This document shows positions 1 to 64,000 of a stretch of 64,000 nucleotides of DNA, piece after piece. Where the stretch lies: positions 620,001 through 684,000 of the forward strand of contig JAWMAR010000552.1 of assembly GCA_036785375.1 (NCBI GenBank), given 5' to 3'. A model generated the notes under the pieces. The model had not been told where the DNA came from, made no database searches, and saw only the letters and a program-made list of their open reading frames with translations. Both the position numbers and the translations under genes were made by a program. Every line of letters starts with the position of its first letter. Within the stretch, counting starts at the first letter, position 1. This DNA comes from Leucoraja ocellata. Its lineage: Eukaryota.

Positions 1-1168
1 TTTTTAGCAGGCCTTTTTTTCCACAAGCCCATCTATGTTTGTAGTTTAAATTAGCATTCTCACTAAACATCATATTATTAAAAATGCAGAGACCTGTGGA
101 GAAAGTAAATGACGGGGAAGCAAATGAGAATTGACAGGATCAGTTAGCTGGAGATAACAGGCAAAAGACAGGAAGTCAGGGAGACAGACAAAGAGAGTGA
201 ATGAAATTAATCTTAATCCTGCTGAGACAACAGATTCCCAGCCAGCCATTACAGCCTGATATTAGCCACGATTACAGGTTAGCTGTTTCTCAATGAATAA
301 AAGTAAGGGGTGGCACAGTGTTCAACCGAGAATTGAGTAAACCCAAGATATGAAATCTGTGTGTCATCTAACTTGGTACCACAATCTTTCACTGGGGCTT
401 ACAACCATTAGAATCAGAAACTTCCGAGTAGATTATATTCTGCACTAATTTTGTCGCTTTGTGAGAGAGACCATCAGGGGAATATTAAATCACATTAATG
501 TTTCGGACAGGAACGGTGCCTGGGTTTTGACCTCAGGAGAGCAGTCTGCTGCAGTGCATCCTGATGGCACCTGTCACCAAAGATCCTAGAGGGACAAGAT
601 AGACCACTCCTCGAAAAACGCGTAGTATGACGTGTGTGACCGTCGACGCCATTTTGTTAAGCATTTTATTGGGCTTCCCCCACACTGTCATGGCGTCCTG
701 GTCTAAATTTCATCTCACTGTTCTGCTATCAAGTATTCTAATCGTAAATCTAAACGACCCAACCTGTCATTCTTTAGGTTCCCCAATAAAAAAGAAAGGT
801 GAGAAAATATTTTTATTATTTTCAGTCGATATTCTGTCGTGAAAATGGTATTTTCTGTTCTCCCATCAACGGCCATTGGGAAACATTAGTCGGTACATTA
901 GAAAGTTATTAGACTTATTTTTAATAGTTCTTTACTCACCACAATAATAAAGACAATTTTAACACTTCTGTACGTTTTTGGTTTTGTTTTGTAAGGGATT
1001 AGTCTGCACAATATGGCCCGCGGACACATTAGGTCCAGTGACCAGGAGATTTTTCGAGTCCGAGAATGGGCGGCTGTTACCCATTATATTCCTCGAACAT
1101 AGGGACATAGCAAACAACACTCACATACATACAAGACATCACAAGCCCGCCGTGAAGAAGGGTGCAAT

Positions 1169-1201
1169 CAAATATTATATAACTCTGCTATATCATCTTT
1201 G
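1169..1201. mobile_element. 33-bp TIR-TIR remnant (putative excision footprint)
   Basis: caaatattatat...atatcatctttg flanked by perfect 8-bp repeat ggtgcaat (1161-1168, 1202-1209). Confidence 0.7.
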
Positions 1202-1244
1202 GGTGCAATGGTGGGTCGGGGGGTTCGGTGGCGGCGGCCGCAAT

Positions 1245-1280
1245 CAAAGATACTAGTGGAGCTCTGCTCTATAATCTTTG
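1245..1280. mobile_element. 36-bp TIR-TIR remnant (putative excision footprint)
   Basis: caaagatactag...ctataatctttg flanked by gccgcaat / gtcggaat (6/8 match). Confidence 0.65.
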
Positions 1281-1320
1281 GTCGGAATGGGACGGCTGCG
1301 CGTTATAATGTGCTATCGTT

Positions 1321-1473
1321 CCACTCTCCCTCTCCCCCTTGTCCCTGTCCCCCTTCTCCCTGCCCCCCCTTTCCCCTTCTCCCTCTCCCCCTTCTCCCTC
1401 TCCCCCCTTCTCCCTCTCTTCTCTCGATCTCTCTCTCCCCTCCTCTCGATCTCTCGCTCCCCTCTCTTCTCTC

Positions 1474-1511
<38 letters not shown>

Positions 1512-1577
1512 CCTCTCTTCGCGATCTCCTTCCCTTCCCTCTCTCCCACCCTTCCATCTCCCCCTCCCTTACCTCTT
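1321..1577. repeat. CT-rich low-complexity tract with (CT)n
   Basis: Near-pure pyrimidine run; source of several spurious ORFs. Confidence 0.95.
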
Positions 1578-1867
1578 CGTGAGAGTTGGCAGCTCTGCTA
1601 TGCCTTGGGTCCAAAAGAGGATAGATAGAAAATACTTAATTGTCTTTGTAAGAAGATTTTAATAAGCTCTTCTACATTTAAGGTAAATTGACATATTAGA
1701 GGCAAAACACATTTTCAATATACAGGTCTCTCCACACAACTGAAAACAATTGCATTTAAGTGATATATCATCCATTGTTCAGGCAAGTAGCACTAGGTTA
1801 CAATAAACTTCCTGCATATTCCAGGAATTCATCTCATAAAAATGAGAGGCTTAAATGCATTGTAAAA

Positions 1868-2090
1868 TCATAAATCCATGTTGACTTGGACTAATGCTTT
1901 TACTGCTATCCAAATGCCCCATTATTACATCTTTAATAATTGACTCCAGCATCTTTCACACCACCAAAGTCAGGCTAACTGGTCTGTAATTCCCCATTTT
2001 CTCTCTCGCTCCTTTCTTGAAAAGTGGGATAGCATTAGCTATCCTCCAATCCACAGGAAGTGATCGTAAATCTATTGATCGTTGGAAAAT
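1868..2090 (-). mobile_element. CR1 LINE ORF2 fragment (RT N-terminal region)
   Basis: Minus-strand translation DWRIANAIPLFKKG...NYRPVSL...SQHGFM is typical of CR1. Confidence 0.85.
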
Positions 2091-2091
2091 A

Positions 2092-2955
2092 ATAGAAACA
2101 TAGAAACATAGAAATTAGGTGCAGGAGTAGGCCATTCGGCCCTTCGAGCCTGCACCGCCATTCAATATGACCATGGCTGATCATCCAACTCAGTATCCCG
2201 TACCTGCCTTCTCTCCATACCCTCTGACCCCCTTAGCCACAAGGGCCACATCTAACTCCCTCTTAAATATAGCCACTGAACTGGCCTCGACTACCCTCTG
2301 TGGCAGAGAGTTCCAGAGATTCACCACCCTCTGTGTGAAAAAGGTTCTTCTCATCTCGGTTTTAAAGGATTTCCCCCTTATCCTTAAGCTGTGACCCCTT
2401 GTCCTGGACTTCCCCAACATCGGGAGCAATCTTCCTGCATCTAGTCTGTCCAACCCCTTAAGAATTTTGTAAGTTTCTATAAGATCCCCTCTCAATCTCC
2501 TAAATTCTAGAGAGTATAAACCAAGTGTATCCAGTCTTTCTTCATAAGACAGTCCTGACATCCCAGGAATCAGTCTGGTGAACCTTCTCTGCACTCCCTC
2601 TATGGCAATAATGTCCTTCCTCAGATTTGGAGACCAAAACTGTACGCAATACTCCAGGTGTGGTCTCACCAAGACCCTGTACAACTGCAGTAGAAACTCC
2701 CTGCTCCTATACTCAAATCCTTTCGCTATGAAAGCTAACATACCATTCGCTTTCTTCACTGCCTGCTGCACCTGCATGCCTACTTTCAATGACTGGTGTA
2801 CCATGACACCCAGGTCTCGCTGCATCTCCCCTTTTCCTAGTCGGCCGCCATTTAGATAATAGTCTGCTTTCCTGTTTTTGCCACCAAAATGGATAACCTC
2901 ACATTTATCCACATTATACTGCATCTGCCAAACATTTGCCCACTCACCCAGCCTG
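2092..2955 (-). mobile_element. CR1 (HER1-like) LINE 3' end, young, 5'-truncated
   Basis: Open 244-aa ORF 2190-2924 (LVRPHLEYCVQFWSP, RRLRGDLIETYKI, RVVNLWNSLP); 3' UTR and (TTCTATGT)n tail. Confidence 0.95.
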
Positions 2956-3411
2956 GGCTATCATTGTGTTACATACGTTAAATTGTACATCACTTTCACT
3001 GGTTAGCTGATATGCTGAACTGCAACCCTGTATAACTCGCGCACAGAATAATGTGAATTGTGTAAATCTTATCCCAACGGGTCCCACTTAGTCTATTGAT
3101 TGTGTATAAGCTGCAAATTTTGTCCTTTGTTTGAAATGTGTAGAATGTGACATCACTTTTATTGATTATCTGATATTCTAAATTCTGCAAATTCTGCAAG
3201 CCTGTATATGTCGTGCACAAAATGATGTAAATAAAAATTGTTTTCCTGTTTAAGAAGTTCAATTGAGAATTATTTGAAATTGTGGGGGTTGATACAAAAT
3301 ACTGTTGACCCACAAATGTGTTGATATGAGACATTCACATTTAAAAAATCCATGTCGCAAAAAAAGCAAGAAGGTGCCCATGTTATTTGACCAACTTGCC
3401 AGATTAATTTA

Positions 3412-3700
3412 AATATACACAATACACAATACAATTTATTTGTCACTTGAACCTCATAGAGGTTGTTGGAGCCCCCGGCGTGCGCTAGAAAAGTGCCGCA
3501 GCCATTTAAGCCACGCCGGGCGATGATGTAAGGCCCCGCTCCAGGTCATCCTCGACCCCCGCTACTCGGGCGGAATAATTTGCCGTTGCGGAAGCCCCGA
3601 AAAGCGGTCTCCCAGCAGGGACCCGCAGGCTCCGATATTACTGTCTGCCAGGCCTGCGGTTGGAGCCTCCGAATCTCCGGGGCTCGGGTCACAGCAGCGC
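3412..3700 (-). mobile_element. GC-rich non-autonomous retroposon fragment, unclassified
   Basis: Minus-strand AAATAAA plus (TATTGTG)n-type tail at 3412-3440 next to a CpG-rich body. Confidence 0.4.
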
Positions 3701-3749
3701 ATGGGTACATATGTAGGTATGTATGCATTAGTTTTGCTCCTAATTCCCT

Positions 3750-4058
3750 TTTCAAAATCATTAATATATATGGTAAACAGTTGCAGCCCCAACACCAAGC
3801 CTTGTGGCAAAAAAATCCAGAAGATTAGTCAAACATGATTTTCCTTTCATAAATCCATGTTGACTTGGACAGATCCTTTTACTGCTATCCAAATGCCCCA
3901 TTATTGCATCTTTAATAATTGACTCCAGCATCTTTCACACCACCAAAGTCGGGCTAACTGGTCTGTAATTTTCCGTTTTCTCTCACGCTCCTTTCTTGAA
4001 AAGTGGGATAGCATTAGCTATCCTCCAATCCACAGGAGCTGATCGTAAATCTATTGAT
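3750..4058 (-). mobile_element. CR1 LINE ORF2 fragments (internally deleted)
   Basis: PQGLVLGLQLFTIYIND motif joined to HGFMKGKSCLTNLLDFF...IPLFKKGA. Confidence 0.85.
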
Positions 4059-4218
4059 NNNNNNNNNNNNNNNNNNNNNNNNNNNNNNNNNNNNNNNNNN
4101 NNNNNNNNNNNNNNNNNNNNNNNNNNNNNNNNNNNNNNNNNNNNNNNNNNNNNNNNNNNNNNNNNNNNNNNNNNNNNNNNNNNNNNNNNNNNNNNNNNNN
4201 NNNNNNNNNNNNNNNNNN
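4059..4218. other. Assembly gap
   Basis: 160 N. Confidence 1.
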
Positions 4219-4578
4219 TATGTGCATTTGTGTATGTGTGTATATATGTGTGTGTATAAATATATATATATATGCATATATTTATTATTACTATATAATT
4301 ATATATATAATTGCCTTTATGGTTTATGTATATCATCTTACAAGACAAATAAATTAATAGTGATGATTTAAATCAAAGTTGCTTCTGATACATGAGAATA
4401 AACTATTATCTCTAACTTGCCTCTCACACACAGACACACATTCATATAAATATATTAAATATATATACGTTAAATTTAATTTTTTGCAGTGTGTGTTAAA
4501 GCAATACAATGCAAGGGAAACTACACAAAGGAGGGGTCTGTTCCCGCTACAAGATACTTGAGGATCTTTGCTTTGGAT

Positions 4579-4609
4579 CAAAGATTATAGCGGAGCTCTA
4601 TAATCTTTG
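4579..4609. mobile_element. 31-bp TIR-TIR remnant (putative excision footprint)
   Basis: Perfect 12-bp inverted ends caaagattatag / ctataatctttg; flanks ctttggat / ctttgaat (7/8 match). Confidence 0.75.
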
Positions 4610-4944
4610 CTTTGAATCACAGCGGGTGGAATACCGGAAGTCGAGTGTCGCTGTAACAAATGGCGGCCGTGACGTTCCGTTGCGTACTACACGTCAGCCC
4701 ATTGAATTTCGAAGGAGTGGTCTATCTTGTCCCTCTAGGATCTTTGCCTGTCACCGCACTGCCTGTGGATGGTGCTAAGAATGTGATTTGGCTGAAGTAG
4801 TTGCGGTATTCCAAGAATACCTTCAGCCTTTTGCACCCATTTACACATTCCTGCATATACTCCATTTGCCAGATCTTTACCTATCCGCATCCCTTTTTAG
4901 CCTCTCGAGGAGTCAGAAATGAACACAACAGCATACCAAATCTG

Positions 4945-5042
4945 TAGGAAAGAACTGTAGATGCTGGTTTAAATCGAAGGTAGAAGGGTCTCAACTCGAA
5001 ACGTTACCTATTCCTTCTCTCCAGAGATGCTGCCTGTCCCAC
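4945..5042. mobile_element. Short Penelope-derived pLTR insertion
   Basis: Inverted tail plus gaagggtctcaactcgaaacgtt motif; 16-bp TSD cagcataccaaatctg at 4929-4944 and 5043-5058. Confidence 0.7.
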
Positions 5043-5264
5043 CAGCATACCAAATCTGCCACATGTTATCATTTCTAGACATTAGTTTTTTAATCTTCCA
5101 CCCAAACCAGATGCACATAGTTTCCTCTCAATATTTGCAGATTAAACCTCTTCCCATTTACCTCCTTAATAAAAAATTTGACCTCTTTTGCTGCACCAGT
5201 CATCTTTTTAAAGCTTTGTGTGGGACTCATTGGCATTTACCAGCGGTTTTAGCAAAATCTACCA

Positions 5265-5697
5265 TGTGTAGGAAAGAACTACAAATGCTGGTTTAAACCA
5301 AAGATAGACACAAAAAGCTGGAGTAACTCATCGGAACTGGCAGCATCGCAGGAGAGAAGGAATGGATGACGTTTCGGGTCGAGACTTCTCTAACTTATTT
5401 AGCTTCTTTAGCTCCCGGCATTCCCTCTCTCTCCATCCCTCCCCAACCCAAGTCACACCAGCTTCTCATTTTCATCCAACGAACAACTAACAATGGCCTG
5501 TTTCCTTTATCATTGTTACTTTTTTGCATATCATTCATTCATTGTTCTTTATCTCTCTACATCATCATCTATATGTCTCGTTTCCCTTTCCCCTGATTAG
5601 TCTGAAGTAGGGTCTTGACCCGAAACGTCACCCATTCCTTCTCTCCAGAGATGCTGTCTGTCCCGCTGAGTTACTCCAGCTTTTTGTGTCTATCTTC
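5265..5697 (+). mobile_element. Penelope 3' end preceded by an inverted pLTR
   Basis: 5265-5388 is the reverse complement of the pLTR at 5600-5697; the middle matches the Penelope 3' UTR seen at 40790-40985. Confidence 0.8.
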
Positions 5698-5880
5698 TAC
5701 CAAGAGTTCAGTTCAGTTCAGTTTAGTTTATTGTCACGTGTACCGAGGTTAGTTTTACTAACTACTCTAGATTTTATTTCTATTAGGTTAAATGGTGGTG
5801 CAAGTTTGACCTTGGGTTAGGCATGCAAAAAGTTGACATTGGAACAGCCAGACTTACACAGCCGCACTGTTGGTCTAGCT

Positions 5881-6184
5881 GTGGCCACGGTAGCGCAGCG
5901 GTAGAGTTGCTGCCTTACAGCACTTGCAGTGCTGGAGACCCGGGTTTGAACCCGACTGGTACGGTCTGTACGGAGTTTGTACGTTCTTCCCGTGACCTTC
6001 TCCGAAATCTTTGGTTTCCTCCCACACTCCAAAGACATACAGGTTTGTAGGTTAATTAGCATGGTGTAAGTGTAAATTGTTTCCAGTGTGCTCAGGTTAG
6101 TTTTAACGTGCGCGGATCGCTGGTCGGTGCAGACTCAGTGGGCCTAAGGGCATGTTTCCGCACTGTCTCTAAACTAAACTAACT
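5881..6184 (+). mobile_element. HE1-type V-SINE
   Basis: tRNA-like A/B-box head, V domain (ggagtttgtacgttct...ggtttcctcccacactccaaagac), CR1-like tail with (TAAAC)n. Confidence 0.9.
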
Positions 6185-6614
6185 GAGCTGCATAGCTGGT
6201 GCTCAGGGACTTGTCTTGCTTGGGATTCACCATCAGCAAGCTGGGAAACCCACCTCTCCAAACCAATGTGAGTTAGATCCATTTACTTCCATGATGACAC
6301 CCAGGTGGACTTTAGAAAGAACAAAATACATATTTAAGTTTATTAATTTTGCCTTACTTTAATGTCTTGAATTATTTATTAGTAATTTGAAGCGTTTTAA
6401 TATATGTTTGTATTTGTTATTAAATACTTAGGTATTTTTGTTTTAACTATTTAAAACCATTTTAAACTGGTTTAAATGTCACTACATCGGAGGCATTTAA
6501 AACTCCCCTAAAGCCTTGACTATTTTGAAAGAACTAACCTCAGGATTTTGGATATTCTATGAAAGGTTACTTCCTTTCTGACGGGCCTGAAGCATTTCAA
6601 GAGACTGTTTCTAA

Positions 6615-7170
6615 ATTCAGATTCAGATTAATTTATTGTCATGTACATTAGGGTGCCATAAAATTCCTTGTTCTCGTGAACCATGTGCAGTAAACAATAT
6701 ATGGTAAAGATAGATGCAATTAATATCACAAATGCAAACAGCAGAACGGTGTTCTATGTAGGGCAATCTAAAGTAGTGCAAAATATATTCTAAACTAAAA
6801 TGTTGGAGCAACCGATGGGGCATAGGAGTAAGAATAAGACTAAATGGCAGCATCCCTGTGATGTTGGTAGGAATGGGCTGATTGGATTAAGACTCTGATA
6901 GCCACGAGGAAGAAACTATTCTTAGGTCTGGAACCGAAGATGCTCCTGTAACCTCTCCCAGAAGGTAGAAGGGAGAAAAGGAATGACTAGTATCTTGATG
7001 ATACTTCCAGTCTTTTTGATGCAAGGCGTTGTGAAAATGGACTGGATGGAACAGAGTGATGAACCCGATGGACTGGGCTGTGTTCACCATTCTTTGCAGG
7101 TTCAGGCAGTCATGAGCAGAGCAGGTGCCAAACCAGGTTGTGATGCATCCTGCAAGAATACTTTCTAAAC
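6615..7170 (-). mobile_element. Degenerate Rex1/Babar-like LINE 3' fragment
   Basis: attcagattcag...tttattgtca tail; VNTAQSIG remnant on the minus strand. Confidence 0.55.
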
Positions 7171-7607
7171 AAACCTCTATAGAAGACTACAGATCTGCAG
7201 AGGCTCGAGAAAAAGCTTCTTGACGTGCCGAATATTCTCAGATGCCTAAAAGTAAATCCACTGATGGAAGTCAATGAAAACGAGCAAATTCATTTTTTTG
7301 GCTGCTTTCTTATTGAAAACATAGAGAGACAACCCAATGTACAAAATGTAATTACAGTAACATCTTGGAACAGCATGGCCCTTAGCTGTTACCATGATGA
7401 TGACATTAAAGATATTGTATTGGATTTGGAATAATCGCAAAATCAAAGCTTCAGTTGCTGAATCAAGTAAACTCCCAAATATTCAACCTGTATTTATAAA
7501 TGTGTTTCCAGTTTTGTGAAATCAGTGGAAGAGCAGAGAAGAAAGCACCATTGTCACCACTTAATGAACATAGAAAGCAAAACCTGGCACAAGGAGTCAC
7601 ACAAGTA

Positions 7608-7910
7608 GGGTGGCACTGTGGCGCAGCGGCAGAGTTTCTGCCTTATAGCGTTTGCAGCGCCAGGGACTCGTGTTCGAACCCGACTATGGGTGCTGACTGT
7701 ACGACGTTTGTATGTTCTCCCAGTGACCGCGTGGGTTTTCTCTGAGATCTTCGGTTTACTCCCAAAGACGTACATATTTGTAGGTTAATTAGCTTAGAAT
7801 GTAAATTGTCCCTAGTGTGTGTAGGATAGTGTTAATATGCAGGGATAGCTAGTCAGTGCGGACTCGGTGGGCCGAAGGGCCTGTTTCCGCGCTGTATCTC
7901 TAAAATAAAC
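7608..7910 (+). mobile_element. HE1-type V-SINE
   Basis: Full head, V domain and tail, matching other copies in the window. Confidence 0.9.
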
Positions 7911-8093
7911 ACAAGCTGGTTAAAATCTGCTGGCCCACCTTCCCATTAATTTCAACAAATGGGAAAATCAGCCAACTGTGTGAATTTACATGCCACATTT
8001 TCCTTTCTCCCCACCCACCCAGCAGTTTCTAGTGTCCAAGAAAACTATTTCAGCAATATTATCCTTTAGGAATTTTCATAACAATATTTCAAA

Positions 8094-8312
8094 ATAATAA
8101 TAATAATAATAATAATAATTTTATTTATAGAGCACTTTAAAAACAAACATAGCTGCAACAAAGTGCTGTACATCACTAATCATTGACAAAAAAGTTAATA
8201 CACACCAAAAATAACAATCAAAAGAAATAGTAGGAAAAGACATGTAAAATAAAGAAACATCAAAATCACCACAAACAGAAGCAAAGCCTCAGGCATGGTC
8301 AAAAGCCAGGGA
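8094..8312 (-). mobile_element. L2 LINE 3' end
   Basis: (TAA)n tail followed by tttatttatagagcacttt...aaagtgct stem-loop typical of L2 ends. Confidence 0.6.
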
Positions 8313-8444
8313 GTTAATGAGTTAAGTCAAGTATCTTTATGTCAAGCTTTAATCTATCCAAAATGATTGACACAATCATATAATTTTACTTTGCTTAATT
8401 GTCATAAATTAGGGTTGTTTTGCAAATAAATTCAATTTGTAAAA

Positions 8445-9170
8445 TTTATTGTTTAGGATCCAAGCATTGCTGGCAAGGCTGGAGTTATCATTCTGGTTAA
8501 TTGACCCTGAAAAGGTGGTGGTGAGTGCCTTGAATCACTGCAGGACTTCCAGATAAAGGTATTTCCACCGTCCTGTTGGGTATGTTTTGAGTGTGAGTGT
8601 GTGTGGGAGTGCGCTTGTGTGTGTGTGTTCTTTTCAGGATTTAGGCCAGCAATACTAAAAAACCTAGAATCCAAAATTTGGATAGCGAAAAGCAAGTACA
8701 AGAACCCGCAGGCAATAGCGTTTCTATAAATCTGTTTCCCTTTTCCTTTCGGTGGTATCCTTTTGTGGGTTCGTGAGATCCTGTTGTGGTAGCTTGGGTA
8801 AGTAACCACGGCACATTGTATACTGTAGATACTGCATGCTGCTTGGGTAAGTAACCATGGCACGCTGCTGTTGTTGTGCACCAGTGGCAGAGGGAATGAA
8901 TGCCTCGAGGGTTCATGAGGTGGGATTCAAGCAGTCCTGGACAGTTGGGCTAAACTTCTCGAAAGCTGTGGATTTGCTCTCATCCAGGCTAGTGAAGAAT
9001 ATTCCTTCATGTTTATGATTTGTGGCTTGCGGTTAGTGGAAAGACTTTGGAATGTCAAAAGATGAGTTGGTATTTGCAGCGTCCCCACCTCCTGACCTAC
9101 TTTTGTAACCACTATATTTATATGACTTGTCTGATTGAGATTCATTAGTCCTCCATAAGGACCTTGTGGT
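8445..9170 (-). mobile_element. Old degenerate LINE 3' region, unclassified
   Basis: aattgaccctgaaaaggtggtggtgag... resembles a repeat I associate with chondrichthyan genomes; no intact ORF. Confidence 0.4.
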
Positions 9171-9674
9171 ATTGTTTCTTAAGGTAAATAACATTGTTGA
9201 TGTGGCAGGAAAGGACCCATTAAGTTATTCCAGCACTTTATATTTTACTCTGGATTCTAGCATCTGCAGTTTCTTGTGTTCCCATTTTAGAGTGCCTTGG
9301 TACTCAGTTTCCCGCATGAGATTATTTCCCACTCTGCACAAATGTACAATCATCTATCACTGGAGCTCCACTCTAAATTCGCGGGGCCACTGATAATAAA
9401 TATCACCCATCAGTATTCTCCATATTCACCATACAACTATCTGCACATCTAATTCCTTTCCATCCAACCAGACCATTAAACCAGTCCCCAATTCACATAA
9501 TTGTGTGATCAGTTTAGATTGATTGAAAGAATACGTTGAAGCTTGGAATAAAGAGACTTGATTTAATTCATTTTAAAGTATTGTTGTGAAAAATCCCAGA
9601 CCATAATATTACTGGAAGAGCTTAATGTCACTGGGAGATATTGAGAGAGCTCAAGGGAAATGGATGACTATACT

Positions 9675-9841
9675 CAGTGGCGGACTGGGTCGAAAAACAT
9701 TGGTTGCCAGGAGACAAAGGGGGCCCACCCACAACTACAATGCTATCATTTAACAGGGGCCCACTTGCTATCACTTGCTATCACTTCATCAGGGGCCCAC
9801 TTGCCATCGGGCAAGCTGACACCCTGGCCAGTCTGCCACTG
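9675..9841. mobile_element. hAT-type MITE
   Basis: TIR cagtggcggactgg / ccagtctgccactg; perfect 8-bp TSD actatact (9667-9674, 9842-9849). Confidence 0.9.
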
Positions 9842-10158
9842 ACTATACTGGACCCTTTCCCCAGAGAGCCTGCAGTGCAGCTACCAGTGGAGTAATGATG
9901 AAGGAAAATGGGAGGTCGCTTTACTTCAGGTGTGATTTTGAGATGCTTGCCATGAACAGATCTGCAGAAATGAGAACGGAAGCACGCTCTTCTCCATCGT
10001 CAGGCACTACATGGGTAGGGTGGAGTGCTGCATGAAAGGAGGACTTCTGGAAGCTTTAAAGTCTGGAAGTGAAATTCACTAATAAATTCTGCTCCAGTGA
10101 ATGTCAGCACTAAGGAGTCTGCATGCATGAATGTCAGAATAAAATGAGAATGGATTTT

Positions 10159-10236
10159 AGATTCATTTATCAGTAACTACTGATTTTCTGACCTTCTTTT
10201 AGGTCAGCATGTAAGTAGTTACTGATAAATGAATTT
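10159..10236. repeat. Hairpin with perfect 21-bp arms
   Basis: attcatttatcagtaactact (10161-10181) pairs with 10214-10234; inner ctgacct/aggtcag stem. Confidence 0.9.
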
Positions 10237-10538
10237 GGTGCAGTATGTATCTTCACGCTGTGAGTGCGGTCTGATTACCCGCTTTCAGTGGAGGAATTGC
10301 TGCAAATTTATTCACTATAACGTGAAGTTATTAAGTACATAAGCTTTACACATGGATCAAAATGTTGAATTACATTGACCTCCTTTTCAAGGATAGCATT
10401 GAGAAAGATGCATTTGTGTTGGAGCTCTGACTCCAGCGGTTTGTGACAAATGGAAAATATTCTCAACATCTCAAACTGTTTTACTGCTCCTTCTGTTGCT
10501 TCCACCTGGTTATCTCACTTCTCAGAGGTGGAGAGAAA

Positions 10539-10750
10539 TGCCCCTGTCCCACTTAGGAAACCTGAACGGAAACGTCTGGAGACTTTGCGCCCCACCCAAG
10601 GTTTCCGTGCGGTTCCCGGAGGTTCCCGGAGGTTTTTGTCAGTCTCCCTCCGGCAACCACCTGCAACCTCCGGGAACCGCACGGAAACCTTGGGTGGGGC
10701 GCAAAGTCTCCAGAGGTTTCCGTTCACGTTTCCTAAGTGGGACAGGGGCA
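10539..10750. mobile_element. PIF/Harbinger-type palindromic MITE
   Basis: About 85-bp near-perfect inverted arms starting tgcccctgtcccacttagg; flanks aaa / taa. Confidence 0.85.
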
Positions 10751-11183
10751 TAAGCATTGCGGATGTGCGGGTGGGTTGGTGGGGAAGGTGTAGGAGATGG
10801 GACACTGGGTAAGGGCTTAAAATGGAGAAAAGTGAAAATGGAAGTTGATGACAGAAAATTAATAGGTGGGTATTAAAAAGGCAGTGAAAATAAAGATGAG
10901 AGAACAGTCAAAAAGGGAATCTGGGGATGTTTAACGACATATACCATGGTACAGAGAATAGAGTGAATAAGGCAGCTGGGCTGATGGCACTGAGAGGCAG
11001 GTGGAAGCATTCATAATGGTATTGCATGAGAACATGGCTTTGAGAGGGTCAGGGCTTGATGCTTAACGTTGCTGCTTATCGGGATTTAAAATGAATTAGA
11101 GAAGGGATAACAAAGGAAGTGAAGGGTGAAAATATTGGTTGAAGAATCTATCACACCTGCAGATATCTATCACATCACATCTC

Positions 11184-11372
11184 GGGGCGGTATGGTGGTG
11201 CAGTGGCACAGTTGTTGCCTTGCAGCGCCAGAGACCTGGGTTTGATCCTGACTACGGGTGCTGTTCTCCTTATGAACTGCATGGGTTTTCTCCGGGATCT
11301 CTGGTTTCCTCCCACAATCCAAAGACGTACAGGTTTGGATGTTAATTGGCTTGGTATAATTGTAAATTAAAA
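11184..11372 (+). mobile_element. HE1-type SINE, partial
   Basis: Head and V domain present, tail missing. Confidence 0.8.
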
Positions 11373-11593
11373 TAAATGACAATCAAAAATTGCCTTATAA
11401 GTACATAAAGAGCAGGAGAATAGCTAATGAAAGGGTTAGGCCATTTAGGGACCAAAAAGACAATGTGTGAGGAAGATCAAAATATTGTTAAGGCCCTGAA
11501 TAAATATTATTTCATGAAAGAGGGGGAAATGCTAATATTATTGTTGAGACAAATTAGTGTGAAATATTGGATGGGATAAAAAGAAAGGGTAAT

Positions 11594-11908
11594 GTTTAGT
11601 TTAGTTTAGAGATACAGCGCGGAAACAGGCCTTTCGGCCCATCGAGTCAGCACCAACCAGCAACCCCCGCACATTAACACTATCCTACACACACTAGGGA
11701 CAACGTACATTCCTACCAAGCCAATTAACCTACAAACCTGTACGTCTTTGGAGTGTAGGAAACTGAAGATCTCTGAAAAAATCCACGCGGTAATGGGGAG
11801 AACGTACAAACTCCGTACAGACAGCACCCGTAGCTGGGATCAAACCTGGGTCTCCGGTGCTATGAGCACTGTAAGGCAGCAACTCTACCGCTGCACCACA
11901 GTGACCAC
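11594..11908 (-). mobile_element. HE1-type V-SINE
   Basis: Reverse complement of the full SINE with (GTTTA)n tail. Confidence 0.9.
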
Positions 11909-11914
11909 TATGCC

Positions 11915-12727
11915 ATGGGGTTTGAATGATGAGGGGTATATCATTTTTGAAAATGGATAAATCTCTTAACAGGAGTAAGGGAAAGACAGAGCCTCTGGCA
12001 ATAAAAGTGGTTCCAGAGGATTGGCAAACAGCTAATGTCGTATCATTGTTTAAAAAAAGAAGGATGGATAAAGACAATTAGAGGCCAATTAGTTAAATTT
12101 CAGAATGTTCAGTACTGTTAAACTTGCATTAATCAGGGACAAAAGCATTGGTTTAAGGTTTAAGGTCTGACTGGATCTTGGTTAAGTTCTTTGAGGAGGT
12201 TACAAGGAAGGTCAATGAAACCAGCAGTTTGTTCTTGTCCATTTGTACTTAATAAGGGCTTTAGATGGCAGGTTAATCTGGTCATAATTATATGTCTATG
12301 AGGTCCAAGGAAGAATGGCTAAAAGGCTTTGCAGTTGATAATGAGGAGTAAACATTTAGACTGTTGGGTCTAAAACCATGGGCATTAATTTAAATAAATT
12401 GATGGAAGGATTAGAGGAAAGATAAGAAAAAGTATTTTACTTTGAAGATTGATACGGATGTTGTGGTCTCTACCTGAAGAAGTGGTAGAGGGAGTGATCT
12501 TCACCACATTTAAACAACGTTTGTAAATAAACAAAACTATGACCTGCAGGACTAGATTCATAGTAGAGGAAGGAGGGTTTGGCTTGGTAGCTCTTTCTTG
12601 ACTGGCTCAGATATGATGGCCCTAATGGCTAAACACAGTGGGGTAAACGGGGTACTGATTTTGGATGATCAGCCATGATCATATTGAATGCTGACTCCTG
12701 CACCTATTTTCTATGTTTCTATGTTTC
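11915..12727 (+). mobile_element. Degenerate CR1 fragments
   Basis: VPEDWQTANVVSLFKK remnant near 12010; 3' UTR and ttctatgtttctatgtt tail at 12650-12727. Confidence 0.7.
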
Positions 12728-13613
12728 TTGTATCACAAATTTCAGTGCTTTGTTATTTGAACAAGAATATCACAAAGAGAAGCAATAATGTATGCTTGAA
12801 TTATGTTATTTTCTGAACATTTCCAGTAACATATGCCCTAACCATCCCACTCCTTCTCCCCCATTCCACCCAATTCAAGGATAAAGAATGATGGCTCTAA
12901 ATTATAAATGTTAGATTTTTCATGTTATATGGAATCGATGACTTTAAAGTATGCATTCTGAAAAGAGGCAGTAATGAACTCTCTAGCCTCATGCTTATTG
13001 TTTATGGCATCATCTCAAGCCCGTGATCCAGTTCCTGATAACCCCCAGAGATGGAGTGTCATCCCCTATCTGCTGATAAGCATCAACGTTTCCATTGCTT
13101 CGGTTTAAGTCACTTGATGTATTCAGGAGCATGATTCATCTGGGTCCTTTTGAATGTCATTGAAATTATTGTTTTAAGTGAAGCGGTAATTTGCCATCAG
13201 GGCAAACCTAACTCTGAGCATAACAACAACTATCTCCATTCTTCTTGCATGATCCGGGCTTTCCAGAATCTGCTCAAAATTTTACACCTCTCATCAGAAA
13301 ATACTGGAATGAGTAATGTCTACCTGGCACCAAAATACAGGTGGAATAGAAGTGACCTGCCTCCTCATGGTAATCTCCTGTATAGAGCCTAACATTGTAG
13401 CTATACAATCTCCATGAAGCAAAACCATTATGTGCTTGTGCACATGAAGAAAAGTCAAGAGTGTTTTATTGTCATATATCCCAGATAGAACAATGAAATT
13501 CTTACTTGCAGCAGCACAACAGAATATGTATAATAAACTATAATAAACAAGATTAAGAAAAAGTTTGGCGTGTGTATAATATATACACATACCCACAAAT
13601 ACACATATATGTA

Positions 13614-14388
13614 AATAATAATAATAATACATTTTATTTGTATAGCGCTTTTCAAGGACAAAGTCGTTTTACATGATGAGTCAAGAACAAAACAAAATAG
13701 AGCAGTAAGACAGAGATGCAAAGGGGAGGGGGACATGGGACTAAGGGTATGCAGAGGTGAAGAGATGGGCCTTGAGGCAGGACTGGAAGATGGTGAGGGA
13801 CTCAGAAGTTCGGATCAATTGTGGGAGGGAGTTCCAGAGCCCGGGAGCTGCCCTGGAGAAGGCTCTGTCTCCAAAAGTGCAGATGTTGGATTTCAGAATG
13901 GAGAGGAGACCGGCTGAAATGGATCTGAGGGGCCGTGAGGGTTGGTAGGGGGAGAGGAGGTCAGTGAGATAAGGGGGGGCCAAGTGGTTGAGGGCTTTGT
14001 AGGCGAGGACCAGGATTTTGTAGATGATCTGGTGGGAAATGGGAAGCCAGTGAAGTTCTTTGAGGACTGGGGTGATGTGATGCTAGGATTTGGTGTGGGT
14101 AATGAGTTGGGCGGCTGCATTCTGGACCAGTTGGAGTCGGTTGATGTTGCTGGAATTGATGCCAAAGAGAAGAGAGTTACAGTAGTCCAGTCGGGAGGAG
14201 ATGAAGGCATGGATGAGACTTTCAGCAGCGGGGGGTGTGAGAGAGGGTCTGATTTTGGCAATGTTGCGGAGGTGAAAAAATGATGTTTTGACAACATGGT
14301 GGATGTGAGGCTCAAGGGAGAGGGTTGAGTCAAAGATCATGCCAAGGTTGCGGGCTTGGTGACAGTGGTGCCGTCAATAGTGAGAGTG
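13614..14388 (-). mobile_element. L2 LINE 3' fragment
   Basis: IFDSTLSLEPHI...LIHAFISSRLDYCNSLL and APPYLTDLL...GDRAFSRAAPGLWNSLP; (TAA)n tail; interrupts an older retroposon tail (13452-13613, 14389-14460). Confidence 0.92.
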
Positions 14389-14683
14389 TAGATTATATAT
14401 ATATACACACACACACGTACACATAAGTACCCACAAAAAAATAAAATAATAGTGCAATAATGACAACGGAGTTCTGACTAAAACATGTGAAAACCCCCCC
14501 CAAAATATTTGATTATTTTGATGATCATGAAGTAAATGCTTTGTTTAATGTGCTTCCTTTTTCTAATTTTATGTTCTAACCATCTCAAAGGTGCTAACTC
14601 ATCCTAGAGAAACAATTGTCGCTAGTATTTGGGTATCCTGACCACGCAGTGTTAAGTCTATCTGCTGCATGTGAGGTGCCTTA

Positions 14684-15425
14684 TGGGCCCGTCCCACTTA
14701 GGTGACTATTTAGGCGAGTGCTGGAGACTCTGGACACCACATGTTCACTGGTGGTCTCTGGTGAGCCTCCTTCATGGTCAGGAGGAGTTCCCTCATTCTG
14801 GGAACTAGTCGCGGCCTCAGTATGGTCGCTGCAAATTTTTCAACATGTTAAAAAAAATTCTGGGACGTAACATTGGTCGCCATGGAGAAAATAGATAATC
14901 GTGTAGTCGTAGATGCAGTTGTAGTGGGGTCGCCATGCAGTTATAGGTAGCCGAGGTAGTCGCAGGTAGTTTTAATTATTCGCCTTTGCTGACTGGTCAT
15001 TTTCATTGGCTCATTGGGGAAAAAAAACGTAAGCACGAGTTTTCAGAACCAAGGTTAACTGACCGGCAATGTTAAATGTCCACCGAACTTCACAGCTGTG
15101 TATCTCTGGCTTATTAAAAGTTGTCTGGCTTGTTAAAAGTGTCTCCACTCCTTCTCCCCCCCCTTCTCCCCTCGCACCCTCTTTTAAAGGACTCACCGTA
15201 CATTGGCAGCCGTCTTAACCTTCCTGTTCATCGCGGTGTGTAACTGTATCACCTTGGCTTTGCACCGTGTGAATTTCAGACAGCGCTCCCCCCTTTGCGA
15301 TGTGTTTGTGTGTGTGTGTTCCACTCTGACAGTCGCCGTTCCAGTTCCCGGTTTTTCAGGTGACTGCCGGCGAATTGACAGTCACCGGCAGTCCGCCGAA
15401 AAATCGCCTAAGTGGGACAGGCCCA
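14684..15425. mobile_element. PIF/Harbinger non-autonomous element
   Basis: TIR tgggcccgtcccacttagg / cctaagtgggacaggccca; TTA TSD at 14681-14683 and 15426-15428. Confidence 0.88.
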
Positions 15426-15459
15426 TTACTCTGTCATATAGGGCCAGAGCTTTGGAAGC

Positions 15460-16550
15460 ATAGAATTGTTCATCACAGGATCAGGTCCCTCAGCTCAACC
15501 CACCTATGCTGACCATCATGCTTATCTATATTAATCCCAATGGCATGGAACAACTTTAACTCCCCCCAGGTTATCATTATTAAACTATCTTTACAGATTC
15601 CTCTTAAATGTTACTAATATTCCTGCCTCCACCACCTCCTCTGGCAGCTCATTCCAGTAACCAACAACTACGCTTTTTAAGAAGAACGTATCCCGCAGAA
15701 CTCCCTCTCATTTTAAATTTTAAATTCTAATTTTAAACTTCCTCCCTAATTTTAAACGTATGCCCTCTGGTTTTAGACAACCTTATCATGGGGAATAGGA
15801 CTTATTTATCTACTCTTTCTATACCTCTCATGATTTTATATACGTCTATCATATCACCTGTCAGTCTTCTTCACTCCAGGGAAATAAAAAATGCCCTATC
15901 CAATTCTGATAATACCTCAAATCCAGGCAACATCCATGTGAATCTTTTCTGCACAATCTCCAGTTTAGTCACATCCATCCTATAGTGTGCAACCAGAGCT
16001 GTGCACAATACTCCACGTTTAGTCTAACTAACATTTTGTGCAGCTGTAACATGACCATTCCTTATAGTTAACACCTTGACCAATGAAAGCAAATGTGCCT
16101 GTGCCTTCCTCACCATCCAGTCTATCTCTGATAATGTTTTGAGGGAAACATGTACTTGTATCCCAATCTGACCTGTTTACCAACACATCCCAGGGCTCTG
16201 TCATGCACCGTGTATGTCCTGTCTGGTTTAACTTCACAAAATGTATCACTTTGTACTTGTCCGAGTTATATTCCACCTGCTATTCCCTTGCTCACTTTCC
16301 CTGTTGATCTATATCCTGCTGTAACCTTCAACAACCCTCTTCATTGTCTGTTATATCACCAGTTATATAATCAATACAATATGATATATGTGAAACAACA
16401 CATCATGGTACCGATCTCTGTGACACATTACTGGTCACAAGCCTCCAATCCGATAAACAACCATCCACCACCACATTCTGCCACCTACCACTAAACTAAT
16501 TTTGTAACTCAGTTAACTAGCTCAATCCCAGGTGTTCTAATCTTCTAGAT
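15460..16550 (-). mobile_element. Degenerate CR1 LINE 3' portion
   Basis: MEYNSDKYKVIHF remnant (cf. MQYNVDKCEVIHF of the copy at 2190-2924) and CR1-like 3' UTR. Confidence 0.75.
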
Positions 16551-16827
16551 TAGTTGTGATTTTATTCCAACATGCATTTACACAACAGGACCAAGATCCA
16601 GGAGTCTGAGGGGAAAATCTCATTTAACATTCTTACACAAGATCTGATTGTCGGCACTGAGAATACTATCAGTGTATTTGATTACTCTAAATTGGATGGC
16701 ACTGCCACTCTTAAGAAAGATATGGATGATCCTCACAAATGAGGGATGATGAAGATAAATGTGATAAAGTATACTTTGAGCAGAAATGAATCAATGATGC
16801 GAACAGAACCTAAATGGTGAGAAGTCT

Positions 16828-17712
16828 AAGAAGGAACTGCAGATGCTGGAACTCTGCTCTCACTCCCTGCCCCCCCCCCACTTGTAACAAGGGCAGAGTC
16901 CCCCTTGTCCTCACCTTCCAACCTACCAGCCGTCACATACAACAAATAATCCTCCAACATTTTCACCTCCTTCAACGGAATCCCCCCACTGGCCACATCT
17001 TCTCATCTCCTCCCCTGTCTACTTTCCACAGAGACCGCTCCCTCCGTAACTCCCTGGTCAATTTGTCCCTTCCTACCCAAACCACCCCTTCTCCTGGCAC
17101 TTTCCCTTGCAACCGAAGGAAATGCTACACTTCTCGCTTTACCTCCCCCCTTGACACCATTCATGGACCCAAGCAGTCTTTTCAGGTGCGGCAGAGGTTC
17201 ACCTTCACCTCCTCCAACCTCATCTATTGCATCGCTGCTCTAGGTGTCAGCTGCTTCTACATCGGTGAGACCAAGCGTAGGTTTGGCAATCGCTTCGCCC
17301 AACACCTCCGCTCAGTTCGCAATAACCAACCTGATCTCTCGGTGGCTCAGCCCTTTAACTCCCCCTTCCATTCCGAATCCGACCTATCAGTCCTGGGCCT
17401 CCTCCATGACCAGAGTGAGGTCCACCGTAAATTGGAGGAGCAGCACCTCATATTTTGCTTGGGCAGTTTACACCCCAGCGGTATAAACATTGACCTCTAA
17501 TTTCAGGTAGTCCCTGCTTTCTCCTCTCCTTCTCCCTCACCTCTCCCTCAGCCCATTGTCTCCGCCTCTTCCTTTCTTCTTTCCTCCCCCACCCTCACAT
17601 CAGTCTGAAGAAGGGTCTCGACGCGAAACGTTGCCTATTTCCTTCATTCAATAGATGCTGCCTCACCCCATGCTGGTTCTTCAGCAGGAATTTCTCCAGC
17701 ATTTTTGTCTAA
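16828..17712 (+). mobile_element. Penelope-like element, 5'-truncated, with GIY-YIG endonuclease and pLTR
   Basis: ORF 16814-17500 with CNRRKC and SSNLIYCI...FYIGETKRRFGNRFAQH; short inverted tail at the 5' end; 14-bp TSD ctaaatggtgagaa (16810-16823, 17713-17726). Confidence 0.92.
17605..17632 (+). ncRNA. Minimal hammerhead ribozyme motif in the Penelope pLTR (one stem II mismatch)
   Basis: CUGAAGA-A-GGGU CUCG ACGC-GAAAC-GUU. Confidence 0.6.
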
Positions 17713-18040
17713 CTAAATGGTGAGAATCTCACTTCAGTGGAGTAAAAGCAGTTAATAGGATGCAGGGGACAGAGCTTTAAAAGTAAAACTCTAAACTAGA
17801 GAATGATCAGATAAGTTTCAGGTTTTTAAATGTTGCCTTGCCGTCAGCTTTCCACATTTGAATGAATTAAGATTATACAGGGTATTGTGTTCAAATGCAA
17901 AGAGGTGTACATACCTTTGATGTAAAAAACAGTTTGATCACTGCTTATAGTTGTGATATTCATTTATGGTAAGTTTATTGGAACAGGGTAGACTACAAAT
18001 GTAGCAACAGCACAGAGTAGTTTTACTTCACATAACCATG

Positions 18041-18093
<53 letters not shown>

Positions 18094-19010
18094 TTTATTG
18101 TCATCTTGCAAGCAACAGTTGTACAGTGCTTGGCAATCGCTTCGCCATGGAATAGCGGAGCATCGCACATGAAATTTAAAACGTTTCACACATAATAATA
18201 CCAAAAACAATCCAGTCCCTGATGGAACAGTATAAATAAATAGTTAAAAGCAGGTAAAACACAACGTTAAAATACAATAAACCAATCATAAAAATGTCCG
18301 GGGCAGCTGATTTGAGTGGCCAGTGCTAGTTATTAAAGTGGCCAGTGCCAGTTATTAAAGTGTCCGTGCCAGCTGCAGAATCAAGTTACTGTGAGTTCAG
18401 AGTGACTGTTTAGCAGCCTCACAGCCTGTGGCAGGAAGCTGTTTAGCAGTCTTGCAGGCTTTGATGGTTCGATATCTCTTGCCTGATGGCAGGAGATCCA
18501 GGTGTATGTGGAGGGGGTGCAGTTTGTCCTTAGCAATTCTCTGAGCTTTTTTCAGACAGCGGCTCTGGAACAGTTCTTGTACCGAGGGTAGGGAGACGCC
18601 AATGACGCCTCTCTGCTCCCCTCACTACCCTCTGCAGAGCCTTCCTGTCCGAGCAGTTGCAGGTGGAGTACCACGTATTTATGCAGTACGTGAGTACAGA
18701 CTCCACCGTACCCCTGTAGAAAGTCCTGAGGGTGTTGGTGGGGAGTGAGGCCTGTTTTAGTTTCCTCAGGAAGTGCAGTCGCTGATGGGCCCGTTTGACG
18801 GTCCCAGTGGTGTTCCTGGACCAGGTGAGGCTGTCTGTAATTTGCACACCGAGGAAATTTATGCTCTCCACTCTCTCCACTGCAGTGCCACTGATGTTGA
18901 GGGGTGTATGCTTTGGCTGCGCCCTCCTGAAGTCGACAACCATCTTCTTCGTTTTTTCGACATTTAATTCTAGATTATTTTTGCCGCACCAGTCCACTAG
19001 TTGTTTTAAC
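18041..19010 (-). mobile_element. Rex1/Babar LINE 3' fragment
   Basis: WCGKNNLELNVEKTKKMVVDFRR...QRLHFLRKLK...RGTVESVLTYCI; (ATTG)13 tail at 18041-18093. Confidence 0.92.
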
Positions 19011-19091
19011 GTGTAAATACAATAGAAAGGCTCCACATTGTACATTTATGAAACAAGTTAGTCTGCCCTCACATGACAATTTAATTTGCTG

Positions 19092-19238
19092 TAGTCATAG
19101 TCATACAACACGGAAACAGGGTCTTTGGCCTCTACTTGTCCGTGCCAACCAAGATGCCCTATCTATGCTAGTCCCACCTGCCCACATTTTGCCCATCTCC
19201 TTCTAAACCTTTCCTATAATTGTACCTGTCCAAATGTT
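19092..19238 (-). mobile_element. CR1 3' tail
   Basis: Reverse complement of the CR1 3' UTR seen at 26884-27020. Confidence 0.75.
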
Positions 19239-19722
19239 ATTCCACTCAGGTTTAGTACAGGTACAAGCCCAAAACTGCTTTGCATCAACTTTAGTTATGC
19301 TGTAGAAATCCTGACATGTATTTACCAATGCATACAATTACTCTCATGATACAACTTTGTGAAATTTGAGAAAGTTACCTTACCTCTAAATTTATTAGAA
19401 GAAAAAGGTTAGGAGAGAACCCAGATAACTGAAAAGGTTTGACATGATACAAGGAAAGTATCATTTTTTTAGGTGGTGAGCTGGTAGTAAGAGCTCATAT
19501 ATTTACAATTAGTACCAGAAACACCATGAGCATTTTCATTTAAAAAAATTGTCAGAATATGGGTTGTATTACAGTCAGAGGTTGCATCAGAACGTCTACA
19601 AATAGTTTAATATCAAAGTTGGTGAAGAAGTCTAAAGAATTATCCTCCTCCACCATAATTCCATCTGTAAGATAATTCACTCGCTTCTTTAACTGGTAGT
19701 GTACGCTTGTGTACACATGAAA

Positions 19723-19965
19723 ATTTTACTCAGTCAGAAGGTGGTGAATCTGTGGAATTCTTTGCCACAGAAGGCTGAGGAGGCCAAGTCAATTGATATT
19801 TTTAAGGTAGAGATAGAAAGATACTTGATTAGGACAGGTGTCAGGGGTTAAAGGGAGAAGGCAGGAGAATGGTGTTCGGTGGGAGAGATAGATCAGCCAT
19901 GAATGAATTTTGGAGTGGCCTTGATGGGCCAAATGGCCTCATTCAGCTCCTATCACTTATGAACG
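19723..19965 (+). mobile_element. CR1 3' end
   Basis: gtggtgaatctgtggaattctttgccacag (VVNLWNSLPQ) plus 3' UTR. Confidence 0.85.
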
Positions 19966-21254
19966 TGAATATGCATGTTCTTTGAGCCCAGATATCCTCT
20001 TTGTTAAGAACAAAAATATATTGTTCAAACATTAGAAAGACTTACATGCAGTAATAGCAAATTATTCTTGATGTGTTACAATATTCCTTCTTATGACCTT
20101 TTATCGGAGGCAAATTTGTACAAACGTTGTGCTAAGAATATTGCACTGCATAATTTCATATCAATATTTCACTCGGCAGGAGTTCAAGTTTGACCATTTG
20201 CAGAAGGCAGTCATTTGTGGTCCCCATTAGAACTCACCTGTTATTCCTTGAGGCCACGGGAGTTAATATTACAGATACACTGATGTGGAAACCTGTGAAC
20301 TACACTAAAATTTGAATTATACACACACATGAATAGATTTATATGTAATGACTTATGCATGAAATCCTGTCCCATCTCATTTTTTTCAAAATTAATTCAC
20401 CACTGAAATGTACTTAATAACTCAATCCTTTTAAATGCATAATGTAAGTGGTAGTTCTGATAAGCCCATTTAAATTAGTGGCACAAAAGCCAAAGATGGA
20501 AACCTTTCCACTCTTCTGACGTTTGCTTTGAAGATTGAAATTCCCTAATGTTCTTTTATATGCTCCTTAAAGTATAGAAACAATATTCTGAAATAGATGC
20601 AAAATGCTGGAGTAACTCAACGGGTCAGACAGCATCTCATTGAAATGCTTGACATCTACTTTCGCAATAAAGGTACAGAGATTATAGTTTTCAATTTAAA
20701 GGTTAACGATCTGAGGGATTGCCCATTCGAAAGACCAAATGTTGGGAAGCTTCCAAACAATTCGGTGAGAAAATAGACACAGAGATCAGGCAGTTCAAAT
20801 TTGAATTGGCTTGTGTTAATCTTGCCAACCTCAACAGCAAAGCTATTACAGTTGTTCACACTATCCTTGGACTGGGAAGAGATGAAATTAAAAACAGTTA
20901 GTTGCCTGGTCCTGCTTGCAACAGATGTAATTCAAGTTTCACTGTACCTTAATTGGTACATGTGACAATAAATAGACTTTTGAACCTTTGAATGGTATAG
21001 AGAAGGGAAAGAGCAGAATTGGCTGTGAAGCCTTTCCTGGCGGTTGCTGTCATCCTGTTAGAATTAAATGCTGGCGGTCCAAGCAGTGAAATGCTATTTC
21101 GTTATATTCTAATGATAAGCAGCAGAATAAAATGTTAAAGGCATTCTCTTTGAATGTTACAACTGCAGTCTATGCTTGTGAAATTCAAGCATTAAAGTAG
21201 ATAAGGATAAGATTGTGACAATAGTTATTTTAGTGATTCACCAATTCTAAAATC

Positions 21255-21615
21255 TTGTAAACGTGTATAAAATCATGAGGTAGGATGAATGCACAGTAAC
21301 GTCCATCCAGGGTAGAGGAACCAAGAACCAGAGGACATAAGGTTAAAGTTAAAGGAGTTATATTTAATAGGAAAGTGATGGGCAACTTTTTTATTCAGAG
21401 GGTGGTGGGTATATGGAACAAGCTGCCAGAGGAGGTACAGTATTTCAGGCAGTTACAATAACACAATTTAAAAGACAATTGGATAGGTACATGGAAAGGA
21501 AAGGTTTAGAGGGGTATGGTCCATTTATTGGCAAATGGGACTAGCTTAGATGGTGCATCTTGGTTGGAATGGATGAAAAGGGCTGAATTGCCTGTTTCGA
21601 TGTATAATTCTATCA
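21255..21615 (+). mobile_element. CR1 3' end
   Basis: RVVGIWNKLPEE remnant plus 3' UTR. Confidence 0.8.
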
Positions 21616-21849
21616 CAATATAATACAGGGACTATCTAGGATAAAGAGGAACAAAAAACATTCTTGGATCACTGCAGTCTTTGAAAAAATAATTCCACTG
21701 TCTAGTTATAATCACACTAATGTCAAAATATCTTGGCTTAGGTCACTAGCCTATCTTTCCAAGATTGCATGAACACGTGAAAGGCTAATGCTGCGGCGGA
21801 TACCTTGTACTTGAAAAATGTAAGAATATGTTGCAGTTAGTTATTAACA

Positions 21850-22105
21850 GTACAGTGGCAGAGTTAGTAGAGTAGTATGTATGTTCTTCTAGTGAAAGTG
21901 TGGGTCCCTCTGGTTTCTTCCCATATCCTGAAGACTTGTGTGTTGGTAGGTTACTTGGCCACTGTAAATTACCCCTAATGTGTAGGTTAGTGGTAAAATC
22001 TAGGGAGAGTTAATTAGAATGAGGGGAGAATAAAAATAAGTTTTGTGTGGGAATGGTGTACAATAACACTTGAATATTAATGTGGCTGAAGTGCCTGTTT
22101 CCGAG
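21850..22105 (+). mobile_element. Old HE1/V-SINE copy
   Basis: Degenerate V domain and tgtaaattacccct motif. Confidence 0.6.
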
Positions 22106-22280
22106 ATGTAAAGCTGTAATGTTGTTGTACCACGCTTCTCAATATTTCATTGGGGCTATTAATGCCATGGAAAGTGTCTGAGAAATATAACAAAATGCAC
22201 CTGGGCTAACGCTGGAAAGGGAATGAATCATGAGCTTTGGGAATCAGGTAGGAAACGGGCCAGAACTGGTGATCAGACTT

Positions 22281-22501
22281 AAGATAGACACAAAATGATG
22301 GAGTAACTCAGTGGGACAGACAGCATCTCTGGAGAGAAGAAAGGGGTGACGTTTCGGGGCGAGACCATTCTTCAAGTCTGAATAAGGGTCTCGACCCAAA
22401 ACGTCACCCCTTCCATCTCTCCAGAGATGCTGCCTGCCCCACTGAGTTACTCCAGCATTTTGTGTCCATCTTTGCTTTAAACTACACTTCCTTCCTACAC
22501 A
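22281..22501. mobile_element. Palindromic Penelope pLTR pair
   Basis: About 95-bp inverted arms centred near 22375; 14-bp TSD tggYgatcagactt (22267-22280, 22502-22515). Confidence 0.85.
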
Positions 22502-22527
22502 TGGCGATCAGACTTGATCTATTTTTA

Positions 22528-22623
22528 GGTTACACAGAACAGCTGGAGAAACTCAGCGGGTGCAGCAGCATCTATGGAGCGAAGGAAATAGGCAACGTTT
22601 CGGGCCGAAACCCTTCTTCAGAC
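22528..22623 (-). mobile_element. Single Penelope pLTR fragment with intact hammerhead core
   Basis: Minus strand CUGAAGA-A-GGGU UUCG GCCC-GAAAC-GUU (22594-22621); 11-bp TSD atctattttta. Confidence 0.8.
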
Positions 22624-23410
22624 ATCTATTTTTAAGCTGGGACTGCTGCAAGATTCCATAGCAAGGTAATGAACAACAGCTTGAGTTTTTTTTTTTTTAA
22701 ATCTCAATAATTTGCCAGCTTTCTACCAAAATTAAGTGTGGAGATGACACCTGATTAATGAGTCAAATATTTTTTTACTTGTTTTTTTATACAGCATTAA
22801 TTGTACAAAGCAGCAGAGAAATATTCACAGTGATGTTCAAGATCCTCTAAAAAAGTTTATTTAAAGCTGTAAAATATATGGGAAAATACATAATTACGAT
22901 GTCTCATTCCTGTTTTGTGTTTTGGTTGTTTTTGCTCCATCTGAAGACGTTGGGCATCACTTTGTTGCTATTCCCTGGCAGATTGCATCACCTTTCATCG
23001 TAGAAGCCAGTAGCCGCTGATCTGCTTTACCTGGACAATGCCCATTTGGTGAAAATAATCCTCCATTGATTCAATTATCTTAAGATAATGCCCAGTCGTC
23101 AAGTGCAAGCAAAAACAGGAATTGTTTGCCGAGGTTTATTTTGTTCAGTTGCTTCATTTCACTGCAATGGTCACGTTCACAGAAATTCTGGAAATTATAA
23201 ATTGAATGAAAATCTGTGGCTGCCACTCCCTGCAGCTCATGAGCTTGCTGGAGGCAGGACACGTTCCTCGCAGGTAGAAGAAATAAACACAAAAGGCCAA
23301 CCAGTTCAATTCTGTAAATCAAACACGGAATTTCCGCAGGGGAGTTGGAATTTAATCGGTTGACCAAGGGATTTGATGTTGTTAATTGTGCCGTCTTTGT
23401 TGAGTCCGAG

Positions 23411-23704
23411 TGTGGCTGGCAAGGTGGCGCAGCGGTACAGCTGCTGTCTTACAATGGCAGAGACCAGGGTTCAATCCTGACTATGGGTGCTTGTCTGTAC
23501 AGAGTTTGTACGTTCTCCTCGTGACCTGAGTGGGTTTCCCCTGGGTGTTCCGGGGGAATCCCACTCCAAAGCTCACACACTCCATAGACCTACAGGTTTG
23601 TCAGTCAATCCACTTTGGTAAAGAATTGAAATTGTCCGTAGTGTGTAGGGTAGTGTACAGGTTTCACTGGTTAGCACTGTATCTCTAAACTAAACTAAAC
23701 TAAA
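23411..23704 (+). mobile_element. HE1-type V-SINE
   Basis: Head, V domain, (TAAAC)n tail. Confidence 0.88.
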
Positions 23705-23759
23705 AGACCGACGCTGGAGGTACACACACGGGGACAGTGAGTGGGGGGGTGGGGAGACA

Positions 23760-24330
23760 GGTAAGATGCAGCGGTAGGTGCTGATGTTGAGCCCTTCCTG
23801 CATTCTCTGGCTCTGGTGACTCAGTCCCATCGGTTGCATTCAAATTTGATGCAGGCCCTTTTGGTCAAAACAGGATCATAACAGGATCATAACCTGCATG
23901 CTGGCTCTGTCCACACCATCCAAGCTTGCCACTACCCTGTCTTGCCATTTGATGCCAATGAGTGACCAGAGAAATCTCAGGTCAAAACACTTGAGATGTT
24001 TGTGGTGTTTCCTGTAAAGCCTAACAACTATGCAAAGAGGTTGCGGGTACAACTGCTTTGTACACTTTGATCTTGGCTGATGTTTCTGTGGTTCATCACA
24101 GGAGAGCACAAGCAGCTGATGTGAGCCCTTATTTCCATGTCAAGAATTCCATGTGTTGCGGAGACTGCAGCAGGTTGGTGCAGGCCCTCAGTCTTGCCGA
24201 GATGATTGTAAGGCTGAAGAGTTGTGTGGGGCTTTGGCAAACTTGTCAATGATGATTTGAAGGTCAAACTCCAGACGAGTCATAACAGCGCAGGCATCAC
24301 CAAACTGTGCCTTTAAGATCAGTCTCTTAA
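23760..24330 (-). mobile_element. Degenerate RTE-clade LINE fragment
   Basis: LYRKHHKHLKCFDLRFLWSLIGIKWQDRV resembles the RTE motif F(H)LRCLRxILxIxWQD. Confidence 0.6.
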
Positions 24331-25661
24331 GCGTCTTGGTTCATGTGTTCTATGCAATTGTATGTAATATTGCATTTGTGTAACAAAAACATTTGTCTCC
24401 CACAGCTATGCTAAAAATGTAACATATAACTATCATCTCCCAATGAAAATAAACCAAATATATGACTGGAGCCCATTGCTATTTTGGTCTGTTTCACACC
24501 CACATTATATGTTCCCTTGTGGCTTCACTGAAAGGAAATAATATTTCATGTGGCTTGTGTTAATAGAACTACTCAAAAGCTAAGGAAAAGCAAATGTGAA
24601 AATGCTTTAAAGAGAAATTAGTAACAGGCCAATTACAGATATAGATTTAAAATCCATTCCCCGCACTAACAGTTTTCTTCCAGCTACTTGCATCAACAGA
24701 AAATGTCTACAGTTTCATAATGAGACTGGGAGTTTCCTGTAAGTCCCGATTGAGAGAAAAATACTAAATTTTCCAAGTGAGTCCCAGCTTACCAGTTGCA
24801 GAGCTGGAAATAATGGGATTCCATCTGGCATGCAAATTAAATCAGAGTTTCCCCAGGACAAATTTAATCATGTGCTGCCTGGACCTGGCATCTTGACTCA
24901 AAGCATCAAAAGCCATCTGAACTGATTCAAATTGGCCTTGAAGTGTAACAGAGGCTGATTATCTCAATAATGAATATGTTCTGCATTCGGTACCCATTCA
25001 TTAAGCTAAACCTCTGCTCTATGAGTGGTAAGATGGCAATGGGTAGGGACAGAGGGAACTGCTGACCTGGGTGATATCCACATGACTGAAAGGCATTTCA
25101 GACTCTGTGGGGAGGTTTATTAACCGTCTCATCCAAATTTAGTCGATGGAAACAACCTGGTTTTCAAAAGTAATGCATTTGAAGTCTGGTATGTAAGAAT
25201 TATTGAACATATCACTCTTGTGGTGGAACAGGATTAATATATTCAGCTCAGCATGACAGAAACAAAGTGTTCATATTGATATAAACTAAATGGTACAGAA
25301 AAACAATGGAAAATGCATACTGCTGATTATGAATCCTAACTGCGCATGCATTAAATCAGAATGCAGAAAACAAAGCAAATACAAACACTCCATTAATAAA
25401 TCCAAATTGTAAAATACAGTCCTTTAAAGTTTAAAATCACATGAATTTAGTAAAACTAAAATAAATACTAACATAGCCAATGTGACATCATTCAAAGTTT
25501 TCCCCCACATTACGACTCTTTTCTCTTTACCTTTCTCTGATGACTTCTTCCCGTTAAAATATTTCTTATTGCCCCGAGCTCATGCGCTTTGCTCTTCCCA
25601 ATTCAGCATGTCGACCTTTCTACTTTCCTGTTGCCATCCCAGTCTTGATTTCAACTTAAAT

Positions 25662-25853
25662 AGACTGTCCGAAGAAAGGTCTCGACCCGAAACGTCACCT
25701 ATCCATGTTCTCCAGAGATGCTGCTTGTCTTCCTGCGTTACTCCAGCACTTTATGTCCCGCTATCCCTTGCCTGATTATGTGCCTCTACAACATTACTTC
25801 AGCACTTTGTATCCTTTTGTGTATTAATCAACATCGGCAGTTCCTTTTTCTAC
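25662..25853 (+). mobile_element. Penelope pLTR fragment
   Basis: gaagaaaggtctcgacccgaaacgtcacc...ttactccagcacttt. Confidence 0.75.
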
Positions 25854-26059
25854 AAGGGATAGAGGTGTACAAGCAGATGGGATTCACTTTATTTAGCATC
25901 ATGAGCCAAAGCGCCTGTTGCACTGGTCTGAGTTCTATGGAATCTATGGTGCAGCAGAAAGGCTCTGGAACTAAGTTTGCCAGGAAATTGGCAGTGAACC
26001 TGTACTTGGAAACAATTGTTTCCTGACATAAACATTGAAAAGACTTATGTTTACGAGAT

Positions 26060-27020
26060 ACTGCCAGAGGAGGTAGTCCAGGCTGGAACTATCCCAACGC
26101 TTAAGAAACAGTTAGAGAGGTGTTAATTCTGGCTAAATTGGAGAGGCTAGGACTTCAAAATGGGGTAAAAGATTCAGGGCTGCTGGGAGATTTGGTCAAT
26201 TTGGAATTGCTCTCTGCAGAGCTGGGGCAAGCTGCAGAGTGGTGCCAGTGTGTCTAGAGCTTAGATACAAATTGCAAGCAAAGAATAGGGACATCTGAAG
26301 ACCCTGTCAATTAGGTGCAAAATCCATAGAATGGATTGGATGGTTGCAAACCAGACATACACCTTGTAAATAATTGTAAATAATGTTGCAGAATTCGACT
26401 TTGCCGAGTGTTGATTGGATGAGGTATTGAGCCTTGTCTGGGTTTCTGGCAGATCAGGGTAAATGTTTCGAAGTTGGCTACCTTACGAAGTCCAGTTTGA
26501 ATACAATGTATTGAGCTGTTATATTATTAGGTTAGGGAAATGTCTGTTTTGTATGGGGTTAATCGAGATCTGTAATTGGGTTATTAAGAGACCACCCCCA
26601 TGTGGTTCAGCCCCTCGAGGTCCAGGGACATATAAAGGTCCGCTACCACGAGGTCCAGCATCGATCTTCTGGGAGAGCATTTGGGACTGCGTGACCTTCT
26701 GGAGTGAGGCCTAGAGGGCTTGAACACGCCGATACAAGGATTGAACCCACGGGGGGATAGGTACAGTAGTTGAACTGTAATGGGCTTTTGTTAAATTAAA
26801 ATGTAGTTGTTTCAAGTGCTTGATTCAGTGTTTTTACTGAAACTAGACTGGGGGGAAGCTTAGAAACGAGCAATTTACACAGGTACATGGATAGGACAGG
26901 TTTGGAGGGATATGGGCGAAACGCAGGCAGGTGGGACTTGTGTAGCTAGAACATCTTGGCCAGTGTGGGCACGTTGGGCCGAAAGGGCCTGTTTCCACAC
27001 TATCACTCTTTGACTCTATT
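26060..27020 (+). mobile_element. CR1 3' end split by a solo LTR
   Basis: 26060-26120 (ctgccagaggaggtag...cagttaga) resumes at 26880 (caggtacatggatagg...). Confidence 0.8.
26121..26879 (+). mobile_element. Solo LTR (Gypsy or ERV type)
   Basis: TG...CA ends with imperfect 8-bp inverted termini tgttaatt / aatttaca; 4-bp flanks gagg / cagg; TATAAA near 26631; ATTAAA near 26795; precisely interrupts a CR1 tail. Confidence 0.8.
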
Positions 27021-27566
27021 AGGCGGCTGTAGTCACCCAAAGAACCATCCCCTCTTCTATCCCCACATCCATTATAAATTCCCTACTTCAAGAGATAAAG
27101 TTACAAGAAAATATAGGACTGTAGATTAGAATGGATTGAAAACAATTTTGAATAGGTAACTCATTGCCCTGATTTCCATCATAAATGATTTAATCTGGAG
27201 ATATTCACCTTTTAATATCCAATATAATTTTACCACAAAGCCCTGCAGCAAATCGCTTTTCAGGTCAGATCCAGCATTATTTCCCCCCTGATCTGAATTG
27301 GACTTCACATGATGGATATGGTCATACTTAATGGAAGATTTTATCTCACACCAAAAAGTTATCAGGAGCAGACATAATCCCTCGTACAAATATACATTCC
27401 AGACATGGCAGATTTTACTTATCAATTTTGAGAGAAAGTGGCAGCTGGCCAAAGGGTGGATCCTACACATTAAAGAGCTCATACTTTCCAACAACAAGAG
27501 TGGGTCATATACAGTAAAGTTACACCAGGGGGTAGATGGGTTAATATTGTGAAAGAATTGTGATCG

Positions 27567-27861
27567 TGCGGCACAGTGGCACAGCAGTAGAGTTGCTGCC
27601 TTACAGCACCAGAGACACGGGTTCGATCCTGATTACGGGTGCTGCCTGTGTGGAGTTTGCACATTCTCCCGGTGACCACGTGGGGATTCTTTAGGTGCCA
27701 TGGTTTCCTCCGAAAGTCCAAAGACACGGAATTGTAGGTTAATTGCCTCTGTAAATTGTCCCTGGAGTGTAGCATGGAACTAGTGTTTTGGTGATCATTG
27801 GTTGGTGCGGACTCGGTGGGATGAAGGGCCTGTGTCCAAGCTGTATCTCTAAACTAAACCT
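27567..27861 (+). mobile_element. HE1-type V-SINE
   Basis: Full-length copy. Confidence 0.9.
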
Positions 27862-28844
27862 CTAGTTGAGTTATGGTGTGAGAAGAGGTGGCGAAGAAGG
27901 CCTAAAGCAGCAGTGATTGGACAATGTAATGCAAGACTGGGATGAACACCCCTGTTGTATCTAATGCCACAAATGACCGACCTCCATTTCCCAATGATAG
28001 TCTTCCTTGATGGATACCAGTCAGCATTCATCAACATCTGGAAGACGCCGTCTCCGGTAAGGAGGTGGCCAATTGTGAGTTTGGGCCACAGGGTGTGCTT
28101 GACCTGTCCCAATGTCGGCATTCTGATCATCCGGACCAGAGGGCTTGCACATCAGGCCGTCTGTAGCGGCGACTGCGGAGGGTCAGGGTCTGACCACGGG
28201 TGAACAAGAGAGGAGGAGGAGGAGGAGGATTGAATGTATTGCCTTCCACCACAGTGAAGAATGCTGTGGTGGATGTCTGTGTTGAATTATGTTGTTTATC
28301 GTGTCCTTGTTTAATTGTAACGCTGCATGGTAAATTATATATCACTGCACCTTATGACAAATATATTTGTACTTGAACTTGAAGTTGATTACATACCAAT
28401 GTTAACCAAGCAGTTACTCCACCAAGTAGTAAGTTTACACAACTTCGGAACCCTGTTCACTTCCAAGATGACTTTCGAATGTCTCATTCACCACCCAAAC
28501 CTATGGTATCAATGGAAAATGTGCAAACAATGGACTTTGTTTAACTGCTCTGATCCAATTCCCCCTTATCATGCCAGCACATGGTATGGAATCTATTCCA
28601 TTAGGAGATGAAGTGAATAACTTGCAACTAATGCAAGCAAAGGTGCATCTATATCCTATGTATCTTCTGAATGCCTTCCTCGTTGACTGCAACTCCTCCA
28701 TGTTTCTGCTGGTACATCTGTTCAGAATCTGTCCAAGTGATTGTGATGGAGATGCCATCAATGGAAAGTGCCCACAGCTTGAAGACTCCACTGGCACTGT
28801 GCAGTGGTCACTTCTACCAATGCTATCATAGAAACAATCATCTT

Positions 28845-29121
28845 AGTTTTAGTTTAGAGATGCAGCGTGGAAACGGCCCATGATGGTCAGTGATCCACAT
28901 ACACTAGCACCATCCCACACATTAAAGACAATCTTTACCAAAGTCAATTAACCCTTAAACCTGTACGTGTTTGGAGTGTGTGAAGAAACCAGAGCACCCG
29001 AGGAAAACCCACACAGGTCACGGGGAGAACGTACAAACTTTGTACAGACAGCATCCGTAGTTAGGATCGAACCCGGGTCTCTGGCGTTGTAAGGCAATAA
29101 CTCGACCACAGCACCACCATG
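28845..29121 (-). mobile_element. HE1-type V-SINE
   Basis: Reverse-complement copy. Confidence 0.88.
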
Positions 29122-31344
29122 CAGCATCTATAACACGTAGGTTGATGAAGATCAGGTCGGCTTATCACTTATGCCAGCTACGTCCGTCAGGACTTGGTCT
29201 GCGGGTAGAAATATTACAACACCTGTGGTGAAGTTTTCCACCTAGAATGCACTCAGAATCTGAAGAAGTAGTCCCGACCCAAAACGTCACCTATCCATGT
29301 TCTCCAGAGATACTGCCTGATCCATCTGTAAACCATTATTCCATCCCCTCTGCGGGCTCTGCCCTGCCAGCAAGACATGATGACTCTGGAGTGTGTGATG
29401 GAGCAGTCTGGCAAATGGCTGTAGATTGACTACCTGTGTTTGTGATTTATTACACATTACCCCAGCACTCATGAGACGGAACAGGCAAGGTTGTCAAAGC
29501 TGGGAGGAAACTTTCAGAATTCAGTGCCTAGTTTGCCTGGTTTTATTCATTGGTGGTTATGGTATTACTCAATGGTTTTCTGGGCCATTTCAGGACCAAC
29601 CACAGTACAGCAGTTCTGGAGTCACAGATAGGTCAGACTGCGTAAGAATTGAAGGCGTCCTCACTTTACAGTATCAGATGGGTTTCGAGGTCAATCTGGA
29701 TATTTTTGCAATCATCATTAACTGATGCTTAGTTTACTTCAAAACTTACAGATTATTAACAGTTTAAATTCCACAGTTAAACACTGTGGTGGGTTTAAAT
29801 TCAGGTCTTGGATTTTTAATTCGGGCATTTGTACCACGTCCTCTCTTTTAACTGCTTCACTAAATGTAGAATACCATATTTCATCTTTAGTGGTGGATCC
29901 CTGATGAAAACGTGTGCTGCTTTGTAGCACTGTAAAGGTTTTTGTTTCAACTCATTCCCACTTTGTATTAGTGGGAGGCTACACTGCAAGCATTGACTGC
30001 CTATCACAACATGGTCTATGTTTCAAGGGTGCTTTCTTGTCATTTTGAATTGCCTCAGGGTCAAGACATGCACCATATAACCGTGTAGCTTTCTTTATAA
30101 ATTCTCTGACTTCCTTGTGTTTGAAGTATTAAAGAAGATTTGTTCATTCTTTGGCAATTACTCTTTAATTTGCTTAATTTAACTGTTCCAGTATTAGAGC
30201 CAATTTGAATTAAATGAGGGATCTTAGCTATAGGCTGTTTCTTTGTCAGTAACAGGTTAATTACTTGAGTGATCAGCTTATCTGTGGGTCTGCTTCCGGT
30301 AATTGGGTAGCTGTGTGCACCAAGAGAGAATAGATTTTGGTTTAACCACTGAAGATTTCTTATGGTCTTTAAGAGACTGGAGTATGTTGCAGGCTGTGAG
30401 CTGGATAAGTGAGAAGGACAAGTGAGCTGTAGGTTATATTTTGAGGAGTTTAAACTCCAAGGCTAATGGGATTAAATGTTTCGGAATAAGGGTTTTGGGA
30501 GAAAAAAGAAGGTGGATAGGGTAGGAATTCTTGTGTGGTGAACATTTTGTGGAAAGACACAGGTGCTTCTGAGGTCTATTCATTCATCATCGTTAAAAAC
30601 ATTAGCGACACAGTGGTGCTGGATTCCAACAGGAACAGTGACGGACGGACCGCACATCTCTGTCCTCCAGTTCCTGCGGACTTCCGCCGCTGGAAGTATA
30701 GGATTTTGCTGTGTGTGCTTTATCACCATTCCTTACAATGCTATGTACGACAGTGAGCGCAACTTCTACTGAAGTGTGGAAGGCCGTTGGCTTGCTAGAA
30801 GTTCATCTGCCCTTTGACAGGTCTTGTTTTTGGTCCTGCTGGGGGTCCACAGCCCCCTCCTCACCTGGCAAACCAGCTGGGGGAGATGGTTTAGTCGCCG
30901 ACTATCCAACCATGGAGCAGGTAGTATGGGATTACATGGTACCCATGGCGGGGGAACTCCCCCCGACCTGTATTTGGGTGGTTTGACTAATCTCAGCTCA
31001 AAGATTTCTGGGTTTGAAAAGTGGAGCTATTAAGGTATTGATCCCAAATATTTATGAGTGTAAGACTTTTGAAATTACAAAGTGTTTACACATACATTGT
31101 GCTCTAAGAATAAAATAATTTAAAATACAGGGCCAGGAGTAGGCATCTACTCCTTGTGCCTGCTACACCATTTGTCAAAATCATAATTCATCATCTGTCT
31201 CAATGCTACTTTTTAATACCTGATATCCATGTTATTGAAGCTTAAAGTTTGTTCAGCCCTTCCTTAACTTTTCTCTACACTGTTATTTTGGCTGAAACTC
31301 TTGATCATTGAGCCAGACCCTTTGGCCTAGTGTACCTGTTTTAG

Positions 31345-31630
31345 ATTATCATTTTGGAGGTATAGTTTGGAGCAAAGCCTTTGGCCTACCCTGTATGTGC
31401 TGACAAGTGATCACACGTACACCAGTTCTACCCTATACAATTTACAGAAGCCAATTAACCTCCAAGCCTGTGTTGATCAAACTACCTATCTTCAGATGTG
31501 GGACGATACCAGAACATCAGAAGGAAGCTCATGAGGTCACAGGGAGACTGTGCAAACTCCACACAAACAGTATGCCATGTCGGCATTGAACATGGGAGCT
31601 ATGAGACAACAGCTCTATGAACTGTGCAAC
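31345..31630 (-). mobile_element. Degenerate HE1-type SINE
   Basis: ggtcacagggagactgtgcaaactccacac (reversed V domain). Confidence 0.65.
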
Positions 31631-31976
31631 CCACGTTTGTCCTAATATCGCCTTCTGGTTTGATTTCAAATTATGTTTTAATTATTTTCCAGTGAAGCTC
31701 TTTGGAATAGTATACAATATTAAATTTGTAATATGAGTATTCTTTTTAACTGATATTTAAGCCGGGGCCATACAATGGCCACACAATTCCATAAGAACTG
31801 CAGATGTTGGAATATTCATAATCAAACTCCATAATATTTTTCTTTCAGTCAGCATTATACAAAATTTATGAAAGCCCTGCTTTGTTAGAACTCGCGTGAC
31901 TCCAGTAGTGTCCTAACTGACACTAAGGGTGAAAATTACCAATGTCACTGGTCAGAACTGACAATTATGAAGTTGT

Positions 31977-32108
31977 GACACAAAAAGCTGGAGTAACTCA
32001 GCGGGGCAGGCAGCATCTCTGGAGAGAAGCAATGGGTGACGTTTTGGGTCGAGACCCTTCTCCAGGTCTGATCTTTGGTTTAAACCAGCATCTGCAGTTC
32101 CTTCCGGC
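31977..32108. mobile_element. Penelope pLTR mini-insertion with inverted tail
   Basis: 16-bp TSD acaattatgaagttgt (31961-31976, 32109-32124). Confidence 0.85.
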
Positions 32109-32759
32109 ACAATTATGAAGTTGTACAATGGAATAGTTCTTGGTAAAGTAACACTTGGTAGGAACAGCGTGACAGGGAACTGTACAAATGAGAAATTGCA
32201 GACGTGTATCGTCACAGTTGGAGGGATTTTTTGTACGGTGGAGTGCTTGCCTGTATCAGTGATGCATTAGCTGCCTTCCATCCAAATACTTACGATGATA
32301 GTTCTGTCAAAATGCAGCTATTATTAGCTGCTGAGGCTGAAAGTGAGTCACTTATTTGCTTTTATTTTATTCTGTTAAATTATGGCTGATTGCACCAGGA
32401 TAGCACATCTCTTTTGAATTTGAATTGATTCATCATCATATTTATTGCTAAATACAAATGTGATAATTACTCACGGAGAAAGTAATAATGGTTAATTCTA
32501 ATGCACCAATTTTCTATTGACCCTTTTGGTGAAGGTGAGCAAAGCTGCTACCTGTCATTGCTCCACATCAAGTATAATGGCAGAGTGGATTTGAATGCGC
32601 TCTTTTTCACTGAGGGTTGAGTTCAGTTCATGTTTCTGGATGAAGGAATCCTCCTGCTGCTGAATTTATAAGGACTCAACATGACATTTAATTTGATTTG
32701 CACAGATCTATATCTCGGTGAGTGTGAGTTTACAGCACAAGTCCGACCCAAATGCTATT

Positions 32760-34507
32760 CAAGTCAAGTCAAGTCAAGTCAAGTTTATTTGTCACATACA
32801 CATACGAGATGTGCAGTGAAATGAAAGTGGCAATGCTCGCGGACTTTTGTGCAAAAGACAAACAACCAAACAACCAAACAAACTATAAACACAATCATAA
32901 CACACACATTCTTTTACATAATAAATAATGGAAGGAAAAACGTTCAGTAGTGTTAGTCCCTGGTGAGATAGGCGTTTACAGTCCGAATGGCCTGTGGGAA
33001 GAAACTCCTTCTCAACCTCTCCGTTCTCACCGTATGGCAACGGAGGCGTTTGCCTGACTGTAGCAGCTGGAACAGTCCGTTGCAGGGGTGGAAGGGGTCT
33101 CTCATGATATTGTTGGCTCTGGAGTTGCACCTCCTGATGTATAGTTCCTGCAGGGGGGCAAGTGAAGTTCCCATAGTACGTTTGGCCGAACGCACTACTC
33201 TCTGCAGAGCCTTCTTGTCCTTGGCAGAGCAATTCCCAAACCAGATGGTAATGTTCCCGGAAAAGATGCTTTCCACCGCCGCTGCGTAGAAGCACTGGAG
33301 GATCCTCGGAGACACTCTGAATTTCCTCAATTGCCTGAGGTGGTAAAGGCGCTGCCTTGCCTTACTCACGAGTGCTGAGGCGTGTGATGCCCATGTCATA
33401 TCCTCGGAGATGTGGACTCCCAGATATTTAAAACAGTTCACCCTATCCACAGGATCCCCATTTATCCTCAATGGAGTGTACGTCCTCGGATGATGTGCCC
33501 TCCTAAAGTCCATGATCAGCTCCTTCGTTTTTTGATGTTCAAGAGGAGGCTGTTATCCTGGCACCAGAGTGCTAGACCAGCCAACTCCTCCCGGTAGGCC
33601 TTCTCGTCGTTGTCTGAGATCAGGCCCACCACCACAGTGTCATCAGCAAACTTAATTATTGAGTTGGAGCTGAACCTAGCCACACAGTCATGTGTGTACA
33701 GGGAGTACAATAGGGGGCTGAGGACGCAACCCTGGGGCGATCCTGTGCTCAGGGTGAGGGACTTCGATGTATTCCCCCCCATCTTGACTACCTGGGGCCT
33801 GGCGGTGAGAAAGTCCAGGACCCAGGCACACAGGTAGGTGTTGAGCCCCAATTCCAGTAGCTTCCTGGCCAGTCTGGTGGGGACTATCGTGTTGAAGGCT
33901 GAACTGTAGTCTATGAACAGCATCCTCACGTAGCCCCCCTTCTGGCTGTCCAGATGGGAGAGAGCGGCGTGCAAAACCTGGGAGACCGCATCGTCCGTGG
34001 ATCTGTTCGGACGGTATGCAAACTGCAACGGGTCCATGTTCCGAGGGAGGAAGGCGCAGATGTGATTTTTCACCAGCCTCTCAAAGCATTTCATGACTAC
34101 CGAGGTAAGGGCCACCGGACGGTAGTCATTCAGACAGGCTGGGGAGGCATTTCTTGGTACCGGTACAATGATGGATTTTTTGAAGCAGGCAGGGACCACG
34201 GACTTGTCCAGGGAGAGGTTGAATAATGTAGTGAGCACTGGAGCTAGCTGCGTAGCACAGGACTTGAGTACTCGCCCCGAGATGCCGTCGGGTCCTGCAG
34301 CTTTCCTCGTGTTCACCCGTGTCAGAGCCCTCCTCACGTCGTGCTCGGACAGCGAGAATGTGTGCACATTCCTCCCTTCAGCTTCGGTAGCCAGCCCGCT
34401 GGCGGTATTGTCGATAGTCGGCAGACCTGGAGTGGTGTTGCCCCTCTCTAAACGAGCGTAAAAGGAGTTCAGAGCATCAGCTAGGGAGGTGCCGGCACTT
34501 GCGGTAA
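32760..34507 (-). mobile_element. Rex1/Babar LINE, young, 5'-truncated, with full RT domain
   Basis: ORFs 33516-34532 (KAAGPDG, DYRPVALTS, FIDYSSAFNTI, GSPQGCVLSP, KFADD) and 32953-33513 joined by one frameshift; (GACTT)n tail; possible tattca TSD. Confidence 0.95.
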
Positions 34508-34589
34508 TATTCATGTAATGAGTCTGTGACAAAGATCATATGGAGTGGGTAATATATCCAAGGCCACAGCAAGTGATTGTCCAGAAATA

Positions 34590-35152
34590 AGCTTCTGCAT
34601 TCAAAAGCAGAGATGAAATGCTGAGACTGTCAGGCACAAGTCAGGCCACATTTGGAGTACTGTGAGCAAATTTGGGCTCCATTTCTGAGGTAGGATATGC
34701 TGGCTCTGGAGAGGGTTCAGAGGAGGTTTACGAGAATGATTCTAGGAATAAGTGGCTTAGCATTCGATGAGCTTTTGACAGCACTGGGCCTCTGCTCACT
34801 GGAGTTTAGAAACTTAAGGGGGAACCTCATTGAAACTTACAGAATAATGAAAGGCATAGAAAGAGTGGGAGTGGAAAGACGTCATAGCCTCAGAATTAAA
34901 GGGTATTCTTTTAGAAAGGAGGTGAGGAGGAACTTCTTTAATCGGAGGGTAGTAAATTTGTGGAACTCATTGCCTGTGGAGGTCAAAACAGTGGAAAATG
35001 TTAAGGCAGAAGTAGACAAATTCTTGATTAGAACGGGTGTGAAGGGTTATGGGGAGAATGCGGGAAAATGGGAGGCAGAGATAAGCCATGATTGACCAGA
35101 CTACTCGATGGGCTGAATGGCCTAATTCTACTCCTATAACTTTAACTTGTGA
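34590..35152 (+). mobile_element. CR1 3' end
   Basis: ORF 34697-35095 LALERVQRRFTRMI...RVVNLWNSLP. Confidence 0.9.
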
Positions 35153-35918
35153 TTACATTGCAGCTCCCTCTCACTCTTTTTCAGGGCACGTTATAACACA
35201 ACAGCCACTTTCTGTCTCAGCAAAGATGTATAAACTAAAGGTCTATAATTCGCTGTAATGACTATATGGCATGGATGTTGGTGACTGCTCAGTAAAAAAT
35301 AAGGTCCATATATATATTTACTAAGTGTCCAACCAAAACTACAAGATATAAAATGTCAATGGTGAAATCCATAGTGAAAGTGACAAGGAAGAAGAATTGA
35401 TAATTTTCTTTATTTTCAGATTTCTCCCTTTTCCCACTTTTATTCCTGGCCTGAAAGAGTTTACTCCTGCTGGGGTGTGCTTCCATATAAATCACTTGCA
35501 CTGCACTAGTCCCCCCCAAGTGCTCTTCTTTTTCATGTGGAGGTAAAGTCTGCAGAGACTGATTATGACTAATGAGGATCATCACACATGTGCTTCTATC
35601 CTCACTTGACATCGACACGTGCACATCTGACTGGGTGACTTCAATTATACAAGAACATAAAAACCTTCAGGCCATTTTTCCTTGGCCTCGTCTTGTGAGA
35701 GGAGGCCAAATATTTATCCAGTCCACATTGCTTGAAATTCAGCGCTTCAGCTAAGATCTAGATTTGAAGTTGGGTCTTACATTATTGTCTCCTTCACACG
35801 CTTTATTTCCTAAGCTTGTTCAATGTCCTTAGACTTGTGTTTCTCAAGGGCATCAATTGATCTTAACATACCGTAAATGAATCCCTTCAAATGGTTAATT
35901 AAATAATTAAATGTAGCA

Positions 35919-36236
35919 CATAAGAAACATAGAAACATAGAAAACAGGTGCAGGAGTAGGCCATTCGGCCCTTCGAGCCTGCACCGCCATTCAATATGAT
36001 CATGGCTGATCATCCAACTCAGTATCCTGTTCCTGCCTTCTCTCCATACCCCCTGATCCCTTTAGCCACAAGGGCCATATCTAACTCCCTCTTAGATATA
36101 GCCAATGAACTGGCCTCAACTACCTTCTGCGGCAGAGAATTCCAGAGATTCACCACTCTCTGTGTGAAAAAAGTTTTCCTCATCTCGGTCATAAAAGATT
36201 TCCCCTTTATCCTTAAACTGTGACCCCTTGTTCTGG
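35919..36236 (-). mobile_element. CR1 (HER1-like) 3' end
   Basis: Near-identical to 2092-2410, same octamer tail. Confidence 0.92.
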
Positions 36237-37069
36237 AGGGGGACTATATAAAGTCTCATATAGATATGAAAATGTTCATCTGCTAACATTTTAAACTTTG
36301 CCTAATAGGGTGTAGTTTTAGGAAGAAATGTCTATTCCTATCCCTGTTATTCATTGCAGTTATCAGTTTACAGATCTGTACTATCATGTTAATTATTTTG
36401 AGTGTAATGTTATTCATAATTTTAAGGACCTAATTCCAGTCTCCCTGTACAGTTCAGACAAAATAAAGTACACGTTCATGAACGGTAGATTAGCTGTACT
36501 CGTTCTAAAGATAATTAAGGACAAATGCATTGATCTGCTTGGTGTCAATTAAGTAATAAATTGGTTCTTAAAACATAAAACTCCTGAGTCAATAAAGTCA
36601 GGATAAATTAATTTGGAACAATAGAGATAATTGTGAACATGAATTCACCTTGAAGGCAATGGAAAGAAAAATCAAATAGAGTACAAAATGGACTACCGAT
36701 TCACCACTGATCGACAAATGTAACATTTTTGCCTTGGCTGGTAATGTTATTAAAATAGTACTCTTGAGAAATATCGTTTTTTTTATAAAAAGTGAATGAA
36801 ATACTTTCTGTTCAGTATGTCTGAAGTATGAGCTCGTTTTGGAATGCACATACTATAATCTGTTATATGTGTATTTTCTAATTTCATAATCAAGACCTCA
36901 GTGTCAGTATGCAAGATTGTCCCTTCCTTTCATAAATATACATTTAAACTTTTTTTTTTAATGATACAATATTTATTCCATTGAAGTCAATGTGATTAGT
37001 TTATACTTGCAAAAGATGGGGGTGCTGTGGGTATCGTTCACTGGCTATTAAACACAGCAGCATCTACAG

Positions 37070-37800
37070 ATGTGGCCTCCATGACTGTTTTGGTGAACAC
37101 TTGTACTCGGTCCACTAAGGCCTACTTGATCTGCTGGTTTATAACCATTTTAACTCCCCCTACCATTCCCATACTGTCCTTTTGTCATAGGCTTCTTCCA
37201 TTACCAGAGTGAGGCCAACTGAAGAAACGGCACCCTATATTTTGTTTGGGTAACTTACAACCTAACAGTATGAACATTGAATTCTCCATTTATAGAGCCA
37301 TGGAATCATAGTCATACAGTGTGGAAACAGGCCCTTCGGCCCAACTTGCACATGCTGGCCAACATGTCCCAGCTACAGACTCCTATTAAATCTTTTCCCC
37401 TTCACTAACCTTCCTTCCCCCACCTCCACTTTCCTATGTCCCACCTGGACTCACACACATTTCTCCACTTCCCCCACCCTTTCCACCTATATTCCATCTT
37501 CTGGCTTTGCATTTCATGTTTCACGCGTCTATCCTTGTCTCCTTATCTCACCCTTTTTGCCTTTTTCATCTCTGGCCATTGTTCAACCATCTGCCAATTG
37601 ACCCCCCCCCCCCCATTCACCTGTATTTCAGCTATCACTTGCCAGGGTTTGTCCAGCTCCCACCTCTCTTCCAGCTTTCTCCTCCACCTCCACCCTCCTG
37701 ACTACAATCAGTCCCCGATCTGGAACATCACATCTATGTTCTCCAGTGATGCAGCCTGACGCAACACCTTTTGTAAATAAAAATCTGCAGTTCCTTGTGT
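37070..37800 (+). mobile_element. Degenerate Penelope 3' end interrupted by a CR1 tail
   Basis: 37143-37290 aligns by eye with the GIY-YIG C-terminus at 17350-17500; CR1 tail on minus strand at about 37295-37400. Confidence 0.65.
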
Positions 37801-38135
37801 TTAACATATCAGTGTTTCAGGTGTGCAAAAACATCAGGAATATAATTAGCTTTTCTTTAGAACATCAATGTTTGACTTTTGGATAGGATTGGCTGATAAA
37901 CCATACTTAATTCAAAGATTGCATGTAAAACATCAGGGACATTACAAGGAAACAGCGCACTTATTTGCTTACTCTTTCCCTATCTTCCAGAAGTATGATA
38001 GGTTCCAGTTTGTTCTCTCTGTGCATTGTTCCTCCCCTCCAGTTCAACCACAATTATTTCCAAAACGTCCAATGTGACGCCAACATTTAATATATCTTTC
38101 CAATTCCCCCATGATCATTCCCTCTGAACAGACTG

Positions 38136-38726
38136 TAGTGATGTAATGCTGAGGCTCTATAAGGTGCTGGTCAAGCCACATTTGGTGTACTGTGAGCAAA
38201 TTTGGGCCCCACATCTGAGGAAGGATGTGCTGGCTCTTGAGAGGGTCCACAGGAGGTTTCCAAGAATGATTCCAGGAATGAGAGGGTTAGCATATCAAGA
38301 GCATTTGACTGCACTAGGCCTCTACTCGATGGAGTTTAGAAAGTTGAGGGGAAACCTCTTTGAAACTTACAAATAATGAAAGGCATAGATAGAGTGGATG
38401 TGGAAAGGATGTTTTCACTGGTGGGAGAGTCCAGAACCAGAGATCACAGCCTCAGAATTAAAGGGTGTTCTTTTAGAAAGGAGGTGAGGTGGAACGTCTT
38501 TAGTCAGAGGGAAGTTAATCTGTGGAACTCATTGCCACAGAGAGCTGTGGAGGCTGTCAGCGGATATTTTTACGGCAGAGATAGACAGTGTTTGATTAGA
38601 ATTTGAATCAAAGGTTATGGGGAGAAGGCAGGAAAATGGGATTAGGAGGCAGAAATCAGCTATGATTGAATGGCGTAGACTCAATGGACCGAATGGCCCA
38701 ATTCTACTCCTATAACTTGTGAACAT
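38136..38726 (+). mobile_element. CR1 3' end
   Basis: MLRLYKVLVKPHLVYCEQIWAP...NLWNSLPQ in two ORFs; 3' UTR. Confidence 0.9.
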
Positions 38727-40658
38727 GTAACTCGTTCACGCCACGATCACCACCAGTGTCCACTTTCTTGCAGTTTCATAATTACCATTATAGAGACTGG
38801 GTATTTTTAAATTCTGGATTTGGTGTTCCATGTTGGGGAGATCAGTGGCAGGTGAGGTGACTAGTTTGAGGAACACCTCCTTCATCCCACACTCATGACC
38901 AGCTTTCAGCTCCCATTCTTGCCTCGGCTCCTAACCTGTGATTCAATGATGAATGCAACTTCACATTGTGACAAGGAATGTAACAATGTCTTTGATTCAA
39001 CATCAAGTTGAAACATTTTGGATATCAACATACTTACCTGTTCATTCCGCACTTTCTTATTTTATTTCAGATTTGCAGAACTTACTGTAATTTGTCATTT
39101 CAGTTCATATATTTCATTCACGCCTCCAATCAGATTGATCTTTTCTTTTCTTTCCAACCATCTTTTGCACAATCATCTTTCTTGTCACTCAATCTCTTTG
39201 CTGCAGACCTTTCCTTTTGTTCCTCTCTCCACTTCTCTTTTTCTTTGCCATTTAAAACGTGAATCGTCTGGTTTTGAGGCGAGATTCTTGACCAGAAAAG
39301 GCAACTCTGTTCCTATACCCACAAATGCTGCTTGATCTACTGTGACATGTAAGGGATACATTCTGAAAATTGTCTGTAAATTAATCCCTCCTTAAGCTAG
39401 AAATGACCGTTCTCTATAGCTGCTCTATCTGTATCGCTCTATCTGCCCTGGCTATCATTTCATTTCATCAAATATTCACCCAACACCATTGGTAATTTAA
39501 ATAATGAAATATATACTGTATCCAATCCTTAATGAGCACCACAAAACATGATTGTTTATTAATATTATTATTATTAATATTATTATTATTATTATTATTA
39601 TACAATTATAATAAAATTATTTCAAAAATGACTTCCAGAATTTGCATAAAGCCTGGTTTCTCGAAGTCAGGTCATCTATAACCTACAGAGCCCTTGCATA
39701 TCTTATACTTCCTGGGTTTATAGTGAGGAAATCTCCAAATATCTGGCCATTTAGAAACTCTGAAGGCATGTCATTTGGGTCACACATTAGTACAGGATGT
39801 GTGGCCATTCGTACAGGGAGCAAGCAGAGTGTGGAGCCTGAGATGGAGTCCAGACTGTGGGTGGGTGTGGGGTTGGAGCCAGGGGTGGGGTCCAATAATG
39901 CCAGAGGTCAGAAATGTAGCTCTTCCCAGCTTCTGCTAAACTCATCAGGTTAACTTGAAAAATAATATCGCATTATTAAGTAATGTATAAAATAAACCCC
40001 ACAGGAAATATAGGTCTTTTTTTATTTATAGGTGTAATTACCAATATTTCAGAAAATCTGCAGTAGCTTGGCACCATCAAAGTTCCCAGTGGGTTGTTTA
40101 CGTTAGATGGGCCTCCCAAAAGAACGTAAAAACATGAAGTTGGGGAAATTAGGATATTGCAATAGGAAACTCATTTTCAAGGGACAAGGAAAATTGTATT
40201 CTTATGATGTTTATTGAAGGTTACTAATTGAAATAACATCCCAGCAAAATATTTAGATGTGGGCATTTGTGGCAAATGATAGGACAGCTCAAACACAAAA
40301 CAAATAAGCAAGAGATTGTGGAATACTTTTTCAATTACAGATTTAAATGATGAAATTAATTGCTTTTTAGTAAAAGATTGTTTGCTGAAGAAATTGTGAG
40401 GTAAAATCTACATCATTAGAGTTACTGATGAAGTAGGAATGAAATAGATAATAATTAAAAAAAGGTAAATATTGAAAAAATGTTCTCATTCTTTCCTATT
40501 AAATCTCTAAAATAAAAGTAAAGGGGTGATTCTCTTTCATATTGGTGCATCAAATCTCCAACAATAGGGCACCAGGAACTAGCTGGGCTCAGGCAGCAGA
40601 GGATGTAAATCCAATTCCTCCATAACATATACTCCACTTTGAATTAAATATAATGCTT

Positions 40659-41138
40659 AGGAAGGAACTGCAGACGCTGGTTTAAACCAAAGACAGACAC
40701 AAGAAGCTGGAGTAACTCAACGGGACAGGTGACATCTCTGGAGAGAAGGAATGGGTGATGTTTCGGGTCGAGACACTTCTTCAGACTAGAGAAACTAGGG
40801 GCAACAAGAGATATAGATGATGATGTAGACAGATAAAGAACAATGAATGAAAGATATGCAAAAGAGTAATGGATAAAGGAAACGGGCCATTGTTAGCTGT
40901 TTGTTGGGTGAAAATGAGAAGCTGGTGCGACTTGGGTCGGGGAGAGATGGAGAGAGAGGGAATGCCGGGGCTACTTTAAGTTAGAGAAATCAATATTCAT
41001 GCCACTGGAGCTGCCCAAGCAAAATATGGGATGCCGTTCCAATTTGCGTTTAGCCTCACTCTGACAATGGAGTAGACCTAGGACAGAAAGGTCAGTGTGT
41101 GAATGTGAAGGAGAATTAAAGTGTTTGGCAACCGCAAG
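40659..41138 (-). mobile_element. Penelope 3' end
   Basis: pLTR, 3' UTR and endonuclease C-terminal remnant on the minus strand; 9-bp TSD ataatgctt (40650-40658, 41139-41147). Confidence 0.85.
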
Positions 41139-41499
41139 ATAATGCTTGCTCCTCTACAGAATCTTCAGATTCTCCCAGGTATCTCGCACCAATAAAATAC
41201 TTTGTGAAAATGTGACAGCTTTCACTTCCTCTATAAGTTCACAGCAGCCCATGATAATGTCTATCTTTGGTTTAAACCGGCATCTGCAGTTCCTTCCTAC
41301 ACATTTTATCTGCTCCACTGTGAAATGGCCAGAGGAGATTGTGTAATGATATCTTTCCATGTCTTTGACTTCTCTCCTCGTGATGAGAAGGGGCACTCCA
41401 GAATTCTGGGGGAAATAAAACATGGTATGATTATTGATCAGATAATTTGTGCTGATGTTGATTAAGGGATAATCTTTGTCTAGGACAGAGAGTAACTCA

Positions 41500-41645
41500 T
41501 TAGATCATAAGTGATAGGAGTAGAATTAGGCCATTCGGCCCATCAAGTCTACTCTGCCATTCAATCATGGCTGATGTTTCTCCCCCTCCTAACCCCATTC
41601 TCCTCCCTTCTCCCCATAACCTCTGACACCTGTACTAATCAAGAA
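41500..41645 (-). mobile_element. CR1 3' tail
   Basis: gataggagtagaattaggccattcggcccatc... Confidence 0.85.
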
Positions 41646-42166
41646 TTAGAGGGTCTCGACCCGAAAAGTCACCCATTCCTTCTCTCCAGAGATGCTGCCT
41701 GTCCCACTGAGTTAACCCCCTGTCCCACTTAGGAGACCTAAACAGCAACCTCTGGTGACCTTGCACGCCACCCAAAAAAAAATCAAGGTCGAGGTGACCT
41801 GCAACTTCCTACACCCTCCCACGCATATGTTGAAAACCTTCCTCGACTATGAAGAAAACCGGCTTCGACTAGACCGGCGACAAAAAAATGATTGATTTTT
41901 AAAACGGCAACCTATTTTTAGTCGAGGCCGGTTTTAATCATGATGAAAAAATAGCAGGAACCTAGATGAAGCCTCGACCACGTGGAAACCACTTCGCCCA
42001 TTAGGGAGAGTGACCAAAACCTCCGGTGACCTCATGGAAACCTTGGGTGGCGGGCAAGGTCACCAGAGGTTGCTGCTTAGGTCTCCTAAATGGGACAGGG
42101 GCTTTACTCTAGCATTTTGTTTCTACCTTTGATTTAAAACAGCATTGCAATCCTTTCCTACACAAA
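41646..42166 (+). mobile_element. Penelope pLTR interrupted by a Harbinger MITE
   Basis: gggtctcgacccgaaa...ctgagtta resumes as ttactctagcattttg at 42104; flanking repeat gYacKaatcaagaa (41632-41645, 42167-42180). Confidence 0.8.
41715..42103. mobile_element. PIF/Harbinger MITE
   Basis: About 60-bp TIRs starting accccctgtcccacttagg; TTA TSD at 41712-41714 and 42104-42106. Confidence 0.9.
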
Positions 42167-43111
42167 GCACGAATCAAGAAGCACTTCCCTTCTTCAAAAA
42201 AAGTGGAGAGGCATCTTTTATACTTGTCAGATATAAAACAGAATCTCACAGTGGCACCTCAGGCAGTACAGCAGGCCTTCAGCACCGCACTGGAATGTCA
42301 CCTACATTCATTCATATGTGCTCATATCTCTGGAGTATGAACTCACTCCTGATTTGGAGGGTTGAAAATGAAACAATTAATTTATTTCAAAGGTTCAGTA
42401 TACACAATAGTAATCTTTTGGAAGATGGCAATCTAATAACAGAAAATGTGGCTTATCTTCTTGATTCTGAATTAATATGAAAATGTAATCCATGTCCTTT
42501 AAAACACATTTGCTTTCTGGATGGCAGCAGTGTAGGTGGACATCAGAGTGCACAGCTATTCACTAGGGAACCTCCCCACAGTTCATTCAGAAGTAACAGG
42601 TTGAGCCCTTTGGCAATATCCGTGTATTGAGCAATCATTGAGTACAACTTCGGCCTGCAAGGATTAAATTACTCTGCAATTAACTTTAATAAAATAAAGG
42701 TTCCTGCAAATTGGCCATAAACTGGCTTTGAACTATATTCCAACAATGTATACATTGTTGTCGATTTTTTTTGGTTTCATAATAGGCAGAGTTAATAGGC
42801 TCGTCTTGCACAGGTTGACACAAGCGACATTCTCTGTTCACTTTGGATCTTTACAAACGATGGGCTAAAAGTGTAATGTCACAAAATCACACGAGGTGCC
42901 CCATGGCTGAGACCAAGCCGACCAGCATAGGAATTCATAGAAAATAGAACACAGGAGTTGATCCTTCGGCCCACAATACCTGGGTCAAACATATTCCCAA
43001 CTTAAACTAATCACTGTATCTGTTCATATTTGGCGATAGTGGCCGACTCCAGTGAAGAGTCTTGTAGTAATAGAATGTCTTGTAGAAGACAATATAGTCA
43101 ATGTATATCGT

Positions 43112-43199
43112 CACAGAATGCTGGAGTAACTCAGCGGGACAGGCAGCATGTCTGGAGAGAAGGAATGGATGACATTTCGGGTCGAGACCCTTCTTCAGT
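43112..43199 (-). mobile_element. Penelope pLTR fragment
   Basis: gctggagtaactcagcgggacaggc...tttcgggtcgagacccttcttcag. Confidence 0.8.
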
Positions 43200-43419
43200 G
43201 TACAGATATTTTAAAGAAAAACTTCTCTGGGCACTTCCTAGTTTTATGATAAAGATATTGAAGGGCAGAGCTAATTAAGAATGAACTGTAACCATGCCGT
43301 GCATTTGTCACAAAAGGCATCTATAATGACCTGGGATCTATGATGATGCCCTGCCTCTTGCTGTCATCCATCCTTTTTCTCCAGAGATACTGCCTGACCC
43401 ACTGAGTTACTCCAGCATA

Positions 43420-43740
43420 TCCCTAATCAATCCTTGCCTTTCCAATTGCACGTAGTTCCGGATGCCTTCCATTAACCTACGAACCGCTGATTCACTGGTT
43501 TGGAGTTCCTAGGTTTTACCTTCAGCCTTCCTTAAATAGAGGCACAACTTTAGCCGCCCTCCAGTTTCCCAGCACATCATCCGTGGCTATTGATGATGCA
43601 AATATCATTGTCCGAGACACCACGATTTCTTCCTTATCTTTCCACGATATCCTAGGATACACTTAATCAAGCCCCAAGGATTTGTATAAAATGCTTTCAG
43701 ACCTCCAGCACCTGTAATGTGGACCCTCTCCAAGATATCA
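43420..43740 (-). mobile_element. Degenerate CR1 ORF2 fragment
   Basis: Minus-strand GKLEGG.SCASI.EG...PRNSKPVN region is a frameshifted DWR.A.VVPLFKKG...NYRPVS equivalent. Confidence 0.6.
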
Positions 43741-45049
43741 TGATTGCTTTTCCTTTTTCCATGGTCTCAGTGATTGACCTTAATATTTTTTATTTGGAAA
43801 TAATACTCAAGGCATAATGATACCGAACATCTTAAAAAATAAATCAATTTTATTGTTATTTGGTTTTATAAATTCAAAGTTTGAGAGCAGAGTACAGTAC
43901 TGGAAGTCGGCTGCAAGTGACAATGCATTTCCACCCTCAATGTGTGTTAAAATAGCGGAGAATTGCAGGTGTTATCATCAGTAATTTGTCCTGTGCCAAT
44001 AATCCTACAGAGGAAACCTTTTATATTTCCTCACAATTCAATGCATTAATAGCTATTCACCCCGTTCATTAGTGTTGACTCCATATTCCCTTTTTTCTTT
44101 TGTTCTTGCCTACTGCATCAGATGATTGATTCTGCTCTCAGTTTGTTTCCGTAACTAATCATTATGGACTCCATTTCCAAAAGCACTGCCTTCTCTTTGA
44201 AGGGTCGAAAGATAGTTATCTTTTTCTTCCCCACTGCCTTCCCACCGCCCACCTCCTTTCCCAGAATATCACACAGTGCCTTTAAAAGCCGATGAGGAGT
44301 GTTAACATTCTCCTGGTTGTAAAAAATCTGGTAGTTTAAACATCGTGGGCTGGATGACATCCTGATCTTCTGAACTAGGGCTGCCTCCTGAGCTAACCAT
44401 TTACCACTTCAATGCTTTGGGAATTTGTATTGTACTTTCCCGTTATATTTCAAGTGAAGCAAAAGGTACACTTAAGCAATAAACATCAGTATTATTGACA
44501 AATGACTTGAAGGATTAAAGAAAATATTTAAGGACAGCTTTACCCATTTAAAGCAATTAGAAATGGAACATTGATTAAAAAAAAAAACAGATTCCCTTTT
44601 AATTAGTTGGGAAGTGATATTTTTTGATTTTTTTTATTACAGTTCCTGGCCATTTGAATTAGCTGGAGTATTATATTCAACTTATTTTTATTTGTATTAA
44701 TAGATAATTCCAATTGAGAAGAGTAAACTTGTGCATTCTGCAAACTCCAACTGAACAACATACAAATGGCTTCCATTAAAGTTAAAGGTTTTCTCTATCC
44801 CATTTTATAATATTGGGAATTTAAATGTATCAGGAGTAGGGACAATTATATTATCCTCATATGATCATTTAATATTTAATCCATGCAGCTCGTGTTTGTA
44901 CTTTGGAACTTAATTCTTAATTTACTTTTCTCTAGTTTTTATTTGTGTTTGTGCGCACAACATATTTACCTTGCCTGATTATTACAATAGTAGGCAACTA
45001 ACAAATAAGGCCTATTTTAATAATTAAAGAAAGATTAGAATCAAGAAAA

Positions 45050-45790
45050 AACAAATATAGAACAATACAGCACAGGAACAGGTCCTTTGGCCCATAATGT
45101 CTGTTCTGAACATGCTGCCAAATTCATCTTGTTTGTCTGCATATGATCTATATCCCTCCTTTCCCTGCATATCCATGTGCCTGTCTAAAGCCTCTTAAAT
45201 GCCACAATCGTATCTGTTTCCACTTGCACCACAGGCACTGGACAAACTCAGCAGATCTAACAGCATCTGTGAAGGTAAGAGATATAAGTTTTGAGTGGAT
45301 ATTCAGACAAGATCTTTGGCTTGTTTCATTTCTTTGTTCATTGCTGCCTTTATCTTTAATAAAGGTCTTGTTTCCAAAATTACTTTAATGAGTTATGCAA
45401 ATAAAAACTATAGATCATAGAAAAGTACAGGACAGGGACAAGGCCCTTCAGTCCATGATTTATGTGCTGAACATGATGCCAAACTAAACTAATCTCATTT
45501 GCCTGCACATGATCCACACCCTCCAGTCCCTGCCCATCTAAAGGCCTCTACAAATGCCACTATTGTATCTGTCCCCATCACCACCCCTCCCAGCAGGGTG
45601 TTCCAGACACCACAACCCTCTGTGTAAAATATAATTTGCCCCACACATGTCTTTTAAACTTTGCCCCGTTCACCTTAAAGTAATGCCCACAGGTCTTTGG
45701 CATTTCATTCTGGGGGAATAGGTTCTGACTTCTACCCTTTCAAAGCATGTCATAATTTTATATCATTCTACCAGGTCTCCCGTCAATCCC
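45050..45790 (-). mobile_element. Two CR1 3' tails
   Basis: agaacaatacagcacaggaacagg (45060) and agaaaagtacaggacagggacaaggccc (45420) tail starts. Confidence 0.7.
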
Positions 45791-46207
45791 TTAATACTTG
45801 GCATTTTTATCTAACACCTTGCAGTACAAATCTTGCACCTTTCCTGCCATGATTTTGTATATTGGTGCATTGGGCATTGTGGTTGCCTCCAATGATGGAA
45901 CGGTGTGATTGTCTTAATTGTCCCATATAAGATGGTCACTTACTCCAAAGTTATCCTTTCTTACCACCACATGCTGTGTTTTCCCATGTAGATCTTAGTT
46001 CCATGATTCTAAAAGAAATCACACTAGACAGAGACTGTAATGGTTGCATTTTGTTTTGGCTTATACTTGACTTGACTTGGATTTTTGCACATGCTGACAC
46101 AACAAACATTCTCACTTGAATGAATCATAAATAAATCAGTATTGATATTAAATTTTCATCCTTGCTCAATGGCAGACATTTAAAATATACTAACTTTCTG
46201 CAACCAG

Positions 46208-47978
46208 TGGACCAAGGTTCCATCCTTGGCCCCATTCTCTTCTCCCTGTATATGCTCCCCTTAGGCCAAGTCATTCAAAGGCACGGCATTTCCTTCCATT
46301 GCTACATAGACGATACACAACTCTATCTCCCCCTGAAGCCCAAAAACTGATCAAATCTGCTTAACCTTTTCCACTGCCTCGAGGATATAAAGTGTTGGAT
46401 GGCCCAGAACATCCTCCAACTAAACGAGAGTAAGTCTGAGGTCATCCTTCTCGGACTCAAGCAAAACGATAGCAGGCAGCCTTGGAAGCCTTACCCCAAT
46501 ACTCAAACCTCACATCAAAAACCTTGGCGTGATATTTGACTCAGCATTGAAATTTGACAAACAAGTAAATGCCGTGGTAAAAGCAAGCTTCATCCAGCTT
46601 CGGACGATAGCTAAAATAAAACAATTCCTCCAGTTTGATGACCTTGAAAAGATCATCCACACATTTATCTCCTCCCGCCTAGATTACTGCAACTCCCTCT
46701 ACACTGGCATCAGCCAATCTTCCCTGTCCCGCCTGCAACTGGTCCAAAACGCCGCAACGAGACTCCTGACAGGCATCCAAAAAAGGGACCACATTACCAC
46801 GATTCTGGCTCCCTGTGTGGTTCCGAATAAATTTCAAGATCCTCCTTTATGTCTACAAAGCCCTTAACGTACTTGCCCCCACCTACATCAAAAGTCTGCT
46901 TACCCACCACACCACCTCCAGGTCCCTCAGATCTTGGTACCACCCTTGAAGAATCCAAACAAACCAAGTATCTTGGCATCAAATTGCAGAATGATCTGCA
47001 TTGGAATGGTCAGACTCATCATGCAATGGTGAAAGCAACAGGTGTCCTAAACTTTCTGAGGTGCAACTTTCATCATTGTTCAACTTCTGTCAAGGAGAAA
47101 CTATACTTCACCCTCGTTAGGCCTCATCTGGACTACGCAATTGCAGCATGGGACCTATACACAAATAAAAACATTTCTTCCGTCGAACGTGTCCAAAGAC
47201 AGGCAGCTCGATTTGTTACTAACACCTATGAGAGAAAAGCGAGTGTCACCAAACTTCTGAATTCTCTGGGGTGGAACCCTCTCCAAGACAGACGTGAAGC
47301 TCACCGTTTGACCTGTTATTACAAAATGTTAAATGGTCAGCTCGACATAGACTACAAGACCTACACCAAACCCAAACCAATTAGGAGTAGACAAGGGTAT
47401 TCGATCCAATTTGTGATCCCAGCTACAAAGACAGATGTATACAGCAATTCGTTCTTCCCCCGCACAATTAAAGCATGGAATAATCTCCACCCAACTATAG
47501 TTACCCAACCAGATGCAACTAAATTTAAAGTAGCTCTTTCTTCCCAATAACCCTTTCTGGCTTAAGCCCTCCTTTCACTACCTCCAGTTTAAATTCCATT
47601 TGGAATATTTTGGAGGACCAAGAAACCAAGAAACCAAGAAACCAAGATCGGCCAACTTGGGGATACTGAACATCCACGTCTAGGCATAAGCTCAGGGGCG
47701 ACCGCGCCTTTGCGTTTGCAGCTCCTAGACTGGAACAGCATCCCTCTTCCCATCAGAACTGCCCGCTCCATTGACGCCTTTAAGTCGAGACTTAAAACTC
47801 ATCTTTACTCTCAAGCCTTTCTTGACATCCTCTGAGGGAGGGCTATATGTATGCATTTATGTATGTACCTAATCTATGAACCAATGTTGTATAACGTTAG
47901 TACCTCCACCAATTGTAAAGCACTTTGGCCAACGAGAGTTGTTTTTTAAATGTGTTATAGAAATAAAAGTGACTTGAA
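46208..47978 (+). mobile_element. L2 LINE 3' half, interrupted
   Basis: [18 protein letters not shown]...[10 protein letters not shown]; IFDSALKFDKQV...SRLDYCNSL; resumes at 47645 and ends tgtaaagcactttg...aataaaagtgacttga. Confidence 0.92.
46934..47644 (+). mobile_element. CR1-group LINE 3' end of a distinct lineage, nested in L2
   Basis: Uninterrupted frame KYLGIKLQNDLHW...LVRPHLDYA...ERVQRQAARFV...NSFFPRTIKAWNNL to stop at 47550; (ACCAAGAA)n tail; 5-bp TSD agatc (46929-46933, 47645-47649). Confidence 0.88.
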
Positions 47979-48959
47979 TTTAACTAGAATTTTGGTGAAT
48001 CATAATCACAGGTGTGTGAAATATTATACTTTGCCAAATTAGGTAAAGAATTAGATTAAAACAAATAGCCAGTAAATTATCCAGATGTCCCTTTGCCTTT
48101 TACTGTCCTGCATTTTATCTTTAATAATTGTATCATGTTAGGTTTTGATATTAGGGTTCATAACTAGCATCATTTTCTTAATCTGATCATTCAATTGTTT
48201 CAGAAACTATTCTTGGATTAAATAATCCTTTTATCATCTCTGCAATGGTCACAGTTGCTCTCTCTTCAGTGGATTCCATTTGATTTAGCATTGATTTCAA
48301 TGTTGATTTTAACTTTAATATTTGCACCACCTCACTATCTTGACTTGACAGTGGTTTTGAAAAGTGTAGTTTCTCAACAATCCAAGTTCACTTTCTTCAT
48401 TGCCCTTTTTGTAGAATGCTGGTGTTAATTTTCTTATTCATCAATTCAATGCATTGGCTTCCATCATACTGCCCTAACCCTTTATGTGCAGTAGATTTGC
48501 TATTTCATATTGAGCAATTATATTTGCCTTCTGGGTCTAATTGTCTATTATTTTTTAAATATTTGCATGTGGTAGCAGCAAAGAGTATGATTGCCATTTT
48601 TATAGCATTTGTTGCTTGTAATACTGATTCAATTTACTTTTCCTTAATGTATACTTTGTGCTAAAATGTTCTCTTTACCTGAATGTATCATGGGTGCCTT
48701 ATTTTATACATATAACAATACAAGTGGCGGCTATTCAGCCCATTTGGTCAAAGCCACGCACTTGTAAACAATCACACATCGCCTCTCTTTATTTTCCTAT
48801 ACTCTTGCAACTTATTCACTCAAATATGCCCATTGTCCTTTTAAAAAAATTAGAGGCATTTGGACAGGCACATGAGCCTGCCTATCATGTGCAGAATGCC
48901 GTTAGATTGGCATCAATGTCACCATAGACATCATGGGTTAAAAGTCCTGTTCCTGTGTG

Positions 48960-49277
48960 GTTTAGTTTAGTTTAGTTTAGAGATACAGTGCAGAAACAGG
49001 TCCTTCGGTCCACTGAGTCCACAACGACCAGAGATCCCTGCACATTAACACAACCCTACTTACACAATAGGGACAACTTTACATTTGCACCAAGCCAATT
49101 AACCTACAAACGTGTACGCCTTTGGAGTGTGGGAGGAAATCGAAGATCTCGGAGAAAACCCACACAGGTCATGGGGAGAATGTAGAAACTCCGTACAGAC
49201 AGCGCCCATAGTCATGATCAAACAGGGGTCTCTGATGCTGTAACACAACAACACTACCGCTGCGCCCCGTACTGCCA
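48960..49277 (-). mobile_element. HE1-type V-SINE
   Basis: Full reverse-complement copy. Confidence 0.9.
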
Positions 49278-49942
49278 TCTTTAATGTCTGATGTTACTTC
49301 TGCATAAATGTTTGAATTCCTATTTCCTGAACTAGTTTTGAGGCTTGGAATATGAAATCTCAAAACAGTGTATGACTTTAAATTCTCTTTTGGCATTAAT
49401 TCCATGGAGACTTTTTCCCTTTCCAACCTAACCCTAATCCCCTGGTATAACATCTTCTTGATTTTTGATGATTGAGATCCTCACGGATTTTTAGAAAGTC
49501 GTTATAATATGTCATTAGATTTTCGCAATGGTTATGAAGATTTCAATCCACGCTCGGCATCAGCATTATTTGCAGTCTCTCGAGTTTGGCACTTTATGCC
49601 AATAAAACTGGTGACACAGATGGCAATGATAGGAATGTTTTATTTCTTAGCGTTGAATTTGATCAAACTTGGAATTTCATTTACTTTCTGGAGTCTTTGA
49701 GACCATTCAATCCATCAACTTCATGCCAACCATCAACCATCCATTTACACGGATCCTGCATTAATCCCATTTATTATTCTTCCCACATTCTTATTAATTC
49801 CACCCAGATTCTACCGCTCACCTATGGACTAGAGGAAATTTACAGTGACCAACTAGCTTACCAACTTGCATGACCTTGGGATGTGAGAGGAAACTGGAGC
49901 ACCTGGAGGAAACATACATGCAAATGTGCAAACTCCTCACAG

Positions 49943-50261
49943 AGGGCGGCACAGTGGCACAGCAATAGAGTTGGTGCCTTACAGCGCTTGCCGCGCTGGA
50001 GACCCAGGTTTGATCCCAACTACGGGTGCTGTCTGTACGGAGTTTGTATGTTCTCCCCGTGACCACGTGGGTTTTCTCCGAGACCTTCAGTTTCCTCCCA
50101 CACTCCAAAGACATACAGGTTTGAAGGTTAATTGGCTTGATAAATGTAAAAATTGGCCCTAGTGTGTGTAGGATTGTGTTAATATGCGGGGATCGCTGGT
50201 CTTCACAGACCTGGTGGGCCGAAGGGCCTGTTTCCGTGCTGTATCTTTAAACTAAACTAAC
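49943..50261 (+). mobile_element. HE1-type V-SINE inserted in an older minus-strand SINE (about 49700-49942, 50262-50340)
   Basis: Full copy; flanks read as a reversed V domain and head. Confidence 0.88.
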
Positions 50262-50584
50262 CAGGCACTACCTAGATTCAATATTTAACCCTGGATCTCG
50301 GGAGTTGAGGCAGAAGCGATGACTAGCTGCCTCACTGAGTGGTCATGGCATTTCTCATGAGAAATGTTGTCCCTCTCTGTCTGCAAGACACTTGGTCTGC
50401 TTGGATCCTCTGCCATTTTTTAATTTCTCTGAGTGATAGTTTAAAAAATATAGCAAGGAGATGAGACCCACTGTGCCCGGTCAGACTGAAGTCGGTAAAT
50501 GGGGCAGCAGTACAACTTTTGCTGGTTGTGATGTGGGATAAGGGAGATAGGGAATGGAGATTGATAATTTAGTATTTCACAAAG

Positions 50585-50841
50585 CAAAGACTAAGATGAG
50601 GAAAAACTTTTTCATCCAGAGAGTTGTGAACCTGTGGAATTCTCTGCCACAGAAGGCAATGGAGGCCAATTCACGGGATGTGTTCAAGAGAGAGTTAGGA
50701 TTAACAGAATCAAGGGATATGGGGGAAAAGCATGAACAGGTTACTGATTTTGGTTGATCAGCCATGATCATATTGAATGACTCAAAGGGCCGAATGACCC
50801 ACTCCTGCACCTATTTTCTATGTTTCTACGTTTCTATGTTT
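50585..50841 (+). mobile_element. CR1 3' end
   Basis: MRKNFFIQRVVNLWNSLPQK; (TTCTATGT)n tail. Confidence 0.88.
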
Positions 50842-51271
50842 CAGTCACCTCATTGCTAAGCTGAGCCTATGCCTGTGCAGTATAATGAATTTCAGAGGTA
50901 GGTTGTGAATACAGATGTTTCTTAATATTTTCATTGAACATCAACAAATGAGATATTGCATTAGGAGATTGTTTTTTGGATAATTTTTGCAGTGCTTTTT
51001 TTTAATGTACCCTGCGCAAGGTTATGAGTTAGACTCTTGGAGTTAATTTTGTGTTTATCAAGCCGGTCATGATTTGACAATTGTCAATGTGATTCAGAAG
51101 ACCTTTCATGGATTCATCCTGAAATTTGGACCAATCATTACAGCCATGGCTTCTTAATCAGGACAACAATGCCTGGACTGTTATTTATATTTGCAGTGGA
51201 TCAAAATTCCCCAAGCACAGGCTACAGAAGAATGGAATCGCCAGCAGAAAGCAAGTTCACACATTTTAAAT

Positions 51272-51394
51272 GTGTATGAAGGAAGTGTAGATGCTGGTTT
51301 AAACCATTTATAGATGCAAAATGCTGGAGTAACTCAGCAGGTCAGACAACATCTCTGGAGAGAAGGAATTGGTGATGTTTTGGGTAGAGACTCT
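51272..51394 (-). mobile_element. Penelope pLTR fragment
   Basis: gatgctggtttaaacc...gctggagtaactcagc...ggtgatgttttggg. Confidence 0.75.
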
Positions 51395-51398
51395 TTTA

Positions 51399-51801
51399 AT
51401 TTTACTTCGGAGTCACGTGAGTGACTACGTGAAGAACCCGCTCAGCACGCATACGCGACATTCAGCGGCAGGCAGGAGTCTGGCGCTCCCGCTACAAGCC
51501 TGAAGGAGGAAGCTTTAGGTAAGTACTTACCTTCAGTTTTAACCAGCGACTAGCGTCTGTTTGTTGCTCCAGGTGGAGCAAAGCAGCAGACGCAAGTGGC
51601 TCCCGTTGGACTCCGGGGAAGGAGTGTTCCGTTCGCTGAAGGGGGAGAGACGCCACCAGGAGCGCACACGCTGCGGTCCACAAACAGGGAGCTGCGCCGG
51701 TGCCAGTCCAGACGCAAGCGGCCCCCCCCCTTGGACTCCGGGGAAGGAGCGTTCCGTTCGCGGAAAGGGGAGAGACGGCACCAGGACCGCACACGCTTTT
51801 T
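51399..51801 (+). mobile_element. CpG-rich fragment, possibly the 5' end of a DIRS-like tyrosine-recombinase retroelement
   Basis: Starts ttttacttcggagtcacgtgagtgactacgtgaag; two about 87-bp direct repeats (51588-51672, 51710-51797); DIRS assignment is from memory only. Confidence 0.4.
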
Positions 51802-52122
51802 GCATTAGACTGGAGAAAAAATATACTTTTGGACATCGTATAAATTGCACTAATGCTCCTGATATTCAATTACTCCTGATATTTCATTTTAAATTGTGAA
51901 GCTACAAAATGTAAATTCTGAGTAAATATGTGGTAACATTTTCTCGCAGATTTTCTTTAAAATTTCCCTGATGGCATAGCTGTGATCCATATCAACATGA
52001 CATATGACACAGTTGTTAAATGTTTCCCTGCTGATAATAATATTTTCCATGCTTGACATTTTTAAAGTGCTATTCCATTTCTTTGCCAATCACCATTGAT
52101 GCTTGTGACACCTCATGGCATG

Positions 52123-52354
52123 AAGATAGACACAGAAAGCTGGAGTAACTCAGCGGGACAGGCAGCATGTCTGGAGAGAAGGAATGGGTGACGTTTCGGG
52201 TCGAGACCCTTCATCCCTAGCCAGTCTGAAGAAGGGTCTAGACCCGAAACGTCACCCATTTTTTCTCTCCATAGATGCTACCTGGCCCGCTGAGCTACTC
52301 CAGTATTTTGTGTCTATCTTCGGATTAAACCAGCACCTGCAGTTCCTTCCTATG
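52123..52354. mobile_element. Palindromic Penelope pLTR pair
   Basis: About 90-bp inverted arms plus one-sided tail; 12-bp TSD cacctcatggca (52109-52120, 52355-52366). Confidence 0.88.
52226..52253 (+). ncRNA. Minimal hammerhead ribozyme motif
   Basis: CUGAAGA-A-GGGU CUAG ACCC-GAAAC-GUC; all core nucleotides present. Confidence 0.65.
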
Positions 52355-52770
52355 CACCTCATGGCACTGTCCCTTTAATGGTGAAGAGTTTGAATTGGTT
52401 CGGAAGCGAGTGCACTGCCACAGCTGGATCAGAAATCGATATCACCGCAATCGTTTAAGTGTCAACATTTAATTTGACATCAGCCTTCTCCCAGTTTCCA
52501 CTCTGTGAGAACCCTGTCATCTGTGCTGAGGAGTTGCTTTCTGATCTTGGGCTGTTTGATTTTCCACTGCTCCTGCAGAGAGCCCAGGCCAGGCTGTTCC
52601 CAGGCCAGCTGCTGCTGCTGCTTGATCAGGCAAGGTGCAGGTAAACATCACGCCCTTCGCAGCCTGGAGCCCTTCACAGTGAGCTGAGGTGATGCAAAAA
52701 AAAACTCCCCTTGCTCAGGAGAGTGGCACCCAGGGGTGCTTCTTGTACAGGAGACGCCCATTTCACATTT

Positions 52771-53092
52771 TTAGTTTAGTTTAGTTTAGTTTGGAGATAC
52801 CATGCAGAAACGTGCCCTTCGGTCCACCAAATCCGCGCTGACCTGCAATCCTGCACATTAACACTATCATACACAAACTGGGAACAATTTATATTTATAG
52901 AAAGCTAATTAACCTACAAACTTGTACGTCTTTTGAGTGTGGGAGGAAACCAAAGATCTCGGAGAAAACTCATGCAGGTCACGGGGAGAACGTACAAACT
53001 CCGTACAGACAGCACCCGTAGTTGAGATCAAACCCGGGTTTCTGGTGCGGAAAGTGCTGTAAGGCAGTAACTCTACCATTGCACCACCATGT
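52771..53092 (-). mobile_element. HE1-type V-SINE
   Basis: Full reverse-complement copy. Confidence 0.9.
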
Positions 53093-53201
53093 CATCTGAA
53101 GGGGTTACTATTCCAGACAACACGAAGACGGGATGTTATTCTCGGTGGCATTCCACTGCAATATAGAGACTTACAGCGTGGAAACAGGCCTTTCAGCCCA
53201 A

Positions 53202-53421
53202 ATTATTTAAGAAGGAACTGCAGATATTGGAAAATCTAAGGTAGACAAAAATGCTGGAGAAACTCAGAGGGTGAGGCAGCATCTATGGAAATAGGCAACG
53301 TTTCGGGTCAAAACCCTTCTTCAGTCTGATGTGAAGGGTTTTCGACCTGAAACGTTGCCTATTTCCTTCGCTCCATAGATGCTGCCTCACCCGCTGAGTT
53401 TCTCCAGCATTTTTGTCTACC
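53202..53421. mobile_element. Palindromic Penelope pLTR pair inserted in a CR1 tail (53165-53545)
   Basis: Inverted arms 53240-53324 and 53333-53421; 10-bp TSD ttcagcccaa (53192-53201, 53422-53431). Confidence 0.88.
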
Positions 53422-54102
53422 TTCAGCCCAACTTGCCCACACTGGCCAACATGTGCCATCTACACTAGTCCCACCGACCTGTATTTGGCCCATATTCCTC
53501 TCAGCCTGTCCTATCCATGTACCTGTCTAATGGTTTCTTAAACATAAGCATTCTTCTTCCTTAATTTCTTTGAGTTCTCTTGAGGAAACTTTAGAGCAGT
53601 ACCACAGATGGTTTAAAAAAGCAGGCTGTCAGTTCTTAATAGTCAACCACATGTGATAATATAAAATAATTTCACCCAACCAAAGTCAAGTGTTCCAATA
53701 CACCTGTCTCTTTCTCCACGCCCACCCTCTCTAACTCCTCCCCCTTACTTCATCTCCCCCTCTTTGTCCATCTCTCACACTTTGTCACCCCCCCCCCCCC
53801 CCCCCATATCTCATCACCCTCTCTTTTCCCACTCCTTTCCCAACCCCCTCTCTTTTCTGAGGATATTTTCTGCTTTTCACTTTCTTCTTGTGGGACTCAA
53901 GCAAACGTCCCCTCTGCATCTAAACCTCAAAAGTTATTGCTGATTTTTCAACATTAACAATTGACCAATGCAAATCATCCTTGCATGTGGAACAACTCCA
54001 AAAAAATGTCCAGATGCCAGAAATCTGAAACAAAAAAAGAGAAAAATGCAGCAAACACTTAGCGGGTCAGTCAGCATCTGTAGAAGGAGAAACTGTCAAT
54101 GA

Positions 54103-54258
54103 TGGGCGGCATGGTGGTGCAGTGGTAGAGTTGCTGCCTCACAGCGCTTGGTGTAAATGCAAATTGTCCCTAGTGTGTGTAGGATAGTGTTAGCGTGGTG
54201 GGACAGCTGGTCAGCATGGATTCAGTGGGCCTGTTTCGGCGCTGTATCTCTAAACTAG
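54103..54258 (+). mobile_element. HE1-type SINE with V domain deleted
   Basis: Head joins the tail directly at gcttgg (about 54146-54151), consistent with microhomology-mediated deletion. Confidence 0.8.
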
Positions 54259-54564
54259 ACACTGGTCTAGATCCCTTTATCAAATCTAGGAGAGAGAAAA
54301 AAATTGTGTCTTTTAAGTTGGGAAAAAAAAGTTTGAATAGTGGTGCATTAGCTAAAAGGAATATCTCAGATTCGATAGGTTGGAATTACTAGGAGCATTA
54401 CTAGCACATTAAGCAGCTTTACATGTATTTTTTTGCAAACAATGAGACACTGGGACATGTCCAACAAGCCAGACTACACAAATGGAATAAGAACAACTTA
54501 ACGCACATGACTACAGGCATAAATGGCCAGTTCTAATGCAAACAGAACAACAGTGAGTTACATA

Positions 54565-54780
54565 AGGTAAGATAATTCATTACTGAGTCTGGGAAGCAGC
54601 AATGTGCCTAGACAGTTTTTGAGGCATTGTTCTTCCAGCCTGTATTGGACTTCGTTGTCGTAATGCAGGAGGCCACGGGCTGAGAAGTCGGGGTGGGAAG
54701 TGGGGTGGTGACACTGGCAGACAACAGAAATCTCAGGGTCACTGCTGCAGACTGAATGCAAGTTCTCCACAGGATGCACA
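54565..54780 (-). mobile_element. Very degenerate Penelope endonuclease remnant
   Basis: ENLHSVC...GLLHYDNEVQYRLEEQCLKNCLGTL parallels QHLRSVR...GLLHDQSEVHRKLEEQHLIFCLGSL. Confidence 0.65.
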
Positions 54781-55415
54781 GAATTTGCTTTTCACATATT
54801 TAATGACTTTCCCTTTTCTGGACTTGAGGGCAGACCAAGAATTGTGGTCCGGGGGACAACATGAGTAAACCAGTTGTCGTTACTCGCCCTCCATCATTGT
54901 ATCAAGTATAATGACCCAACTGTTTTATCCACACTTTTGTTATCTCCTATCAATCATGCATCAGCCAGCTCCTATTTTTCACCCATCATTATCGGAAGTT
55001 CATCCAACACGTTCCCGATGGAGCAAAGATTCTTCTGCATTGGCGTTGAACTATTATTACTTACGATTCAACCATGTCTTTTTCTGTGAATTTTGTTATT
55101 TAAAGGAAGAGTTTTCCATTTCCTGATCAATTGTGTTCATTATTTTAAAATATCGTAACTACCTAATTTCCTTGGAGGTACAAGTCCACGGATGCTGGAA
55201 TCTGTCGCAAGAATTGTAGAGCTGCTTGAGGAACTCCATTTGCCAGGCAGCATCTGTGGAGGGAGATGGACAATCATGGACAGCAGTCCTCTTCTTGTTG
55301 CTATCCTCAGGTATGGGGTACAGAAGTCTGAGGTCCCACACCACCATCTTCAGGAACACCTCCTTTCCTACAGCCAAGCATTTTGATGAAGTGTGCTTTG
55401 ATGCAGCGACCATAC

Positions 55416-56195
55416 CAAGGGTGGAAATCGCTTTTAAAACATGGGGGGGGGGAAACAATGAGACCTGACATCTAGGACAAGGGTCGGCAACCTACAGCCC
55501 ATGGGCCGGATCTGGCCCGTAACCCAAAATCATCCGGCCCACAGGCCTATTTCATTTCAATTCGTTTTCGCATCTTGGAATCTGCAGCCAGTCCTGGGGC
55601 ACGCAGGCAAACTGGGCGCTACAGCCAGACCTGGGGCAAGTAAACCAACCTGGGAACAGCAGCCAGTCCCTGGGCGCGCAGGCGACCTGGGAACTGCAGG
55701 TCCTTTGGCCCATTGTTTCCGTGCCAACCAGCACCATCCGTACACTATCACCATCCAACACACTAGGGACAATTTACAATTTACCGAAGCACTCAGCCTA
55801 CAAACCAGCACGCCTTTGGAGTATGGGGCAGGCGAGCCGACCTGGGTGTTACAGCCAGTCCCGGGGCAGGTGAAGTAACCTGGGTGTTACAGCCAGTCCC
55901 GGGGCAGGTGAAGCAACCTGGGTGCTGCAGCCAGTTCTGGGGCAGGCAAACTGACCTGGGAACTGCAGCTAGTCCCAGGCTGCTAGATTCTGGGAACTAA
56001 CAGTCTCCAACTGGAATCGACCTGAGGGCTCCGGTCGCAGAGCCTGTGGACCTACCATCACGGAGCTGGCTGACTTCGGAGGCTGTGGTGGCAGTTTTGC
56101 AGCAACATGTTTCATAAAACATGGGGGTGATTGTCCCCCTCCTCTCAAAGCATGGGGTTAACAGCCCCCTGCCCTCCCCAGGATTTCAGCCCAAG
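55416..56195. mobile_element. Composite hAT-like relic with Charlie-type end, SINE fragment and 38-bp tandem repeat
   Basis: caagggtcggcaacctacagccc...ggccggatctggccc at 55478 after atctagga; HE1 tail at 55695-55825; tandem units from 55841; loose outer inverted ends, no TSD. Confidence 0.45.
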
Positions 56196-56369
56196 TCTGA
56201 GAGAGGTAGCGCATACTATTATGCAGTAATAAATATGAAAATACATTCAGAAATTCCATAAGATACATTTTTTGTGCCAATACTGATCAGCATCTATTTT
56301 CTCATAAAAATATAATTTTTAAATGATGAACCAAGAACTAAGACTTAAAAATGTTGAAATAAGAACAAT

Positions 56370-56568
56370 GGGGACCCGGGTGTGGGGGGAACCGCCATGA
56401 GGGAGGGTAGGGGGTGAGAACATAGGGAGACCTGGCGCTGAGGTACTTTGTAACTTTGTAAGCGCCCTTTATGGGTGACTATTTGCATTCCTTGGGTATG
56501 CAAGCTAAGAATTTCAATGTGACTTGTTACATGTGACAATAAAGTATTCAATTCAATTCAATTCAATT
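56370..56568 (+). mobile_element. Retroposon 3' end, unclassified
   Basis: gtgacaataaagt followed by (ATTCA)4. Confidence 0.55.
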
Positions 56569-57535
56569 TGGTTATGAGGTTCACTATGTTGTATGTAATT
56601 ATTATTCTATCTAGCCCACAGGACCCTTCTAATTTCACTTGTTAAATCTTTGACAATATTTAGTCCTTAACTCGGGTAACCTTGGCTCTGTCAATAAATA
56701 TGAGATTTCCAACTTAGCCTTAATAATCAGGAGATATGGAAACAGCGATTGGCCGTGAGTGTCGGAAAGGTTACAAATTCTGTTTTCCATACCAACATAA
56801 TCCTATTCAATTATTGCCTTCTAACGTCATGGAAATTTGCAACGTAGTTTCCTCATGGAAAAAAAAAGTTCAAAGGAATATGTTATATAACGTTCACATA
56901 TATTATGTTCATTGTCCTTCAAAGGCCCCTCCAACTACCAGAACATTAATAAACTGTTCTTAATGGACAGTACAAGATCTAAAATAGCCAAAAGGACAAA
57001 GTACTGGAGTAGGTCAGCAGGTCAGGCAGCAGCCCTGGAGAATATGGATAGGTGACGTTTCGGTTTGTGACCCTTCTAAAATTGCCGTTTTATTTTATTT
57101 ATTTGCACCTCTTTCACTAATTTATACTTTGACTACATTACTACTAGTCTCTAGGACTGGTGTACAACTCCCACCATTTGTTTCTGCCTCTTATTACTAC
57201 TTAGCTCCACTCAAAGTATTTTTTAAGCTAAGATACTTCCTTTCCATTGACAACACTTTTTTTCATATCAAGGCTGTATCTCTAAACTAAACTAAACTAA
57301 ACTTGTGAGAATAAACTGGGGAATTCAAGCAAAACGTCCTTACCCATAATGATGATGACGTGAAATATGCTACTAGAAGGAGAGAATGAGGCAAGTAAAA
57401 TGTACAAGAGTACATTTAGGAGTTAGGTAGATTAGGGGTTTCAAGGAATAGACTGATGGGGTAAGGTATGAGGGGTATTGAGGAGTAGATGTGGAGTTTC
57501 AAGGAATAGGCTGATGGGGTAAGGTATTAGATGAG

Positions 57536-57800
57536 AAGACACCAAGGTGCTGGAAAAACCAGAATGAAGAAGGGTCCCAATCCAATATGTCACCTACTCA
57601 TGTTGGCTCGATATGCTGCCTGACCTGTTAAGTTATTCCAGCACTTTGTGTGTAGGGAGGAACTGCAGATGCTGGTTTAAACTGAAGACAGACACAAAAG
57701 GCTGGAATAACTCAGTGGGTCAAGCAGCATCTCTGGAGAAAAGGAATAGGTGATGTTTCAGGTTGAAGAATGGTATCTGCAGTTTGTTGTTTCTAGATAC
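57536..57800. mobile_element. Rearranged Penelope pLTR cluster
   Basis: Forward and reverse pLTR pieces; flanking tagatgag repeat (57528-57535, 57801-57808). Confidence 0.7.
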
Positions 57801-57978
57801 TAGATGAGTTGTGTTCATTTTCCTTTGTTGTTTGGTTATTGTACCCAATTAACTAAAAACAATTACTTGGCTTTTTTTTTGCTGCTTCTAAAGTGTTTCA
57901 GCAAAGTTGGTGTTGCAATGATTGCTTCCATACAGCATGATGAGAAATATTTCTGAACAAAGTGAATTGGTTGGTGTT

Positions 57979-58006
57979 AGCAGCAGCAGCAGCAGCAGCA
58001 GCAGCA
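57979..58006. repeat. (AGC)9 microsatellite
   Basis: Read directly. Confidence 0.95.
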
Positions 58007-58479
58007 ATCTAACATAACTTGTGAGCAGTTGCTTTCACTTGCCTGAGGTAATGAATATAAATTGGGCATTTTAATTGTTGGGATTATGATATAGTAGCTC
58101 GTGTTTATCAAATACAAATTGCCAATGACAATAAACTACACTACTGCTAATAAATCAAGAAGAACCTGTCTCTGAAAGTTGGCATCCTTATAGTGGGCAA
58201 CATTTAAATCTGTAAGAAAAAATTGGAATCCATTTTGTACTTTGTGAAATTACTACAAAGTATAGTTATGAACTATTCAAGTCAGAGAAGGGCAGGAGAA
58301 TGGGGTTAAGATGGAGAGATAGATCAGCCATGATTGAATGGCGGAATAGACTTGATGGACCAAATGGCCTAATTCCGATCCTATCACTTATGAACTAGTG
58401 AACGTGAATTTACAACCTAATTTTGTGGTGAAATACCTTCTGATTTTAACTGCATATAAATGCCACAAATCAATAAATA

Positions 58480-59495
58480 CAGGTGCACAACCTTTTATCC
58501 GGTGTTCCGGAAACCGAAAAACTCCGAAAACCGGCCATTTTCCCCCAGGATGTCGTCTGCACACCAAAGCTCGCGTTTGGCGCCAAACTTCACCCGAAAC
58601 GACCCACGGTCAACCCAGGTCTGTACTACTGTAACGGCTGCCTCCTCCCCGGAGACCGGGGAGACACTTAAACATCTGTAAATCATTGCTTAAATGTTAG
58701 TCAGTTAGTTTGGAGGGCTTTTGTGTGAAGGGGGGGTTGAAGGGGTAAACTTTAATTCTTAGTCCCCTACCTGGTCGGAGAGGCGGGGAGCGGTCAATGC
58801 CTTACCGGGTCGCCGTGCAGTAAACTCCGCAGCTCTGTGGCCGCCAACTCCCAGCAGGGGCTGCGGGCTGCGCCGGTTGTAGCTCCGACCCCGGCAACTC
58901 TACCCCTGGCTGCGAGGCGCTCCAAATCCAGCGCCGCGTGCAGCTCCAGCTCCGCAAATGTTGGGAGTCGGCGGCGTCGCAGCGCTGGGATACCAGCGGG
59001 GAGCGGGCAATGCCTTACCGGGGCGCTGTGTGGTAAGCTCCAGGGCGCTGAGCCCGCCTTCTCCCAACATTCGCGGAGCTGGGACGGCGGGCGTCCGACC
59101 GTGGGCGGCGCTGGATTTGGAGCGCCTCGCAGCCAGGGGAAGAGTTGCCGGGGTCGGAGCTACAACCGGCGCCGCCCGCGGCCGGACGGAGCCCCCAGCT
59201 CCGCGATGTTGGGAGTCGCCGACCAGGTAGGGGACTAAGAATTAAAGTTTCCCCCTTCACCCACCCACCCCACCACCACCACATAAAATCCCTCCAAACT
59301 ACCTGACTAACATTTATGCAATGATTTACAATGATTCCCCGGTCTCCGGGGAGGAGGCAATCGCTCCAGACTTTTCAAGCCGCCCGCGCTACCTACCTAA
59401 TCTACGCTAAAAATCTTCCATTCGGAAATCCGAAAATGTCCGAAATCCGACAAGTGTCTGGTCCCAAGGCTTTCGGATAAAAGGTTGTGCACCTG
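58480..59495. mobile_element. Tc1/mariner (Tigger/pogo-like) non-autonomous foldback element
   Basis: Perfect 22-bp TIR caggtgcacaaccttttatccg; TA on both flanks; long internal inverted repeats; CpG-rich. Confidence 0.9.
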
Positions 59496-60109
59496 TAGTT
59501 AATATAACAACAAAACCGGGCACTCTGCCTCTTTTGACGTCTGACTATTCCTTTCTTGGTACCACAAATGAACTAAATGCAGCTCAACAGGATATTGATT
59601 GCTTATATTACACTGATTGAATGTCTGAACCATTTGGCTAAACCATTTGGTGTTGACAACATGTGGTCAGAACTATTAAAGAAATAGATACAATAATAAA
59701 TGTAAAGAAATGTAGTGCAAGCTGTCGGCTGGCGCAAATCGGCTCATTTATGTGCAGAGATATTCACTGGGGCAGGAAAAGTTTATTCATTAATTAAAAA
59801 ATTAGTTGTACACATTTAACACGTTTTACAAATATTGACAGTAATTGAAGGCTGCATTGAAACTACACCACAGATTGCAGAGTATGTCTAATTCTGCTGA
59901 AAGTTGAGGGTGCCACTTCACAGCTGAGGTATTTTTATAGCCTAAGAAGCAATCAGCTCTTGGTAGAATGAAATAGCAGCATTTTATTGAAACGCACGAA
60001 TGTGAGGTTTTTTTTAAACACATTTTGTTACTGCCATGTGTTGGGTCGCTGTTCAGCAATCTCGGATTGGTGTAGTTAACACAGACTTGCTGACATCAAC
60101 TCATATCCT

Positions 60110-60370
60110 TGAGTATGAATTTAGTTTATTGTCACATGTACCAAGGTACAGTGAAAAGCTTTTGTTGCGTGCTAACCAGTCAGTGGAAAGAAAATACATG
60201 ATTACAATTGAGCCATCCAAAGTGTACATACTGTATACATGATAAAGGGAATAACATTAATACAATTTAGCACAAAGTCCAGCAAAGTCCGATCAATGAT
60301 GGTCCAAGGGTCTCCAATGAGGTAGATATTAACTGAGGACTGCTCTCTAGTTGTTGGTAGAATGGTTCAA
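60110..60370 (-). mobile_element. Rex1-like LINE 3' UTR
   Basis: agtttattgtcacatgtaccaaggtacagtgaaaagc tail, related to 5705-5750 and 20935-20975. Confidence 0.6.
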
Positions 60371-60533
60371 GTTACGTGCCATGTTTTTTTATATTCAAGT
60401 TTACTATTGATTTTAGGTTTGACAAGATGAAGATAGAGAAAAAAGAATAGGTAACATAGTCTTGCTCAAAAGTCAAGCATCTATCCTTCTCATTTTCTCA
60501 TTACATTAAAATATCCCTGTGTCTGAGACTTAT

Positions 60534-60839
60534 CATAGAAACATAAAAAATAGGTGCAGGAGTAGGCCATTCGGCCCATCGAGCCTGCACCTCCATTCAA
60601 TATGATCATGGCTGATCATCCAACTCAGTATCCTGTACCTGCCTTCTCACCATACCCCCTGATCCCTTTAGCCACAAGGGCCACATCTAACTCCCTCTTA
60701 AATATAGCCAATGAACTGGCCTCAACTACTTTCTGTGGCAAAGAATTCCAGAGATTCATCACTCTCTGTGTGAAAAATGTTTTCCTCATCTCGGTCCTGA
60801 AATATTTCCCCCTTATCCTTAAACTGTGACCCCTTGTCC
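60534..60839 (-). mobile_element. CR1 (HER1-like) 3' end
   Basis: Near-identical to 2092-2405 and 35919-36236. Confidence 0.92.
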
Positions 60840-60859
60840 ACACTCAATTGCTTTGTTCA

Positions 60860-60984
60860 GTGTGTAGGGAGTGGATGCGAAAGTGGGATAACATAGACCT
60901 AGTGTGATTGGGTGATTGCTAGTTGGCGTGGACTTGTTAGGCCAAGAGGGCTGTTTCCATGCTGTATCTCTAAAACTGAAACTG
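60860..60984 (+). mobile_element. HE1-type SINE 3' part
   Basis: ctgtttccatgctgtatctctaaaact tail. Confidence 0.7.
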
Positions 60985-61049
60985 GTTTCAATGTATTTCT
61001 AATGGAAAAATCAATGTCTTGGGTGGATGTAATTGTTCTCCCTTTCTTT

Positions 61050-61405
61050 TCATAAGTTGTAGGAGCAGAATTAGGCCATTCGGAACATCAAGTCCATTCA
61101 GCCTTTTAATCATGGCTAATTTATCTTTCCCTCCCAACCCCATTCTCCTGCCTTGTCCCCATAACCCCTGACACCATACTAATCAAGAATTTATCTTTCT
61201 CCACCTTAAAAATATCCATTGACTTGGCCCCCACAGGCTTCAGTGGAAATAAATTCCATAGATACACCACCCTCTGACTAAATAAATTCCTCCTCATCTT
61301 CTTAAAGGTACATCCTTTTATTCTGTGGCTATGGCCTCTGGCCCAAGACTCTCCCACTAGTGGCAACATCCTCTCCACATCCGCTCTATCCAGGCCTTTC
61401 ACAAT
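61050..61405 (-). mobile_element. CR1 3' end
   Basis: ORF 61121-61402 KGLDRADVERMLPLVGE...RVVYLWNL. Confidence 0.88.
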
Positions 61406-62004
61406 TCATAAAGCTATTGGAATCCTGGCCAAAATTAAATATTTTTTTGTCATCATGAGCAAGCAGAGACAATGGGCAGCAGAGGGAGAATCAGTTAAGC
61501 CAGGTGATATTGTCAGACCTAAACATACAATATCCTTTAGCATAAACCAGGTACTGTCACTGACTGGGCAATTTTCAATGCACAAGGCTGCATTCTCACC
61601 TGAAGGTGGGGAGGATAGAAATTGGCCATGATTTCTACATGTGGTTCACGTGACATTTATGGCACATTTCCATTTGATATTGTCAAGCTAATAGAACAAT
61701 GCATTCTCATTTTTCAAGGCACGCATAAGCAGACGGAAATTGTTATGAATGATGTGCGGGCTGCAAACAAATGTGAATAGAAAGGCAGAGGAAATAGTTA
61801 AAAAAATTTAAATAAAATATGGAATTATAAACAATAGAATAGAATAATTTATGTGTAAATGCAAACAACATTAATAAATCTTGCTAACTTGCCATAAATG
61901 CATTAGGATTGTACATATTTTACTTTGAATTCAGTGTCTTGGCAAGTAAAATCAAATATTCCACATCAAAGCCATGAGTTATAAAATGAGTTAAAGTAAT
62001 CGAA

Positions 62005-63090
62005 CCATATAGCATGTAAACAGGCCTTTCGGCCTAACTTGGCCTTGCCAACCATCATGCCCCATCTACACTAGTCCCACCTTCCTGTATTTAGCCCATA
62101 TCCCTCTACTCCTATCCTATCCATGTACCTGTGTACATTTCTTAAATGTTGTGATAGTACCTACCTCAGCTACCTCTTCCGGCAGCTCATTTCATATACC
62201 TACCTCTCTTTGTGTGCAAAAAAAAGTTGCCCCTATTAAATCTTCCTTCAATGTCCTCCGTTCCCGATTCGCTTATTCTAGGTAAAAGACTCTGTGCATT
62301 TACCCTAACTTTCCTCTCATGCGTTTATACACCTCTATAAGATCACTCCTCATCCTCCTGCTGTCCAAGAACTAAGTTCTTGTCTGCACAACCTCTCCCA
62401 ATAGCTCAGGCTCTCAAGTCCTGGCAACATCCTCATAAATCTTTTCTGCACCCTTCCCTTTTCTGGTAAAATAGGTAAAGGGGAACCAGTAGATAAGAAG
62501 TACTTGGAGTTTCGGAACACTTTTGGTTGTAAAAATTAAGTTGAAATGAGGGTCATTGAAAAGTAGTTGAGGGACAAAAAAGGAAGTAAAGGAGCCCTCT
62601 CTGTGTTCTAAAAACTTATCCCCCACATCTTCTTATCTTAAAGCTATGCTTTCTAATCTGACATCTCCACCCTGTGAAAAAGGTTCTGATTGCCTACCCA
62701 ATCAGTGCCTCTCATAATTCTATATACTTCTAGCAGTTCTCCCTTCAACCTCTACACTCCAAAGAAAACAACCCGAGTTTGTCTAACCTCTCCTTATGAG
62801 CTAATGCCCTCCAATCCAGGCAGCGTTCTGGTAATCCACATCTGCATCTTTTCCAATCTACATCTGTCCCATAATGGGATGACCAGAACTGCAAACAATA
62901 CTCTAAATATGGCCTAACCAAACCTATAAAGATGCAACATGACTTCTGGATTTTTATACTCAATGCCTCGACTGATTTAAGGCAAACATAACATAGGTCT
63001 TCTTTACGACCCTGTCATTTGCTGTTGACATTTTTCGGGAGCTATGGACTTGGAATCCAAGATCTCGTTGTACCTCAATGCTATTAAGTA
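62005..63090 (-). mobile_element. Two CR1 3' fragments (62005-62457, about 62595-63090)
   Basis: LVRPYLEYCLQFWS, ERLDKLGLFSLE; CR1 3' UTR at 62005-62150. Confidence 0.8.
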
Positions 63091-63892
63091 TCTTGGCAAT
63101 AGTTCCACCAAGTCTCCTCTCAGGTTACAAATAAATTAACCCCCCCCCCCCCACCCGGCTAATCTTTCCTCATTGCCAAAATTTCCCAACCCTGTCAGCT
63201 TCCTTGTGAAACTCTTTCTGCTTGCACCTCATCTTTCCTGCACCAATGATTTGCATTGTAGACGATTCCCACTGTGATCTGAATTCAACAGACTTGCCTT
63301 CAATAAATAATTTATTGACTGCAAGGTGCTTTAGCATGCTGCTGGGGTTATGAAAATTGCCTGCATAAATTGAAGCTTTCCATTTCTATATCGGAGGGTC
63401 AGTCTGACTTATTGCTCGGTGGAACATCAGCAGGCTGACTGCTGCCCTGAGGTCTAGTGCCTTTGCAATTCTAAATGTTGCATGAGGTCAGGGTTTAAGC
63501 TTGGCTGTGTTACTCCTCCCTCCCCCCCCCTGCCTAAATAGCCTGCTGACACTCACTATCAAGATTTGCCTGTGAATAATGACCTCGGGGGATCTGCACG
63601 GCAGGATGCTTAGTGCTTATTGAACTGTGCCTCATCAAGAGGTCAGTTCTTTTGGGAAACCGAGTTAGAGAAGAAAAATGGCTGTGCAGAGCAGAGTGGT
63701 TAAAAAAATAAAACAAACAGCTTTCCTACATCTATCAGGTTCTAGAGCCATCCTGCATATCTCTCATCCTACCTCAGCCACAGAGTACTACGGACTGCCT
63801 TTTGCATTCCATGGACTAGTTTTCTAGTTGTATTCTGCACCAATGATTTCTGTGCAGTCTTTTTACTGTTTCACAGAACTGATGTGTAATTT

Positions 63893-64000
63893 AAGGTAGA
63901 CAAAAATGCTCGAGAAACTCAGCGGGTGATGCAGCATCTATGGAGTGAAGGAAATAGGCACCGTTTTGGCTTGAAACCATCTTCTGATTGATGTGTGGGT
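63893..64000 (-). mobile_element. Penelope pLTR, runs off the window end
   Basis: Same arm as 53238-53330. Confidence 0.75.

Follow-up and report, generated by a model that had tools for sequence, protein, structure and literature searches.

The window, a stretch of 64,000 nucleotides from the skate Leucoraja ocellata, contains a non-autonomous P-superfamily element at 578–4746, with inverted ends of approximately 58 nt that are 81% complementary. This host element is bounded by a perfect 8-bp target site duplication (TSD), CCTGTCAC, at 570–577 and 4747–4754 (both on the forward strand). Its left end (578–635, forward strand) is comprised of an 18-nt terminal segment, an internal AAGAT, which is the stop point of the scars described below, and a subterminal repeat; its right end (4689–4746, reverse strand) carries the same 18-nt segment and AAGAT motif. 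A remnant of transposase exon 1 at 707–799 (forward strand), corresponding to the N-terminal half of the THAP domain, is 84% identical over 31 amino acids to that of an autonomous relative (L077). The window copy is 4.2 kb long, compared with 2.2 kb for another copy (L034), in part because of the later insertion of a LINE fragment (2094–2957, reverse strand) with a reverse-transcriptase-like frame at 2193–2957. The skate origin of the genome is borne out by its RAG1, which shares 99% identity with a skate protein, 87–90% with those of other sharks and rays and at most 81% with those of bony vertebrates.

The sequence-only reading had described three short units inside this element, each joining two terminal inverted repeats (TIRs) between its own 8-bp repeats, and all three were found where it had placed them: unit 1 of 33 bp (1169–1201; 1161–1209 with its flanking 8-mers), unit 2 of 36 bp (1245–1280; 1237–1288) and unit 3 of 31 bp (4579–4609; 4571–4617). 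The flanking 8-mers are identical around unit 1 and differ at two positions around unit 2 and at one around unit 3. The units can be assigned, probably, to a decayed 15+20-2 class, an 18+20-2 class and an 18+15-2 class, respectively. The pattern CAAAGAT-N8-36-ATCTTTG occurs twice in the window, where 0.02 occurrences would be expected. None of 100 shuffles reached this count, and unit 1 is one substitution away from the pattern. A decayed candidate fourth scar (4550–4570), with an unrecognisable left TSD, adjoins unit 3 and has the same 8-mer.

History of the three units

The units have become fixed in the young subfamily to which the host belongs, being present in all 30 of the best copies and in all 100 of the copies listed among 818. 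The scars of the window predate this copy: they arose in ancestors of the host and were then copied approximately 800 times. Relatives L308–L310 lack units 1 and 2, and L311 and L312 carry unit 1 only, which points to a stepwise gain. The single 8-mer expected at an empty site is thus seen in relatives for units 1 and 2 (for unit 2, the ancestral GTCGGAAT, the left copy of which later mutated at two positions), and for unit 3 in a relative recovered only on a weaker, noisy alignment. Judging from the exon positions in L077, unit 1 probably lies within the first intron of the ancestral transposase gene. The three scars would have arisen successively in the host ancestors, two of them within an intron, and would then have been amplified passively. 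The proposal that relatives repeatedly inserted into this element and were excised from it is supported, and the three conditions named as refuting it all turned out in its favour, with the correction that the events are ancestral and fixed and did not occur in this copy. Since unit 1 measures 38 bp in L311 and L312 versus 33 bp in the host lineage, the short length classes may partly be later deletions.

Parent elements and insertion sites

Whole elements that end in CAAAGAT and are flanked by a perfect 8-bp TSD were found in 8 of 20 stretches around matches to the P-type GTP-binding domain (GBD), representing five independent insertions; such ends are absent around the other P-like frames, L086 and L094. 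In the autonomous relatives, the Pfam models PF12017, PF21787, PF21788 and PF21789 (HTH, RNaseH-N, GBD and RNaseH-C) score above cut-off, and the THAP domain (PF05485) is split over two exons (positions 1–28 and 29–87), the first of which alone falls below cut-off. The match to the Drosophila P transposase 6p5a has an E value of 2.5e-41, and three acidic residues in the segments FDEM, CDQG and QDVVE align with the fly enzyme as a predicted D/D/E triad. All five frames scanned match P-type families only, with no hAT match among them, so that the same-ended relatives encode THAP and a full P transposase, as the sequence-only reading had anticipated, and not a hAT enzyme. The family belongs to the P superfamily, with a THAP-HTH-RNaseH-GBD transposase, the putative triad, TIRs, an 8-bp TSD and the target core. 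It numbers approximately 10,000 full ends and more than 100 copies of the transposase domain. RNA reads at the relative L083 derive from both strands, and neither splice junctions nor joints across scars were listed for them; for the window, no RNA sample was listed.

The TSDs follow the motif GTY..RAC, with symmetrised frequencies of 0.53 for G and 0.64 for T at positions 1–2 in a non-random sample of 125 sites, which agrees with the target motif of the Drosophila P element at its core (PMC2577343). Self-targeting, namely insertion into members of the family, was seen in many single cases. Empty alleles were found at several sites. At the L356 site, which has 30 paralogs, 16 matched the probe, of which 7 are scarred and 9 are empty, and the orthologous L224 site is empty in samples X2 and X10 and has no read coverage in X1 and X3. 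In a scripted scan, empty paralogs were called for 26 of 77 units, several of the calls being misaligned self-matches; the clean cases include L043, L085 (98% identical), L133, L175, L188 and L191. Under stricter settings, an empty paralog was found for 3 of 42 unselected units among the loci compared.

Three aimed searches and read mapping at L224 and L083 turned up no site at which a full element could be cleanly paired with a scar. The searches covered a four-copy duplicated insertion site, the 16 probe matches of L356 and the L228 site, where the only match was L228 itself. The 8-mers of units 1 and 2 and of unit 3 gave 14 and 8 matches, respectively, comprising 20 unrelated sites and two re-insertions by another subfamily; these hit the 8-mer of unit 3 in two host copies other than that of the window, and the family member inserted there is unrelated to the scar. 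The one tandem case (L197) is ambiguous: the variant shared there could be recurrent CpG decay, and its right arm can be fitted only if 5 nt were lost and one base was substituted.

Lengths and stop points of the probable scars

Genome-wide, units of 24–44 bp number 10,389 against 1,083 in the control, and units of 14–23 bp number 3,217 against 428. Under strict patterns, 3,310 matches fall at 28–40 bp and 347 at 41–88 bp; per bp of length, this corresponds to densities of 255 and 7, an approximately 35-fold fall above 40 bp. A sharp mode at 30–36 bp had been predicted: the sharp ceiling and the lack of a broad spread bear this out, but in place of one mode the lengths form a discrete series that spans 12 to 40 bp. 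TSDs with at most two mismatches flank 42 of 50 unselected matches (the first 50, which form 36 flank clusters), and approximately one third of the matches are passive copies within other repeats. Strict patterns were used in place of loose ones because a loose excess at 45–74 bp (4,315 versus 1,771) was explained otherwise, the 50 loci listed being attributable to chance, to scars that lie side by side or one within another, and to a 53-bp piece of an unrelated repeat. The 636 matches at 89–228 bp are, among those listed, largely neighbouring scars and scar-plus-end pairs.

The arms of the scars stop at the boundary between C and AAGAT in the parent ends, which lies 18, 19 or 20 nt from the tip depending on the subfamily; the retention of approximately 17 nt of TIR per side, as originally suggested, does not hold. 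In total, 4,668 arms reach AGC and then diverge from the parent, and 139 continue with A (13 of the 100 listed among the latter continue with AAGAT); 10,024 full ends read AAGAT where the scar arms stop. Direct joins occur at 61 loci, and the 50 listed comprise 25 of 36 bp, 4 of 38 bp, 20 of 40 bp and 1 of 41 bp. Two held-out sets gave the same stop point. The host-type end, which lacks the GC microhomology, yielded 13 loci at 12 sites, all 13 with perfect TSDs; four are exact 18+18 joins and none goes past the C. The 19-nt ends yielded 42 loci, none extending into AAGAT; the predicted lengths of 37 and 32 bp were seen at 16 and 10 of them, respectively, and both TSD copies are kept in 18 of 19. 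Of 116 ends, 112 carry AAGAT without any change, a tally that is partly circular because many of the loci were fetched by this motif, and the preceding segment varies in length and sequence. None of the 14 whole elements examined has the 18/20 ends required of a parent for hybrid 18+20 scars of the unit 2 type. The observed variants do not covary, and the idea of an intrastrand hairpin in the overhang was rejected for this reason.

Proposed excision model and its implications

The units are very probably footprints of P-type excision in which a staggered cut was repaired through end joining; AAGAT, a copy of the terminal bases 3–7, likely determines where the inner cut falls. Excision itself is inferred from the anatomy of the units, their TSDs, the empty sites, the matching parent ends, the P transposase and the stop point of the arms. 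In this process, an element would insert, creating an 8-bp duplication, and subsequently excise; the transposase would likely cut one strand at the tip of the element and the other 18–20 bases inside, leaving chromosomal overhangs that end at the C preceding AAGAT, and the joining of both would yield the units. Direct joining of the overhangs would produce 36, 38 or 40 bp, joining through the terminal GC 34, 36, 37 or 38 bp, and joining through the inner GC or palindromic microhomologies 12–33 bp; some joins would carry small templated inserts. By analogy with the Drosophila strand-transfer complex, the tip of the transferred strand could pair with the internal AAGAT, the variable 18–20-nt segment looping out; this model draws on the account of Drosophila P transposition in a review (PMC7776569).

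If the units were ordinary internal deletions, formed by aborted gap repair or by microhomology between the inverted ends with no staggered cut, a broad spread of lengths would be expected, and the fall in density above 40 bp contradicts this. GC, CTAG and GATC microhomologies could account for many junctions without any special cut, and a minority of units do retain 25–60 nt of one end beyond the stop point (13 of 100 among those listed, and several more). However, microhomology-free direct joins end exactly at the C in the 18-nt, 20-nt and mixed types, as does the host-type end lacking GC. This explanation is largely refuted, and we regard it as highly improbable. Every bit as improbable is that the units are mobile micro-MITEs of 12–40 bp whose direct insertion by the P transposase is what the TSDs record. 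Such mobility would equally account for the perfect TSDs, for the empty paralogous and orthologous sites and for the recurrence of identical units at unrelated locations, and would also suit the lack of a clean full-element allele at the scar sites searched. On the other hand, the units are devoid of AAGAT and of all subterminal sequence, which every long element keeps, and the Drosophila P element requires internal binding sites beyond the TIR (PMC7776569). Moreover, the junctions are diverse, including 12-bp units and templated inserts, and the combinations of left and right arms mirror the asymmetric ends of the long parents.

It is somewhat less improbable, but still unlikely, that the units are excision footprints whose inner cut is variable or fixed more than 20 nt inside, trimming to the GC microhomology having created an apparent stop, with AAGAT serving only as a protein-binding site. 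Repair enzymes trim overhangs, the 139 arms with one more A could be read in this manner, and a conserved AAGAT suits HTH contact as well as strand pairing. Nevertheless, a fixed distance cannot yield direct joins of both the 18+18 and the 20+20 type that terminate at one and the same base, and the ceiling of 18 holds for the host-type end without GC. A cut positioned by AAGAT, whether through strand pairing or through recognition by the protein, is the preferred reading.

hAT elements also create 8-bp TSDs, but they leave hairpin-derived flank changes without TIR sequence, and mariner leaves two to three TIR bases; the skate case differs from both in that its partner enzyme is P-type. It shares with the Drosophila melanogaster P element the THAP-HTH-RNaseH-GBD transposase, the 8-bp TSD, the GT....AC target core (PMC7776569; PMC2577343) and long TIR stubs between intact TSDs (PMC7776569; PMC2895639). 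The junction classes also match those of fly P repair, namely direct joins, 1–4-nt microhomology, templated inserts and partial gap repair (PMC2895639). By contrast, the fly stub is described as 17 nt, whereas the skate stub is 18, 19 or 20 nt and varies within one family, and the TIR sequence and outer target flanks are unlike those reported for fly P. Zebrafish Pdre2 and zfTHAP9 likewise represent the vertebrate P superfamily, with an 8-bp TSD and internally deleted copies (PMC10983969); zfTHAP9 was shown to excise, the assay giving larger donor deletions, and the account examined contains no mapped staggered cut. The same account gives 13-bp TIRs and at least 50 copies for Pdre, far from the numbers of ends and transposase copies in the skate. 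No description of P elements or their footprints in cartilaginous fishes was found in a literature search whose scope lay outside Repbase/Dfam, subscription journals and supplements, and the skate family may therefore already be catalogued in Repbase/Dfam.

It is tempting to speculate, with the chances about evenly balanced, that this large and recently mobile skate family makes a staggered cut not by a fixed 17-nt ruler but at the start of the internal copy of terminal bases 3–7, slipped pairing of the transferred-strand tip with the new 5′ end likely positioning the cut and allowing overhangs of 18, 19 or 20 nt, and that scars with their TSDs form renewed targets, giving rise to clusters of nested scars. 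According to the review cited above (PMC7776569), it is unknown in what order and by what mechanism P transposases cleave the two strands, and a natural series of 18-, 19- and 20-nt stubs that all end at a single motif offers a direct prediction for this process. The family also supplies candidates for intact P transposases from a vertebrate, along with the ends that belong to them, which might serve as tools. Fly P footprints derive from laboratory excisions, whereas the skate genome would hold a natural germ-line record of thousands of end-joining junctions with a known starting structure, in a cartilaginous fish, and would extend long-staggered P chemistry to a vertebrate.

The three units and their host element

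The three short TIR-TIR palindromes described in the sequence-only reading were recovered between their 8-mers at 1169-1201 (unit 1, 33 bp), 1245-1280 (unit 2, 36 bp) and 4579-4609 (unit 3, 31 bp), with zero, two and one differences between the flanking repeats, respectively. Exact matches to the unit pattern number two in the window versus 0.02 expected. RAG1 of this genome shows 99% identity to that of a skate and 87-90% to those of other elasmobranchs, which agrees with the cartilaginous fish named in the sequence-only reading. The units lie in a non-autonomous P-superfamily element (host; 578-4746), which has inverted ends and a perfect 8-bp target-site duplication (TSD), and which still carries a remnant of exon 1 of the ancestral transposase. 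The units are real, and we consider it very probable that they are P-type excision footprints (scars), a class of product already known from fly experiments. Units 1 and 2 are positioned between two THAP exons, a location that is the likely reason for their being tolerated in autonomous copies. The interior of the host also contains a 212-bp direct repeat (95%; 1868-2079 and 3847-4058) that flanks a LINE insertion region.

A query with the left 750 bp of the host gave 2,074 candidate matches genome-wide, and the 40 that were scored showed 99-100% identity. Units 1 and 2 are both present in all of the 30 best host copies (one being the window itself), each copy at its own insertion site, and the unit-1 flank pattern occurs at 818 places, with all 100 of the matches listed filled; thus, the units were copied along with the host. 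The patterns of the unfilled sites for units 1 and 2 have one and four genome matches, respectively. Among aligned relatives, loci L308-L310 show a single 8-mer at both sites, L311 and L312 carry a 38-bp form of unit 1 without unit 2, and both units are found in the host lineage, so that the three groups form a stepwise series. Unit 3 is apparently absent from two autonomous relatives, in a noisy alignment. The empty relatives agree with the proposal that related elements inserted into ancestors of the host and probably left them again. At another scar site, seven scarred and nine empty paralogs were found among 16 of 30 loci matching the probe, and a young scar is missing at the orthologous site of two other samples, where a single 8-mer is present (a skip of 39 = 31 + 8). 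Upstream of unit 1, a further scar has only 5 bp of TIR between two 8-mer copies (about 1390-1410 in L311/L312); it recurs at the homologous place in L001 and L090, its site is empty in L308-L310, and the window copy is rearranged there (about 1127-1147). This form fits a TIR stub joined to the TSD itself.

Unit lengths and the end point of the arms

In the 3.44 Gb of genome searched, 10,389 units of 24-44 bp and 3,217 of 14-23 bp were counted, versus 1,083 and 428, respectively, with the reversed pattern as control. A TSD with at most two mismatches flanks 42 of the first 50 unit matches, which form 36 flank clusters and are thus roughly two thirds independent. Under the strict pattern, lengths are concentrated at 28-40 bp (3,310, versus 347 at 41-88 bp); a further 636 fall at 89-228 bp. 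Most of the longer strict matches listed are scars lying inside or next to one another, or templated inserts; a few are extended on one side, as partial gap repair would give. An 85-nt inverted pair in the window (5301-5385 and 5612-5696) belongs to a very common short repeat, a 53-bp piece of which imitates CAAAGAT...ATCTTTG but has no TSD.

Full ends (10,024 matches) begin with CAAAGAT; a variable segment follows, whose last base is a C at position 18, 19 or 20, and then comes AAGAT, a repeat of terminal bases 3-7. Of 116 ends gathered with a different anchor, 112 have the exact AAGAT, many of these loci having first been retrieved via AAGAT itself. In the short units, 4,668 arms extend to the C and then depart from the parent sequence, and 139 go on with A, the AAGAT being continued in 13 of 100 listed arms of this latter group. 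Sixty-one loci are direct joins; among the 50 that were listed, the lengths are 36 bp (25), 38 bp (4), 40 bp (20) and 41 bp (1), the first three lengths corresponding to 18+18, 18+20 and 20+20 nt. The stop at the C was then tested as a prediction on two further end types. The host-type end, which lacks the self-complementary GC, yielded 13 scars at 12 sites, with a perfect TSD in all 13, four exact 18+18 joins and none past the C. Ends of 19 nt yielded 42 loci, including 16 of 37 bp (19+20-2, the two shared nucleotides presumably being the terminal GC microhomology) and ten of 32 bp (19+15-2), with none running into AAGAT and TSDs in 18 of the 19 fetched. Long stubs between TSDs thus agree with the earlier expectation, although their limit is 18-20 nt rather than about 17 nt. 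Scar number per element varies strongly by subfamily (13 host-type scars versus at least 800 host copies; 42 scars for one 19-nt end type, though 19-nt ends are common), with age or excision rate as possible causes.

Transposase sources, occupied sites and re-use of targets

The P/THAP9-type enzyme postulated for these ends is encoded in the same genome. When the P-type GTP-binding domain was used as the query, 129 of 145 candidates matched, and several of these matches fall in open frames of more than 700 aa. Of 20 stretches around such matches, eight contain a complete element that has CAAAGAT ends and is flanked by a perfect 8-bp TSD (five independent insertions), and six more have the left end or units in common with the host. 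The frames of the autonomous relatives contain the P HTH, RNase H and GTP-binding families, with the THAP domain split between two upstream exons. Drosophila P transposase was the only match in a search of solved structures, and the named database homologues are mostly labelled P transposases, THAP9 or hypothetical proteins of invertebrates. A second autonomous subfamily (L080-L088; about 74% aa identity to the autonomous relative L077, its own copies about 98% identical) has a 96-bp coding tandem repeat and a 750-bp internal palindrome. RNA reads aligned to L083 fall on both strands, with no splice or scar joints among those listed. P-like frames also occur without CAAAGAT ends (L086:3946-6474 and L094:3333-6357), and in L094 a 37-nt inverted repeat pair encloses the domain match. 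An active vertebrate P element with 13-bp TIRs, zebrafish Pdre/THAP9, is described in PMC10983969, where the staggered cut is not mapped in the parts covered. Our literature search, which covered listings of papers, found no report of P elements or P footprints in cartilaginous fish.

Site searches, paralogs and read alignments gave no clean pair of full element and scar at one site, and none of 14 whole elements examined is an 18/20 parent. Nearest to such a pair is L197:915-1535, a 47-bp tandem repeat with a 384-bp full element in its first unit, followed by two units that each carry the same 32-bp scar; element and scars have the 8-mer and the left-arm variant in common, although the variant is of CpG type and the fit of the right arm is imperfect, and further scars adjoin. 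The short scar classes may include later deletions.

Self-targeting, also part of the sequence-only reading, is seen in single cases: scars are nested within scars, one 8-mer is common to scar and full element in L140 and L211, two host copies show renewed targeting of the unit-3 8-mer, and at least four different ends occur at a single SINE position. In a large inverted duplication (G000:C3127:2001-19000; L335, L336), host copies stop at the unit-3 8-mer inside a different P-MITE, without a second TSD, an arrangement that resembles transposase-driven rearrangement.

Proposed cleavage at the inner end

Drosophila P transposase is described as cutting 17 nt inside the TIR (PMC7776569), with donor sites repaired as direct joins, short-microhomology joins or inserts (PMC2895639) and a target core of GTCCGGAC (PMC2577343). 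The skate TSD motif is GTY..RAC in a non-random sample of 125 scar sites. The flanks of these sites average 53% GC versus roughly 42% in the window, which suggests a GC-rich, perhaps promoter-like, target bias. The skate data fit the Drosophila scheme with an overhang of 18-20 nt in place of 17 nt, and units 1, 2 and 3 would represent 15+20-2, 18+20-2 and 18+15-2 joins, respectively, each subsequently substituted.

Since the stop point tracks the motif rather than a distance, AAGAT is the likely anchor of the cut. This anchoring could alternatively reflect read-out of AAGAT by the protein. For the strand-transfer complex of the fly, the transferred strand is reported to loop out, fold back and base-pair with the non-transferred strand in its 5′ part; transposition depends on this pairing, and bases -14 to -18 are disordered (PMC7776569). 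In the skate, AAGAT repeats the terminal bases. We infer that the same slipped pairing sets the inner cut in the skate family and allows the length of the loop to change.

Follow-up and report, generated by a model that had tools for sequence, protein, structure and literature searches.

Short Penelope-like insertions in a 64-kb cartilaginous-fish window have 5' ends that step at the edge of the hammerhead motif

The 64-kb window (the whole stretch of cartilaginous-fish DNA that was analysed) is scattered with old Penelope-like stubs of 60 to 230 bases. An HMM of the repeat (unit of about 98 nt), trained on 17 arms that match by construction, gave 34 matches at E ≤ 10, of which the 25 at E < 1e-5 make up about 7% of the window; the top match of the same HMM in the reversed window had E = 0.68. 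By sequence matches, all 15 coordinates listed in the first-pass annotation carry the repeat, one of them (41646) being only the 5' half of a split copy that is joined to 42104-42164. Copies beyond that list are found at 20593, 40654-41140 (long), 41258 (tail only), 43363 and 57649, together with a long copy at 37096-37790 whose hammerhead is partly deleted, and older relatives of the repeat lie at 39282, 45237, 54040 and 55222. In the inserts listed here, positions with a sign are relative to C3 of the hammerhead, and the tail is the stretch between the two RNA sites proposed below as starting points of cDNA.

4929..5058, two-armed insert: inverted tail-only arm at 4945-4984 (minus strand) and arm +4 to +62 at 4982-5040 (plus); 16-bp target-site duplication (TSD) at 4929-4944 and 5043-5058
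5258..5702, two-armed insert, subfamily A: short arm with tail at 5262-5391 (minus); long arm at 5383-5697 (plus) starting at the ORF end (about -207), without tail; 7-bp duplication (P = 0.065)
16810..17726, plus, longest copy, subfamily B: 5'-truncated ORF end, 3' UTR and hammerhead motif at 17605, without tail; inverted tail-only arm at 16827-16851; 14-bp TSD
20589..20646, minus, short arm: +46 to +91, without hammerhead
22267..22515, foldback, subfamily A: arm at 22281-22374 (minus) starting at +1, without tail; arm at 22375-22502 (plus) starting at -3, with tail; arms 89% alike; 10-14-bp TSD
22517..22634, minus, solo stub, subfamily B: -2 to +91, hammerhead boxes intact; 11-bp TSD abutting the 5' end
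25667..25760, plus, solo stub, subfamily C: starts at -2; TSD not found
29259..29325, plus, solo stub, subfamily C: -1 to +66; TSD not found
31961..32124, two-armed insert: arm at 31977-32065 (minus, 0 to +88); tail-only arm at 32066-32107 (plus); 16-bp TSD
37096..37790, plus, old long copy, subfamily C: ORF end, UTR, partly deleted hammerhead and tail; another repeat inside at about 37290-37375
40647..41147, minus, long copy, subfamily A: -356 to +131, with ORF end, UTR, hammerhead motif (C3 at 40784) and tail; 12-bp TSD with one mismatch; reference for read mapping
41258..41305, plus, tail-only arm: +85 to +132
41634..42180, plus, single split stub: +7 to +126 at 41649-41714 and 42104-42164, an inverted-repeat element of about 390 bp between; 12-bp duplication with one mismatch (judged by eye)
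43108..43199, minus, solo stub, subfamily A: 0 to +91; TSD not significant
43363..43419, plus, stub: starts at +25, adjoining the predicted cleavage site
51270..51396, minus, solo stub with tail: +6 to +132; TSD not significant
52109..52366, foldback, subfamily A: arm at 52122-52215 (minus) starting at +2; 7-nt filler; arm at 52223-52356 (plus) starting at -3, with tail and intact hammerhead boxes; arms 87% alike; 12-bp TSD
53192..53431, foldback, subfamily B, inside another repeat: arm at 53206-53337 (minus) starting at -13, with tail; arm at 53338-53423 (plus) starting at +7; 10-bp TSD
56978..57086, minus, solo stub, subfamily C: +4 to +89; 12-bp TSD with one mismatch
57522..57808, compound: two-armed insert of subfamily C, with a short arm at 57536-57560, an arm at 57565-57654 and a tail remnant that reaches 57795, and a subfamily-A stub with tail at 57649-57766 (minus) apparently inserted within; outer duplication P = 0.023
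63893..64000, minus, arm, subfamily B: enters the UTR and runs off the window end

The longest copy encodes, at 16883..17500 (plus), the mutated and truncated C-terminus of a Neptune-type Penelope-like element (PLE) protein, comprising thumb/linker with a Cys motif and GIY-YIG; the RT core is missing through truncation and there is a local compensated frameshift. The fragment's own Pfam match is weak (E 0.033, below cut-off), and the link between the repeat and GIY-YIG made at first pass was borne out through homologs: the fragment matches the last 205 aa of RT+GIY-YIG proteins (E as low as 5e-67) and is 55-58% identical to those of sharks and rays. The homolog alignment includes the CX2-5CxxC linker motif ahead of GIY-YIG, in which C76 and C81 are invariant and C84, mutated in the window copy, is nearly so. 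This linker is common to Neptune and Nematis (PMC8557442). A protein alignment search gave no confirmed relatives in viral contigs, and a 23-nt motif had 0 matches across viral, metagenome and prokaryote collections.

As judged from sequence, the repeats are terminal-repeat pieces of Neptune-type PLEs. They fall into three subfamilies (A, B and C), every one of which has a longer copy extending toward the GIY-YIG ORF. Stubs and long copies cluster together in a tree that is mostly without resolution (2/22 inner branches supported; subfamily B clade support 100/99). Most inserts are very probably ordinary dead PLE fragments of these three subfamilies that arose one by one, each at its own site. 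A Penelope origin, a minimal hammerhead motif and an inverted partial repeat, as proposed at first pass, are supported. A full-length copy (partial tandem, direct pLTRs) is absent from the window, and none of 80 related loci has one with its 5' hammerhead. The window has no head-to-tail tandem arrays of the repeat.

When 27 intervals were compared with 399 random ones as the null, 11 had significant TSDs (P ≤ 0.023). Many of the 15 loci listed at first pass had been credited with TSDs; 63893 runs off the window and is outside the test, and of the 14 testable loci eight are significant, whereas four are not and the perfect 7-mer at 5264 has P = 0.065. A tail on one arm only, as described then, is found in all seven two-armed inserts (7/7), while "near-perfect" overstates the foldbacks, whose arms are 87-95% alike (84/94, 82/94 and 74/78, the last with an additional 8-nt deletion). 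Window arms have bimodal 3' ends, at +87 to +95 or +124 to +132, as do invertebrate relatives (+86 to 97 and +142 to 153). Inversion junctions differ at all eight two-armed sites inspected in the window, where 1-5-nt microhomologies occur at junctions; in related sequencing runs there were 360 distinct joints, the opposite-strand joints listed being each in ≤ 6 contigs. Sharing of junctions was the check proposed at first pass for an independent family; with junctions that differ in the window and in the related runs, a retrozyme-like family is not supported.

TSDs, head-to-head arms and a tail on one end are documented Penelope features (PMC8557442; PMC3846280). Neptune-clade EN+ PLEs share with these inserts the C-terminal GIY-YIG with Cys linker, an inverted 5'-truncated arm at the 5' end, a 30-40-bp tail on one end and 7-16-bp TSDs (PMC8557442; PMC3846280). 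In contrast, most inserts here comprise only the terminal 60-130 nt or so, with 5' ends stepped at the hammerhead edge.

A minimal type I hammerhead (CUGANGA, stem II, GAAA, palindromic link, UH) is present in the family majority and in three window copies. The descriptor gave 33 matches in the 80 related loci and 0 in the reversed control of either set. The description of the inserts as hammerhead-bearing holds for the consensus, but both CUGANGA and GAAACGUH are kept in only 4/25 arms, three arms pass the full descriptor and 12/25 start within or past CUGANGA. Helix I has 2 bp at best in the window and 3-6 bp of varied sequence in most invertebrate relatives; stem II has 4 bp. The excess conservation of the core that was proposed as a check was not found (Fisher P = 0.12, 0.67 and 0.34; for window arms, which are dead copies, 77/79 in the core vs 714/763, P = 0.12), and there were no two-sided changes among 16 window arms, while the relatives do covary. 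Lack of covariation and of core conservation in the window is to be expected for dead copies. Monomer folds do not take the hammerhead shape (z -1.2 to +1.0), and an Rfam search returned no hammerhead family, only sub-threshold miRNA-like hairpin matches. Minimal hammerheads of metazoan PLEs are mostly single motifs or opposite-strand pairs, read as truncated PLEs, with a helix I consensus of 4-5 bp (2 bp in D. virilis; PMC4209133). Those motifs and the present ones share CUGANGA, the extra unpaired A, stem II, palindromic GAAACGUH and absence of a helix III loop; the window motifs differ in their 2-bp helix I and 4-bp stem II, and are predicted from sequence.

The 5' ends of the arms are not randomly placed. 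Eighteen of 23 mapped ends lie within the 30 nt from -13 to +16, at the hammerhead 5' edge and on the 5' side of the cleavage site (P = 2e-13; the zone was picked after the data were seen). The stop rate is 0.045 per nt in this zone and 0.001 and 0.002 on its flanks. The first-pass idea of extreme truncation was right in kind but overlooked that truncation is non-random, with a step at the hammerhead 5' edge. No earlier description of this step was found. The boundary is not set by ribozyme cleavage: ends defined by cleavage were considered and rejected, as 1/23 arm 5' ends in the window and 2/22 in relatives are at the cleavage site. In invertebrate relatives, at loci chosen for having an ORF, 5' clustering is weaker (6/22 second arms).

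For a genome-wide comparison, reads of related sequencing runs, presumed to be from the same or related species, were mapped to the long copy 40647..41147. Read depth falls at least 15-fold upstream of the hammerhead edge. In one RNA run it was 8,172 over the core, 166-292 over the UTR and 528 at the ORF-end peak, and in another 22,763, 299-446 and 1,327; upstream of the step it was flat rather than decaying. Contig depth, which is not copy number, was only 4-13-fold higher in the core than at the ORF peak. The commonest loose read ends were at -3, -2, -1, 0 and +10, the -3 peak being inflated by an indel peculiar to the reference copy and by subfamilies whose UTRs differ. A site where many RNA molecules begin was not found in these reads. 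The sequence from -5 to 0 matches the initiator consensus, TCAKTY, with its A at -3; the match is poorer in invertebrate relatives. The same motif also matches a splice acceptor. A spliced template was rejected, since no shared leader precedes 10 solo stubs (3 weak matches in 40 tests) and an intron joint is absent among the 15 of 360 joints listed. In the D. virilis PLE the start site lies about 120 nt 5' of the hammerhead, and helix I is where an intron ends (PMC2377424, PMC4209133).

The reading held to be somewhat the more probable is that of two-site, two-strand reverse transcription that runs off the RNA 5' end at about -3. The element's protein would nick both target strands 7-16 bp apart, and both nicks would prime cDNA, which could start at either of two positions inside the RNA, +94 or about +126, a tail apart. 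Two short cDNAs joined head to head would yield a foldback whose tail is on one arm, and a single cDNA a solo stub. The stubs would be short because the RNA template ends directly 5' of the hammerhead. Most simply, this template end would be the transcript's own 5' end, a point on which the balance is even. As the initiation sites would then be only about 100-130 nt into the mRNA, a cDNA started there would run off the template end, and only a downstream tandem copy of the start site would let it extend into the UTR and ORF.

Two-strand cleavage and two internal start sites are here borrowed by analogy from the literature. The protein of a lizard PLE cleaves both strands, extends them and uses two start sites 111-118 nt into the ORF; a 5'-truncated template gives a shorter product, and uncleaved RNA can be used (PMC11167929). 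This element, Poseidon of Anolis, resembles the present family in its two 3' ends one tail apart, in extension of both strands and in a boundary independent of ribozyme cleavage. It belongs to another PLE clade, and short run-off copies and a 5'-end cluster go unmentioned in the text of PMC11167929.

The same origin with a step that marks a block or joining hot spot on a longer template is rather unlikely. RT might pause at a folded or protein-bound hammerhead, or cDNA ends might anneal or self-prime at palindromes of the motif, the candidates being those around -1, stem II and the AACGTT-type box. Palindromes at inverted junctions of rotifer PLEs have been interpreted as self-priming (PMC3846280), the lizard ribozyme requires protein (PMC11167929) and the junctional microhomologies also fit. 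However, a fold should halt RT at its 3' side (about +28), where only 1/23 ends lie, and snap-back does not explain the end of the second arm at +94. Moreover, the TSD directly adjoins -2 (22623) or +4 (57077) in solo stubs, making annealing of two cDNAs impossible for those stubs. It is more doubtful still that the unit of about 100-130 nt is a SINE-like partner with an internal promoter, copied in trans by the Neptune protein, foldbacks forming at each insertion. Such a unit would begin at its own transcription start and bear both RT start sites, and its self-sufficiency, independent of the ribozyme, is equally doubtful. The unit's fixed 5' edge and its large excess are as expected, reads that contain it are 0.19% and 0.29% of two RNA runs, and pLTRs in cis are enough for trans-mobilisation (PMC3846280); two stubs (43198 and 52215) have two non-CpG changes in common, possibly by chance. 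Against this, all three subfamilies have long counterparts, the poorly resolved tree has no stub-only clade and RNA reads are about equal on both strands, which fits passive read-through or an unstranded library.

The option of a non-LTR retrozyme, a tandem, ribozyme-processed, circular-RNA family with the inserts as monomers, was raised at first pass and is largely refuted for these loci; its probability is now very small. Animal non-LTR retrozymes (PMC7229834; bioRxiv 10.64898/2026.07.22.740005) are likewise short, non-coding and pLTR-derived with a type I hammerhead motif, and their presence in one chondrichthyan has been reported (bioRxiv 10.64898/2026.07.22.740005). In two DNA-type runs, 6 contigs each show a 130-bp unit (-3 to tail end) joined head to tail, but this is rare (6 of 113,913 and 129,497 mapped contigs), and in RNA the 130-nt back-joint was in 1 read, polyA libraries being such as would miss circles. 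Retrozymes form head-to-tail arrays with complete ribozymes and circular RNA, whereas the window inserts are dispersed, head-to-head or solo, form no arrays and end off the cleavage site; the short helix I, mostly broken motifs, differing junctions and lack of excess core conservation also count against such a family. Least probable of all is that solo stubs are leftovers of recombination between terminal repeats of full-length copies. This was proposed for some rotifer solo pLTRs (PMC3846280) and would leave the TSD in place, but it cannot produce foldbacks or tail-only arms, repeats of about 100 bp are short for recombination and no full-length copy was seen.

Structurally the inserts are textbook Penelope, and what is of use is the 5' step. 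If this is the RNA 5' end, as in the run-off reading, internal initiation would yield, as a built-in by-product, short terminal-repeat copies of the mRNA 5' end. This would account for minimal hammerheads, solo or in opposite-strand pairs, that have been reported by the thousands from animal genomes, suggest a route for terminal-repeat regeneration, called unexplained in PMC2377424, and make stubs a source of raw material for retrozyme arrays. SINE-like units, if real, would be dispersed rather than tandem, spawn new stubs and foldbacks and reach very high copy number in elasmobranch genomes.

The stubs, with their share of the window and 0.2-0.3% of related-run RNA reads, are a large potential source of dsRNA, any effect of which is hypothetical. 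The suggestion that foldbacks would form dsRNA is trivially true of any that is transcribed (52109..52366 has a predicted fold of -156.8 kcal/mol, z -16.8), transcription of these loci being hypothetical. For 51900-53700 a look-up listed no RNA run containing the segment, a result that speaks neither for nor against expression. Of 195 non-repeat frames with ≥ 62 aa, 148 were scanned, an approach that misses short exons, and no host gene was found; the five Pfam-positive frames are all retroelement-like. There was no A>G excess in RNA runs by family-wide mapping at 80% likeness, which is not locus-specific: among the sites listed, A>G, G>A, T>C and C>T alike increase about 1.5-fold between DNA and RNA runs. 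One A>G site that is high in RNA, 40689, is a CpG that varies among window copies.

A profile of the ~98-nt Penelope terminal repeat, built from 17 of the arms (single copies), matched the window 25 times at E < 1e-5, and the same profile found no unit match better than E = 0.68 in a reversed-window control. All 15 positions at which the first-pass annotation had placed the repeat are among these matches. Assigned by eye from diagnostic letters, 15 arms belong to subfamily A, five to B and five to C, and every subfamily has a copy that reaches upstream into the 3' UTR or the ORF end. With long copies included, the family occupies 4,536 bp (7%) of the window, which is repeat-rich animal DNA of 42% GC. 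A 160-N assembly gap lies at ~4060-4220.

The frame at 16883-17497 aligns with 17 proteins over their C-terminal 205 residues (E ≤ 1e-10). Its best matches are 55 to 58% identical, and the best named ones come from sharks and rays. RVT_1 and GIY-YIG were detected in all five homologous proteins scanned, GIY-YIG above the curated cut-off in two. The RT core is missing from the window protein copy, in which there is also a local, compensated frameshift. Its alignment with homologues contains the Cys linker motif that characterises Neptune and Nematis (PMC8557442). Judged from C-terminal protein homology and this motif, we class the element as Neptune-type.

By its sequence, the window motif genuinely belongs to the hammerhead family that Penelope-like elements (PLEs) carry. 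Three window copies satisfy the full hammerhead descriptor, which gave 33 matches in 80 related loci from metagenomes and none in a reversed control. In the related loci, most hammerheads share the palindromic box, and their helix I, varied in sequence, spans 3 to 6 bp; helix I is 2 bp in the window copies. An Rfam search returned no family matching the window hammerhead. Both hammerhead boxes are kept in 4 of 25 arms, and 12 arms start inside or after CUGANGA (14 labelled as truncated by script, less one internal deletion and one alignment-end effect). Excess conservation of the core was absent among window arms relative to the rest of the unit (P = 0.12, 0.67 and 0.34), as were two-sided changes at core positions. 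The hammerhead in the stubs (short inserts) is inherited, with no sign that they need it.

Flanking duplications were significant at 11 of 27 intervals (P ≤ 0.023, against 399 random intervals), and the 12 duplications listed are 7 to 16 bp long. The 3' ends of copies fall into two groups, +87 to +95 or +124 to +132 (counted from C3 in the CUGANGA box). The claim that the tail (~+94 to ~+126) is confined to one arm holds: all seven two-armed inserts have exactly one tailed arm, which in three is tail alone. 'Near-perfect' was too strong for the three short foldbacks (two head-to-head arms), whose arms are 89%, 87% and 95% alike. The arms of the two A foldbacks resemble each other no more closely than unrelated A copies do; thus, the foldbacks are old. 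All eight junctions viewed differ and have 1- to 5-nt microhomologies or filler. In the foldback at 52122-52321 the arms differ at +79, where reads across the family split ~60:40, and the left arm has two changes in common with 43198; its arms may derive from two different RNAs, or the pattern may be due to chance.

This insertion anatomy has all been published previously. An inverted truncated arm and one-ended tail have been described for PLEs (PMC8557442), 8- to 10-bp TSDs and solo pLTRs are documented (PMC3846280), and single and opposite-strand hammerhead pairs have been interpreted as truncated PLEs (PMC4209133). Two internal start sites, with both strands cleaved and extended, have been reported (PMC11167929). 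Copies are apparently nested within copies at 57522-57808 (outer duplication P = 0.023) and 40632-41324 (P = 0.010), the latter including ~120 bp of other sequence.

The one testable mechanistic clue in this otherwise known kind of element is a step, a cluster of 5' ends at the 5' edge of the hammerhead. Eighteen of 23 mapped 5' ends lie in -13 to +16, two stop earlier and three continue for 200 to 750 nt; the 23 exclude tail-only arms, the short arm 57536, the long copy 37096, one arm cut off where the window ends and four older relatives. Among inserts with a recognisable duplication, 13 of 16 5' ends are in the step zone. Ribozyme cleavage was rejected as their source, since it would place ends at +28, where there is one. 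The second arms of invertebrate relatives begin in the step zone in 6 of 22 cases, five of them at -10 to +2. Short arms of the same kind occur in these relatives (L073 1-216, L042 842-950 and L003 949-1103), among them a miniature foldback whose two arms begin at -6 and +2. The literature searched, mainly abstracts, holds no account of this family in elasmobranchs and describes no 5' step at the hammerhead edge; repeat databases, subscription papers and image-only supplements may contain both.

The long copy at 40630-41170 served as the reference for mapping four related sequencing runs (80% likeness). In two RNA runs, depth was 8,172 and 22,763 over the core, 166-292 and 299-446 over the UTR, and, at its ORF-end peak, 528 and 1,327, although the core is common to all subfamilies and the reference UTR is not, which weakens a reading of this as a step. 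In contig depth, the core was only 4- to 13-fold over the ORF peak. By an incomplete event count, loose read ends were most frequent at -3 to 0 and +10, and here a private indel of the reference just upstream of -3 weakens the step reading.

In the mechanism that we propose, both target strands would be nicked and primed, cDNA would start at +94 or +126, and two short cDNAs would be joined head to head or one would remain alone. Shortness would arise from cDNA running off the RNA 5' end at ~-3, and we lean towards such run-off as the explanation of the stubs. The sequence at ~-3 fits the initiator consensus. An RNA starting there would leave helix I with only three bases. Several observations argue against run-off: no pile-up of RNA starts was seen in the runs mapped on 40630-41170, there is no full-length copy in the window or the 80 related loci, and D. 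virilis has its start ~120 nt further upstream, with an intron ending at helix I (PMC2377424). The step could instead be set by a block or a joining hot spot, which we consider doubtful.

That the stubs amplify themselves seems quite improbable. The independent retrozyme-like family proposed from the first-pass annotation finds no support in the eight dissimilar junctions, and the window inserts fall outside the definition of a retrozyme (PMC7229834; bioRxiv 10.64898/2026.07.22.740005). The related runs contain at least 360 distinct joints on 40630-41170; six opposite-strand joints among the 15 listed are each in at most 6 contigs of > 110,000 mapped, which is support rather than proof because palindromes assemble poorly. 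On the other side, a head-to-tail joint (40787>40658) of a 130-bp unit running from -3 to the tail end is present in 6 contigs in each DNA-type run. Rare tandems of this unit, possibly retrozyme-like, may thus occur in related genomes outside the window, within which no head-to-tail tandem was found.

The unit was present in 13,669 of 7,335,232 and 36,800 of 12,895,792 reads of two related RNA runs, roughly equally on both strands. If transcribed, the 52122 foldback would be predicted to fold into a long hairpin burying the hammerhead motif. A Pfam scan of reading frames found no host exon in the window. Back-joints 40744>40706 and 40764>40706, outlining a ~65-nt piece without CUGANGA, occurred in both RNA runs (up to 232 reads, 101 starts) and neither DNA-type run; perhaps they come from a single locus that is expressed and carries a tandem duplication.

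Other repeats in the window include the following.

5880, 7608, 11185, 23414, 27566, 49944, 54104: family of short repeats that have a tRNA-like head
18533-19045, 32956-34535, 46135-47550: LINE fragments

The former resembles the elasmobranch HE1 SINE. Two LINE fragments match Pfam ALKBH8_N inside LINE-like frames, probably reflecting a transposon-derived model and not a host gene. A ~390-bp element with terminal inverted repeats (41715-42103), which looks like a DNA-transposon MITE, splits a stub, and a related near-perfect palindrome (arms 97 nt, 95%) lies at 10538-10751. A GC-rich, internally repeated segment occupies 58756-59374, and four tandem copies of a 38-bp unit lie at 55825-55976.
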